NCBI GenBank assembly: GCA_973895155.1
Contig: OZ316893.1
Location: 9,863,660-9,927,659 of the forward strand
Length of the DNA: 64,000 bases
Source: Marsupella aquatica
Taxonomy: Eukaryota > Plantae > Marchantiophyta
Direction: 5' to 3'
Part shown: positions 1 through 64,000 of the stretch, piece after piece
How positions within the stretch are numbered: the first letter of the stretch is position 1
How the letters are laid out: the number at the start of each line of letters is the position of its first letter
Notes under the pieces: generated by a model
The model's input: only the letters and a program-made list of their open reading frames with translations
What the model was told of the DNA's origin: nothing
Databases searched by the model: none
Made by a program: the position numbers and the translations under genes

Positions 1-572
1 TGGAATAGTACTAGCGCAACAACGTCTGTTTCAACTTTCAACTTTTTCTATGTTTTGGTCATTATTCCCGTTTTGCGCCTTATGTGGAGCCTCCGGCCAG
101 CCCCCACCCCTCCGAGATGCCCCCACCTTGGCCTCCAAGTCCTTGGGCTGCCTTGTGGCCTCCTTGTACCCCCTCAATGGCTCCATTGTGATCCATCACC
201 GCCCAACACCCGTCTCAACTCCGGCCTCCGGTTGTCGCATCCATTTATTAGAACTAACAAAAATTAAAAAATTGAAAATCCAAACCCTTTTACTACACCT
301 ACTTGTGTTTCTACTTATATATGCAATTATAAGTCATCACTAAGTTACTACCGGGTTCGGGGCCATGTCACATCATGCCATGGCCATAGGCATGTTTACA
401 ATATGTTTATGCCACGATGCAAGATGTCACAACACCAAGGACTTTTGGACACCCAAAATATAGCAAACCTTTATACAAAGAAAATGGATGATTGAAGGAA
501 AGAATGATATGATCGAAAAGTGTTAATGCAAGTTGCAACAATCTTATATCTATATGCAACTTGGAAGAGTTT

Positions 573-1938
573 TTTTTTGTTTGTTTTTTTTTTGGGGGGG
601 GGGGAGAACCCCTCAACTTTTTAATTTTGAATAAAATCCGAGAAAGCCCACTGACGGGGGGAAACCAGAAGGCCAACAGGGGCAAGGGGTGGGCAAACCC
701 AACAAAAGCCCAAGGCAGAGGCTTAAAAACTCCCGGCAAAATCAATTAACCGTGGAGAAAAGTCTGCCCAAAAGACACTAAAACCAGAAGAGCCTAACAG
801 GCAAGGGCAGAGTGATCTCAGAGGTCCGACCTAGTTATCTGAGCCATACAATGAAAAGACACAATCATGAGAGAGGACTAGCATTGACTCTCCACCAGTA
901 AAACTACCAGGCAATGAGAACCTGCTAAACTTCATATGATATGATTTTGCCTCCACCGATTCTCTGCCATCTCTATTTTTCAGCATCAACATATCGTTTG
1001 GCTTTGATCAACCTTGTAAATTTCCTGCTCAGTGGTACAATGTGAGCAGCTGCATATAAGCTGACAGGCAATTCTGATAGAATCAAATGAATGTCAAAGG
1101 GGAGTCTGGCACAAGATTTGAACATTTGCTGATTCCTGCTATTCCATAGCATCCACAATATCTGATAAGTGAAAGGAAGCTTGAGGATAGATACAGTGGT
1201 TTGATCCAGTGCCGACTGTATCAGTTGAATCAAGTCAAAGCCAGACCATTGAATCACCCCAGGAAAACAGTGTGCAATAATGTCCCAGCAGTTTCTGGTA
1301 AAAAAGCAGAATTTGAAGATATGAGGAATAGTCTCTAATTGTCCAGGGCACAGAGCGCAGCAGCCGTCGCTCTTCCCAATCCTCCGAGCTCTGCTATGAG
1401 TGAAGAGTCCCTGAGCAATTACTCTCCAAATGAAGACTTTAGCACGAGTGGATAAGTAGGAAGACCACAATTGTTTCCAGAAATAATTCCACTCATAAGC
1501 AGATTTGTTGCAACTCCAAATAGCGTTCTAGCTTAGCTCATCTAAGCCTTTTGGCCTGAGAAACTGATAAGATTGTGCATTTGCTATTTTGAATTGACGA
1601 GGTATAGTTTGTTGTCTTCCCACCGCCACTGTCGGGCATTAGCTGCAACGGACTTGTTGTCCACACCTGCAACTCTGATGACTTGCAGTAGATTCTTACA
1701 GACTTCTATTGTAGTGTCTGAGACCTGTCTCAGTCTACCTAATTTTAGAGAGAAATCCTTCGTCGTATTTTCCGGATACTGCCAGCAGTTGCTCACTTTC
1801 TTGACTCCTAGTCGTCCGCATAGGATAGCAAGATCCATAGAATCCTCCAAAGATAGAGAGTGGAAACCCCTGATACAACGGTTTGCATCAGGGATGCCCC
1901 AATGTCCAGGAATACCCAGTGTCCCCGGACTCATAGAT
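573..1938 (-). mobile_element. 5'-truncated L1-clade LINE (zf-RVT region, 3' UTR, poly(A))
   Basis: ORF 973-1470 has the plant LINE zf-RVT pattern (KVFIWR...CALC...ETIPHIF..C...W). A poly(T) tract on + at ~571-593 is the minus-strand poly(A). A 12-bp TSD TTGGAAGAGTTT sits at 561-572 and 1939-1950. Confidence 0.9.
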
Positions 1939-2828
1939 TTGGAAGAGTTTATCTACGTATCTTGTCAAGTGTTCTAATCCATAATTATGCAAGTTGCAAC
2001 ACTTTATCCATTCAAGTGTTGTGATCTATATGCAAGTTGCAATAATTGATCAACGTATCTTTCCAAGTGTTGTGACTTATATGCAAGTTGCAATAATTCA
2101 TCCAAGTATCTTGTCAATTGTTACGGGTCCAGTTAGAGACTCTTGCAAATTTATAAATTTAGAGAAAATTCCATGTCATCCATTCATTCTTATCCGTTGG
2201 ATTTTAGTTATCAATGGTGGAGATTGCGCAACCTGTTGTATCACTTGTGTGATCATTCAAGACACTCGTGTGGCAACCGTGAAGAAAATGTTGGGTTCAT
2301 TTGCAAGAATGATACACATTCTTTGATGCCAAATTTAAACAAAAACTTGGATAGTACTTTGGGTAATAAAATAAGATAATAAGCTAGTCTTAACCATTGA
2401 TGTTTGTTGATCAATGATGAGAGTTGTGCAACGTGGGTTGATGCACAATAAAGTAGCTTGTGTAAAAATTGTCATGTGTGCAAGAATGGAAACGCGTGCA
2501 AGAATAGTAATATGTGTGAGAAGTATGACGCATGTCAAATCTATGCTAGTTTTCACTCAAAAACTGGGAAAGAGTAATTATTACATATGGGCCAATAATG
2601 TGGGTCAACTAACTTAAAGTTGAAGCCAAAATCAACATGGATCTCTAAAAAAAATCATTTTTGTTTTACTCAACCAAATGGGCTGAACATTCTCTACGGG
2701 ATAGAGGAAACCTGGGGGAATCTAGAGTTAAAGGTGGAGCTCAAACTTAGCTCCAAATTGTGAGTTAAAAATATATTGATATTACAACTTTGTCTTAATC
2801 CAATCTCAGTTACGGCAAGCCTACTTAA

Positions 2829-3192
2829 GGATGTGTGCACCTTAATATCTTAACTAATAACCTTATCAATTTCAAAGTTACAATTGGGGTCAAATAGTAC
2901 ACCGACCCTTGCGGATGTGTGCACCAAAATGCCTTAACTTGTAACCTTATTAATTTTAAAGTTACAATTGGGGTCAAACAATACACCGACCCTTGTGGAT
3001 GTGTGCACCCGAATGTCTTAACTTGTAACCTTATTAATTTTAAAGTTACAATTGGGGTCAAACAGTACACCGACCCTTGCGGATGTGTGCACCAGAATGC
3101 CTTAACTTGTAACCTTATTAAGTTTAAAGGTATAATTGGGGTCAAAATGTACACCAACCTTCCGGATGTGGGCACCAAGATGCCTTAACTTG
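2829..3192. repeat. 84-bp tandem repeat, about 4.3 copies
   Basis: GGATGTG(T/G)GCAC unit starts at 2829, 2913, 2997, 3081 and ~3164. The ORFs over it are repeat artefacts. Confidence 0.95.
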
Positions 3193-4854
3193 TGATCTTC
3201 TTAATTTTTAACGTAAAAACAATGTTATGTTAAGAGTAGTATCAAATGTTGATCTTGCTTTTGCTATTTCTATTGGAAAAGGAATTTCAAAAGGAAATAA
3301 CTCTCAATCTAAAGTCTTCTTATGCCTTTCTTTGTAGCAAAGTTCCTTAGATAGAGTATCAATATTTACATCTTTTCAGTTGTCAAGATTTGAAAAAGTA
3401 TTTACAAGTAAAATATGAAACTCCAATTTTCAGGTCAAACAGTTCACTAAGTTTAGATCTGAATATCAGATGTTGCAAACTATAACTTTTCATTTTCTTT
3501 TATCTAGAAATAATTATCACAAATCAATGGACTAAGGTGAAATCTTGGAATTGAACAAATGTTTGAAATAGGTTTATCACAAAATATATTAGCAATCACG
3601 ACCATAAGGAGAGAAGAGAAAGAAGGCAAACCTGTATTTCAAGTGTTGTCACAAAGTTGAGCTTGCTATTGATTATCAAATAATTCGTAAACTCTCCCAA
3701 GTTTGTCTAGCAACCAAGAGTAAAATGTTCATCTCAAGAAAGGGTGGGGGGGGGGGCTCAACCATTGAATTGAAAGGACATTGGGCCACTTCACAACTAA
3801 TAAAATCCATACAAACTGTAATTATTAAACAAAACATGCAATTCTACAAACCTACCTGGGTCACATGATGAGAGCCATACAAAAAATACTCTGCCACTTG
3901 ATGTCCGCCTCCAAGGTTGAATGTCTCCTGTAAACCGTACTCCCACCTGGCCTGAAGTATGCTATTAAACCCCACTATGATCACCCTAGGCACATCAAAA
4001 GAGTCATGAGTTCAACCTCCAATCAGCCTTCACAAGCACAACAAATTAGTCCATAAATATTGAACACAACATCACTAAATCTCCTATCCAACCTATTTTT
4101 GTTCAGTTTATTAGTTATAATATGTCCATAATGGAGAAAGCTACATTTAATAATAAGACAAAATAACATCATAAAGTACAATTGATTACATAATCCACAT
4201 CATGCAAGAAAACAAGAGTTCATAATCCCATGAAAGTTTGTCTATATGACCTCTCTCTCCAACACCTATGATGATTCTACACTTATGGTTTTTGTCTTTG
4301 TTTCCACTTGCCATGATCATTAGGACATTGATGAGAATTTTGTTTTATTAGCATATATTAACAAATTGAATCTTCAAACTAAGTTGCCCAAGATAATATC
4401 ATAGATATTTACAACTAGTGGTTCAATATAAGCCATCATTTTTCTTGTCGCATCCTCTTATTATTATATATGAGCTTTAGATGTCATTCCTACAAAATTA
4501 AATTTTATGCACATGAATTTAAAATGACAAATTTATAAGGCTCCTTTCAATGCACTTTTGGCAATCTAATCTAGCCTACATATATAGAACACTCCTTTGA
4601 CTGCACTTTGACAATGTGATCTAGCCCATACACAACATTCTGTTGAATGCACGATCCACCGAAAAAAGAATTGAGCTGGACCCACATACTAGTTGTGATA
4701 TGTAGTAGTGTGGTTCCTTGTAGGACAGAGTAGCGTTATCCCTACCTACAGTTTTGCAATTTAGTGTGGTCAAGCCAAGAATTTGGGCAAAAAGTGGTCA
4801 CGGTAAGTATCTTTTACTCCAAATCTCATTGTAGGGAAAGTAGGTTTTTTAACC

Positions 4855-5193
4855 AATTGGCTTACGTCAATTGGCTAGGGGATTTGCCTGGAACTGAGAG
4901 GTCCCAGGTTCAATCCCCCCTCCACACACTGGGGTGTGGAGGGTATTTGTGTGTGGGTGGGATGGGTTTTGTGGGTAGTGGATTGGAGTTCTGATTATCT
5001 GCTCGGCCCCTGGTCGTCCACTTTGTGGCCCTGATTTAATCCTCTCTCCTTCCTTTTGCGGGTCCCTGTCGGATCAGTTGGGGCTCACCCTGGTCTGGGT
5101 TCCCTACAGAAAAATTGTCACATTGGGATGGGGGGAGTCTAATTGTATTTCCTCCCCATTTCCGTTCAAGACAAAAAAAAAACCAAAAAAAAA
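4855..5193 (+). mobile_element. Putative tRNA-derived SINE, copy 1
   Basis: B-box-like GGTTCAATCC at 4907-4916, preceded by a TGGCT A-box-like segment. A-rich tail at 5173-5193. A homologous head occurs at ~55531-55645. Confidence 0.6.
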
Positions 5194-5540
5194 TAGTTTT
5201 AAAAATTATTTAATTGAGAATTTATAGGTTGTTAGAACAGAGAAGCACTAACCTGACACAATTAAATTTACTGTAGTGGAAGCAGGAATCTAGGCAACAA
5301 CTACTCATCGAAGGAATGTTTTTTAAAGGTTATTTAGAAAGGGACTTGAAATATGTATAACGGAATAATATCTTTGTTCTAATGGTTTTTATTTTAATAG
5401 GTATTATAGGATTTTAGTACGGAACAACATGTTTTTTATTATTTGTAAAGGAATAGAGTGACATCCAGGTGAGATGTGCAGAAAATGGGGAATATGAGGG
5501 TGGCTTTAATTAAAAGAAGTGGCGACACTTGTGACTGTTT

Positions 5541-5806
5541 TTTCCGTCAAAGCAAAATGAAGTACCACTTCCTTGTCTAACATAAACTCAACACCAACGA
5601 GTTTTTGCACAAGTTCGATAAATAATGCAAAGTGTCTTCAATGAACGAGCCAAAAGTTTGGAAAGGTACTTTTTTTTTCGTCAAAGCAAAATGAAGTAGC
5701 ACTTCCTTGTCTAAACATAAGCTCGACACCAAAGATTTTTTTGCACTGAAGTTCAATAAAATAATGCAAACTTTCTTGAATGAACTAGCCGAAAGTTTGG
5801 AAAGGC
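5541..5806. repeat. ~134-bp direct duplication (2 copies)
   Basis: TTTT.CGTCAAAGCAAAATGAAGTA.CACTTCCTTGTCTAA...AAAGTTTGGAAAGG occurs at ~5541-5667 and ~5675-5806. Confidence 0.9.
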
Positions 5807-6204
5807 TTGGACCGTCTAGAGAGGTAGTCTAAAATATTAGACAAAAGAAGCTCTCCATGTCTGTATTTCCTTGGGCCCACTGTTGCCATGTAGGATGAGT
5901 TGAGACTATAAATGAGTGAGATTTAGAGTTCTTGTAAAGCCCCTGCAGGGTATCTTCTAATTGTACAGTCTAGATTTAATCTTAGATGAAATAGAAAGAA
6001 CCCAATGGACCCCAGTTTTGTTAAGCCACCTTGAGTAACAGTAAAATGCCATTTGCAATGAAATGTTTGCTAAGTCTATCCTCAAAATGCACTTTTACCA
6101 GTTGAACCTGCAAAACCTAGGAGTAATCTTGCCCCCACAGTAAGACTCCCCCATCACTGGCATAGAGTCTCCCTCACCAGGGTCCCAGAGTCTCTCCTAG
6201 ATTA

Positions 6205-7460
6205 GGGTGTCTCAAACCTGCACATTTCCAAGCATTTCTGTGCAGCCAGGATGAAAAATATTTGTTTGCAGTCATGACTGAAACTGGAATTTTGGTCAAA
6301 TTTACTCACCGGGGGGCCTGGATGTGAGACCGCAGGCCCCTACAGAAGAGCCCACATCATGAACTTTTCAAAGGGTGCCAACTATTCTTGAAGGGTGCCA
6401 ATGCACTTTGTGTGGAGCTATTCTTGGTGCGGGTTCACTGACTGCAGGCTGAGTTAGTGATGGTCATAATTTGTAGGAACCGCAGATGTTTGGTTAGCAA
6501 CCTGGCTCGCAACATTCTGGTCACAGGAAACCTCCAGAAAACAACGAGTTTGAGATGCCCTGTTGCTTCAAATTAATCAATCATGGCATTCATTCCACCT
6601 TTTTTCTTGTATCTTATTTTAACCGTGGCAAACAAACCCAGCAAGCAGTTTTGGGGATGACAATTCATACACTACTAGAAAGAAAACGAAGGAACGAACC
6701 AGGGCTGACAAGTCATACACTGTAAAGTGAAATTAACAAGCAACCCAGGGCTAATAAGTCACACACCAAAAAAAATGAAGAGGTAAGTAACCCAGGGTTG
6801 ACAAGTCATACACTGAAAAGTAACACAAGCAGGCAACACAACCCAGGTCGGACAAGTCATTCCAGAGTGTCAATGTCCGTGTAATAAATGACAAGTTAGC
6901 TTTATTGACAAAAATAAATTTTCTTGACCTGTAATGAAACAATAGATGTGATTGTCTTTTCTTCCACAGCTTACACATGGAAGCCTGTAAGTTACAGTCT
7001 TCCACTTACTTGTTTAGCTGTCATGCAATGACACAGAAGTAAATTATTATATTAGGTAGGGGTCTCAAATATGCACCGTCTGCTCTTTCAGGATAGGGCC
7101 AGTGCCTGTAAGGTGACCCGCGGATGAGTTCAAGATTTGTTGAGCTAGTTTATTTCAGTCCCTCAACATACAGCCAGGCTGCTGTGGGGAGGGGGTGGCC
7201 ATCCGCAATATGAGAAATCATGTAACCTGAGTGCGTGGCCTAGGCCTAAGGATGCCCCACACATTTCAGTCGTGTCCTGCCAAACCTAGACCCGGACTGC
7301 TGTTAGACTCCCTGCGGGCTATATTAGGGCATCTCAAACCTCATGTTTCTGCCTTCAATCATGGTGTCCCCACAATCCTGACCCGTGATCAAAACTGATA
7401 GTTTTGGGCGCCATTTTTTCCCGCAGCTTCAAGGTTTGACTCCCTATTTGAGAGCCCCTA
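6205..7460. mobile_element. Cluster of Tourist-like (PIF/Harbinger-derived) MITEs and ends
   Basis: TTA+GGGTGTCTCAAAC at 6205 pairs with GTTTGAGATGCCC at 6548-6560. TAGGGGTCTCAAATA (7057-7071) pairs with TATTTGAGAGCCCCTA (7445-7460). There is an extra TTA+GGGCATCTCAAACC end at 7327. TSDs are imperfect. Confidence 0.55.
6697..6862. repeat. Degenerate ~45-50-bp tandem repeat, about 4 copies
   Basis: Recurring AACC(C)AGGG.TGACAAGTCATACAC motif. Confidence 0.8.
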
Positions 7461-8611
7461 TTGAATCTTTGATCAAAAAGAAAATGCTCAATTTTCCAGA
7501 TCAAAGGAAACCAAGGTTTTAGATTGATGCGAGGATTGATGAAAAGGACAAGGAACCCAACTTATGACAAAATGGCATGGAAGCTGTCTGTCTGGCTCTC
7601 ATGCCAATTAAAAGTCAGGGCTACGGGTCCCCCAAAAATCATTAATGATTCTCTGTACCTTCTACCCACAGGCTGCTGCCCAAAGTATATGCAACGGAAA
7701 GAGGTTAAAAACTCTCACGCTTTTGTCCAGCAGACTCTCACATAGTGGTAGCTCATGCGAGTGCGGAGCTGGAGGTGCTAAGAGAAGGGTTCCATACGCA
7801 TACGGGCGCGGAGTGCCCATCCGCGTGGACCCCACAAGGCCCCACATCCCCAGCGACTTGGGAGGCCGTTGGCAGACCGGCCCATAGTCGCATGGGACAA
7901 CAGCGGGCTGCCCCCGCCCCCTCGCTCCCCGGTTTCCCATTGCCAGCCCTTCTCGCTTCACCCGGCTCCTTCTCACCCGACTCCTGCTTGCTTGCCCGGC
8001 TCCTGCGAGCTTGCTTGCCTGACCATGATCCCACGGGGAGTCGTAGCGCCTTTGCCCAGCCACGAGCCCCGACACCATAGCTCAAGCTCTCGAGCTTCTG
8101 AGCTCTCAAGCTTTGGAGCTCAAGATTGATGAGCTTCCACCATAGATCTAGCACCTGAATGCAATTGTCGCCGATGCGTTCTACATGTCCGATGTGCTCC
8201 TTGCTCAGCTTCATCGCTTTTGAAGCCTCGGCCAATATTGTAGGTTTTACTGCCAGACCTAAATCAATTCGAGGTCAGTTTCAATTCAACACATTTCCTT
8301 GCACACTGCAAGAGGGATGACGCTTTTTGTTGGTGGAGTTCATAGCATTGCCCAAGCTTCAACTTTGACTGATCGAAGCTTCATTCTGGGAAATAAGTTT
8401 CTCTCATTTCAGGTGTGTACATGAATTGTTCAGTAATTAAATTGATATTTTGAATAACATAGAATGCATTCTCGTATGCTGAAATGTGGAATCTCTTAAG
8501 AAGGCATTGTGAACGTAGGCTTCAATTTTAGCAATTACCTGAACTTCATGTTTTCTCCTCTGTTTTATCGCTCCACAACAATTCATTGTCATGGAATGTT
8601 CTTAGAAATCC

Positions 8612-9943
8612 TTGTTTGATTTCTTCATGGCAACCACAAGCTCTCATATGAGAACTCCCATGGCAGGGGTCATGAATACTGTTGGGGACATATTGGAACA
8701 GACAGACCTCCCTGATCTAAATGAATCTGTCCCCACTACTAGAGCACAGGGCAGACCTCCTCCTCGCAGGTTTCAAGCTGCTTGTGGGCCCCATCCATTC
8801 CATTCAATACTGGGAACCCTTGCTTCCTTGATGGCCTCAATTGGCACTGTTGTCCACTTGATGATGCCTCTTTTTGAGAGTTCCACCTCTTTTCTACTTG
8901 AGTCCATGGACAATACTGAGCTCACCCAATCAACATTATGTAGAGCATTGTTGTTTTCTCACATAGTGCCAGCATTTTTGCAAGCCATTGGGTTAGTCCA
9001 TATTCGGCCAAGACAAATTGTTGACCAGTGGTACATTAAACCCCGCACATGGCAGAGATTAATAATCTGGATTGATGAAACTCCTTGGGAGGATCCACAT
9101 CATTTTCAAGAGTTCTTTCGGATCAGTCCTCCATTATTTTTCTACATATGTGAACTTGTGCACAATGATATGATCACAGACCCTCCTGTGTCATTGCGAA
9201 TCCTACCTAATCGACAATTGTTGGTAATGAGACAAGTGGCTCTTGCATTGAGACGTCTGGCTACTGGCGATACTTTTTTGACACTAGGTGAGTTGTTTGG
9301 AGTCTCAAAGAGTTCTGCTGTGAAGGTCACTTGGAAATTCATTTCCTCTTTGCGAAGGAGGGATGCACATTTCATTCAGTGGCCAGACGAGGCGGGTCTT
9401 CTTGAAGTGAAACAAGGATTTCAGGATAGATGGGGTTTTCTGAATTGTTGTGGAGCTATTCATGGCACTCACTTGCCTATTGAGCTCCCATTTGATGAGG
9501 ACTCCACCCAGTATTATGATTGGAAACATAAACTCTCAGTCTCTATGCAAGCAATCTGTGATCAGAAATTGCAATTTTTGGATGTATGTTGTGGGCTGCC
9601 TGGAAGCATTCAGAATACAAGATTGATGAGGATGTCCCAATTTTATTACCAAGTCACACAGCACCGTACTTGATTGAGTGTCCGACCTCTATTCCGTTGC
9701 CAAGATGGTAGGATGCTACAAGAATATATCATTGGGGATGCAGGGTACCCATTACTCCCCTGGCTGATTGTTCCTTTTGCCAGAGGTGTGTCAGAGCAGA
9801 CCGATGCTTTTAATTACAAGCTGTCTAGCACACGGATGTGTGTGGAAAGAGCTTTTGGTAGGTTGAAAGGGACATGGCAAATTCTGAGTAGGGTATTGTG
9901 GAAGCCTTGGGCCGATGATCTATTGTTGTTGTGTTCTCCATAA
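8612..9943 (+). pseudogene. Harbinger/HARBI1-like DDE transposase (DDE_Tnp_4), disrupted
   Basis: Motifs FQEFFRISPPLF, ALALRRLATG, GAI[H]GTH, PGS, IIGDAGYPL, R.CVERAFGRLKG.W. In-frame TGA at 9671-9673 joins ORFs 8612-9673 and 9674-9943. Two conserved Asp positions read H and N. Confidence 0.92.
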
Positions 9944-10578
9944 CCTAATTATTGATAGGAACGATGGGCTGCCAAATGTGGTTTGACAACACTACCCTCC
10001 TCATCCACCAGGCTATGCAGGAGTCTTGCATCCCAATTGAAGAGTGTATAGATGGGGACCAGAAGCAAGAGTGGCTTTGATGGACCATGTAGGATAGTGA
10101 GGAATATAGATCAGTAGTACTGTCCATAACAGATCAATTATGAAGCCATTGTAATATAATCAATTTTAAAGCAATGCTTCTATTTTCAAAAAGCTTCCAA
10201 CACCATTCATTTGTGTATTATTTTAGAGTTTAAATCTCAGATTTTGTGTATGCAAACCTGTTGTTACCAGGCCAATTAGATGGCAGATCATTCAGACAAT
10301 ATTTTGCACAAATTGAATGTTTGAATTTGAAAGCATCAAAATATCTTCTGCAGGATCAAACATTGTTGACAGAGAAATTGATAGATTCTTTGAACGTGTC
10401 ACTTACAAAACATCAAAATATCTTCTGCGGAAGCAAAAATTGTCGATCTGAACACCTTCAGTTGTTCTATTCATGATCAGTTTCAAAATTGTACCTAGTT
10501 TTGTAGCATTTGTCTTTCTCACTACTAACTACAATCATCAGATGGATGTATAGAGACTTGAGAAGAGAAGTAAATCTA

Positions 10579-11634
10579 TCAACTGTCTATTGATTGTCTC
10601 AATCCATCTGCAAGGTATCGGACAGAATTGGCAATGAAAGCAAGAGCATTTGCAACATCCAACCCTGTCTGTCTGGCAGATCGCGTAGCTTCTACTTGAG
10701 CTGACAAGGTATCAGCATGTCTCCTATTGTTAAATGAGAGGAGTTCAATGTGCTCCTCCCTTCTTGCCAGACGGTCCTCTGCAATTGCTTTCACAAAATG
10801 ATCAGTAACCTTGTGCATCTCATCTCGGGTCCTCTCAAATGTTTTTTTCCCTTTCCAACCCCTAGTGGTAGATGGCTCAGCATCTCCCTGTCCACATATA
10901 GAGGCTGGGCTTCTTCCCATGGGAGATGGGTTGGGGGAGCTGGTTGGTTGAGAGGGTGTTGATCGCTCCCTACCGGTGTCACCAGTCTGATAAGCAAGAG
11001 TTGGCGGATCACGAGTGGTTGGTGGTGGTACATATGAACTATCCAAAGGGTCTGCCTCAGTATCTGGGTCCTCATATGCAACATGAGGGCTTTGATCATT
11101 TGTGTCACCTCCACCAATGTCTGAATTGCTACTAGACCAGGGTTGGGATTCAGGATTCTGGCTAGGTCTTGGGTCCATGGATCTACGAACAGCTTCGGAA
11201 GCCTCGGCATCTGCTGTGCTGTCAACATACTGATTTGGGTGTGGATTGACAGCTCTATTTGTCGGGACAAATATCACCATAGCCTCATAAATATCCTCCT
11301 GGAATGTAGTGGGCAAGCCTCGATCTTTCTTGTCAGATCTATGCAACTCAAAATACCCATCACCACCTGAGGGAGTTTGGGCCTGGAAATCATAAATCTT
11401 CTTGAAATCTGTCAATAATTTCTCCCACCTTTTCTTGCATTGTTTCCAGCCTCTTTGAACATTGTTGGCTTTGCACATCTCGTCAATTTCCTTCCATCTC
11501 TGCTCAGCTGTTCGAATTTGTTCTCGGGAGGAATCCAGCTGGGACTGATCTTGTTGGTATTTCTTGCTGTCCACAAGAACCAGAAGTTCTCTAGTGTCCC
11601 ATTGAGCACTACCTCATCGATCCTCTGCTGCCAT
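10579..11634 (-). pseudogene. Harbinger Myb/SANT-like (trihelix) DNA-binding protein, with an early nonsense codon
   Basis: From ATG 11634 it reads MAAEDR*GSAQWDTRELLVLV...RWKEI...QCKKRWEKLLTDFKKIYD (trihelix Trp spacing). TGA at codon 7. Confidence 0.88.
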
Positions 11635-13054
11635 CTCCACAAGATTCATTTGTAGTTAATTTTAAGTTCAATTTAGTGTATAGTTTGATCCTCCATCAAA
11701 TTTCAGAGTTCAGATTTATGCAGTGTAGTAGTTGATTCGGGAGAGAAACAAAATGATTCAATGTAGTCAATGCATTCAAATAGGAGAAACATAGAAAGTT
11801 TCTATGCAGTCTCGTAGAGCCGATTGCACTGTCCAAATTGAACATAAAACCGACGAGGATTCGTGGATAGAATTTCTCAAAGAGAAATCAAAGCTGGGTT
11901 GGACCACTACTGGACGAAAAATGCAGAGAGAGAGAGTAAGTTGACAGCATTTGCGGATTCAAAACATTGTCCACTTATATTAATTCACAGCTTTGGACCC
12001 TTTGGACTTGGTTACATCATACATTGAGCCTACTTGACAAAGCCTGGTTGATCAATCAGTCCTTGAATTCAGCCCACCTCCAAGCGTAGCTGATCTTCCA
12101 GAAACGTCCGCAGCGCAATGAAGCTGTCATGAAACTTACAAAAAATATCACTAGTGCTCTTTTAGAACAATGGACAAGCTTTGGCAGCAGCTGCACCAAT
12201 AGCTATGGTGCAAGCTTGGCTCGACAAAAAGCTATGGTGGAAGCCCGTTTGAATGAACAAAAAGCTATGGCGGGAGTCTTCAGTCAAGCAACCACAAAGT
12301 CTGCAGCGCAAAAAGTTTTTGGCGGACACGAACCTCCGCAGCAGAGCGCACAACAGCCGCAGCCGGGTCGCCAATATTTGGTGGGCAGGGGCGGAACTGC
12401 AAAGCCAGGCCCTGGAGCTGCTTTGACCGCCAACTGGCGGTTTGCCCTAGCAGGGTGACCTCCTGTTGCCCGTTGCCCACAAGGGGCAAGGGCACCCTGC
12501 AAGGAGCGGGTGGGCTCGTCCCCCTCCTCACTTCCTCCTCTCCCCTCACCCTGCGCTCCCTATTAGTATGGGCCCTGCGTGGCAGGGCATCCACAGTCGT
12601 TGGGGCTTCCGTGCACATTGGGACTCCGCGCCCGTACACGCATGGAACCCACCCTAAGATGAAATCCTGCGCTAGGTGTACCTCTTTTACAGAAACCCCA
12701 CCCAAAAGTGGAGATCAGACTACTCTTGTGACACTTAGAAAAAATGTCAATTTATGGATTTTTTTGGGCAACGAACAGGCAGTGGACTGGCAGCCGACAT
12801 ACGGAAAGCCATTAATGACTTTCCAGGGAATCCCCTTGAATCAATTTAATACTCAATGACGTTGTTTCTTCTTGAGCTGTCACAAACTGATGAGGAAGCC
12901 CATCTTACTTATAAAGCCTGAAGGGGAAGCCGTGTCAGGTCTAGGCTTCTAGAATGAAACCTCTAGAGCATGACTCTAGGGCCCCACCAAAGTGTATGTG
13001 CATAGACATGGTGATATTGTGTATGACACAAGCCCAATGCCCGACGTGCATTGC

Positions 13055-13680
13055 ATTGAAGATGTCAAGGTGAGAAAAAGATGTTGAGGTGAGTAAAAGA
13101 GGTCAAGGAGAGAAACAGATTTTGAGGTGAGGAAAAGATGTTGAGAAAAGAAACAAATGTCAAGTAAACAGAACGATGGCAAGGCAAGGCAAGGCAAAGA
13201 TATTGATTGAGGCGAGGAAAGATAAGGGAAAATATGTTTTGGTGAGAAAAATATGTTCTTGAAGCCAAAAATGGATGTCAAAGGAGGGCAAAGACATTGA
13301 GGCAAGAAAACATGTTGAGGCAAAAAAATGTCAAGACGCCAAAAGATGTTGAGGCAAGGCAAAGATGTCAAGGTGCATAAAGCAAGAAAATAATTATAGG
13401 CTTTGCACGGTAGATGTTGAGGCATGTTATGTGTCATTGCGGCCATATAGTTGATGCAACCATGTCAAGGCAAGGCAAAGATGTTGAGATGAGGCAAAGA
13501 TGTTGAGGCAAGGCAAAGATGACGAGGAAAGTTTAGATGTTGCAGAGAAGCAAAGATGTTGGGTTGAAGCAAAAATATTGAGTGGAGGCAAAGAAGTTAG
13601 TCATGCTGTGCACACACTCAATATTTTTGCTCAATATTGAGTAACAATGCACAGAAATGCAAACGAGGCAAGAAAGTTCA
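13055..13680. repeat. Degenerate ~19-20-bp satellite (AAGATGTTGAGGCAAGGCA-like)
   Basis: Many imperfect copies of GATGT(T/C)(G/A)AGGCAAGGCAAA. Confidence 0.8.
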
Positions 13681-14418
13681 GTTGTTTAGACATCTCAGAT
13701 GTTGTTGCAACCATCCTAACATTATGCACTGTCTCATTCTGGTCATGAGGATGTTGCGGTTATTGCGACCATCTTGTTGGCAAGCCCAATGCCAAAGCAT
13801 TGCATAGAAACATTGAGTTAAGGTAAAGAAGTGTTGATTGGATGTTGGGGTTTTTAGGTGAATCAAACTGAAAATATTGGATCTGCTATAATTCTTTCTT
13901 GCTCATTTCATGTGAAAAGTTTTGTCAATGTGCATATCTTGTTCAAAATAACACATGGAATTATGTAACTCAAGTCAACTCAAAAATACTGGATAGTGCT
14001 CAAATGGGTAGTGAGAATACATGGATAAGAGTTGGGCAAAAATCTTTATTGTTGATGATACAAAAGATGGAACAAAAGTGGGGACAAAGGAGGCAAATTG
14101 GGGCAAAGAGCTAGGCTCCCGCTTGGGAAAGAATTAGAGCATAAGTGAGACTAATATAGAAATGACGGGGCATGTCAAGAAAGGTGGGTCTTGTGAAGAA
14201 ATAATGTTGGGAGCTTGATTTTATTGGGCTTCATTAAAGGAGAATTCTTTGAAAAGCTTTTTAAAAAGAATGTTGGAGGTTTGGATGGAATAAAAAAAAT
14301 TAGAACCATTTTCAAAAGCTCAAAAGAAATAAATAATTTGTTTTTGTAAAAACTGTCTTCTTCATCTTTATAATTTTAGTTTATTTTGGAAAAAGATGTT
14401 ATTGTGTGAAAGCTATCT

Positions 14419-16458
14419 TGTTGAGGAGAGCAAGAACGTGGGAGGGTGAGGAGGAGTGCAAGAGAGGTGATGGTAAGTGGTGGACCTTGCCACCCAGCGC
14501 CCTCACCAATCCCAACACTCACGCCTAAGTGCCCATGGTGCCCGAACGCCTCCCCGGAATACCTCGAGCAAGTAAACTAGTGCCCCTTGCACCACCCGCG
14601 GCCCCTCCCATACGAAGCTGCACTTGCTCTCTAACTCAACTGCTACTCAACAGTCCTCCCTATCTGCACAAGCAACCAAGCACCTCGGTAAGTAACCCTG
14701 TAGGATCTAGAACTTGTCAAGTCTAGCATCCTACTCAAGCTCAACAGACGTTGGTAAATAGGTCAGCGATAGGTCCTCCTGATGCCATAAGCCGGACCCA
14801 GAACCCACGCCCACTGTCCGTCCAGGACAACTCCTTCCTTGGGTGCAGCCCGGGTTTCCCCTCGTACCTATCCATCACCAACTGACCACCCTGACCTCAG
14901 GACATGTTCATGGCCCAAATACCGTAGCTTGTCCTAAAGCTTGTCCCAAACTTGTCCCAACACGCCGGGACCAGAATGGCCCCGACTCCCGAATCCAACC
15001 CACGATTCACACAATTGATGGTCTAGGGGCCCAACTCTCTTGGGGCTCAACCTCCACACCTACTTGGCCTTGCCCCCCCAACCCAAGCTCCCTTGGGAGT
15101 CTGAACGCGGCTTGGCTGCTGTTCGGCGGGATTTGGCAAGCGAGCGAGCTAACACCCGCAAACCCCAAAAACCCAGGGTACCCCCAGACCTTTCCAACGC
15201 ACCCAAGAAGTCCTCCAACAGACTTCCCGTTGGGAAGATATCGTCATTTCTGTTTGGCGGTTTCCCTTAGTGTCTCTACCACCGCGGCTTACGACTTCGG
15301 CTCACCCTTAGCCCCCAGGGAGACACCACTCCTCTCATATATACTTCTGGGGACCTGCCACCCCCGGACCAGCTTTGGTCCCTAAATATTTGGTCCCTAA
15401 ATATTTGGCCCCCAACCCGGATCCCATTGCGCATAATGGGCGCGCCACCAACTGGCAACGCCCATAACTTTCTTGATAGGCATCCGCAAACGGAGTGCCT
15501 TAGCCCGTTATGACCCGGCCGACCCAGTGCTCATGCCTAGGCCCTCAGGTCTGATCGCCGCTCGAGGCCCTCGACCGGCCCAACCCAGATCGGGCCACCA
15601 CTTGCGCCCTTACCGTCCGTTGCAAATGGCATCAACTCCATTGGCCTTGGGCCCAAGAGGAGCTCACACTCAAGCCCTCAGAACTCAAAGCCCATCCGGA
15701 GGTCCGGACAGCCATCCTTGAGCTCGGCCCATTTCCCCTTGACCCGACCAGCCATTGGTCAGTCCAAGTCCTTAGTGCCCTGGGCCCTCAGTCTTAACTA
15801 ATACGTGGACGACGTGCGACCGCTCGAAAGGTAGATTTTATTAATTTTGAACTAATAATTATAATTATTACCGGTAATAAGGGAACCCTAAAATCCACTT
15901 CTTTTACACGGAGTGAGGCCCAAGGGGCTTAGTGTGTGTCCCTTGCTTGGCTCCTTGCCTCGCTAGTGCCACGTCTCATTGCCCACCAGTCTCCCCATGC
16001 TAAGTCCTCCCCGGATGGCCTATCCGGGCCTGGACCATAAGAGAGCTCAGCGTCGGAGTCAGCGACGCCAGAGCTAAGTGTTAAGGTAGTCAAATTTTGC
16101 GACTTGGTATTAGAATTTACTCTTAGGTCTAGAGTTACAACTATATCACAATTAGGGCTATTAGGGCAATTAGGGTTAGGTTAGTCATGCTGTGCACACA
16201 CTATACCCACACGGTGTTTGCTTGGATAGTAAGAACTCAGTTCGTGTTACGGAGCCAGTTGAGAGATAGGGAGATCTTGTGTTGTGGATGCTTGGTATGA
16301 CGGGTCAGCCTAGAATGCAGTAAAGCTCCCCGTAAAGCTATTGTGTGTTCCCATGGACGTAGCCTCATGTGGAGATGAACCACATATCTTTCTATGTCGA
16401 CACTTGTGCGTTGGATGGTTCATGGGCTTGCCGTTGCAAGTGTCATCTATGGTCAACA
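14419..16458 (+). mobile_element. LTR-like segment (possible solo LTR)
   Basis: TGTTGA...TCAACA termini, but no matching TSD, so boundaries are uncertain. 16261-16422 is homologous to 58447-58817 once the MITE there is removed. Confidence 0.45.
15778..15926. mobile_element. MITE with CCCTGGGCCCTCA TIRs and ~8-bp TSD, copy 1
   Basis: TIRs CCCTGGGCCCTCAGTC / GAGTGAGGCCCAAGGG. Flanks CCTTAGTG / GCTTAGTG. Near-identical internal sequence to 58488-58689. Confidence 0.8.
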
Positions 16459-18286
16459 AATGACCCCCTCTAGGCTTTTTGAGTTCAAGGTGTGGTCACA
16501 CAATGCTATTGGAGGGGAACATCTTAATTTTTCTCTCCCCGTGTTTCCTATTTCTTCACTCCCCTTGCCACTCCATTCCTCCCCACCTTTTCTTGACTTT
16601 GGCACCATTACATAAAAAAAGGCAAAATTAAACAAAAAGATGAAAAAATGAGGGAGTTATATGCAAAATGAACCGATTTTGCTTTCTTCTAAAGTCTCAT
16701 AATCATACTCTATGAAAAAATTTCAAAAGTTTTGTCATGCCCCAAAAGACTCTCATTCCAACATGTGTACTTTCTCCAGGAGTTTTGGATCTGGGTGTTC
16801 TTGACGGCTTTGGAAAGATCTTGGTGAGGCGGTGAAGATCGATATGAATTGCGCCCCAAATGGTCACCAATTAAGCGAGTTACGTCAGATTTAGGTTTCG
16901 CCGTTTTTTCACATTGGCTACGCGTTTGGCGATCTTGGCGTCTTCACGACTCGATTTGGGTCAACGTATGAGCGAGTCACATCGGCTTTAGGCCTTCGCT
17001 TTCTCCTCCAATTGGTTGTCGCCTTCGGGAGCTGTAGCCGCACGCTCAATCCAGAAGACGGATCTTCACTCGCGTCGACTCTCCAGCGGACAGCTCGACG
17101 GGCGCTTCAGCTTTGTTCCTTACTGTTCGTGCACCTGCTCAACGGTTTCCTAGGCTAGCGGTGACGCCATTTCTCGGCCTGATGTGGTGGGCTCTCTCCA
17201 TCGCCTCCCCTTTCTTTTCACCTACCTCGGTTGGGCCTTTTGTCACTTCTTGATGCGTTTTTGCTTCTATCGGATTGCGGCCTGTCATGTCTGCGTTGAG
17301 AGTGTTGGCGCGGGGCAAGCGCCCATCCCCACCCCACACTTCTCCCCCGTCCTCCCCTCCCCCTCGTGGCCGTCTTTGTGTTTGCTCTTCTTCACTGGAT
17401 CTCTCTCATCTTCGTGATGACCCCATGCCCGATGCTCTGCCAGTCCCCATCGTCGCCCTACACTAGTAGAAACCGGGGGGTATTTAGACCCCATTAAACG
17501 ACTATTCAGTACCGTATAGGACTTGGAAACGACTGGGAAGGACTCTAGTCCTTTATAGGACTGCGAGTCGTATGTTTTGTTACTATAATCAACTGAGTCC
17601 TTTATAGAACTGGTTTATAAGTCGTTTAATAGACTGGATTTTCAGTCTATTTTAGTCTTTGTGTGGGTAGCTTTGGTGAGTCATTTTCAGTCTTTTATGG
17701 GCTGCGATGATGAGTCGTTGGGAACGACTAAAAAGGTTATGGAGGGTAGTCTTTAAATATACTTTGTGGGGTATGTATAAGTCTTTCATGTCAACTGGAT
17801 ATGAGTGATGAAGACCCCACTATACTACTTGGAATGAACCCACTCTTGTGCACAAATAACATATTGCATTCATGTTTTATTGTGTACTTGGAATGAACTC
17901 ACTCTATAAATTCACCATTCATCATGTTAACATTAGAATACATAGTTTCAGAAAGCCATCTTCTATACCATGTACACTAATATGAATTCACAGATTCAAA
18001 TTTCATAGACTACAAAGAAGGTCACAAAGTATTCCTCTATACCATACACACTAATACTGAAATGATAAAATAGATTCAAGTATCATAGACAATCACCATA
18101 GAGCCATAGTTTGACATCAATCACTTGTTTCATACATACAGAATTCAGAAATATCAATGTCACACACAACGTCTCCTTCATCCTCTTTACCAAATGGAAA
18201 AATTGGTACAAATATTTCTTGGATCTTTCCAAGGCAATGTCAAAATGTGACACAATTCACATGATTCTATCTACACTTGCATTCAG

Positions 18287-21200
18287 TCACTGCAGACTAA
18301 CACACTCTAATGGCCAGAGCACAAGAGATCCTATTGCATCTGCAATTATTTCCTGAGGTGGATCATCGTCTCTATTCGGAAATGGCAAATTATAATCAGA
18401 TACAATCACTGTAGTCAACAACACTACTACATGGTCATCCGGGACCACTTTGCCATGGAATTTTGCATGATCCGGTCGCAAAATGCCTGTACCCACACAT
18501 ACCTGCGAGTCATCCTCCCATGATAGAAGATTATGGACTGGCTCTGCTGTGGCTATCACCTCCACCTTACCCTGGCTGTTTTTCTTGGCTTTCCTGGGTG
18601 GCTTATACATGACATTATTCATACCTTGGTTGTGAGTCATGACTTTGGCACGAGTGTTTTGTGCTGGTGATCGAGAATTGGCTACACTCTTCTTCAAAGA
18701 ATGTGCATCCATATTTGACACTTCTGATTGTGTAGCAGGATTTCCCTGCGACATCATCTCAGTACTTGCTTCAATTGAAGCATCTACAATCTTACTTGCA
18801 TCCAATGTTGCTCCCAAGTTTCAACGTCGCTTCACCCTACTCCCACTTGGTTGAGAGTCTGTCAACTCTGAATCAACTACAATTCAGTGTCATGTCCAGC
18901 ATAAGTCAATCACTCATCACATGTGCTAAATGTACATGTCACCAACCACAAAGTTGTCACTATCTCCTTACCATTATGAACAGCCTTCTTCCCCTTCTTT
19001 GCCATTGCCATATGCTCCATGTCTGCTTCTGTTGATCAATAAACACACCACAATATTCAGGTTGAATCTATTAACCACTGAATTGTTGCTCAACATTCAT
19101 ATAGAGGAATTTAAAGCATTAGCTTACCTGATACCTCCTTGGCTATGGTCACTGAGGCACTGGGCACATCTTCTTCATTATTGCTCTTTGAATCACCTGA
19201 TACATCAATCATGATGTCACTTCAGATCCCAGTTCATCCAACCAGTTCTTACAGAAAAGATTACCTCCAACCGGCTTAAGCTTCACAAAACTCCATGCAC
19301 TTTTCAAATGTAATGTACTGGATCATAGCAGGTTACCTGTCTCAGCAACCTTCTTGCCCTTCTGCTTACTGATTACAGGGTCCTTCTCTGCCTCCACTCT
19401 TCCTGCATTCAAACCATTCACTCAATTCATGAAAACTTACTTCTAACATTTGAACATAGGACACAATGAACAATGGGCCGGTGTCATTTCCATACCTGTG
19501 TCAGATTTGCCAATTCCCTTTTTTGTTAACAAGGGCACACTTTGTACAATGTTGCCCTCATTGTTTGGTTGGGAACCACCTAATTTTTCAATCACAAGCT
19601 TGAAATTAGATTCCACTGATGCAAGAAGGTTCACTACAGATGCCTCCACAATATCCAAACGATCAGCCAATTTACTTTCCACTCGAGGGAGTCCACACTC
19701 TAATGACTTCAACCGTTCACACATCTCTGTGAGAGTTGTAGCAGTTCCCTGTCATAACACAGCTTACATATCTCAGATAACTATCCCCAAGAACTGGTTG
19801 CTTACTTCCTACTACATTTCTTTCTGATGCTCAAGGCCAAATAGTCACAGAACATACAGAATTACAACATAATCACCTGTTTGGAAGTCACACTTGTCAC
19901 CTCACTCCTTTGTTTCATGAACTCCTCTCTCACTTCTTGTGCTGATGGTTCTTCACCTGTCAATTTCTTCTGCAGTCCACATCAACATACATATGAATGA
20001 AACCAAGTGTTGATTGTCAATGAAAATGTAATAATGGTAGCAAGATGATAAGTTTGAGGCTTACTATCAGGCATGTCACTGCCTTACCAATTGTTCTTTC
20101 ACTGGAGCATAACTTCCTCTCCCAGCCTGTGAAAGGTGTTTCACTTTGCCTCGAGCATTTGACATCAGTTCACTCTTGCTCTGTCCAGCCTCCGACATGA
20201 ACTCTTTGATTAACCGTGTCCATTGATCCAGTTCCAATGATGGGGGTGGTGGCATTCTCCTGTTAGAACCATTGTCTATCCACATCCTTTTCAACCTATG
20301 CCTCTCTTGTTTCAAAATCCTCATTGCATAATCTGATATGCAATCTTCAACTGGGCCCTTACCATCATTACCAACATAGTCCCACCGTTCAAGAATGTCC
20401 TTGCAGATAGCAGCCCAATCAGCTTTGTTCTGACTCCTAAACTCTGTAATGCTCAAATCTAACCAACGCAATACTTCTCCTCTTAGGTCAGAATGCCCAA
20501 CGGTTCTTACCATCACATGTGGGAGTTATCCAACCTTCGGAATTCACTTCTACTTTACCAAATTTGTTACTGTCTCCTGCCTTGGTACTCCCTGAAGTGC
20601 TACTAGGTGTCCCTCCACGGCCTGGTGTCCCCCCACGGCCTGGGGTCCCTCCACGGCCTGATCTCCCCCCACGGCCTGGATTGCATTGTCCAAACCTCCC
20701 TGGAGTCCCTGCACATTTACAGGATCCATTTACAGTCACTTACATTAGGTAAGTATGAATCATAAATCCTGCTGCCAAATATACACTGGACTTCAGAGCA
20801 ATTCTGCAATGACCAAGTTACCTCTCCCTTGGCGCATAGATGGTTCTGGACCACCTGTCCTATTGCTTTGTCTTGATGAATTAGGGCCATTTCTCCCGCC
20901 TGTGAATGATTGCCGCCTATCTGAATGTGGATGGCCTTTGTTGTTTTCGTGATTGTCCCAATCAGAGTCTGCATGCCAACAGGTACATGCCACACTCATG
21001 GACCTGTAAGATAAACTCTTTGCCCTAGCTACACATCAGATAAGTCCATATTGAGCTAAATCTCTACTACCATCACAAAATCACTAGCACAAGGCACTTA
21101 CTTGTCCAATCATCCTCCTCACCTTTCCATTGCCCTCTGTACCCGTCTCTACCACGCTCTGGGTGTTCATATTCATCCCATCCATCTTCTACTCCATCAT

Positions 21201-21444
21201 AGTCATCATCATAATTATCAGGCGTCCCTTGCCAATAACTCTGGCTCCTTCTAGGGTATGGATTATGTGATTTCTCTCTAGCTGCCCACCTACCTGGGAC
21301 TTGATGAGGGCCCTGTGCATCCTGCACAGGTGCATTTTTCTGTGAGCCCCCTGCATCTGGGTCTCCATCCATATCCAATCTTTCCTCTTCACCCCACTCT
21401 CCAAGCCCCATGTCTGTCTCCATGTCATCACCCTCTTCCCCCAT
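18287..21444 (-). CDS. CACTA TnpA-like protein (multi-exon)
   Basis: Acidic N-terminal exon, GRGGTP repeats (~20600-20680), Ptta/En/Spm Transposase_24-like exon 20076-20516 (QWTRLIKEF...KSELMSNARGK), coiled coil 19443-19724, and a C-terminal Tnp1-type domain (FHGKVVPDDHVVV...LPFP...IGSLVLWP). GT-AG sites lie between segments; the exact exon chain is not fully resolved. Confidence 0.75.
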
Positions 21445-21621
21445 AGCTTTTGCACAGCACCCACAACCAAACAGGGAGAATCAGCACACTAAATTCAAAG
21501 TATCAATCAATTTCATGCATATCCAACTATCCTAAACATCATTCCAGGCAGCAATTCCCGTTCTATGACTCTGTGCAGGTAGTCATCCTCAACCTCATAC
21601 TTGCCAATCGCCAGCTGTTGC

Positions 21622-24600
21622 CTATTGCAAATCATCAACCTCATCATATTCCATTTGCCCAGGTTCATCATATGTCTCTCTCAATGTTAAGGGAATGTAG
21701 TCAGTCCCTGCCCGAGTTGGAAGTACAGTCTCATGACTAGGATGCTCGAATGCAGCATGGTCATCCAAACTGAACTCTACTTTACTTCCATCCATCCGCC
21801 TGTTCCGTGCTTGGCTATGGCATACCACCCTCCAGCCATGTGACTCCTCCACATCTGCAAAGAAAGCCTGTTCAACTTGGCTAGGGAAAACAAAAGGCTC
21901 AGACCATTCTGGTACTCTGGACCTAAAATTGGCCAACAAGAACCCATCATGATCACGCTTCATGGTGGCCCTTGGTCTCTGCCACTCTGATTTCACCCAT
22001 GATCCCTTCATCAATATCACTGGGACACTTGTGTTACCATAATTCAACACCCAAATGTCGGTCAACTCCCCCACGTAACCCATCTTCATCCACCCCCTCT
22101 GTTCTTTAGAGGTTCTCTGCTCAAACACAGAAATCAAACCACAATCATATGATACACAATGGTCACCCTGCTCATCCCTCACTCGATAATGATTTCCATA
22201 AGCTCTCATCCGTTTGTAGGTCAGAATAGACAATCGTGGTGGCACAGATAGAAGATACAAATCCTTCTCCATATCTGGGTGATGTCTACTATGCTCTCGA
22301 ATTGTCACCCGAATCCACTGCTCGAACTATGGGAAGGGATCCTGCTGCCCAGAGTGTGCAGCTTTTTGCATATCATATTCCCTACAATATGAGGTACAGG
22401 GATAGTTAGGTCTAAACAACACATGACAACCTAAGATCACCCTTGGAACAGACAAGAAGCATCACAACAAAGGCAAGTCAATTCAATCACTCACCTCCAC
22501 CATGGTTGCATAGGCTCTGTGTTTGCCAGCACATATGAATGAGCCTTGTCTCGAATCGCAACAGGCAGCTGAACAACACGTCCCACACCTTCAACAACCT
22601 CGCCACTCACTCCATCATCTTCACCAGATTTCCAAACTCTTGTCATAGCTTCACCAGACCCAGCCATGTACTCTGTTAGGAATCCCAACGTCTCATCCTT
22701 AATGTACCCCAATGCCATGGAAGCCTCTGGCCTGTAGTATGTTCTCACATGACCTTTCAACAACTTCATGTATCGCTCCATAGGGTACATCCATCTGGTA
22801 CTGACTGGCCCATACTGCCCTAGCTCTTCTACCACATGGATTAGGAGATGAGTCATAACATCAAAGAAAGCAGGGGGAAGTATATCTCCAAGTCACAGAG
22901 GACATAAGCAGCATCCTGCTTCAACTGCTCCAATCCTTGGGGATCCCACACTTTCACACATATACGGCGAAATACATTGCACAGTCGAAGAATGACATTA
23001 CGGACTGGTTTCTGCATGAGACCTCTGAGGCATAGGGGCAGAATGTGCTGCATCAACACATGGTAGTCATGTGTTTTCATACTGCCAAGTTTATTCTTTG
23101 TAATATGCTTCTTGAAGGCACCAGCATAGCCAGAGGGCACTTTCAGACAGCTCAATCTATACAAGAATGTCTTCCATTCATCCTGTGTGCACACATAGGG
23201 AGCTTGGAACTTGAGAAGTACATTGGGATTGCTTGCATGGGGCTTCAACCAAAGGTGAGGGCGAATCCCCTTCTGTTGCATATCAGCTCGAACTGCTCCT
23301 GTATCTTTCTCACCCGACAAGAACTTCAGCAAGCTCTCACAAATATTTTTCTCAATGTGCATGACGTCCACATTGTGTTTGCTGGGCTCGAATTCTTGCA
23401 CTCCACAAAGCAAAGAATTCAACAATAGAAACACTAATTAACCACATAGGAGGATTGTAACCAACATCAATCCACCATTGCTCCAATCTAAAATTGCAAT
23501 CATACAGGGGCTGGAGGCTAAGTACATTACCCTCCAGTACTCCAACTCCAAGTCCATCAAGGTCTGTCTTTTCACACCGTGTTTCACCACTGGATCCTCA
23601 GGTTCTCGATCAGTGACACTTCTCTTGTCCCAATCAGCCTTCCTGGCTGCCCACCTCAGGACTTGCTCTCTGGTGACCCTCTGTGGTGGGCCACGAAGCT
23701 CTGTTTTGTTGTTGAAGTGTGCAATTTGAGACCGTGTGTGCCTATAAGGATGATCAACAGGCAGATACCTTCTATGCCCCTGAAATTTCATACTGTGCAG
23801 GGCATGCAACCACTCACTTGTCACATTTTTCCCACATGGTGTGCACCCCACATAGCCCTTTGTCACTCGTCCAGATATGATGCCATGGCCTGGGTAATCT
23901 GCTATATCCAGCAAACAAATTGCATGCAGTCTAAAGGGGCTGGGTCGAAGAAGCCCCTTCAGAACATCATGGGTTAACACCCCTTCTATCCACAAAGTCT
24001 TCCACTCTTCCACTGCTGGAGCCAACATGATATCTATGAATTGCTCGGTCACAGAAGCTGGTCCAGGGATTAACAACACCATCATGACAAAAAACCTCTT
24101 TGTAGTCATCCATGGGGGAAGGTTGTAATTTAGCAGCGTAACCGGCCAACATGAATAACGGTTGTTTTTGTCTCCAAATGGGTTTACTCCATCCAGTGAT
24201 AGACCAAATCGAAAGTTCCGCTTCTCTACAGCAAACTGTGGCCACCTCTCATCAACAAATTTCCAATGGTTGGAATCTCCAATGTGACGTTGCAGGCCAT
24301 CACTGCTCTTGTTATCAGGAGTCCATGTCATCAGCTTGGAAATGGCAGGGAATCTAAACAGACGTTGTAGTCTAGGAATGAGAGGAAAATGATGAAGAAC
24401 CTTGGCAGGGTGTGTACATTTCCCTACATTCTTGTACCTGTGCTTACCACAATGAGGGCATGTCAATTTATCTGCATGCTCTTTGCGAAAGAGAACACAC
24501 CCATCAGGGCATGCGTCAATAGACACATAGTTCAGCCCAAGGTTAGACATCAATTTCCTAGCCTCGTACATATTTTTTGGAATTGAATTACCATCTGGTA

Positions 24601-25321
24601 ACACATTTCGGCGCAGGAAGGTCAACAACTCTGTCACAAATATATTGGGAACATTGTGATTGCCATAGATGTTCAACAACAACACGACAAAACCCAGCTT
24701 GGAGCAGTTCGACCCCTCGTAGATAGGAATGCAAGCTTCTTTGATGTGTTTTGGGCCCCCAAACACCCACTCCCTCTCTGCTGCACCTTCCCCAATGTCA
24801 AAGTCAGGTTCAGCTTGGCCGTCGCCAATGTGTGGCTGCGGTTCATTGTCCTCTTCTGATTCCACTGTGTCGTAAAAAGCATCAAGGTCTTCAAAAATCT
24901 CTTGAACCATTCTTGGGACATCCATCCCACCGTCCTCAGTGACTGCCTCTGCATCTCCATCTTGGTCATCCACGTTCTCATGTTGGACCCCAGGACCATC
25001 CTCTGCACAGTCTATGTCCTGCTCTACGTAGTCTCTACGCCTAGCTGTATTAGAATCCACAAAGTCAGCTCTCCACTCTTCATCAGAGGAGTCTTCTTCT
25101 GCTGGTACATTCCAAACCCTCCACCGAGGGTGCCTTTCATGTCGCAGCAGGTGAAGGTGCATAGTGTTCAAACTCAACGACTTGAATCCTTGGCACTGTG
25201 TGCATGGGCATCTCATCCTCCTACTCCTACCTTGGGCGGCCCGGGCTTGTTCACGCATCCACAATTTAGAATCATGATGCCTAATCCTAAATGGGTTGTG
25301 AAGAGGCAACCTTGGAGCCAT
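21622..25321 (-). CDS. CACTA TnpD transposase (Transpos_assoc, Transposase_21, DUF4218, DUF4216), spliced, with one apparent frameshift
   Basis: Motifs MRCPCTQC, IDACPDGCVLF, FPLIPRLQRLF, LSLDGVNPF, YNLPPW, DYPG, DVMHIEKNICE, MKTHDYHVLMQ, MTHLLIH, RWMYPMERYMK, EPFVFPSQVEQAFF. A 1-bp deficit in the G5 run at ~22873-22877 shifts YFPPAFFDVMTHL out of frame. Confidence 0.95.
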
Positions 25322-25647
25322 CACTATACACACGCACTCAGCACCCTGTCATTTTATTATGCAAGTGAAAAATACACTTCCTGTTAAGGATTTCACCCCC
25401 GACTGTACTTGCCAAAATACATAACGTTCCAAAAAAACTAAAAAACAAAAAATATAGGTGCCTGAGTCATGTACCTATTCTCAAGTGAATGAGACAAAAT
25501 TCCTAAATGTTTGAGGGTGTCAACTCCTCCGCTGTCCTCACATGTACTGCCTCTGCACGTACATCCATGACCATATCAGAGTCCAATCATGTATAGTCAT
25601 AGACACAGGTGCCAGGTGCGAGACCGGTGTGAGATGTCCTCATCTTA

Positions 25648-26178
25648 CTACCACATCAAATACGGATACCAATCCTGTTGTCGATGCCACTCAGCCCTGA
25701 GGTACTCAGGCATGTACATTAAGTCATCAAGGTCTAAACCCTGCTCATGCCATGGTGGTCTTCGATCCGTGCCTACAAGCAGTGGCAGCAGTGCCCTCCA
25801 TGGTGCACATGTTGCTACCAAGTCCCTCCACTGGGTACTAATTAGTCTATATTTGCAGATATCTTGTGCGCCAGACACCACAAGAACCCTCGGCCAGACA
25901 TGTGTAAGAACTATATCATCTGCCAAATCAGGCAACAAGGAACCACCTACAGCATCGTGCTTGTCTAACTCATCTGCTGAAAAGTAAATGTCCTCTTCCG
26001 ACTGTGCATCCTCATTCACCACAGCATTCACAACACATCCAAGGTCTGCAGGCATTATCTCGGATGGAGCTACACTCTGTCTGGTTACCAATCCACACAA
26101 GTAAGCCCAAGCAGTAGCCATGCACGATGCAACCCGTAGGAGGACCCTACATAGGGCCTGACGGTCTGGAAGAGGCAG
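25648..26178 (-). CDS. F-box-like protein (CACTA cargo)
   Basis: GSLLPDLADDIVLTHVWPRV...ICKYRLISTQWRDLV fits the F-box pattern LP.LP.DI...I..R....R.VS..W..L. No recognisable substrate-binding domain. Start codon uncertain. Confidence 0.65.
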   Translation of the reverse strand: MPLPDRQALCRVLLRVASCMATAWAYLCGLVTRQSVAPSEIMPADLGCVVNAVVNEDAQSEEDIYFSADELDKHDAVGGSLLPDLADDIVLTHVWPRVLVVSGAQDICKYRLISTQWRDLVATCAPWRALLPLLVGTDRRPPWHEQGLDLDDLMYMPEYLRAEWHRQQDWYPYLMW

Positions 26179-26414
26179 CATCCCCACCAAAGTCTTCAGC
26201 CAAACAGAGCCCAGCAAGTAGATTCACAGTCACACCCCACGCAGCAGGAAACAACAATCACTTCAACTGCGACCAACCATGACAAGATGAGTTAGTTCAA
26301 GGATCACATTTATTACAAAATTGTGTTTTATACAAAAATATGAGGGACTCCTACTCCTCACTCTCTCCCACCTTTGCTAAGCATACATCTCCGCTGAATC
26401 TTGGAGGGCCAGGC

Positions 26415-27206
26415 CTAAAAAATATCAAAGTCCCAAGCATTCTGTCGCTTCCCTCTAGCTGCTGATTCCAGAAGCCAATCAGGGGAAAGCACCCAAAGAT
26501 TGTTGTTCATGACAAAATCACGCACTGTTGTCTTAAAGAATTTTCTGCATATTTTCATGTATGACAGACCTACAACATGAGTGGAGGTTTCTGTTAGACT
26601 CTCCTCCACTGTCCCACCTAGCTCAACAACTATAGACTTGTATAGTCTGCACTTAGTCTCCCCAATTCCTTCTTCTGCAAATACCACACTGAACCCCTTC
26701 ATAATGGTATTTCTCTCCTTGCCATGCTCATTCAATATAGCATCTGCACGCATAGGATGGTGTCCTATGTTGACAACAGGTCCATATTGGACAGAAGCAA
26801 AGTTGGGTTTCTCTGCCGCTGCTTCATAGGCTTCCTTTTCAGCCAAAGCCTCTGCAGTGGCCTCCTCACTCTCCCACAACTCATATTGCTCAGTACTCTG
26901 TACACACCTATGTTTAACAGAATCGGTCAGCCAAGAGACTTCAACTACTTTTAGACCTTGGTTGGTAATGGCAGAATCAATGAAGGACAATGACCACTTG
27001 TTCATCACATCCAGCCATGTCCCCGCAACAACATGTGTAGTCTGTGGAGTGATGTCCTTGACTTCAGTCCCATGGAACTCTGAGAATCGTTTTTGTACGA
27101 TTGGCCAACTCACTTGGGTGAACCCATAGTGGCCAGGAATCAAAATGGCTTTGATTCCAGCCAACAGAGGCGGGTGGTCAACCTTTGTACGTTTCCTAGA
27201 GGCCAT
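26415..27206 (-). CDS. Tandem BRCT-domain protein, DNA polymerase lambda-like BRCT (CACTA cargo)
   Basis: Two BRCT repeats: G....ITPQTTHVV...VVEVSWLTDSV...YEL and MKGFSVVF...LGGTVEESLTETSTHVV...VLSPDWLLESA...DF. N-terminal basic NLS-like SRKRTK. Intronless and open. Confidence 0.88.
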   Translation of the reverse strand: MASRKRTKVDHPPLLAGIKAILIPGHYGFTQVSWPIVQKRFSEFHGTEVKDITPQTTHVVAGTWLDVMNKWSLSFIDSAITNQGLKVVEVSWLTDSVKHRCVQSTEQYELWESEEATAEALAEKEAYEAAAEKPNFASVQYGPVVNIGHHPMRADAILNEHGKERNTIMKGFSVVFAEEGIGETKCRLYKSIVVELGGTVEESLTETSTHVVGLSYMKICRKFFKTTVRDFVMNNNLWVLSPDWLLESAARGKRQNAWDFDIF

Positions 27207-27882
27207 GTACACACGGGCCACCTAATCACTGCAGACTGGAAGATAATGCGTTCACCTGATAATCGGAGGGCCCTTAAAATGCTGCGTTTATAACTTGGTC
27301 CAGTCCAGTCGTCTGGTGAGTCTCTGCTCCGATTCCAAACGGGAGAAATATTGGGACAAACGTACTAGACACCTGCAAGCATGCACCTCATAGTTTGAAT
27401 ATGTGCCTTCACAATATTGAAGGTGACAAGTGCAATTGTTTTGTGATGCCACATACAGATGTTGTAAATGGGCAGACATTCAATGAGAATACAAAATGTT
27501 GGTACACTTTAAGGGAATTCTCACAAATTAAATAGCCTTGTAACTTATATGCTCATAATGAGAAGTCCTGATTTAATTTAAGCAGTGTCATGTAAGTCGT
27601 GATCAAAATGATTGCAGAGTTAAAAAAGTTCCTAGAAGGCTTAAGGGCAGTTTTTGAAGGCATGTACCCAGGAACAAGTAATGAACTTAGGGTACTTGTT
27701 GCCTAAGCATCCTCTCCTACAGAGGTCCTTCTTCTCAAAATTGGAATGTCTGCAATCTCCAAGGTATCCACATCAGGTGCACTATGCATGTATATTATTC
27801 AGGTTCAAAGCCAAGAAATGTGATCTCTCATGGGAGTGTGCAAAGTAGGATCTATGGCATGGCGATGACAATAGAAGATCCA

Positions 27883-28485
27883 TCAATCAACACCATGTGC
27901 AGAGTGATCATAGATGTGTCTGTCACAAGCATAGCCTTCTGCTTGACGCTCCTTCAAACAATGAAAGTGCCACATGGTGGGACACCTAACATAGTGGACT
28001 ATGTCCACCCAGAAATCTTCATCGTGCTGACCACATGCCTTGCACTTATGAAGTGGGCAAGCTGTGGCAAGATCGGGCAAACATGAAAAACAAAAGAACC
28101 TCACACAATATCTGTCAGGGCATTTCCTAACAAGTGGTGGAGCATCAACAGAGCCCTCATAAGACCCCAACTTCCCACACTGTGCACACTTAGCCTGCTT
28201 CTCCAAACAATCAGTGCACATCCAGCCTCCCTGGTGTGTTGACGGGAGGCCCACCCCTGGACAGTTGTTTTCTGCAGCAAGGTCAGACTCCGGGTTGAGG
28301 TGGAAATGCCTCATGCAAGGGCCCTCACATATGGCTAAGCCACCACCATCGTCACAAATGGCACAACAATGAGCTGCCTTCTGGAAAATCTGACTTGCGG
28401 AGAAGTTACTACCATCTGGCCCAACTACACCTGTGTTGCTCACCTCTGTCCCCCGCTTCTTGGCTCGGATTTTAGGGCGTGCCAT
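27883..28485 (-). CDS. EDM2/NSD-type multi-PHD finger protein (CACTA cargo)
   Basis: CAICDDGG.L..CEG.C.R.FH...C...W.C.DC......C..CGKLGS...C....C..FF...C...CPLHKC..C...RCP..WH..CL follows the EDM2 PHD module. N-terminal NLS-like RPKIRAKKR. No other EDM2 domains. Confidence 0.85.
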   Translation of the reverse strand: MARPKIRAKKRGTEVSNTGVVGPDGSNFSASQIFQKAAHCCAICDDGGGLAICEGPCMRHFHLNPESDLAAENNCPGVGLPSTHQGGWMCTDCLEKQAKCAQCGKLGSYEGSVDAPPLVRKCPDRYCVRFFCFSCLPDLATACPLHKCKACGQHDEDFWVDIVHYVRCPTMWHFHCLKERQAEGYACDRHIYDHSAHGVD

Positions 28486-29154
28486 GCCTACGCATGAGAC
28501 AGATAGTACAATTTAGCAGAGTGCACGGACAATACAATTTAGTGCAGTGTACAAAAAGTACAGTGTAGCATATAGACTAGAGTGGCAATTGCTACTGCAA
28601 TGAAATGTTCACACACATGTGCAGAGTAGACATACTTTTTGGTTTGTTGAGCCCACACTAAAAACTGATCCCCTTGTACAATAGCTCCACCTACACCTCA
28701 ATTTTGTGGCTATGATTCACCAAAGGAGATCTGCAACAAGATTTAATGCATTTGAATCACATATAACAGTCGTGACATGTAAAACAGGCATTTTTTGAAC
28801 AGGATTGGTATCAAGCACTGTGATCAGGGTTGTAATTTATACATCCTACATAGGCTATGATAGTGAATGAGATAAATAAGTTAGGCATAAATCACTTTTT
28901 CCAGGTTATCACATGGCCCATTAATTCCAGTCTTTGAAAGGAGACTTTTAAGTGAGCGTGCTAGCCTCTTAAATTAGGATATTGTACTTAGTGCAGCCAT
29001 AATAGGATAAGTTATGTACTGTTGACCCTAAACCCTGGACCCAAAATTGGTCATAATTCAAAATCTTAAGTAAATATCCTCTCTGTTCAAGTCAAAGTGT
29101 TAAGTTATAGGTCAATGGTCTCTGGTTTGTGCATGCGGTGTGACAAGTGGTCCT

Positions 29155-29604
29155 CTAGAGCGTGTGATCCAAACATGTGTAGACACCAAAGTGACCGGTG
29201 GTGGGGTCTGGGAGGGCAGGACAAGTGACATCGCCAGGCACACTATAGGATGGCGAGTGGTTCCAGATGATACATTGTGCTCTGTGAAAAAACCGACATC
29301 CAAGAGAACGGTCATCCAACTCTAGGCCAGAAGCCCTACAGGCAGGACAGTCATATTGGCAACTGTGCACACACCCTTGGGCCCTAATTTGTGGCGGGTC
29401 ATGTACAAGAGACAGAAATACCAAGGATGTTGGGAAGGGTGGAGAAGCAGGTACAGGCCGGCTGTAGTTGTTCCTGGCAACAACTGGGTACTCAAAGTAC
29501 CATGCAAACTGGGCTGGAAGGATCCCAAGTCTGACATACTCAAGGCGCAACATCTCTGCCTTGCGTGCAAGCCGCACATGTTCAGCGTTGCGGGTCCTCA
29601 CCAT
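29155..29604 (-). CDS. Small hypothetical Cys/His-rich protein (possible CACTA cargo)
   Basis: ATG-initiated, co-oriented with the other cargo ORFs. Basic N-terminus (MVRTR) and a CVHSCQYDCPAC cluster. No family recognised. Confidence 0.35.
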   Translation of the reverse strand: MVRTRNAEHVRLARKAEMLRLEYVRLGILPAQFAWYFEYPVVARNNYSRPVPASPPFPTSLVFLSLVHDPPQIRAQGCVHSCQYDCPACRASGLELDDRSLGCRFFHRAQCIIWNHSPSYSVPGDVTCPALPDPTTGHFGVYTCLDHTL

Positions 29605-31242
29605 AAGTGTTGCTTTTGTGGAGATGTCGTGTGTTCACGTCCTCTGATAAGCACCTTCGATCAGCAAGGTGAGCAGGAGCTGTATTTGCCTCACCAACGG
29701 CAACCAACCTTAAATTATCAGTTCCCACTCACTGTGTCATTCCATTGGTTCCAGCTAGGGGTCACAGTGTAAACATAGCATGAAACACTCCTAATCAACT
29801 TGCTTACAAACTACAATATCCAGAAAGAGTGAAAGTCTCACCCTCCGGTGAGCAGCAGAGAGGTAGTTCACTAGATGTGTTGATGTACAGTTAAACCTCC
29901 ACTATTGCTTACTTCTGGTGTATGCTGCTCAGAAGAAGACATATTAGTAGCAGCAAATTGCAAATAATGGCCATAAGCAAACCGTGAGAGTTTGCAGAAT
30001 GCTACGACAAATCCATCACAGCAGTGCTCCACAGGAATGAAACCAAGCAAAATTTGGTGACCTCGGCCAATGACAAGGCCAATGTAGTGAACAATCCTTG
30101 ACTGATCAGGATATGGATTGGAATTACAATTAGTCAGCTCTTCTTCTTTGTTTTCTAACTCTGGGGGAAATGAGCATGACCAGGGAATTCTCTGAGAAAT
30201 AGAAGTGCACAGGGAAAATGAAATTGGCTCATTCAGCTGCGCAAGACCGACCATTGCAGCATACTTGGACAGTTGTTCCGCAATACACTAGTACGACAGG
30301 AACTCAAGGAAACATTTGTGGCAATGTCTTTGTGGTGCGTCCCATGGCTCCCTAAACCCAAAAAACCCCCCAGCTCAAGCCGATTCCCGCAGGTTTCGTG
30401 CTTGGCGAGGCCGTTTCCGCGGCTTAGCGGCATGGGACGCTGCTAACCTTCTACTACTACTATTAACATTTTACACACATATACTGGACAGATCCTTCAT
30501 CGGGTCATGAGATACGTAGCCGGCCTAATATAGGCCTTCCCCTGTCTTCCCCTGTCTTCTTGTTAGGTATGTTTGGATTCCGCCGCCAGAATGATCCCCA
30601 ATAGGCTTGGTTAAGCCGCTAAGACCTCTCTCAGCTCGACACATCCAACTCTCACTCCCCTGCTTACTTTCCTTCCTTCTGTTGATGTGGGCACTCTTCA
30701 CACAAGTTAATGCGACACACAAATAGCAAAATGACTCATTCTGACTGAGTCATACCATGCACTTGCCATACAAACAGTACATCTCATACACAAGTTCTGC
30801 GAACTAAGCCGTGAGGCCAACTCTATTCAGCTCTTAGGCATGAGGAAACATGAATATACACAAGGGTCACTGTATGACTAACCGAGAGCTTCTCGTACTA
30901 CTTGATCCCAGCCCGGCTGGTGCAAACTAAAAACTTGCTAAAGAAGAGGCCCTGAGCTCCCCGCTGCCCAGGTACTTATCCTGGTAGTGGATCCGCCATT
31001 CTTTGCATCGTAAGCCTAATCTACTTAACAGTAATCTACTTGCCCGAATCTACCTATGTACAGCAAGGCAGGAGCACAAGTGTTGCTCCTACCAGTGGGA
31101 CCGCAATCCCACTAAGCTAAGTGTCAGGGCCGCTCCTGGTTCTGATCCTAATCCTAAACATGGAGATCCGCGCCCGCCCTGCCCACTCACGCCTCCTCCC
31201 TCCACGTCCGCCCTCCCTAAAAGGAACGGCGCCCTTGCACCG

Positions 31243-34200
31243 TCACGACACCGGTGGTGGATCCTCAATGGACGCCCCCAACACTTCCTCCTCAGCCACT
31301 GCCGTTGGCCCGCCTACTGACAGATTACCTGCCCTTGACCGAGTCAACTCTCCATCGGCCTGACTGGGTCCACCTTCGGCTTCAGCCTCGACACCGGCCT
31401 CGGCAATACCCACGGCTTCGGCCTCAGCCACTCCCACGGCTTCGGCCTCCCGTTCCCCTAGGGTAGTTGGATCCTTAGCCGTGACCCTGTCTGGGGTCGG
31501 TGCTGGGTCTACCTCCTTGATCACCACGGCCTGTGAAGTCGTATTACTCCTTGACCCTGGAGGTTTCCGCTTCTTCTTCGTTGGTGGCTCGGCAGCTGGT
31601 CCCTTCCCCTTCCCACTTACTTCCGGCACTGGTGCAGTTGACGCGGCTTGTCCTTCGGCAATTACCACCCCTGGTAACTGGTTTGTCCCAACGGGAGATG
31701 GACCTGCTGCAGCTAAGCATTTAAATACTGCGGCTTGTTTCTTCAGCCGCTCTGTTTGGTTGTCGGCCCGCCGCTGTAGGTTCTCCATCTTCCTCGTGAT
31801 TTTCTCCAACTCCTCTTGGGTTTCATCCAGGTCCTTACGTGCCCCCTCCAGCTCGTTTTTGGCCTCCTCCTGCTCCCTGTGGGCTTCCTCCAATTCCTTC
31901 TTCAAGGTAGCCCTCTCCTCCTGGGTTGCTCTTAGCTCCTTGTCGAGCTCTGCAATGATGACAGACTCCATCTGGTTCATCTTGGCGTAAGTCTGTTCGA
32001 GCATCTCGTCCTTCTCCCTTAGGTCGGCCTTGAAGCTGGCCGTCAGGGACGCAAGCTCCTGCTGCAGCGCCATAATCCCTTGATAGGATTTCCCTAACTC
32101 GACCTCCTTCTGCTCAAGGGCTCCGCGGATTTTCTCGAGCTCCCCTTTCAACGCCCATTCCTTTCTTTGGGTCTCCGCCATGGCCCGGTTGTTGGCTGTT
32201 ATGTGGGCCTCCTCTGTATTCTTCAGCTCTTGCTTCCACTTCTCCCTCTCTTTGATCGTGTCGGCCAACTCTTCCTGCGTCTGAGTCAGTTTATCCTTGA
32301 TATTCTGATTATCAGCCTGCGCGGCGTCCAACTGCCCCTGCATGATGTTCAGCTCATGTCGTTTAATCCGCAGTTCATCTTGGGCTTTCTTGGCCGCCCT
32401 TAGATTTTCAATCTCGGCTTCCATCCTCCTAAGCCGCCGAATGACCTCGTCCTTCTTGCTTCTCTCTAAAGCCACCGCTTCTTCTAATTGGTGCTTCTCC
32501 AACTGCTCCCTATGGAAAAAGGGTCCTACCTCCAACTCCTCTCCAAAGATGCCGAGCGCAAGTTCCCCACACATCTCACCATACTCCATGGCTCTATTCT
32601 TAGCGTAGGTGGAGTAAGTAGAAGTGATCGGCATCGCCCATCGTGGCCTCTGCTCCCAAGCCGTCCTGCGGATCTCTTCAATCGTGGCTAGAGGTTTGCT
32701 TCCTTTTTCGGCTAGCCGCCTGATGTCCTCCGGCCAATCTCCTCCTGGTAAATCCTTTTCCTTAGCCAGGGCGGCCTCTTCCTCCTGCTTGATTCGCTCC
32801 TGAAATTCCTGCACCGTCTGTTTTATGCCGTCGAAGCTCGGGGGAGCAACATCTGGTGGGGGAGACTCAGGGCTACTCTGCTGGTTGGGGTCCCCTCGCA
32901 CTACCCTTGGAAGTGTGGGGACAAACCGGCCACAGGTCCTTACTCCTGGAACGTGATGGTCCGACCCATAGCCGGAATTATCATGGCTGCAGTCCTCCAC
33001 TGCCTCCTCTACCTCTTGGACGTCCGGCTTCTCCCTCTCCTCTTCGTCGGTAGGAGCTTCAGGCAATTCTGCCTCAGATTCGGAGCTTGAGGTTCCCACG
33101 TACATTCGAACACCTGGCTTGGATTCCGGCCTGATTCTCTCCTTGTCTCCAGCAAAGGGGTTTTCTCTTGTGAGCCGGTGTAGGCCTACCTCTGTAGTAG
33201 TGTCCTGCATTGTTGCCGTTGCCGTTGTTGTTGCCGATGCCGATTTCTTTTCTTTCTCCAGTAGTTTCAGCAGACTCTGCATGCCTGGTTGCTGCATCGG
33301 CAAGTCTTCCTTCCTGGGCCTAAACACCTGCTCGATCGTAGGACTAACAGGTGGTTGAGGCTTTTCAGCCAACGGCCTCGGCGTTGGAGCTTCCTCGGGT
33401 GCCCTTACCTGCAGGGGAAGTACCGGGGCAAAAGTCTGACTTCTGGCATACCGGCACAACAGCGGCATGTGATAGCCAAGCCGCGACACGCTCCCCATGC
33501 CGATTACCTGCTGCTCCTCCTTTAAGATCTTCTTCAATTGGTTGAGGAGGTACCCGTTGTAGTCCCGGCTTGGGTCTGGCCTTTCTGCCAGATAGACCTG
33601 TGCCTTGCCGATCTCTGCCCTCGGTAAGTTACAATGCATGGTCACCCGCAAGAAGTCGATCATCTCTCCTATGTGCGGGTTGGTGCAGGTGTTCCGGAAG
33701 AAGCCATTCTTCGTTGATGGCCCGGGGAACGACCGGAACTCCTTGTCAGGCAAGGTCTTCCTGGTATCAACTTTGGTCTTATTGCCCATCGGCAAGCCAA
33801 ACACTTCGGCAATCACCTTGGGAGTAAGATAGAAATCCTTCCCATATATCCTCGTGCAATTGGTCTCGGGTTCCCATGACCCCACGAATTCTAATAGGTC
33901 TGACTCCGGTACCTCCGGCTTCAGCCATGGTAATCTTACAAAGGCCTCCAAGCCGGATCCGGCCATGAAGCCTTGGTACTTCTTGGTCTGCATGGCCGTA
34001 AAGCATGCATCCTCCTCCCGTGCAAAATGTAGTTGCACCTCCACCGGTAGGGTTGCCGCCCAGCCCTTCTAGGTGTCATCCCTGGTTGGAATGGCCTTGA
34101 TGGGATCGACCTCCTCCTCTTCGGCTTCTCCCTGCCTCCTGCTCTGCTGCTCGGCTGGCTTCTTTGGTGCCGCCGACCTCGTTCTTTTTGCCGGGGTGGC

Positions 34201-34842
34201 TTCATCGTTGACGGCTCCCTTCCTCTTCATCTCTGCTGCCGTGGAGGTTTCTCCTAGCACCGTTGCCTGGGTCCACCTTTCCGTGCTACCCTTTAATTCC
34301 CAGTGTATGTCGTTGCAGTTCTTGATGGCCTCTCGGATGCCGACGACGCTGTCTTTGCAAAACAGAAGATCGTCGAGTTGATTGGAAGTAGGCGTCCACA
34401 GGAACTCGTCCTTGATGAGTTCGCCTCCTAAGAAAGCCGTCTTCTGCAGCTCCCACAATCGAGCGAGCTCCTGCCGTTCTCGAGCTGCCCTTTCTGACTC
34501 CTCGTCCTCGTAAGTCTTGATGTACTCAGTTGCCCGTTCGAACAGGCATCCCCAGAAATGTGCCGCTTGATTGACGTTGCTCATACCCTCCTTAGGTCGA
34601 TCGTCGGTATCTACTCTCTCCCCGAGTGCTTGCCTAAGCAGCTGACAGTAGTTGGCCTCCCGTAGTCGTCTGCCTAGTTCGTGCTCGCAAATGAGCCACC
34701 ATCTCCTGCAAGCGCTCCTTACCCCTCTCCTCTGCCGGTCCTTCTTCCCGTTGATCCTTCCTAGCCGCCGACGCTTAACGCGCCCTAACCCTAATCGGGT
34801 TTTCACCCTCAACCTTACCTCCGGCCTCTGCCCGGGTTCCAT
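31243..34842 (-). pseudogene. ~1200-codon TE-type ORF (plant-transposon-protein-like domain plus long coiled coil) with one in-frame stop
   Basis: ORFs 34069-34881 and 31243-34044 are in the same frame, separated by a single TAG and 8 codons. LLEF...IYGKDFYLTPKVIAEVFGLP resembles gypsy accessory ORF domains, and a heptad-rich E/K/Q region follows. Visibly more GC-rich than its flanks. Confidence 0.7.
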
Positions 34843-35619
34843 GGTTGCCCCTAATTGTTTATATTTTCCTTGTTTTGTCACTATACTAAGGTGTTCCTAG
34901 GGTGCCTTCCTGCTTTACCCACTTAACCGGCCGAGTGATTCCTGTCTAGGCATCACAGTCTTCACAGGAAAAGAAGAATCGCTAAGTACAGTATTGTTAA
35001 TAGTAGTTTCGTTCTAATTCTGAAATCTACACATAGGATGGAAACCCAGGACATTTCTCATGAAAATTGAAGATCCATTCAACAACTCCATGATAGCCTA
35101 TTCCGCATTGTGTCCGTCCCATGCAAGCGAGGGGTGTTCAGCCGAGCTTAGTCTAACCACGAATGATTGTTCTGGAAGCAATTGCGACAATGTTTTGGTA
35201 ATTTTCTCCTACCCAACTCAATAGCTCACAAACATGGCATTGGACCCATTAACAAATTATACTTGCCATCATTCTCAACTGTATTACATGGCCCACACTA
35301 CTGATGTCCCTGACTCTTAAGGGAAACTCATCTCCTGGGCCAGCAACATCTCAGATTCTACAAAAATGAGAAACTATGAAGACTTATTGAAGTCATATCC
35401 TGTGATTGTAGCATGTATGATTCACTGGGACTGCAAGCAGTTCTAGATCCTGCTGCACTTTATATACAGCAGCAACCTGAGCTCCATGAACTTGTTTTTA
35501 ATAGACGTGCGTTTGACCACGGCTACAACTCCAAAACAATCAGTCATCCAATCAAATCATAACGAAACCCACCCGCAAGCTGAATGTAGAGGATAGAGAC
35601 AGAGAAAATCACCGGGGCA

Positions 35620-35860
35620 GTGAAGTCGGATCACAGGGTGCGAAACTAGTACTCAACAGGGTAAGACCGATCACAGCATACAAAGCACGGAGCTAGACCA
35701 CCAAAACTCCAGCAAGACAGTGTCGTGTCCATTTATTTGTAGGGAATGAAGTCGGATCACAGAGTGTAAAACTAGTACTCAGTAGGGTAAGACAGATCAC
35801 AACAAACGAAGCTAACACAACAAAGCACATAGAGGAGCAAAACTCCAGCAAGACATAAAT
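35620..35860. repeat. ~126-bp direct duplication inside the CACTA
   Basis: TGAAGTCGGATCACAG...AAACTAGTACTCA..AGGGTAAGAC.GATCACA at ~35621 and ~35747. Confidence 0.8.
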
Positions 35861-38664
35861 CAGACCTCGCAGCCTTTTGACTAGCAAAGGGAGATAGTCT
35901 ACGCTTTCCATTGCTGGTCACAGCGCGACGGGCAATCAGGATGATGCCATGCCGAGTAGAAGAACAACAAAGCATTCTATAAAAAGCACTGAGGTTGGCG
36001 TTATAGTAAAAGTGGTAGTACTTCTAGTAGCGCGACCAACTCGCTAAGTGACAGTCCGGAGTAGCTTACCTTCGAGAAGAAAGCCATAGCAGTTTAGCAG
36101 AAATCCCCAACAAAATCCCCACTCTGAAGATGGTAAGCTTGCAGCTGCTCCCCCGAGTGCTCCCCTCAACCTCGCCACTTCTATTCTGAGCAGCGCAGGT
36201 CCTCTCCACCCTCTCACCTTGCACCTCCTGAACAGGTGACCAGCACTATCCACTCCCACCGCAACTGTGGACGGTCCCTAAAAAAATGCAGATGACAGCG
36301 ACCAATAGACAAAGGATTACATGCGTAGACCTGGCAGAAATCTTCAGTGCAATGCATGACTAAGCTGACCAGTATTTCTCAATAGGGTACCAAAAGCCAC
36401 AAACAATACAAAAGGCAGTGACAAGCACAGGCGGTGGCAACTAGCAAAGGCAGTGGCAAGCAAGCAATCAATGATGATAGCGGCAATCGGCAATGGCGAT
36501 GGAAGGCAGCAATAGGAATCACCTGAATGAAGTACCAATCCGCAGCGGGAGGGAATGTCAACCTTCTTGTCAATTGCAGACCACCTCCGACCTCAAGGTC
36601 TCCCTCACGTCAACACCTAAAATGTAAGTGATGACCCAATGTATCCTCCCTGATCGCAGCTCGTCCCCGCCCGCAGCTCGTCCCCACCCGCAGCTTCTCC
36701 CTGCATTGAGGTCCTCCTCGACCATAGCTCTTGCAGCTGCTAGGCCCAGCCTTTGATGGCCTTCTGTAATGTTTGCAGACAATGTCGCCTCCCTTCAAGC
36801 AACTTGCCTTCCGTAGCAGTAGAAATCACCTATGCTCGAGCAACTTGAATGAAGTCACAACAATGGGAGCAGGCGGCGACGGGACTGTCAGCTCTCAAGC
36901 GCAACCTTCACAGCTCACTAACATTGCAGGACTGTAAAAAATGACCGGTTCACGTTGTTACCGTAGCATCCCTGGCACACCAAATCCTTTGTCTCTAATT
37001 CCACCAACCAAGCGCTCGATGGTTGACAATGCGCAGCTGAGCTAGGAGAAGAACTGAATGATTGTGGCTGCTCTTCTCTGCAATCCAAGCACCCGGCTGG
37101 CAGCTCCGCAAACCCTGATCGTAGCTGCAATCTCTACTCCGTTGATTGAAGAGCCTCCCTCTTCAAAGCTTGGTTGACCTAGCTCTACAATTGACGGAGC
37201 TTGTCATCCTCTGCATCAAAAACCCTCCACCACCCGACCTTCCGCGTACTTCAGGAAGCTCCTTACCACCAAGCGCTTCTCAGGGATGCCTCGCAACAAT
37301 GTCCTTACCACCTAACGACTCTCAAGGCTCTCCCAAACCAATGCAAACCCCTTGCAATCTAATACACTGTGTCCAAACAGAGGCAGAACTGTCAAAAGCG
37401 CTCGCAGTAGTGGACGCAGCAATGTGAAGTGAATGAGCTCCGACCTTCCCTCGCAAAATGCTTACCCTAAACTCTGCTCGTATGCTAAACTCACAAACAT
37501 TCCGCAGGTCGTTCTGTCGCAAAGCACAAATGATGGGGCCCAAACGCATGGGGCGCGGACACTCGATACTTCCCTTCACAAAAACCCAGTTTCATACGAT
37601 GACCAAAGCATACTCACCCTAACCCAAGACTTAGTGCAAACAGGACCCTAAACGCTAATCCAGGGCCCGTTTCCGTTGAGTTGAGCCGTTAGGCTTGATA
37701 AGTCATGGCCAGAGTCTTGATGTAGGGGAACAATGTGGACTTAATTAGGCAACAAATGAGTACATTTGGGTGAGGGTAAAGGATAACTTTAAATAAATCC
37801 CTTTGGCGACAAAGATGAGGCCACTTAATCAGTTGTGCCCCACCCTAACCCCCCCCCCCCCCCTCCGGGGCCCCCTCATGGAATTACCTCTATCAAAAGT
37901 ACCCTAAGTTATGAAAAGTACCCGTTACATGGACCTGTTTTGAGAGTTGAAAGATAATCAGAAGTAAAGGGACCATGGAGAAGAGGGGGCCAATGTAATT
38001 AAGTCAAGCATCACTCATTCAAAATCCACATGGACATAGTTGGGTACTATATGAGACACCAGGGGACAAGACATTTTTGAAGGGTTGGCATATTTACCCT
38101 CATCCCTAAACTTGGATGTTGTGCACATAACATCCACTCTCCTACCCCAAGTACAAAACAACTCCTAACAACTTAGGCCCAATGTAGTCACTTGTGCCCA
38201 ACCATGTTCATTAAGAGCCTAAATGTTTTCATTTCACCCACATTGCATGTTGTTGGGGGTTCCATGGTCTGTTATTATAATGTAACTCCTCATGTGAACT
38301 TTGTGAAATTTAGTATTTAAGGGACCATGGAGAAAGTAGGCCAATGGAGTAATTGGAACCATGAACCTTTTTGGTCACAAATAAGGCCATCTAATGAGTT
38401 ATGCCCCTTGCTATCACCATCTTTATAGAATTAACCCTCTTCAACATAAGTGATCATTACCCATGTAGTGCTAGACTATTCACCGTTCACAAAGTAGCAA
38501 GGACCCTTCTCATAGTCATTTAGAGAACCATATAACACTAATAGTCTTTTGTAGTTTTCAACAAAACCGGCACAATGAGAGCGAGTCGTTTCAAGTATGG
38601 AAAAAGGACTTAGTGGGCTTAGTCCTATAAGGTATGGTCTAAATGGCCCCGGTTTCTACTAGTG

Positions 38665-41124
38665 CTGGCTCCTCTCCCCACCCCATTCCCTCTCCACCCA
38701 TTCATCATCCTCCTCCGTCCTCCTCGTCCATATCTGTTCCACCCCCACCTCCTGTCCAGTCTTTCCCTGCTCCCTCCTCGGATGAGCGTCCCCTGCATAC
38801 TTGTCCTGACTGTGGATGGGTTGGCATCTCCCTCCCTCATCATCGCGGGCGGGGCCGGTGCCATCGTCGCCAGCAAGCACAATCCCAGCCTCAGCCCCCT
38901 ATTCACCCGGTTAGCTCTACCCCTCCCTCCTTGGAGGCTCCCGAGCAAGCATGGAGTTGGGTTCGCACTCTAGACCCCGTTCCAGCCTACCATCCAGGGT
39001 ACATTAGACCTCGCCTTTATAACCACATTCCTCTGGCGCTGCGCCCTTTAGTTCGATCCTCCTTGTTGCAACTCATGCAGCTTATCTTGGCGCATCCTAT
39101 GGAGGTCTCCTACTGGTCTTTACTTAATCTTTTTCCACAGTGGTCTCTTACCCTCCCTAGTCATGGTGGTCGTGTGGGTCACCGTGAGATTGCCTCTCGT
39201 ATCCATCATTTTTTGCGGGGAGATTGGGAGCAGCTTCAGGAAGAGTACTTTCTTTGCGCCCGGTCTTTTACCGCCCGTGCTTTGTCTGACCCAGCCCGCC
39301 ACTCTCATCCCCCTGAGCATAGACGTCTTCGTCGCTCTTGTCGTTTAGCCCAGGCTGGGGAATATCGTCGGGCTGTCCAGGCCCTTTCTCCCACCACACC
39401 AGCCCCCCCTGGCGAGGTCACCTCGTCGGCCCTTCAGGATCTCCATCCGTAGCCCCATGATCAGCTCCCTTTGTTCGTAGAGGATTTTGAGCCTGAGGAG
39501 GATCTTCAGTTTAGTAGGGACCACTTCACCTATGCCTTCCTCCATGCCCCACGTTGCGCTGCTGGTGGCCCCTCCGGCTATGTCTTTGACCATTTTTGGG
39601 ATTTATTCCCCCCTGAGGATCCTCAGTTTGGTTTTCCAGTTTTCTTCTCCTTTTGCCAATGTATTGCAGCCGGTCGTTTGCCTCCTCCCGTCTCTCGGCT
39701 CTTGAGTGCTTCTCGTTTATTGGCCATGGCTAAGTCTTCACCGGGTGTTCGGCCAATTGCTATTGGGGAGGATTTTCTTCGACTTTTGTCTTGCACACTT
39801 TCCTCGCAGTTTTGCTCTGCACTATCGGATCATCTCTCTCCACATCAGTTTGCAGTTGGCATTCCTGGCGGTTGTGAGACAGTTATTGCGGGTATTCGAG
39901 CTACCTTGGACCTCCACCCTGATTGGGTTGTCCTCCAGGTTGATGTCTCTAACGCTTTTAATACGGTTTCTCGGGCAGCCATTTTTCGTGCTTTGAGGGC
40001 GGCGGATCCAGACATCCAGTCCCTGATCCCCTTTGTCCGTTGTTTTTATGGACTCGAGGCCCCACTCTTCTATAGTCATCACTCCTCTACAGGTGTGTAT
40101 ACCACTCTTTCCTCTGCAGAAGGTACTCGTCAGGGTGACCCTTTGGGTGGGCCTCTTTTTGCCATTGCCCATTTTACAGCTTTACGGGAAGCCGCCATGG
40201 CCCACCCCCTGTGTATCTTCCCCTCCCTTTCAGATGACACTCACATCATTGGTCCTCCTGCCGCGGTTACTTCTGCCCTCGCCACTCTTTCCACCCATTT
40301 GATGGGCCTCGGTTTACGAGTTCAGCCTGTGAAGAGTCGTGCATGGAGTCCAGCTGGGTTACCCTCTGATCTTGCGCTTCCCCCAGGGTTCTTACGTCCA
40401 TCCGATGGTCTTCGGGTCCTTGGCTCCCCAGTCGGTACCGCCTCCTTTTGCTCCTCTTTCATCGCTGACTCTCTACGGGCTGCCTTAGCCTCTACTCCTA
40501 TGCTCCCTAAGTTAGCAGTTTCTCAGGCAGCATTTGGGATGTTGTTGAGGTGCATCCACCCTCGTGCGTCTTATCTGGCTAGGACGCATCCCCCTACCGA
40601 GGACAAATGGAGACAAAGAGTCTGGCTCTTTGGTATGCGTGCGGCGGGAGGTGGTACTCGAGTTACCTGGTCCTCCATCACAGCGGTTATGGGTGGATCT
40701 TACCATGGTCCGTGAGGGTCAACGTACATTGGCAGATGTAGTGGTGGCAAACCCATTGCGCCAAGACATCATTGGGACAGCGGCAACAACGGCAGGGGCA
40801 GCAGCGTCATGTGCTTCATTCGACAGCTTCCTCCCCCTTGCTCTGGAGCTATTTGGGCGTCTTCATCCTCAGTTTGATGGGCTTCTTCGGCAAGCTGCCC
40901 GGGATGTTCATGGCCGCATGGGTCCCACCGGACCCCCGCTTTCTATTTTGACCACGCACTTTTGCCAACGCATTTCAGTCACCTTGCAGCGTGCTCAAGC
41001 TCGGGCCATCTATCGTCGATCTCTTACAGTGGGTGCTAGTGTGCCTCCGCAGCGGCTAGCTCCCCTAGAGGATGTTCCAATCCCACTTGCCGATCTAGTT
41101 TTGACCCTTGATGTGGACCAGTAG
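38665..41124 (+). pseudogene. CRE-clade retrotransposon ORF: Zn finger, reverse transcriptase, restriction-like endonuclease
   Basis: Motifs GVRPIAIGE, PHQFAVGIPGGCE, VDVSNAFNTVSR, GTRQGDPLG..LF, SDDTHI, GLRVLGSPVGT. C-terminal VD...LADVVV...FLPLALELFGRL...QRISVTLQRAQA. In-frame TAG at 39450-39452 and an apparent deletion/frameshift near 40600. Confidence 0.88.
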
Positions 41125-42569
41125 CTTTTTGCCACATTCGCTAGGAATGATGAGGACCTTGGTCCGCTTGGGTTAGTTTTAGTCTCTCTTTCTTGGTTTT
41201 TAGGGGTTCCCTATTGCTCATTTCTTACTTTTAGTTCCTCTTTCTTGGTGTTTAGTGGTTCCCTTTTGCTCACTTCTTTTTCGATTGGTTTTGTCCACTT
41301 GGGCCCTCTTTTGTTTGTTCATTTGTACTCTGATTGGTCCCTTTGTATATAAAAAGTGTGTATATTTTTCTTTAATAGATGAAGAAAAAGTCACATTTTA
41401 GGTGATGTCACATAAGAATCATGATTGACACTCCTGGTCAATCAATCCAAGAATACACAAAAATATTAAAATAAATATGATTGTCGAGGTTGGTTCCTCC
41501 ATTCCCCCCAATTTTGTAAGGAGACTAAAGAACATTTTGATTACATTGCATATTATAGAAGTAGAGATGAGTGATTATTGTTTTTATCATTATTTAAGCT
41601 TTTTATGACATTGTATATATTATACTATAAAAGTAGGGATGAGTGATTGGTATTAAAATTATTTTATAAATAATATTGAAATAAATAAAATAGAGAATAT
41701 ATATTTTTCTTTGAAAGTGAGTAGAGAAGAGCTCTGGAGCATAGAATCTATGTAGTGCAGCCACTTGGGGACTAGCAACCACTAGGGGCCTATACCTAGG
41801 ATCCTACAAAGACCCAGGCCAGGAAGGAAAGACTATTAAACCAAATATATATTTTTATAATTTATTGTCCACTTCTCTTCCCTACTCACTTTCAAAGAAG
41901 GTAGTCTGGACTATTGTAATCACCTATCTTTTAAGATATCGTGAAAAGAACCTCCGAGTTTAAAATATACACAAACTTTTTACAAAAAAGGGCCAAACAG
42001 AGTATGTAAAGCCTTTCATGACTTTTCTCTTTGTATATTTGAGTGCATTAATTCTCCATAATGCACCTCTTTTTTTGAGGAGGGGATTATACAAAACACC
42101 ATAAATATAGTAAAAGTAAAAATTAAATATAGTTTTACCATACACACAAAAACTTAAATTTAGTCAAGATCTCAAGATGATAACCAAATCTTATATGGTG
42201 ATATGAACAAAATATCTATGAATAGAATCTAATATAACTCAAAACTGTTTATTTTTGGCCAATTCCATAGCAACCACTTCTTGGATGACCTTTTAATCTG
42301 AATTTTCTATTTTAGGGATTTACTTTTTTTTGTTTGTTATGAGTCACTCAAGTTTTTACATACATTAATGTCCTACTGTAGTTATGGGCATTATATTCCA
42401 CAATGCCCTCTAACCAGGACATTATCCTATTCAAAAGAATAAACAAAAGAGGTCCCAAGTGGGCAAAATCAAGAACAAAAGGAACCCTCTAAGAACCAAG
42501 AAAGGGGAACTAAAACAACCCCAAATGGACCGAGGTCCTTATCGTTCCTAGCTAATGTGGCTAACAGCT

Positions 42570-43390
42570 AATGGTCCACATCAAGTGTCGAAACTAAACC
42601 GAGTTTGAGCTAAACTTTCGGGAATGCCAATTAGCCAACGACATCGCTTCGCTAGAGCTCGCATGAGCTGACAAGGAAGCCAATTTCTATATTTACACGT
42701 CTTTGGAGCTCTCATGAAATGACAAGGAGCCTCACCTCTCTTCGGGTTTGAGCTCGAGTCTCGTGAAATGGCGCACCGTAGACGCCGCCCTGTTGGGTCC
42801 CATGCCAAGTAGCCGATATATCTTACTATAAAAACGCGAACGAAGTCTACTCTTAAGGGCCTAGGGTCTAGAGTGAAACCTCTAGACTATAAACCCCAAT
42901 ACAGACAAAAGTGATATGAATCTCAATTAAAAAACATTTAAAATGAAAATTAACAAAGTAACATATAAATATTATGAGGATTAACAAAATAACATATAAA
43001 TATTATTGTGCAAGATTTCTTTTCTTCATATTCATATCAGTTCAAGGAACGTGTAATTTGGTAATTTGGCTAGTATATATGAAACTTCCAAAGTACAAAA
43101 ACCTACTCGAGCGCTCACGAACATAAAATGAACCTCAGCAGGTCATTGATAGTGTTTGAGCTGTCGATGCGCGTGAAGTGACGTAGAAGCCGCCTTCGCG
43201 AGGTCCCATGCCAATAAGCCAACGACATGTCTTCTTGTGAGCTCTCACGAACTGACATGGAATCCGAGGCCAATTAGCCTACTTTTGAGCGCTCATATGC
43301 TGACAAGAGGCCAATTAGCCAACTTGTTGAGCGATCATATGCTGACGAGGAACTCGATTAGTAAACTTTCGGGCTCGATCAGAGACTGTC
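42570..43390. repeat. Unclassified repeat remnant with recurring GCCAATTAGCC / GAGC.C.CA / CTGACAAG motifs
   Basis: Multiple short degenerate copies, interrupted by an AT-rich block at ~42820-43080. Confidence 0.45.
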
Positions 43391-44083
43391 ACCTTCCAGG
43401 AGCTTCCTTGAAATGATAAACTACTGTACAAGGATTGTACGAGAATAGAAGCCAAATGACGAGCTCACTAAAAGTCTTGAAGCACTGGGTGATCGATCGT
43501 TGGTCCCTGCATGATTCAAACCTCGTTTTGCAGCGGCCCACTTTTGTCCGCCGGCTCATCTTTGGTCCTACTAGTGGCGGGCCTCTCGTTGATTGCCGAG
43601 TAGATTGATGAAGGCGAGACCGATGCCAGTTCGGCACCCCTTCACAGATAGTTGGCGACCTGCCACGACCTGCTCCGCGGCCTTGGATTATAGGTGTGCG
43701 CCATACCGTAAAGTACTGGACATAGATTCTGCTCACGGCTCGCCATCTGTAAAATCACGTACTGTATACCGAAATTTATTCATAGCGTTTTCCCAAGTCA
43801 GTGTTGCGTGGAAATAACGATCTATAACTACCGACCATAGCCGTTAAAAATCAAAGAACAATCGACGCAGGTTCGAAGGTCAATCACAGGGAAAGGTCTA
43901 TAATCACCGACCACATGCCCCCGCACCTGCCATTGGGATCAAAGGAAGACTAGGGGAAGTTTGAAGGTCAATCGCCTTGACTAACGAGCTGATGCCTGCA
44001 CAATACCCATACCCCATCGCCAGCAACCTCCACTGTTACAAAGTGCAATGGACGTACAAATTGATGGAAAATACTCTGAAGTC

Positions 44084-44630
44084 ATGCACCTCACTTGAAT
44101 GGCCTTTTGATTTTAACAGAGACGGATCTCTCTTGTCTGCCCTTTCTTCTTTTCAGTGTCCTCTCTTACGAAGGGTACCATGCACCTGAACTAAAGAGAA
44201 AATCAATTGAATGACTTTTTGACTTTAACAGAGTGACTGATCTCTCTTCTCTGCCCCGTTTTTTCATTTCTTAATGCCCTCTTTACGAAGTGTACTATGC
44301 ACCTGAACTAAAGAGAAAATCAATTGAATGCCTTTTTGATTTTAACTGAGACTGATCTCTCTTGCCCCTTTTTTTCATTTCTTAATGCCCTCTTTTACGA
44401 AGTGTACTGTGCACCTGAACTAAAGAGAAAATCAATTGAATGACTTTTGATTTTAACGGACACTGACCTCTCTATTCTGCCCCTTTTTTTTTACTTAATG
44501 TATCCTTATAAGGAGTATACCATGCACATGAACCAAAAATAAAATCACTTGAATGACCTTTTGATTTTAACAGAGACTGATCTCTCTTGTCTGCTCTTTC
44601 TTTCTTTTAATGTCCTCTATACAAAGTGTA
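44084..44630. repeat. ~112-117-bp tandem repeat, about 4.5 copies
   Basis: TGCACCTGAACTAAAGAGAAAATCAATTGAATG..TTTTGA.TTTAAC units start at about 44181, 44298, 44410 and 44523, with a partial unit from 44084. Confidence 0.92.
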
Positions 44631-47600
44631 TCAGTGTAGGACAGTGACAAAGACAACACAAGCACACGTTAGTGCGACCGTCTGCTTGAGATTTGAGGTT
44701 CTATTACTGCCTACAATAGTACAATCCCCTGGTAGGAGGACCTAATACACTTAAAAAACTTGAGATTTTTGTTTTACTAATTTTAGTAGCAACAGAGTAA
44801 AATTTTGATAACGGGTTGACCCAAATCTTGACTGTTCTCTATTATTATAGTCAAGAAATTACACAGAAAAACAGAAATGCATTACGGTGCCGTGTTTCTG
44901 GTTTGCCTAAGTGACTTTTGCCCCTCACTCAGTGCAAGCAAAAAACAACTAAGTGGAACCCTGTAAATGAAAAGGCTGCTGGCCATGATTTGATTGTAAC
45001 TGTTTAAGTAAACTATTCATTTGGGCAAGGTCAATCGGGAGCTTCATGTGGCGAAGGGCCTTTGTTTTACGCAACCGGAAAAGGCAGAGCAAGGAGAAGA
45101 ATCCCAGGAGGTAAAAGTGTCAATAAAGGACACAAAAAGAGCAGAAGAGAGAATCAGTTGTCAAAACAGGAAAGAGTGATTTTCTCTTCAGTTCAGCTGC
45201 AATGCTAAACTTTTAGAGTGATGTTCTTTGTTGTCTCTATCCTCATCACACAGTTTCGAGCTTTTCTGCTTTTTCTCCTTTTTTGCTTCTGTGAGTTGAT
45301 TCGTTGCCAATGTACCCTAATTACTTCATATATTAGAACAAGACGAAAATCATGACTAGCTTGAATTATGCACACCTAAAGAGCCCACTCTTGAAACATC
45401 TAACTTGCAAACGACAGAGAGGAGAATCTCATTGTAGAGGATCACAATGTGGAACGTCATCAAAGATTTTGGTATGGCCCACTCAAACAAAAAAATCTGT
45501 CTGGAAAAACATGGTGGGGGGCGCAGTAAAGTTAAGAGCCACCAACACGCTGCCGAGAGGGAACTCCAACTTACACAAAAAGCTTCACAAAGCTGAATCT
45601 ACTTCTAAAATGCGTCACCAGGCCATGCCCTGCGTAAGCAATTACCTCTCCTGTCGTGCATGGCTACTGTCCTCTCCTGTCGTGTATGGCTAGTTTAGAG
45701 TTCTGTCCTGCATGTCGTTGCTAGTCGCGTAGCAACTGGGGCAGCAATCAATCAATCATGACCCAGCCTGGGTAGCAACTAGCAAGCATTGTCGTATGCA
45801 GACGGATCCTGACATACAAGATTGGTTTGCATACTGTCAAGCAAGTACCCCAATTGCAGTGCCTGTCTTAGCTAACACTTTTTCAGAATCAACTAGTCCC
45901 TGCTGGCCTGCTATTCCTTATTCGCCATGTGTATCTCAAAGTTGGACCACACGCATTGGAAGTATTGAATGCCTTCTCGTCGTCTGGACGGATTCTTCAT
46001 CTTGAGAAGAGCGGATGATCGATGGAATCACTTTCTTTGTGTAAAAAGTGGTCATTCATCCGTCTTGTTGGTCAATTCTATGTAAATTGTTCCTTCTTGA
46101 AGAATTTCCCCCCATCGATGTGGTTGGCCTTTCATTGGGTCCTCGTAGTTTGAATACTTCCACTTGGTCCAGGGTACAGAGTAATTTGGATGTCGTATAC
46201 GGAATTTCGAATTGCAGGCGTGTCCCTAGAATGAGGTCATGAAAGTCAGGTCACTGTGCTGGACGACGATGAGAGCATGTCACGGATTTGAGCTTAGACG
46301 CTCTTAGACTGAAGTCTCCGAGCAATTTTCTTCGTCAGTGCGGTAAGTTGTGCTATCCACAGTAATCGAGCAGTGCCTAGCCATTTGGAGCATCGATAGC
46401 ATGACTAGTCAGTGCTCCATCTCCTCTCGTCTGTCTAGAATGGCAAACCGAGGACTTATTAGGACAGACTGGAATTTTAGGATTTGGGCTCTGGTCCTCG
46501 ACTATATATATCAGTCTAGTGCCCACGCAGTTGCATTACGTAAGGTAGTTTCCCCCTTGCAGTGTCATGGCAAATCGCGTGATCCATGGGGATACAGGTC
46601 TGGACCCCTCTCAATTATAAGTTGCCTATTTCACTCATGCTTTGAGGGATTGTAAATTTCGCCAGCTCTAACGCTCAAGCAAAACTCACCTGCTCTACTC
46701 AAAACATTGGGATTTGAGGCCCCAATGCTGGATCTCATCATGTTGGCCCGGAATTTAAAATCTCAAACATGGAGCAAATTTCTAAGCTCAAAAGTAATCT
46801 ACGATCAACGCAGGAGACATCGTCAGTCACAAGGTGATTCGAAAACAGAACATCAATCAACGGCCTTTCTAGTCGATATACTGAATTCGTGTCAAACCTC
46901 TGACGATTAAATCCACACCGTCCTTCTAGCTCGTAGATCTAAGTCTACCAGTGGGCCCCCTACCATTTTGTGACGGCCTAGAATCGAGCTTATTCAGTGG
47001 ACACACTTCGCAGCGTGATATATGGCAGCTCCCGAGATCACATCCTACCCCGAGACATTTCAACCGCAACTCTCTCTCATTAGGCACTTGTGTCCCTCAT
47101 AGAGAATTTCTATGACGTTCTTCGTGATCACCTGAGAGTCAATTCAGTTGGTAAACGAGACCAAATTCATAATTAGTGATATCAAGCAATAAACTCTCCA
47201 GTTGAAAGACTCAATTAAGTCACATCTAAGGTCTGAAGCTAAAAAATAACTTAGTTTATCCATCGATGCAGAGCTAATATTATGATCTTAAATGTTTCAA
47301 CTTCCACCTGTCCCCTGGCCTGGCTGCTGCTGAAATGCATGCTGGAGCATCCAGAAAAAATACAAAGCTTGGCCGCCTGGTTTGAGCTATGGATATGAAG
47401 CTCGTCCACAGAGTGGACGCTAGTATTCGTGTCAAAAGTTGCACGGCAACAGTTTCATGTGGCTAATTGGGAAGATTCCGACACGTTCATCGATAACTCG
47501 CCGAAACAAAAATAGCAGCAGATCAATAACGACCTAACTACAATGGAAATCTTTTCCCGAATTCCTCAGTCGCTGCTCAGGAATAGTGGACAGAGATGAC

Positions 47601-48458
47601 CTAAAGGTCTGACTCGAGCGCAAATTTGAGGCAAAAAAACTCCATAATTTCGTACTTTTGAACTTCACAAGAAAATTGAAAAATGATTCACTATTAGCCT
47701 GTGCCGACTGTTGAACTTTCAGTCTAGAAAGGCCCATCGGCAAATAGGCAGACAGAACGTACCTTTTGAGCTGCATTGATTGTAAACCTGAGTGAACTTC
47801 ACAATTTTCTTTGAACATCACCGACGTTTGCCTCGGTAGATGGAGATGTCAGTCCTTAAAATGTGTTTGCAAGAACAATCCTGAATTCCTGTACCACTCT
47901 AGTTTCAGTACCTTCGGAATACCACTAGTCAGGCATTTCCGGCTACCAACATGATAGACTTTTGCGAACGGCTGTGCAAAGAGTGCACTCTCGCTGTGCA
48001 AAACGGCTTCCAAGATTAATCTCGTGTTAAAAGACTGCGGTTGGTCAAAATAAGTATCTTGGCGCTGAGGGTTCCGAACCAGGTAAAAAGCTCACAAACT
48101 GTTAAGCTTCAGAAGGGGAACGTTCTTGGTACACACTGCCACAGGAAAGAAATCGATAATCCCGTTGGCAACCATTCTGCCTCCCCAACAACAGTATTCA
48201 GAGAGAAGAAAATTTGCATGTCGTCTTCTGCACACCTCGTCAATCATGAAGATAATCAGTAAAGTAATGAGGAATTTCCAAAATACATTTTCGTAGCTAG
48301 CAACCGGCCGAGATCCACATGCGATGGCCTTGGCTTGAAAATTCTGTGGAGGAAAAGCAAAACCACAGTCGTAGTAATGGTCCATATTGATCCTTATATG
48401 ACTAAAAGGCAGCGATAATGAACAATTTTGCTGGCAACATAATATTTTATTATGATAA

Positions 48459-51400
48459 CTATACATCCTTAGCATGAGCCAATAACTCTAGCACATCTTT
48501 CTCTACACGCCCTCCTAAATATGCCGCAAGAATATTTCTAATCAGCTGGCATTGGGAACTCGAAGGTTCTGAAAAGGTGGATGACGACAATTGTCGTTGA
48601 AGCCCAAGCACCAATTCTCGAGCAGTATCCACGCTATCGGGTATTCCTGGCCCCGCCGCATTTTTCACTGGTGCAAATTCTTCCTTGCGGTGAACTTCTA
48701 GGAGTGCTACCTGAACACACAAAACTCACCAACAGGAAGTTAGATATTTCAACCCGAGTTGGAAACAGTGAACCCATATCCTAACTGTGACTGGAGAAGA
48801 TCCATTCCAAGCATCAGCGTGAGAGGGGCTGTTCGAAAATATATGGAAGCAACCGACACAACAAGATGTCAAAATAACAATCTGTACCTTGTCTTTGTCA
48901 CAATATTTGAAGGCATCAAATATGTAAAGCTCCAGCTTCATTCCGTTTGGGGCCTCTGGAACCACTTCTACCCATGTTTTATCCTCCTGCTTCATGTGGG
49001 GTATTCGCTTCAAGGCAGTGTGAAACTTAAACTCATATCCTGAATCTCCCAGCCTCTTTAAAAAATCGACAGAAAAAATGTTCACACAAATATGTGCAGC
49101 TCTGAATCGCAGAGGTCTTGTCCTTGAGGTTGAGGTCACCCCATCATGGCTCTGATTATCTAATGGGCTACCTTCTCCTTCCCCGCTCTCTTCGTATGCA
49201 AGTCTGTGCTCCTCTGGCATCTCGCTATACTCCAGCACCTCATAATGGGAAGTGCTGGCTTCGTTATCCATGGGATTCGCTGTATCTCCTATTTCCTCAT
49301 CTTCTACACATCCATCTCTCTGTAAGCATACTACTCCGACAGCCTCCTCTGGGTCTATTTTGGTGACAACCTTGACACCAACATCGGATTCTCTGTCCTT
49401 GGTATAACCAAAGAAAACTGGATCTGCCACTCTCACCAGGGCGTTATCAACAGCATAAACCTGCGTAAGAAGCAGACAGTGAGAACCTCCGATCTTGTAG
49501 TCTAACTCAAGGTGTTGCAACATTTCAGCAAGAGATCATTGCTTCAGTCATAATCCAAGGTACCCCATTCTTTAGCCTTATATCATTCATTCGCAGATGC
49601 CCCTGAAAGACTTTCAAATATGCTGAAAAGATTAGATATGAAAGCAGAACGATGCAAGCATGCATGACTGCAAAACGTCTGCCGACAACTGGACACGTTA
49701 GGGACTGCCTTTCACTTGTTTAGGGCTCCGGGGACCAAAAGTTAAAGAGTACCTGCAAATACTCTATGCCCTCTTCAATAAGTCGATCAATTGTGCCTTC
49801 CACATGCAGTGCACTGAATAAGCCTCCATTTCCATTTGGAGCCTGAGCTACTTTCCAAGGATTCTCCATAAGAACATCATATTGCCCTTCTGGTGATTGA
49901 AGACTGATGCATGGCATGCTGTCTTGCTTGATGAACCAAACCTGCAACGTTCAAAACTCTGATATAAGAGAACCATTTGGAAATGTGCGAGATATGGCAT
50001 GCGTGGAAGCGAAAACTATTGAAACTATTGCTTGACTCAGTCATGAACAAATCAGCAGGGGCGGTGGCACTCCAGACAAAAGAAAACTCAATGAGTCACC
50101 GAATGAGGTGGTGCTGCTTACAACGAATTACTGAAAAACTAGCTAACCTGAATGACAAAATGGAAACTTGGGATACTCAAAATAATTCCTGAAAAATCCA
50201 GTGCACTGAATGACACAATACAAACCTGGGATTCATCGAGTCCAAAGAAATTCTTCTCCTGAAAATATTCCCTGGTGGGAGCTTCTGTCGCATCACTTGT
50301 CATAATAATCCAAGGAATGAAAGGATTGAACTCAGGGACCACTACCTGAAGAAAAATCCGGTAGCAAACGTAGTCACGAGAACGATCACAAGACTGGAAG
50401 CCATGGAATAATAACTTGACACGTAGTCATGTTAACGATCACAAGACTGGAAGCCACAAAAAAAGATACCGCAAGGACACATACACTATGTTTAAAGACA
50501 TTGAAAGCATCATCTGCCTATAACCTCTCAACGTAAGATCTAGCTAAAATTTGGTCTCCGTAATGACTGTGTTTGAGACAAACCAGAGAAGCCTGCTCTT
50601 GTACAAGAAGTAATCGCTCAGCCTGTTGCTGAAACAAAGACTTTCCGTCAGGGAGGCCCAAGTCAACCATGCCTTTCACAGGTGGTGCTGACGGTCCCAA
50701 CCGTGTACTTTGCCCCCCTGCTAGAACAACAACAGCGACTTTCCCATCAGCGACCAGCTGTAGCCCTTCTCGCCACCAGCGCCGCATATCCACATTATCT
50801 TCAGGCCGGTCAGTTGATTCTGAAAAGCTTTGCAAACCTATCCACTTGTCAAATTGCTGCCAATTCACTTTAGGGAAAGCTGATGGTGGCTCTGGAGGAT
50901 AAGGGCTTATTGGTGGCCTGGACTCACACCACACAAGTTTGTAGATGTTAGTCCATGACTTGCACACAATATCCGACTCCTACATCCAGATAGATTTCAC
51001 AGAAAACTTAATTTTCTCCTGGAATGTGACTCTTAAAATGGGACGAACCATGGACAAAAGACCTTGGAAGCAGACAACGCAATTATATTGACAAATAAAA
51101 ATCCCCAGGCCGCGACGGCAATGTCACTCGTAGATGAACCTTGGCAGCGGACTCACTTTACCAATGAGTTTGAAGACGCAATGCCCTCTGCTAATGCCTG
51201 CTGGAGGATCCCAAAGTCTATGCTTAGCAACTGCTCGAGTAAGGTGTCACGTTCCTCTTTGGTTCCAGAGGAAAGTCCTGCAAGGACATGTGTCTGACCC
51301 ATAGTTGTCAACCGCTTTTTCAGTCCTCCAAGCTTTCCACGCAATTTCCTTCTCTCTTTAATGTCCTGTTGGGATACATGCACATCCAATGAGAGGTAGT

Positions 51401-54383
51401 TCCCAAGGACAAATTCGAAAGTCTACGAGTACAAGAAACTGGTATGATGATGAACCCCAAACTTCACACGAAAATTTGCGATGAACCTGCGATGAATTTA
51501 TTTACGAAAGACTTTTGGATGCACATTCTTGTAAGAAAGAGGATCCGGAATCGAGTACTGGCTTTCCGTGGAGATGTGGAGTGTCACGCCGTGGGAGCAA
51601 GCTGGATATTCTTTTCCACTGCTGAGGTGACTCTTTCCACAATAAGTTCCCTCCAGTGCTCTAAAATTCTCTATACAAACCTCGTTCCATGGTCTCATAC
51701 CTTTAAGTCAATTCTCGGACAGTCTGACGAAGAGTAGAACTCCTAGGTGAAGTCATTATTATATCAAAGAGCATACGACTGGCAGAATCGTTTCGAACCT
51801 TTTTCTTACTATCTTTCTCATCTTTGATTTTAGCAGGGGCATTCAGCTCCAGCAGTCCCTCCGGTGGAGTAATCTCAATCCTCCTGAGCTCATTGTTAAC
51901 AACGGGGACAATTTCTTTCACGAATGGTACCCAAATTTTCCTTCCATCCGTTTCGGCGATTGAAGACACTAGGCTTACTTGCAGAAGATCATTAGCCCCA
52001 CCAGTACTGAACACGTCTAAAACCACACCGATTTCTTCCCCAGACTCCTGCCCAAGATAGAAAGGGGTATCAGATCCTAGCCATCATTGTGAAAGCCTGT
52101 GTGTGGAAGGCAATGTTTAAAGTCAGTGCTAATCAGTGGTTGAACTTGGGACTTTCAGAAGGAACGAAGATCGTTGTAGCAACTTTAGATAGTTACACAC
52201 ACCAAGGCCTTAACTAAGATAGTAGATTGAAGGATTTTCTTTGAGCACGGCAAACACACCTGAAGAGCCACTGTCATCCCTACAAGGTCTGGGACATAAA
52301 ACTCATCTTCGTCAAGAGCAGGTCTCTTCTCCTCTGCCACGAGCATCGTCGACCCAACCAGCGCACTTGCCTGGATGTGAAGGTCAACGTCTTACCACAG
52401 TCAACGTTTTGATCATAATATTAAATAGCTACTAGTTAGGACACGGAAACTGATTAAATTGCACAGAACTAATCCACCCTCGGAAAGACGGTTGAAGTAA
52501 ATAATCCTTCATGACGGGTAATGACAGTGATTTTGGTTTTACTTTCATTCTTATGGGCTACGGACGATACTTAGAAATACCTGTGAAAATTCAAAAGCAA
52601 ATTACTGATAATCGAATCGCTACCTTCTCTGGAGTGTTGAAGTTCTTCAATGTAATAAGCCATGAAGGCCGCTTGCCTGACACAGCCCTGCCCCTTAAAA
52701 GCTCGACCTGCTGAAGAGAAGGTCTCCCCATGGATCGTGTCCGCAACCATCGAAATCCTGGCTGAAGCTCCGTCGTAACTTTCATTTGTTAGAACACGAG
52801 GAAGGTGTCGAGGTCAATGCTCTCTAAAATGTTGCTACCATGATTTGAGACCGAGTCTCTGTGCAATAGAAATGCTCAACACAACTGACACTGCACCCTG
52901 TTGAATCATCGCGCAACTTTGACCACTCTTCGCATGGAATAAGAAGCACCACAAGCATCGCTGCCCGAAGAGTTTACAACGAACCCATTGGAGTGTTACA
53001 AACAAAAATTAGAAAATAATGGTCTGCCCCGTTTTGATGCCGCTTCTCTATCTGTGTTCTTTACTTCCAGTTTTTTCCCAGTTTTGTCAATTGATTTCAA
53101 ACATCGCGCCAAGAAATTGACATAGTATTACAGTCGAAAGATAGACAACTAGAGAACTATTTGAGAAAAATGGGTCCCTTTCATAGCCATAGAATGTGGT
53201 TAGGAGTGTTGTTCAATGAGTGATTTCCCTGCTAGAAAACCAGTAAATTACGCATGGAATGGGTAAGTACCTTCTCGAATCGTTCCTCAGGAAAATCAGT
53301 AAGAGAATGCACATGAAGCTCGCCCTGCACTCCATGAGTATCGGCAATGTATCCCACTTCCACAAAAGCTTCGTCATTTTCGATCTCTTCTTCCAGTAGA
53401 AGACCTACATTACCTACATGCAGAAAGATGATGAAAAAAATTTTAAATTAACATTCTAACTAACGCCTTGAAGATGACAAGCAGCAGCGTCAAGACGTTG
53501 ACATTCCTAGTCTTCATATTTGACCTCATAAAAAGCTCAGAAGACAAGAAAACAGAATCCAGTGGGCAATCAGAAACCGCAATGGTGTGATCAATTTCTT
53601 ATCTCATCCAGTTATTTATAAGTTCAATTATGCGACCGAACTTTTTGAAATTAGAGAACTATTTGAGTGTGTAATCCACTGGTCGATGATATTTAAGTAG
53701 AGAATTTTTAACCCTTGACAAGTGCCGCGTACGGCCGTGCATCAACTCGTCGCCGGTCAAACACATAGTATTTTAAGGTGGTGATAACCAATTTTCGCAC
53801 ATACTCGTTTACTGATGACGAGTGGAACCCTAAACCCTAAACCTCCGAAGACAACTGCAGGCAACCCTATTATCCTCAGCCCTGACTGGGCTATTCACAC
53901 ACCACTACGGAATTCCTACATCACCTTGAAAAACTGCGAAAATCCTATCATCACTAATTCTTGCACTTTCAAACGGTCAACCTGCACATAAAAAATGCTG
54001 GAAAAATGCAGAGTTAAGAAAATTGCTCATGGATTCCAATCAAACGGACAGAATAATTCAGCGGCCTTACCAGACGGGGCAGCTCGACAGATTGGGGAGG
54101 AGTCGACGACGAACTCCGACTGGAACCGTTCACCGTGTATCACAAAACTCATAGAAGGAGGAGGTAAGGAAATCAAAGGCAAGAGCAACTTTCCCTGGCG
54201 GAACCGTTGGGCGCCACCAAAGAAGGAGAGATTTCTGCGATTGAGGGAGCAGTGGCAATTTCTTCTCACTCGCAGATGGTTTTCATTGCTAACGGTGGTC
54301 AGCTGTCGAATCACGGACGATTTGCCCACGAAGTAGCCCCTGCACACTCCCAATCCCGAGCTCACGACAGTGCTGTACGCCAT
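48459..54383 (-). CDS. rimM: RimM (16S rRNA processing) / UDP-N-acetylglucosamine pyrophosphorylase-like fusion protein, probably plastid-targeted, 11 exons
   Basis: Phase-consistent GT-AG exons: 54383-54134, 53413(or 53404)-53271, 52761-52624, 52370-52260, 52047-51799, 51365-51157, 50917-50584, 50345-50226, 49941-49753, 49460-48888, 48710-48459. RimM motifs: VGYI...[49 protein letters not shown] motifs: LAGGQ.TRLG, IMTS, APNGNGG, VDN, KLE.YIFDAF, EFAPVKN. Exon 1 is Ser/Arg-rich, like a transit peptide. Confidence 0.92.
53826..53843. promoter_or_regulatory. Telo-box-like motif (AACCCTAAACCCTAAACC) in intron 1
   Basis: Two plant-telomere-type units. Telo boxes are common near 5' ends of ribosome-biogenesis genes, but function here is not shown. 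Confidence 0.3.
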
Positions 54384-54840
54384 GTGAGCTGCACGCACGA
54401 AGGCGATGGCGGATGGGAGGTAAAGTGGATGTTGCCACCACAATCCCAGAAGAAATTAGGGATACGAGGAGCTTAAACCCTCAACCCAGAGGGTTCGTAC
54501 TTCGGGTGGACTACCAGTAGTCTAAATTCATTCGAAAGTGTCAAACAAAAACTAAGTATAATAGTCTAAGTGCAGACTCCCCTGACGACACCCCAAACCT
54601 ACGCTTTCTTAGGTTATACAATATTAGCCTCGATTACGTTCTTTGAACATGAATACAGGGAGTACAATAAAACTATCACCAAAAAATATAAATATTTATA
54701 TTATTTGACTGATAAAAAAAAATTATCATACATGTCATTATTTTAATAATTATTTATAACATACCATACTCTTCTTTATGCATATCTCTTTTTCTATGTA
54801 TATATGTTATATATGGTGTGGACATACAATACATTTTTTA

Positions 54841-55033
54841 ATGCAAATAAAAATTATGACAAAAAGCATGCATAATTATCATTTGATATATATCATAGTC
54901 ATAAATTTTCCCATCCATATGATGAGACATGGACTTATGCAAATAAAAATCATGACAAAAAACATGCATTGTTATCATTTGATATATATCATAGTCATGA
55001 ATTTTCCCATCCACATGGTGAGGCATGGACTTA
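54841..55033. repeat. 96-bp tandem duplication upstream of the RimM fusion gene
   Basis: ATGCAAATAAAAAT.ATGACAAAAA.CATGCAT...CATGGACTTA starts at 54841 and 54937. Confidence 0.9.
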
Positions 55034-55530
55034 CGTTTGGCTTCACTCTAGAAACCTAGGCCCACAACTCTAACTTATAGTTAGCACTTTATAATTAAGC
55101 AAGATGTGTTTTATGCACTTCTTGATAGGTGCATACTGCACTATCCAAAAAGTGCATGTAAAATGGCTTAGGGATTTACTCATAGGTGTTGTCAAGTCAT
55201 ACCCTAATCCTCATAGTGCACAATCCAACTGGATAAGTGGATATAACTATTCTTTATAGTTTTCCTCTGCACATATCAATAGATTCTTCTAGCATGTGTT
55301 GCAGTAATGCACTAATGGATGTGCACTCTTGTAGGTGGAAATGCACTTATGTTTAGGGGACTCCACCACCACCCTGCAGTCACCCACAGAATGCACTTAC
55401 ACATGATGGTGCACTTATTCACAAGAGTCTGTACAGTAAAGTCTGCATCAAAACAAAACTCACAATCCCTAAACCTGGCTCCTTCCTGAAAGTTTTGTTG
55501 TAAATAATTGTAGGAAAGTAGAAGTCTGTC

Positions 55531-55720
55531 ATTGGCTGGCCAGAGGATTAACCTACTTAGAACTGAGATGTTCGAGGTTCAATCCCAGCCTGTCACAAGC
55601 TAGGGGTGTGGAGAGTACATATATGTATGTGCATGTGTGGGTGGGTATACTGGTGGGAGTAACCACTGGTTTCTCTTCAACCCCTAGCTGGTCATTTTTG
55701 GGCCCTGGCTTGGCTAGTAC
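55531..55720 (+). mobile_element. Putative tRNA-derived SINE, diverged copy 2
   Basis: GAACTGAGA..T..AGGTTCAATCCC (B box 55576-55585), GGGGTGTGGAG and TGTGTGGGTGGG are shared with 4870-4960. Confidence 0.5.
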
Positions 55721-58487
55721 TTACTTTTAAAATCCCTGTTATCATACATACCATACTCTACAAAATAATCACCCAAAATTCATTTACTTGATGTCCTGTC
55801 TCTCTCTTGCAATTGTTCTCAGTTCTCTCATCCACCACCTTGTTTGGGTTGTCCTATTGTATCAAGCATCAGGCTAGAAAAACATGTTGGACGTTTTGTA
55901 CAATTGGGCAAAAAAGAAATTCCAGATTTGCCAGCCCGAATAAATTCATATGAGAAACTGCTATTGAACAAGTGTGTTTGGTTGCTTTTTCCAAACACAT
56001 GTTTTAGCTAGGTGTAAGCAGAATTCCAAAAACCTACAAATAGAAAACTTGTGCACTTGGAAACCACTAGGTTTTGGAATATTTATGTTGTTAGATTGCA
56101 TGAGCTTGCAACATACTTTAACTTACTTTTTGCACTCCATTATTGTAAACCAGGTTAAGAGGGACTAGAGTAATAGAAGGCAAATTGCAGCGTAGTTCGA
56201 CGTGTTCTAGCAAGTGGTTTTGGAGTTTCTTGGTCTCACTAAGTCTTGCACTTTTGCTAGGGATCCTACAAAGAAAATAATTATCCTGAATGTTGAGTAC
56301 TTGAGTTGATGCCTGTAATCTCACTCTTATATTATTGATAAAAGTCTCTAGACACTTTAGTGGATCTGACTTTGTAGGAACTTATAAGTGTTGAACAATC
56401 AATAGCATTGGTTTTCGGACATTACTATTGACTCAACACAAGAGATTCATGGTTCATCTAGCCCTCACCCCACACGTTAATTCCATCCACGGGAACACAA
56501 AAGAGTCTAGCTTAGTTAATTTATTGAACTCTAGGTCTGTCAATCAGCCATATTGAGTGTTCACATACTATTTAAGTTCTCCTTGTCTCTTAGATATATA
56601 ACTCCATAACATAATTGAGCCTGTTTAAGTTCACTCAGTGTCAAGCTAAGTCCTTCTAGTCAATATAGTAGTGATACATCTAACCTTAATCAAGTACCGA
56701 TCAGTGGTTAGAAGCATCTAACCTTAATCAAGTACCGACCAGTGGTTAGAAGAATCAGCTTTTTACTCGCCTGTCCCCCAAACTACCTGCTATTATTAAC
56801 ATGTCCTCCAAACAAAATTAATTATCAACTGGTCCCCCATTTCGTGCTCGGGTCAGTATCAACCTGTATACTCATTGTCGTTGCCATGTGGCAATTCACA
56901 ATTGGCTAGACTTAACCCTCCGACACCCCCCTTGGCCCCCTTCCCCTTCCCCATTGCGTTTTCCTGAGGAAAAATGAGGGCCAAAAGTGTCAAGTTTTTG
57001 CAAGGGGTGTGGGGAGGAAAATGACATATTTTTGCCCCTCCTGGACCTGCAACTGTGCCCTGCTATGAGGAGAGGGGCCGAGGGGGGTGCTGGCAGGTTC
57101 AGGCTAGCCATGTGACAATGGGAACCCGTAAAGTTAATACTGAACCCAATACAAAATGGGGACAAGTTGATAATAAATTTTATTGGGGGGCACGCTAGTA
57201 ATATTGGGTACTTTGGGGGACAGGTTAGTACAATGATGTTAGAAGAATTGTGGTTACATAGTAACTCTAGACCCAAAAGTAAATGCTTAACATGACGGTG
57301 CAAGACAAGACAGTGTGACCACCTCTATCTTACTAACTAGAAATGCGGGGAGAAATCCACTCAACCGTTGATTGGAACATGGATCCCGTATCATAACATC
57401 AAGTAGCATGTTTAGCCTACAATTTCAGTCTATTGCATTGAATGAATGGTAATAAATGACCCACTTTTCATCTACCCCCTTGTCATGCGTAGCCCCTTGC
57501 GGCAAACATGGGTGACATACAGGAACTTTTCTATTCTAGTAGCTCAATAACACTTCTTGTTGGCACCCCCATATACCAAAATGGGGGTAAAGCAAGGGGT
57601 AAAGACAAAGATGCTTTAATAAGGGCAATGTTGGATTTTATTGTGAGTTTTCCAAACCTCTAACCACATAAACGACTATCAACATGCAGTCGACCAATGG
57701 TTTTTGGCCTGCTGGTGCTTCTCTTGACATGAAAAATGTGCTAAGTCTCCTTAGCCATGCTTGTTGAAATAATTCTTTTTGTTGGACATGTGAATGTTGC
57801 TATGCCAAGTCCTGTACCTTATCTTTGACTTATTCTACAATGACCGCCCTCCTTGGGCCCAAACTCTCCTAAGTATGCATGTCACGTCCTCCCTCTAAGC
57901 AGTGAGTCTGGCAATGAGTGGCCCTCCGTAATTGTCAGATGCTCGGCAGTGCCCCTTCAACCCACAGAGGTTGAGAAGCCCACTTGATAGCTTCACAAAT
58001 TCCTGTCATCGTCTTTGATTAGAAGCTTGTCAAGCTTCACACTTGTTGGCGTCCACATGAACTTCTCCAAGACTTTGTCAGTTTCTACGAATGTAGTCTT
58101 GTATGCTCCACAGTCTGGCTATCTTCACTCGCTCATGCACTGTGTGTTCTGGCCTCTCGTCTTGGTAAGTTGGTATAGACTCCTTGAGCAAACAGCCCCA
58201 AAACTAACTTGCCTGGTTGACCATGTTCATTCCTTAAAAGGAATCAACACACCTTATTGCTTCAATCCCCTCCCAATCACACGCACTCATGTCTGCATTG
58301 TCAATCAATGCATAGTGTTCACCAGTCGAGCCGAATGACAAAAATGTGAGAATGAACAGTAAAAAGTCATGGGCCCAAACCTTACCCCTCACCAAACCCC
58401 TTGTCAAAGCTGCCACGGTTAGACTCATTGTAACAACACTAGTTAAAAGATAGGGAGATCTTGTATTGCAGAGACTTGGTATGGCCG

Positions 58488-58689
58488 CCCTGGGCCCTCA
58501 GTCTTAACTAATACATGGAGGACGTGCGAACGCTTGAAGAGTAGTTTTTATTCATTTTGAACTAATAATTATAATTATTACCGGTAATAAGGGAACTTTT
58601 AATGGTAAAATGGAAATAACAATGGGTAAACACGAAAAGGGCCCGATTGCAGGGGGTCCACTTCTTTTACATGGAGTGAGGGCCCAGGG
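58488..58689. mobile_element. MITE with CCCTGGGCCCTCA TIRs, copy 2, inserted in an LTR-like remnant
   Basis: 16-bp TIRs with one mismatch. TSD TATGGCCG / TATGGCAG. The flanks join into sequence homologous to 16261-16422. Confidence 0.82.
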
Positions 58690-58945
58690 TATGGCAGACA
58701 GGCCTAGAGTGCAGTAAATTTCTCGTGTGTTCCCGTGGATGTAGCCTCAATTGAGGTGAAGCACGCCCGGAACCACATATCTATTTTGTGTTGACTATTT
58801 GTTTGTTGAATGGTTCAGAAAGAAGAATTAAGGGGCCCAGGTTGCGCTTGTGAACAAGGATCGCCACCTGAATCGAGTTACAAAGCGATTCCTACAATTT
58901 GTTGACTGTCCTTGTGTTGCATAGGAGAAATCGAATCTCTTGACA

Positions 58946-61200
58946 TCAGGTTCTCACCTTACTGCAACTGTGAAAGAGGTGCTGAGTGTGTTCAAAGCTC
59001 AAATTACAGCGTTGACACAACCCTGTGCACACTCCCCAGTGATTGGCTTGGCCATTCGTGAAGAAACCATGCTGCAATAATCTCAAGATGAATAGTCTAA
59101 CCTTCGGGATAGTCCATCCTCCCCACAGCCTCTTCCATCTCTTGCACCATTGAGTGGCCGATTCGGTGATGCCCCATCGTCTATTGAGTTTTGCAGTGTC
59201 TAAAGGATTATCCAACTGAGCGACGGCCCAGGTACTATTTGGAAATCTTCATCCTCTTTTGTTCTTTGTCCATTCCCATTTCCAGCCAGCACATTGATGG
59301 AGATCACTTCCTTGCAGAGTGGTGGTGGAAGAAATCACCCTATTGGAATTCTCCAAACTCTTCCTCTCCTACTCTCCTTGTGCTATGGATTATATTGTTG
59401 ATGCTAGTGATCTCTTTCCAGGTATGGTGATGTGATATCAGGTCAGAAATTTTCTTGATTCCCCGGGTAGGGAGAAATCTACGCAAATCAATTTGTTGTT
59501 GCTCGGGAGTGTGCTTATCTCTATAATAGAGGCAGATCGTTTGCTCTATAGTAAGGTGATATGGTAGTTGGCATTTCCCAAACTCAAACTTCAATATGGG
59601 GCATTGTTTTCTCCATCCTTTGAGCAGGTTACTCACTGTGCGAGATCCAGTGATTTCAATTTCTGGGCATAGCAAAAGGATTTTCAGCGCAGGACCACTT
59701 ACTTCTTTCATTTTTTGGGGGGCCCTTCTTGGCAGCACGCAAAATGATCTCATGTGCCATGAGAATTCACTCCTTGTCCTCACCCATTATCAATTTGGTG
59801 ATGTGGTGCATTTTCAGTGCCTCTGCTTGATTTTTGAAAGTGGGCAGCCCCAGGCCACCGTCAGCTTTGGCTGCAGTCACTTCCTTCCACGCTATTAGCG
59901 ACTATTTGTATCCTCCATTGTGGTTGCGTCCCCACAAAAATCTCTGACACACTTTTTCCAAGTCTTGATACTCGGTTTTGTAGAGAGCCAAAGCCATCAG
60001 ATGGTAGGTCGGTATAGCTCTAATCACATGCTTCAAGAGAATCACCCTACCTACAAGCGTAAGGCTCCTATTTGCCCAAGTGTTGAGTCTCGTCCTCAAC
60101 TTATCAAGTAGAAAGGCTGCTTCATGAGAGGGTTGTATTTTGTATCCTATTGGGTAGCCAAGGTATTCCCAGATCTCTCCAACTTTAGCAATCTTACATC
60201 CAGTCTCCTCCATCCATGGCGGGTATTGGTTGTTGAGAAGATTAATCGGAACGATCTGGGATTTCATAACATTCAGTCGCGCTCCAGAGATGTTTTCGAA
60301 CTTCTGTATGACAGCCCGAGTTGCGTGGAATTCTTCTTCAATAGCCTCTAGAAACAGCCCGGTGTCATCTGCGAAAAGTTGATGGCTAAGGCTGCTGCCA
60401 TTCCACAATTTCATCCCCTTGATCGCTCCCCTTTCAACCTGCTGGGCAATCATCGCCATGAATGGTTGAGTGGTGAGGGTGAATAGAATACTTGACATAG
60501 GGCAGCCCTGTCGAACTCCCCTTCTCAAATTGATGGCTCCCGTAAATCTCCCGTTTGTGTGTACCTTAGATTGTGCCCCTATGATTAGCCCTTTGACAAG
60601 AAGAATGATCTGAGTACTGAAACCCATCGCCTGCATGACATCCCAAATAAATTCATGCGAAATTCTATCATAAGCCTTCATAAAATCGAGTTTCAGGAAT
60701 AACAATTGTTGCTACTTTGTTGGGGCAAGTTCCTCTGCCAGCTTGAAAGTAAGCAGGTTATCCATGATGTCTCGTCCCTGCAAAAAGCCAGATTGTTGCG
60801 GATCCACCAAGCGCCCTGCAATCACCTTAATCCGATTAGCAAGGATTTTGGCAATAATCTTCTCAATCAATGTAAGCATCGTCAGTGGCCTCCAGTTGTT
60901 GAGCTCCAGTTTATCTTGGTTTTTTGGGATGAGCTTGATAACTCCTGCCAGTGCTCTTGTGGTCATCCATCCATCCGACCAATAAGCTAGAACCATTTTG
61001 TGGCATGTCGGGCCCATAAATGACCAGCATTTGAGGAGGACCTCCACGGTTAGTCCATCCAAGCCCGGGAACTTGTCCTTGGGTAGGTTGGAAACAATCC
61101 TGTTCACTTCTTCCTCTGTGGGAGCTAGGCCCATTTGGTTATTCTCTCTAAGGGTAACTTTGTTAGTTAGGAGTTCAAGAGAGATGGCTCTGTCGGTTCA
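58946..61200 (-). mobile_element. Degraded L1-clade LINE ORF2 fragment (RT to zf-RVT)
   Basis: Motifs K.PGLDGL, NWRPLTML, QSGFLQGR, LKLDFMKAYDRISH, GVRQGCPMS, LFADDT, YLGYP and a C-terminal CQRC...HLFHSC. Several stops and frameshifts. Confidence 0.92.
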
Positions 61201-61204
61201 GATT

Positions 61205-61640
61205 GACAAATTTCTCTGCCTTTCCAATGAGTGTGGCAATAAGGATTTTTGATCATGAGGTCATGAATTCTTTTAGTTTTCCAACATTGAGTCCGACATT
61301 GACAAATTTCAAGCCAGATTTTATCACGGTACTAAGGAGATCACAGGGATTTCAATCTCTCTAGCTTTCTAATGTGTGACATTGGGAGTATTCGTCAAGA
61401 ATAGAAAGATCATGAGTATCCAAATTTCTCTAGCTTTCCAATGAGCCTAACATTAATAGATTTTGTCACCCGTTTTGTCAAGTACTAAGGAGATGATGCG
61501 TTTCTAATTTTACTCTAGTTTTCCAATGAGTGTGACATTGCGAGATTTTATCAAGACAGTACTAAAGACGTCATGAGTTTCTTGATCTTGAGTTTTCCAA
61601 TGAATCAAACATTGACAAATTTCATCAAATACTAAGAAGA
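61205..61640. repeat. Degenerate ~80-90-bp tandem repeat
   Basis: Recurring CTAG.TTTCCAATGAGT.TGACATTG and GTACTAAGGAGAT motifs. Confidence 0.65.
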
Positions 61641-64000
61641 TTAATTATTTAGTTTTATAGTGTGGAGCCAAAGGGGTTCTAACTATATACGTTCTATCTA
61701 TTGGTTATTTCTTTCAAATTTGCAAGCAATTGAAAAATACAAGCATTTTGATTTAAAACACTGATATATCATTGACAAACATCAGAATGATAACTTTGTT
61801 TTACTAAATGTCATTTCTTCCTTTGTATTGCAGTTTTTTTATGCTTAATACTTACGGCATGGCGCCCCAAAAATTACGTTGCTCTTGCCACAAACATGAA
61901 TGTGCGCTTTTGTTACTGTCAAATATAAGATCTATCCTGTTTGTGGCTGGTTGTGCTGATGTGGGGCAACCATGTGGTAGAGGACCTCTCATGGGGTCTC
62001 TAATTATAATTCAGGATCAAGGTCCACTGTTCATGACCTACTCAATTGAATGAAGAGGTAGGCCATTATTTCTCTAGTAACAACAAATTATGATAATTAT
62101 ATTAGTTTGCTATGCTATTAAGTAGGGATCGGCATGAGGAGTCTGGGTACACGTCGTTCCTGTGCATACACAAGTGTAGCTAGGATACTCCTAAGAACCA
62201 GTAAATAATTTTTGCAATGGTTGCTAATACAGATTTACAGGAGCATGGGAAAGACACTTGCATTTGCCTTCTTTGGACCTCTTGTGCTTTTACTCTTGTT
62301 ACATGCAATACAGGAAGCAAGCCCACTCAGAAGGAACAGCCAAGGCTGTCAGCCAGAACAAGACATCCTACTTAACCTGGACATAACCACTTGTGGGGGA
62401 TTCCTTGGGGACTAGTTTCTGGCATTTTGTGGGTTTTTTCAACTATGTCCTGTGGGTCTTAAACTATAGGTGCCACTGCTGGAAGGGCTCTGTTTCTAAC
62501 TGATACCGGCCACTAGTCATATGCCTAGGTGAGCTGTATCCACCTGGGGACTGTTCATTTGCCTACAAACTTTCCCATGCATTTCCCATCATTGGACTCT
62601 ATACCCTACAGAGGGTTGGTGGTAATTCTTTAAAAACCTGAACTACTTTTAGAGGCAGAGTTTTTGTGTAACATAGATCTTTATGAGATCTATATTTTGA
62701 GCAGTAGATCGCCCTATGATGAACTAAGGAGGTGTCACTCATGCTCGGAAATTCTCAAAAATCTGATATGTTCTGCCATGAACACTATCATATTAAAATG
62801 AGTACCACAAGTGACCTGGAATAGTTTAACAATTGTTTTTGTATTGAACTGAAATGAGGAAGAACACTTATAGTCTCTCCCCCCCCCCCCCCCCCCCCCC
62901 CCCCAATGTGACATATTTTGGGGTTATTAAGGTCCTTAAAAAATCTCCTACTGATTGAAAGCCAATCATATCATTATAAATACATTTTCTTTTGCGTTTC
63001 GAATAAAGGAGAAATGCATGGCTATCAACTGCTCCTCCCTCAGACAACTGTAGACCTTTTTGTGAGAGACTTTTACTCTTTCCCATGGAACTCATGTTTG
63101 TAGTGCTGGATTCCCAGATAACGCTGAATCTAACTTTTGGAGGAGCATAGTGTTGTTTTTAAATATATATATTTTAGTTAGGAAGGAGTAAAGTAGTAAC
63201 GTGTTGTTTTTGTTTTCTAAAGCAGTAAAGTGTTGTTGAAGGATCGCACATTTCTTCCATGTGACCCCAAAAAATAGACAAGCTCACAGTTTACTACTCA
63301 TCATTTCTCTCTTATACCATGTACCGCGGTAAACTCCTCCAATTTAAAGGACCAAACCCCTCTGGCTGTCCATCTTCCACGTTATTAATGAGAGAGCCCC
63401 ACCCACATTCCCAGACTTCAATGCGGAGTCGTGCGTATCTTTGTATGTTCACAAGGACCACAACGAACCCATATTCTAACGATCTTCTTCTCCCTCTCCA
63501 AGGTCAATGCCTGCCTGTGATTAATCATTCCCTTGAATGTCGCATGGCATCAAAGGGGACTGAAATAGAAGAAACTCTGGTTTTGGGGTTTGCTTTAGCC
63601 TTGAGGTTAGTGCACTTCTTCTTTGACCCTCATTGGTTTTAGTCCATTGTATTTTGTTTGGCCTTTTTAAACCACACCTGCTCATTGAAAGAGGCCCCTT
63701 CCTTGCTTGACTACTGTTCATACATGCTCGCAGGCTGACCAAAAAAAGTGGAACTCACCATAAAAGGTGGCCCTCACAAGGTGGCCCTCACAGTAATGCT
63801 CTTGCCCATCCCTCTGTGAATGTGATTGTGTAGAATAAAGAGCTACGGGTTACCTGGAGCTCTTATACGTGAGACTGTGGTTGCAAAGCACATGTGCGCT
63901 TCATTAGTCTGGAACACATGTGACATCTATTTCAGACCAAAAAGATAGAAGAAAAAAACCAAAATAAAACAGAGTGTAGCACTGAAAGTAGAAGATTTTC

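Follow-up and report, generated by a model that had tools for sequence, protein, structure and literature searches.

A damaged CACTA transposon of Marsupella aquatica with four upstream genes that are likely selected accessory genes

Ends, core genes and target site of the element

The window analysed here, 64,000 nucleotides of Marsupella aquatica contig OZ316893.1, contains a damaged copy of a multi-copy CACTA/EnSpm transposon family. The element is bounded by 18-bp terminal inverted repeats (TIRs) starting with CACTA, one at 17461..17478 on the plus strand (the 3' end of the element's genes; flank CTA) and one at 38647..38664 on the minus strand (the 5' end; flank CTG). They are identical at 18 of 18 bases, as a preliminary description of this DNA had stated. 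The flanking CTA and CTG form a target site duplication (TSD) in which two of three bases match, and a loose end at the empty site in run X2 is compatible with a 3-bp duplication. Short repeats on both strands fill the subterminal region at 17479..17760, with 17 GACT/AGTC motifs in 300 bp where the window average would predict about 2; by analogy with En/Spm these are likely TnpA sites. Thus, short TIRs with a CACTA start, a 3-bp TSD with one mismatch, TnpD, and TnpA together with subterminal repeats were all found, as in CACTA/EnSpm elements.

The preliminary description gave the element a length of 21 kb. However, a nested TG..CA insertion flanked by a separate 5-bp TSD accounts for 4.6 kb of this, so that the CACTA proper measures 16.6 kb (16,572 bp). 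The nested insertion lies on the minus strand at 30326..34962 including the TSD, and its body of 4,627 bp (30331-34957) has GTCTT on either side. Its empty site (joint 30325-34958) was found in three of the four runs (X1, X2, and X3), and its contig depth in the four runs was 2-22 times that of the TnpD/TnpA core. Two open reading frames of 257 and 916 residues lie inside this insertion and were for that reason not counted as CACTA cargo. The adjoining 5' variable region (34963..38100) is without any ATG-started ORF of at least 80 residues, and its depth of 0.03-0.10 of the core places it in a minority of related sequences. The target site is a non-LTR retrotransposon (LINE) on the plus strand at 38665..41124 (RVT_1, E=2.8e-9), which is interrupted by the element and resumes left of 17461; a loose end at 38665 in run X2 is similar to the left flank. 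No Rfam family was found within the element.

A Pfam scan covering 18 ORFs identified the transposase genes, both on the minus strand. The spliced TnpD gene (21622..25321) matches Transpos_assoc, Transposase_21 (E=1.4e-60), DUF4218 (E=7e-17), and DUF4216. The TnpA-like gene at approximately 18287..21444 has several exons and matches Transposase_24 weakly at 20076-20513, below the cut-off (E=0.0055). Compared with contigs in all four runs, TnpD carries a one-base frameshift at 22872. This is one of three disabling changes in the present copy, the others being premature stops in two of the upstream genes.

Four intronless genes upstream of the transposase

Upstream of TnpD and TnpA, on the same minus strand and head to tail, lie four intronless ORFs, in agreement with the preliminary description. 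In this copy they encode a Cys/His protein (29604-29155), a PHD protein (28485-27883), a BRCT protein (27206-26415), and an F-box-like protein (26181-25648). The basic N-termini of the PHD and BRCT ORFs, described earlier as NLS-like, are present, but neither of the two is fully open as had been claimed, since both stop prematurely. CpG observed/expected ratios are 0.25-0.42 for the four ORFs and 0.24-0.33 for TnpD/TnpA, compared with 0.70 for the nested insertion, 0.61 for the LINE, and 0.57 for the 5' variable region.

The PHD gene is a compact EDM2/NSD-type triple-PHD gene of 226 codons (27805..28485), in which an in-frame stop at 27883-27885 ends the frame 26 codons early; 24 of the 25 residues beyond the stop match the homolog P0002. 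Three NSD-type PHD models matched the ORF with E=2.6e-4 to 5.7e-3, below the curated cut-offs, and the AlphaFold model of P0002 (pLDDT 86) gave its best fold matches to PZP and NSD PHD modules. The protein therefore has the PHD cluster of the NSD/EDM2 type, which bears out its description as EDM2-like. Long matches of the PHD search carry DNMT1-RFD and PHD domains, which we take to be the architecture of EDM2. The element protein shares the PHD cluster with EDM2 and its land-plant paralogs (as described in the available text of PMC7529245), but with about 226 residues compared with roughly 700-1600 it consists of PHD only, without the N-terminal RFD or the C-terminal part. In the compact proteins the second finger is also shortened.

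Homologs of the PHD protein at 79, 74, and 36% identity are likewise compact and match over nearly their full length. In a tree of 28 hand-picked rows, the compact proteins formed a clade of 9 rows with 100/100 support and long internal branches. In terms of sequence, these stand-alone proteins derive from EDM2 and form a deep, well-supported clade that includes the PHD gene of the element. A sister relation of this clade to liverwort paralogs is weak and is not claimed; its support was 86 in a larger tree of 67 rows (the window sequence and 66 proteins out of 138 eligible), and the 28-row tree left it open. Acidic residues before the first Cys, a zinc ligand, were present in 88 of 88 host proteins and in 0 of 13 compact PHD proteins with the motif. 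Ordinary reading of the H3 tail is thus doubtful, and the missing residues argue, at the level of sequence, against a plain histone-reader role for the clade. Contig scans of the metagenome, viral, and prokaryote collections with the PHD alignment, and of the metagenome and viral collections with TnpD, found no relative.

The two-BRCT protein has 263 residues in this copy. Pfam recognized BRCT over two stretches (E=3.7e-13), which upholds the earlier assignment as a tandem BRCT protein. The stop base at 26417 differs in contigs of all four runs, and the homolog P0001 (294 residues; 61% identity, near full length) continues beyond it. Candidate donors were LIG4 (E=0.005, not collinear), BRCA1 (0.03), and TdT (0.06-0.2); beyond the TdT match, nothing supported domains of the DNA polymerase X type. 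The two BRCT halves are 23% identical, insufficient to show an internal duplication. The predicted structure had a pLDDT of 33 and was set aside.

The F-box-like ORF encodes 177 residues. Its proposed identity agrees with Atlas (recognition 2429; F-box clusters at 0.86-0.91), but the Pfam F-box match is weak (E=0.08-0.1; 13 bits compared with a cut-off of 20.5), and no match was obtained in the PDB. The Cys/His protein of 149 residues belongs to no known family and has two homologs, which are 53-54% identical to it along 97% of its length. Since it lacks a match in Pfam, Atlas, or the PDB, an assignment as a PHD or ePHD finger was rejected. For the same reason the earlier statement that each ORF keeps only an interaction domain does not extend to this protein.

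Presence across the family and signs of selection

If the four ORFs were cargo of this copy only, a low cassette depth would be found elsewhere in the family. Instead, the cassette was covered at 0.8-2.0 times the TnpD/TnpA depth in all four runs (medians of bins 1.97 in X1, 1.18 in X2, 0.77 in X3, and 0.92 in X5), and single cassette sites were covered by many distinct contigs, for example 19 in X3 at 26643. Summed contig depth does not equal copy number, and family presence was judged from depth and contig counts and not from an assembly. Among the 32 contig pieces listed of about 70,800, none spans a cassette ORF and TnpD; an X1 contig covering 24714-25599 comes nearest to doing so.

The main X1 contigs share about 99% identity with the window, which suggests a young burst. 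Together with the stops in two of the four ORFs of this copy, this would fit neutral cargo of the Pack-CACTA type, that is, gene fragments hitch-hiking in the burst and possibly serving as siRNA camouflage. The available text of PMC13317346 reports that Pack cargo mostly pseudogenises and that camouflage has been proposed. Yet frame, start, end, and zinc ligands are all preserved in homologs that share 36-79% identity, and neither introns nor mixed exon fragments were found. In addition, the compact PHD proteins share only about 30% identity with host EDM2-type domains of genomes other than the source genome, and thus too distant for shared siRNAs. Neutral cargo was judged the least probable of the readings considered.

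When neutral evolution was simulated to the same identity, the PHD frame stayed open in 39/300, 19/300, and 0/300 cases, the BRCT frame in 1/300, and the Cys/His frame in 9/300 and 15/300, with the homolog sets biased to open frames because databases hold called genes. Cys and Trp residues of the PHD protein are kept at 23/23, 23/23, and 20/23 positions in the homologs, which was equalled by 0/300 simulations each. BRCT replacements were more conservative than in 300/300 simulations, whereas retention of BRCT Cys and Trp was not significant against neutral simulations (p=0.13). Replacements in the Cys/His protein did not exceed the neutral level of conservation, as 29/300 and 185/300 simulations reached the observed value. 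These measures are protein-level proxies that compare the window with homologs and not element copies with each other. As judged from sequence, the PHD and BRCT genes show strong signs of purifying selection and the Cys/His gene weaker ones. Thus, family-wide coverage, full-length homologs, and constraint for three of the four ORFs support the earlier proposal of selected accessory genes.

Such constraint might also be that of unannotated host genes, captured whole by the CACTA element and amplified passively. Small intronless genes often escape annotation, and all five contig scans for the surroundings of the homologous proteins gave no result. On the other hand, NCBI/UniRef records existed for 0 of 7 compact PHD clusters checked compared with 6 of 6 clusters of long EDM2-like proteins, the long paralogs being from Marchantia, Riccia, Calypogeia, and Ceratopteris, and the compact members P0011, P0015, and P0033 lose family sequence part-way, as decaying copies do. 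Four unrelated, co-oriented intronless genes with TnpD-like CpG depletion would also be hard to obtain by one recent capture. Selection as host genes therefore seems quite improbable, and we infer that the constraint is probably exerted at the level of the transposon.

Predicted functions and relation to known systems

The reading we favour, with slightly better than even confidence, is a damaged multi-copy CACTA element in which TnpD and TnpA likely move the element and the four upstream genes are likely selected accessory genes, predicted to encode small proteins that serve as adaptors to, or decoys for, chromatin, repair, and ubiquitin factors of the host. That these proteins act on host machinery to the element's benefit has a chance only a little short of even. 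The individual roles, taken as a joint mechanism, are tentative. Through non-canonical binding to heterochromatin of the element itself or to EDM2-type partners, the PHD protein would ensure that transcription of the long, CpG-depleted unit runs on into TnpD/TnpA. At excision and insertion ends, the BRCT protein would hold end-joining factors in place, the F-box module may occupy or redirect SKP1, and the Cys/His protein could be a zinc-binding partner. Evading silencing, recruiting end-joining factors, and degrading defence proteins would amount to host manipulation.

The same selection evidence would equally be expected if the genes served transposition only, with the PHD protein steering target choice and the BRCT protein speeding end repair, and no anti-silencing. 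The lost acidic PHD residues suggest a changed binding specificity, LIG4 is the best, though weak, BRCT match, and the element sits in another transposon; a single insertion site, however, shows no target bias. TnpA is reported to activate and demethylate Spm (PMC10398659, available text), so a second anti-silencing system may be unnecessary. F-box and EDM2-derived modules would nevertheless point to regulation rather than catalysis. Moreover, the role reported for EDM2 in the accessible part of PMC7529245 is full-length transcription across H3K9me2-marked transposon sequence, by which genes are transcribed through heterochromatic transposon introns. A purely transpositional function is accordingly considered unlikely.

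Under the favoured reading of adaptors and decoys, an old land-plant, probably bryophyte, CACTA lineage might have assembled host modules into a counter-defence kit of four genes, namely a PHD decoy derived from EDM2 whose specificity has been rewired, a BRCT adaptor to DNA repair, an F-box protein, and a new zinc-binding family; this is possible rather than probable. If true, it would be a VANC-independent form of anti-silencing through protein interactions, resembling the accessory genes of large DNA viruses. According to the available text of PMC10398659, proven anti-silencing encoded by plant transposons rests on very few proteins, namely VANC, TnpA, and MURA. With the four small intronless candidates, it can be tested directly whether reader and adaptor modules of host origin are also employed by plant DNA transposons, and the compact PHD clade appears to be a natural EDM2 variant in which the likely histone-binding surface has changed throughout the family. 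If anti-silencing played no part, a Plavaka-like multi-gene architecture would still be extended to plant TnpD/TnpA elements, and an undescribed Cys/His family added.

Pack elements are non-autonomous and carry near-identical host fragments, whereas TnpD and TnpA are present here and the PHD gene represents an old separate clade. CACTA ends around host-derived sequence are common to both (PMC13317346, available text). The closest comparison is the giant Plavaka of the red alga Bostrychia, of the same EnSpm/CACTA superfamily and similar in size (17.4-19.1 kb compared with 16.6 kb), whose PAG1-3 form a fixed multi-gene accessory cassette in mostly degenerate copies (bioRxiv 10.1101/2025.02.11.637652, in the part available). 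PAG2 and PAG3 carry enzyme domains (DNA methylase, SET, 2OG oxygenase), none of which was matched by Pfam among the 18 ORFs scanned, whereas the recognizable modules here are the non-catalytic PHD, BRCT, and F-box, next to a plant TnpD and TnpA pair. The best reading is a selected cassette comparable to PAG1-3 but built of interaction modules. Fungal EnSpm, Plavaka, and ESTA elements with TET/JBP offer a further precedent, as a captured epigenetic gene is proposed to counter silencing in this CACTA group (PMC12730594), but they carry a single enzyme and occur in fungi; the available text of that paper mentions no PHD, BRCT, or F-box.

VANDAL elements are likewise autonomous plant DNA transposons with extra conserved genes, some VANC genes carrying a host-derived Ulp1 domain (PMC10398659; PMC13317346, both in part). 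They belong to the Mutator superfamily and not to CACTA, and the DNA motifs bound by VANC lie in non-coding tandem repeats, with demethylation proven; neither VANC nor Ulp1 is among the Pfam matches listed for the element ORFs. Maize En/Spm and Arabidopsis EN/SPM share the TIRs, the subterminal repeats, and the head-to-tail order of TnpD and TnpA (PMC13547354; bioRxiv 10.64898/2026.08.24.746577), but TnpD and TnpA alone are described in the available text of the former, which does not mention PHD, BRCT, or F-box, as opposed to four extra genes here. CACTA-ULP1 of grapevine and rice also has a family-wide host-derived domain in a plant CACTA element, in that case one protease domain compared with the four stand-alone genes of the present family (PMC2528002, available text).

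Structure and integrity of the CACTA element

The CACTA/EnSpm element spans 17461-38664 and ends in terminal inverted repeats whose 18 terminal bases are identical, as the preliminary description had stated. It is flanked by CTA and CTG, and short repeats with a GACT/AGTC core are enriched beside the left terminal repeat (17 in 300 bp, about 2 expected). Its target was a non-LTR retrotransposon, which it splits (RVT_1 at 39726-40712). Contigs of four sequencing runs (X1, X2, X3 and X5) were compared with the window, and in X2 a loose end at 38665 is similar to the left flank, i.e. by its sequence an apparent empty site of the CACTA insertion. All genes are encoded by the minus strand, running from the Cys/His ORF (29604-29155) through the PHD (28485-27883), BRCT (27206-26415) and F-box-like (26181-25648) ORFs to TnpD and then TnpA, confirming a co-oriented cassette upstream of TnpD/TnpA. 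An 18-bp tandem repeat in the TnpA region (20606-20677) encodes RGG/TPG-like repeats.

Two other points of the preliminary description required correction. The first is the size of 21 kb, since a separate TG..CA insertion with GTCTT on each side (a 5-bp target site duplication) is nested at 30331-34957, and the CACTA proper measures 16,572 bp once it is removed. Contigs of X1, X2 and X3 join across this insertion, and its depth was 2-22 times that of the TnpD/TnpA core in the runs. It contains a 257-aa ORF and a 916-aa coiled-coil ORF, neither of which matched a family above cut-off in a Pfam scan; as both are inside the insertion, they were rejected as CACTA cargo. No internal LTR pair was found within it, and it appears solo-LTR-like, yet is 4.6 kb long; it may be an LTR of unusual length with coding capacity, or else a retroelement with a deletion. 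The second point is that the PHD and BRCT ORFs had been described as open. A stop lies inside the PHD frame, and of the 25 residues that come after it 24 match the PHD homolog P0002; at 26417, in the BRCT stop, contigs of all four runs carry another base. TnpD lacks one base at 22872 relative to contigs in all four runs; contigs with the extra base account for nearly all depth in X1 and for less than half of the summed depth in the other three. The window copy is damaged.

Presence of the cassette across the family

Ten of the twelve listed runs, with six coded organism labels and one unlabelled run, share part of the cassette region 25400-29800. At least half of its words were shared in four runs and 0.43 in one; five runs with small shares were left out of the depth analysis. 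For the latter, contigs of the four runs were aligned to 18800-38799, giving thousands of contigs per run at 80-100% identity and up to dozens at one site. The median depth of cassette bins over TnpD/TnpA bins was 1.97, 1.18, 0.77 and 0.92 in X1, X2, X3 and X5 (single bins 0.42-2.57), summed contig depth not being equivalent to copy number. With such coverage in all four runs, the cargo exists beyond the window copy. The region 35.5-38.1 kb reached 0.03-0.10 of core depth. The cassette thus follows the core in depth, and it is the 5' region that varies. The variants listed were 40 of 1,624 rows, and none of the 32 contig pieces listed, out of about 70,800, links a cassette ORF to TnpD.

CpG observed/expected ratios were 0.25-0.42 for the four cassette ORFs, 0.24-0.33 for TnpD/TnpA and 0.70 for the nested insert, and the depletion in the four ORFs, which resembles that of TnpD/TnpA, would fit a long common history in methylated DNA. 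The 5' part of the CACTA at 34963-38100, with a depth 10-35 times below the core and a higher CpG content, may be a recent, copy-specific capture. In X1, the depth of the PHD and Cys/His region (27471-30138) is roughly double that of TnpD, so other elements or derivatives may carry these two genes.

Selection on the cassette ORFs and the compact PHD clade

Homologs were found for three ORFs: PHD (three among 61 candidates; 79, 74 and 36% identity), BRCT (one among 575, P0001; 61%, 294 aa) and Cys/His (two among 19; 54 and 53%). In a neutral test, divergence of each window ORF was simulated until the identity equalled that observed, with 300 replicates for each pair. The frame was still open in 39, 19 and 0 simulations for PHD, 1 for BRCT, and 9 and 15 for Cys/His. 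Because called-gene databases favour open frames, the ligand and replacement tests outweigh these stop counts. Cys/Trp retention in PHD (23/23, 23/23 and 20/23) was reached by no simulation. For BRCT, no simulation gave replacements as conservative as those observed, but retention of Cys/Trp did not reach significance (p=0.13). The Cys/His ORF retained 9 of 10 Cys/Trp residues (p=0.026), and its replacements looked neutral. Pfam and Atlas support for the F-box ORF was weak. The earlier idea of a selected accessory cassette holds in the tests run (family-wide depth and three ORFs with conserved homologs), and the cassette ORFs are quite likely selected accessory genes.

A PHD profile search returned 365 proteins at E<=0.001. 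The best six are stand-alone proteins of 166-245 aa, whereas most of the remaining matches, among the 150 listed, are long EDM2-like proteins, several of which carry DNMT1-RFD and PHD (25 scanned). Of the long relatives checked in the databases, those with the best scores come from liverworts and a fern, which would fit an early-diverging land plant as the source of the element. A 28-row IQ-TREE tree placed the window protein and eight compact, i.e. short stand-alone, proteins on one side of a branch (support 100/100, long internal branches), and a 67-row FastTree gave the same grouping (support 97). Other short matches group with host-type proteins and probably represent fragments or paralogs from the host. 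NCBI or UniRef records exist for all six long clusters looked up and for none of the seven compact ones.

In AIRE-type fingers, an acidic residue before the first zinc ligand anchors unmodified H3K4, and AIRE is among the sequence matches. Of 15 compact proteins examined, 13 have the motif, and all 13 lack Asp/Glu in the eight residues before this ligand; of 99 long proteins examined, 88 have the motif, and all 88 carry one to four Asp/Glu there. The predicted structure of P0002 (pLDDT 86) matches PZP and NSD PHD modules in fold, with low whole-chain TM-scores. Together with the retained Cys/Trp residues, the missing acidic residues and this confident model indicate a folded, selected, EDM2-related module, the specificity of which has probably changed.

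Possible functions and other features of the window

By analogy with En/Spm biology, TnpD with TnpA would transpose the element, and in the favoured reading the cassette proteins would act in trans as adaptors or decoys. EDM2 is reported to bind H3K9me2 chromatin and to suppress proximal polyadenylation at TE-containing introns (PMC7529245). An EDM2-type PHD protein borne by the element could secure full-length transcripts through its own heterochromatin; alternatively, it could compete with host readers. As further adaptors or decoys, the BRCT protein might recruit end-joining factors and the F-box module might engage SKP1. The best BRCT match is LIG4 (E=0.005), and this weak, non-collinear match does not fix the donor. 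Host manipulation is put forward as a hypothesis: action of the cassette proteins on host machinery is conceivable at slightly less than even chances, and the specific read-through or anti-silencing role, though favoured as a mechanism, is less probable still.

Accessory genes or domains are already known in this superfamily, with reports of the PAG1-3 cassette of red-algal Plavaka (bioRxiv 10.1101/2025.02.11.637652), TET/JBP in fungal EnSpm (PMC12730594) and ULP1 in grape and rice CACTAs (PMC2528002). Helitron-like elements are reported to carry 20 extra domains stably (PMC11417382), and VANC is described as a proven anti-silencing case (PMC10398659, PMC13317346). In the literature searched, which did not extend to Repbase or most subscription journals, no CACTA was described as carrying a PHD/BRCT/F-box cassette; a database entry may exist. 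The element represents a family of plant CACTAs of the TnpD/TnpA type, in which the cassette comprises four genes, mostly for non-catalytic modules; conserved homologs were found for three of them.

Elsewhere in the window, a Harbinger-like element (7787-12650; inverted arms 7787-7837 and 12600-12650) carries a DDE_Tnp_4 ORF on the plus strand (8606-9673) and a Myb/SANT ORF on the minus strand (10579-11613). Tandem arrays occupy 13049-13594 (19-bp period) and 44091-44673 (about 113-bp period). The minus strand holds exons of a host UDPGP-family gene (48726-50979) and broken reverse transcriptase frames (59340-61197), which from their motifs we take to be L1-like.

Follow-up and report, generated by a model that had tools for sequence, protein, structure and literature searches.

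The open reading frame (ORF) at 27883-28485 of the window, by which we mean the whole 64,000-nucleotide stretch of Marsupella aquatica DNA that was analysed, is a damaged gene inside a CACTA transposon. Judged from its sequence relatives, it is the sign of an unnamed, old and conserved family of stand-alone triple-PHD proteins of the histone-reader type. Our main reading, which we hold tentatively at a probability of roughly 0.4, sees in the ORF a damaged copy of a stand-alone triple-PHD gene that is old and conserved and whose intact members would serve CACTA elements as a chromatin adaptor. As the window copy is damaged, any function belongs to its intact relatives.

The PHD gene and its lesions

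27883..28485, minus strand: EDM2-type triple-PHD ORF, ATG to stop, 200 aa as it stands, intronless
27805..27882, minus strand: in-frame tail 3' of the premature stop, 25 codons with C206 and H209, the conserved family end and then the family stop

In the Pfam search the ORF matched three NSD/EDM2-type PHD models in order, namely PF23011 (E 2.6e-4), PF22908 (E 4.3e-3) and PF23004 (E 5.7e-3), each below the curated cut-off, and its coding content is an EDM2-type triple-PHD cassette only. This agrees with an earlier note on this DNA, which had described an intronless 200-aa ORF with the Cys/His spacing of the EDM2 PHD fingers, standing alone without the rest of EDM2; likewise, when the family profile is matched to longer proteins, the best homologues are named EDM2 proteins. 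The length of 200 aa is, however, set by a premature TGA at codon 201 (27883-27885), and when the frame is read through this codon it reaches the family-wide end at 226 aa. The stop, by which C206 and H209 are lost, and the substitution C165Y (27991-27993) leave one zinc site of finger 3 with a single ligand out of four; we assign all three residues to this site on the presumed cross-brace pattern of PHD fingers. The copy thus keeps 21 of 24 ligands as it stands and 23 of 24 when read through the TGA, and in fingers 1 and 2 all 16 ligands are present. Altered ligand positions had also been claimed, and they exist, but they are of two kinds: a His-to-Cys change in finger 2 is family-wide and still supplies a zinc ligand, while C165Y and the loss of C206 and H209 are specific to this copy and are damage. 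At the position of the stop, Arg stands in nine of the 11 aligned relatives; a change from Arg to stop at codon 201 fits methylated-CpG decay, as far as can be inferred from proteins.

The CACTA element around the gene

17461..38664, minus strand: CACTA (En/Spm) element, 21,204 bp with the probable nested insertion counted, recognised by termini and transposase domains
17461..17478, plus strand: terminal inverted repeat, 3' end of the element, CTA flank at 17458-17460
38647..38664, minus strand: terminal inverted repeat, 5' end of the element, 18/18 identical, CTG flank at 38665-38667
18287..21444, minus strand: probable multi-exon TnpA/Ptta-like gene, PF03004 E 0.0055, exons read by eye
21622..25321, minus strand: Tnp2-type transposase in pieces, with Transpos_assoc, Transposase_21, DUF4218 and DUF4216, probable introns
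25648..26181, minus strand: 177-aa cargo ORF directly upstream of the transposase, faint F-box-like stretch, PF00646 E 0.082, below cut-off
26415..27206, minus strand: tandem-BRCT cargo ORF, intact, intronless, 263 aa, PF00533 E 3.7e-13 in two stretches
29155..29604, minus strand: 149-aa Cys/His-rich ORF with a basic start, matching no Pfam family
30400..37600 (approximate limits), no strand assigned: probable younger nested insertion, CpG-richer, with two long minus-strand ORFs

The proposal that the gene is transposon-borne was borne out, since the ORF lies between identical 18-bp CACTA termini and upstream of a Transposase_21 gene. The terminus occurs twice in the window, where 0.04 matches are expected, and there is no third occurrence at up to three mismatches. 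The two flanks, CTA and CTG, agree in two of three bp as a putative target duplication, and one transition would account for the difference. The motif GACTA, a subterminal repeat that was picked post hoc, is present in four and five copies in the terminal 400 bp of the two ends versus 0.64 expected. For the sequence CACTAGTA at 30286, considered as an element end, there is no second end that would match it, and we take it as due to chance or as a remnant.

Above their cut-offs, the transposase matches PF02992 (205 bits) and PF13960 (62 bits), with an E value of 1.4e-60 for Transposase_21 (Pfam). Its frame shifts near 22870 at a place with no visible splice site, which makes a frameshift probable, and the transposase of this element is broken. 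The TnpA/Ptta-like candidate reaches 17 bits with PF03004 against a cut-off of 28.7. All genes of the element (Cys/His-rich, PHD, BRCT, F-box-like, transposase and TnpA-like) are on the minus strand. The Cys/His-rich ORF was tried as a second PHD gene and rejected, as comparison gave no paralogy with the PHD gene; it might be further zinc-binding cargo, going by its composition.

The PHD gene has a CpG observed/expected ratio of 0.26, the BRCT gene one of 0.25 and the transposase one of 0.33, against 0.67 for the segment of about 30400-37600. The depletion in the PHD gene, similar to that of the transposase, would fit long residence in the element. Within the nested segment the ratio is 0.5-1.0 in 17 of 18 intervals versus mostly 0.1-0.5 in the element core. 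The two ORFs of this segment (257 and 916 aa) are coiled-coil and lie in one frame with one stop codon between them, and neither long terminal repeats nor a significant Pfam family were found in it. Remains of a non-LTR retroelement adjoin the CACTA element at 38665-41124 on the plus strand, with a Cys/His motif and a reverse transcriptase (RVT_1 at 39726-40715); the 5' part of this retroelement seems to be the site of insertion of the CACTA element.

A family of stand-alone triple-PHD proteins

Relatives were collected in successive searches that gave three of 61 candidates, then eight new ones of 34, and then, in a full profile search with E up to 0.001, 563 matches, with 15 family members among the 150 matches listed. 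Using two diagnostic patterns as the definition of membership, we count at least 28 relatives besides the window protein, the longest of 304 aa, and two more proteins resemble members by eye. With 50% identity as the limit for clustering, the family falls into 15 or more clusters. Among the matches listed, the family Cys in finger 2 occurs in none of the 113 representatives longer than 350 aa, and 106 of these carry the His of EDM2.

In the alignment of 12 rows (the window protein and 11 relatives) pairwise identity is 38-81%, with the run-off protein P0024 at 24-36%; there are intact relatives at 75-81%. All 11 aligned relatives share the start of the window protein, a basic stretch, and nine share the end motif. 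Seven of them have all 24 ligands and two have 23, one ends early and one is out of register; in total seven are intact and four lesioned. When the subgroup of the window protein was compared with eight distant members, the ligands were alike at 21/22 to 24/24 positions (95-100%) versus 34-41% of non-ligand positions, with P at most 1.6e-7 in each of the eight comparisons. Several more members pass into unrelated sequence, and some others may be short for no other reason than the end of a contig. So many broken and run-off members form a pattern as in decaying mobile copies, and deep conservation combined with frequent breakage would fit a selected gene that is carried by mobile elements.

Of 18 family proteins looked up, four are annotated as "hypothetical protein" and the longest contig has 5,691 bp, whereas annotations of the nearest host paralogues come from three liverwort genera. 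By its nearest named proteins, the host would be a liverwort or another non-seed plant. The locus scans found no relatives of the PHD gene in metagenomes, viruses or prokaryote genomes, and the scan for relatives of the CACTA transposase found none. Placement inside a transposon was seen for the window copy only. Two structure models had low confidence (pLDDT 57 and 62); Foldseek returned PZP and tandem-PHD matches with low TM-scores, and a wider structure search gave weak PHD/RING matches with a best Z of 3.8. As these models are weak, PHD-like fingers are all that we take from them.

Relationship to EDM2, NSD and liverwort paralogues

When the first four family sequences were searched against longer proteins, 12 were returned from 3,842 candidates, six of which bear the name EDM2 or EDM2-like; E values for these longer homologues go down to 1.9e-20, with 28-32% identity over the aligned stretches. 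The EDM2/ELP proteins (Arabidopsis EDM2; P0005-P0015 of Solanaceae and palm) have three atypical PHD units in the order found in the family, and EDM2 and the family also have in common a closing H-x-I-D...T-P-x-R-D-H-I motif after finger 3. The His-to-Cys loop of finger 1 has 10 residues in Solanaceae EDM2 and 11-12 in the family, but two in NSD2. Unlike EDM2, to which they are 27-33% identical, the family proteins are devoid of the RFD, the acidic run and the methyltransferase-like (ELP) domain, and their finger 2 has the His-to-Cys swap and is shorter by a deletion of about 20 residues; the window gene further differs in being intronless and inside a transposon. Neither the RFD nor the methyltransferase-like (ELP) domain gave a Pfam match in the family proteins scanned. 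Acidic residues (D/E) in the 20 positions before finger 1 number 0-5 in all 11 family sequences counted, whereas they number 10-13 in nine of 11 EDM2 proteins and four and five in the other two. Since the acidic run is reduced, H3K9me2 specificity cannot be carried over from EDM2.

Fingers PHD1-PHD3 of NSD2/NSD3 are the best solved-structure match by sequence (E 7.5e-10). The window protein differs from the NSD methyltransferases in having neither SET nor PWWP, with sub-threshold PHD matches only, and NSD2/NSD3 have a short finger-1 loop and lack the EDM2-type C-terminal motif, whereas the family has the features of EDM2. The best BLAST matches (112-118 bits) are short EDM2-like paralogues of liverworts (Calypogeia CAM6087769.1, Marchantia BBM97127.1, Riccia KAL3685775.1), in which the cassette is at or near the C-terminus and which share a VQC-x-RCP-x-x-WH motif with the family. 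They differ from it in that five of six are 620-770 aa long with long N-terminal regions and all six keep the His of EDM2. The proteins P0042, P0044, P0046, P0048, P0066 and P0070 make up an unnamed liverwort clade of short EDM2-like proteins, which stop at or near the PHD cassette and have no methyltransferase-like domain.

A tree was built from 41 cassettes chosen from 153 (12 of the family, six liverwort short paralogues and 23 other EDM2-like; 227 columns). The family takes one side of a branch of length 1.2 with a support of 100/100, so that the profile search and phylogeny against EDM2 and NSD that the earlier note had suggested show EDM2-type features in a family on its own branch. The attachment point of the family has a weak support of 23/50. 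In topology tests by fast constrained search with 5,000 replicates, a topology that makes the family sister to the liverwort short paralogues was neither preferred nor rejected (AU p 0.19), and one that makes it sister to seven seed-plant-type EDM2 cassettes, a set labelled by tree position with only two named members, was rejected (p 0.005). The liverwort short paralogues were considered as the donor, as the fast tree placed the family beside them and the better tree did not; because the two trees disagree on placement, we name no donor.

Possible roles of the family

Additional genes for chromatin factors inside DNA transposons are known, as the VANC protein of VANDAL elements and TnpA of Spm, both of which recognise DNA sequence (preprint 10.64898/2026.08.24.746577, in excerpt), and the TET/JBP genes of fungal EnSpm and other transposons (PMC12730594, in excerpt). 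The window gene is like these an extra chromatin-related gene in a DNA transposon, as seen for the window copy, but they bind DNA by sequence or are enzymes, whereas it encodes a predicted module of the histone-reader type. PHD fingers inside transposases are already known from Rehavkus (PMC6446971, in excerpt). Pack-CACTA fragments resemble the element in enclosing host-derived sequence between CACTA termini, but they have no transposase of their own, whereas the window element has one, though broken. A Pack-CACTA capture would also be near-identical to a host gene; the PHD cargo belongs to a conserved family that is distant from every host gene among the proteins compared. We found no paper on an EDM2-type PHD or BRCT gene in CACTA elements, although Repbase or subscription papers may hold one. 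Four publications do not use the term "PHD" in their main text: an atlas of transposon products in Arabidopsis (PMC13547354), a review on gene capture (PMC13317346), the survey of fungal TET/JBP genes (PMC12730594) and the preprint on 962 Spm protein models (10.64898/2026.08.24.746577).

According to the main reading, the family would be transposon-borne in general. An intact member would enter the nucleus via its basic N-terminus and bind histone tails; it is predicted to bind nucleosomes and to keep proteins encoded by the element at marked chromatin. A reader by itself lacks catalytic, RNA-binding and sequence-specific DNA-binding parts, so its specificity would have to be supplied by a partner, for which the TnpA-like protein is a candidate. 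The tandem-BRCT neighbour might be a second adaptor, for break repair. A broader proposal, which we regard as possible yet doubtful, is that a CACTA lineage of plants took the EDM2-type cassette from a host silencing regulator at an early time, cut it down to a protein that stands alone, and keeps it with the tandem-BRCT gene as a chromatin toolkit for reading host marks, to escape silencing or choose sites; if true, this would be reader-based counter-silencing, distinct from the DNA-binding VANC and TnpA. A histone reader that came from the host heterochromatin machinery and was kept by a transposon would, if true, offer a route other than recognition of DNA sequence.

The shielding proposed in the earlier note is rather unlikely in our view. 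It would have the isolated reader occupy repressive marks, or titrate partners of the host EDM2-like proteins, and so weaken silencing. A reader-only architecture has the look of a dominant negative, EDM2 associates with transposon chromatin that carries H3K9me2, and it also suppresses proximal polyadenylation (PMC7529245, in excerpt), and VANC probably arose from a captured host silencing protein or chromatin regulator (PMC13547354, in excerpt). Yet the PHD protein has no part conferring element specificity, unlike VANC and TnpA, its acidic run before finger 1 is gone, and the mark on DNA transposons of land plants is often H3K27me3 and not H3K9me2 (PMC11982613, in excerpt). We prefer the adaptor to a decoy because a reader on its own cannot distinguish the chromatin of its element from any other. 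The other function suggested in the note, promotion of read-through, in which the protein would suppress internal poly(A) sites in the manner of EDM2 so that the long element transcript reaches the transposase, is not supported and we consider it improbable. All cargo genes do lie upstream of the transposase on the same strand, poly(A)-like hexamers follow two of four cargo ORFs on the 3' side, and an acceptor-like site, which ranks at the 92nd percentile by a crude score, precedes the start codon of the PHD gene by 2 nt. Such signals are, however, weak and common; the role of EDM2 needs ASI1 and AIPP1, the latter bridging EDM2 and ASI1 in a complex (PMC7472560, in excerpt), and the family protein, compared with the EDM2 protein P0013, has neither RFD nor methyltransferase-like (ELP) nor RNA-binding domain.

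As to the origin of the gene, it is also unlikely, slightly more so than shielding, that the family is a small unannotated host gene family of which the element captured one copy that then decayed. The window copy alone has a known context, the element has other unrelated cargo (BRCT, F-box-like) and CACTA elements capture host DNA (PMC13317346, in excerpt), but a host family does not sit well with the many lesioned relatives, the spread over at least 15 clusters, the lack of a named genome annotation among the 18 family proteins looked up, and a base composition of the PHD gene that is like that of the transposase. That we see a recent neutral fragment of a host EDM2 gene is largely refuted and has hardly any credit left. 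The window copy is broken, as such a fragment could be, but the identity of the window protein to the 152 non-family EDM2-like proteins compared, liverwort ones included, does not exceed 35%, and near-identity to a host EDM2, named in the earlier note as the finding that would speak for such a fragment, was thus absent among them. This low identity and the single long branch of the family argue strongly against a recent neutral fragment, intact relatives exist at 75-81% identity, and the ends, the deletion and the ligand swap are common to sequences that are about 40% identical. The intact natural members of about 220 aa can be assayed directly, and for structural work the family offers the EDM2/NSD triple-PHD cassette in a minimal form that occurs in nature.

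Other features of the window

At 8627-11478 there is a Harbinger-like pair, a DDE_Tnp_4 transposase on the plus strand facing a Myb/SANT-like ORF on the minus strand, which inverted repeat arms at 7787-7837 and 12600-12650 may bound. A multi-exon host gene occupies 48500-54383 on the minus strand, one exon of which has a weak UDPGP match; we take it to resemble the plant fusion of RimM with a sugar-nucleotidyltransferase. The segment 41091-42601 is a 1.5-kb AT-rich element with inverted arms of 129 bp (81% complementary) and is MITE- or MULE-like.
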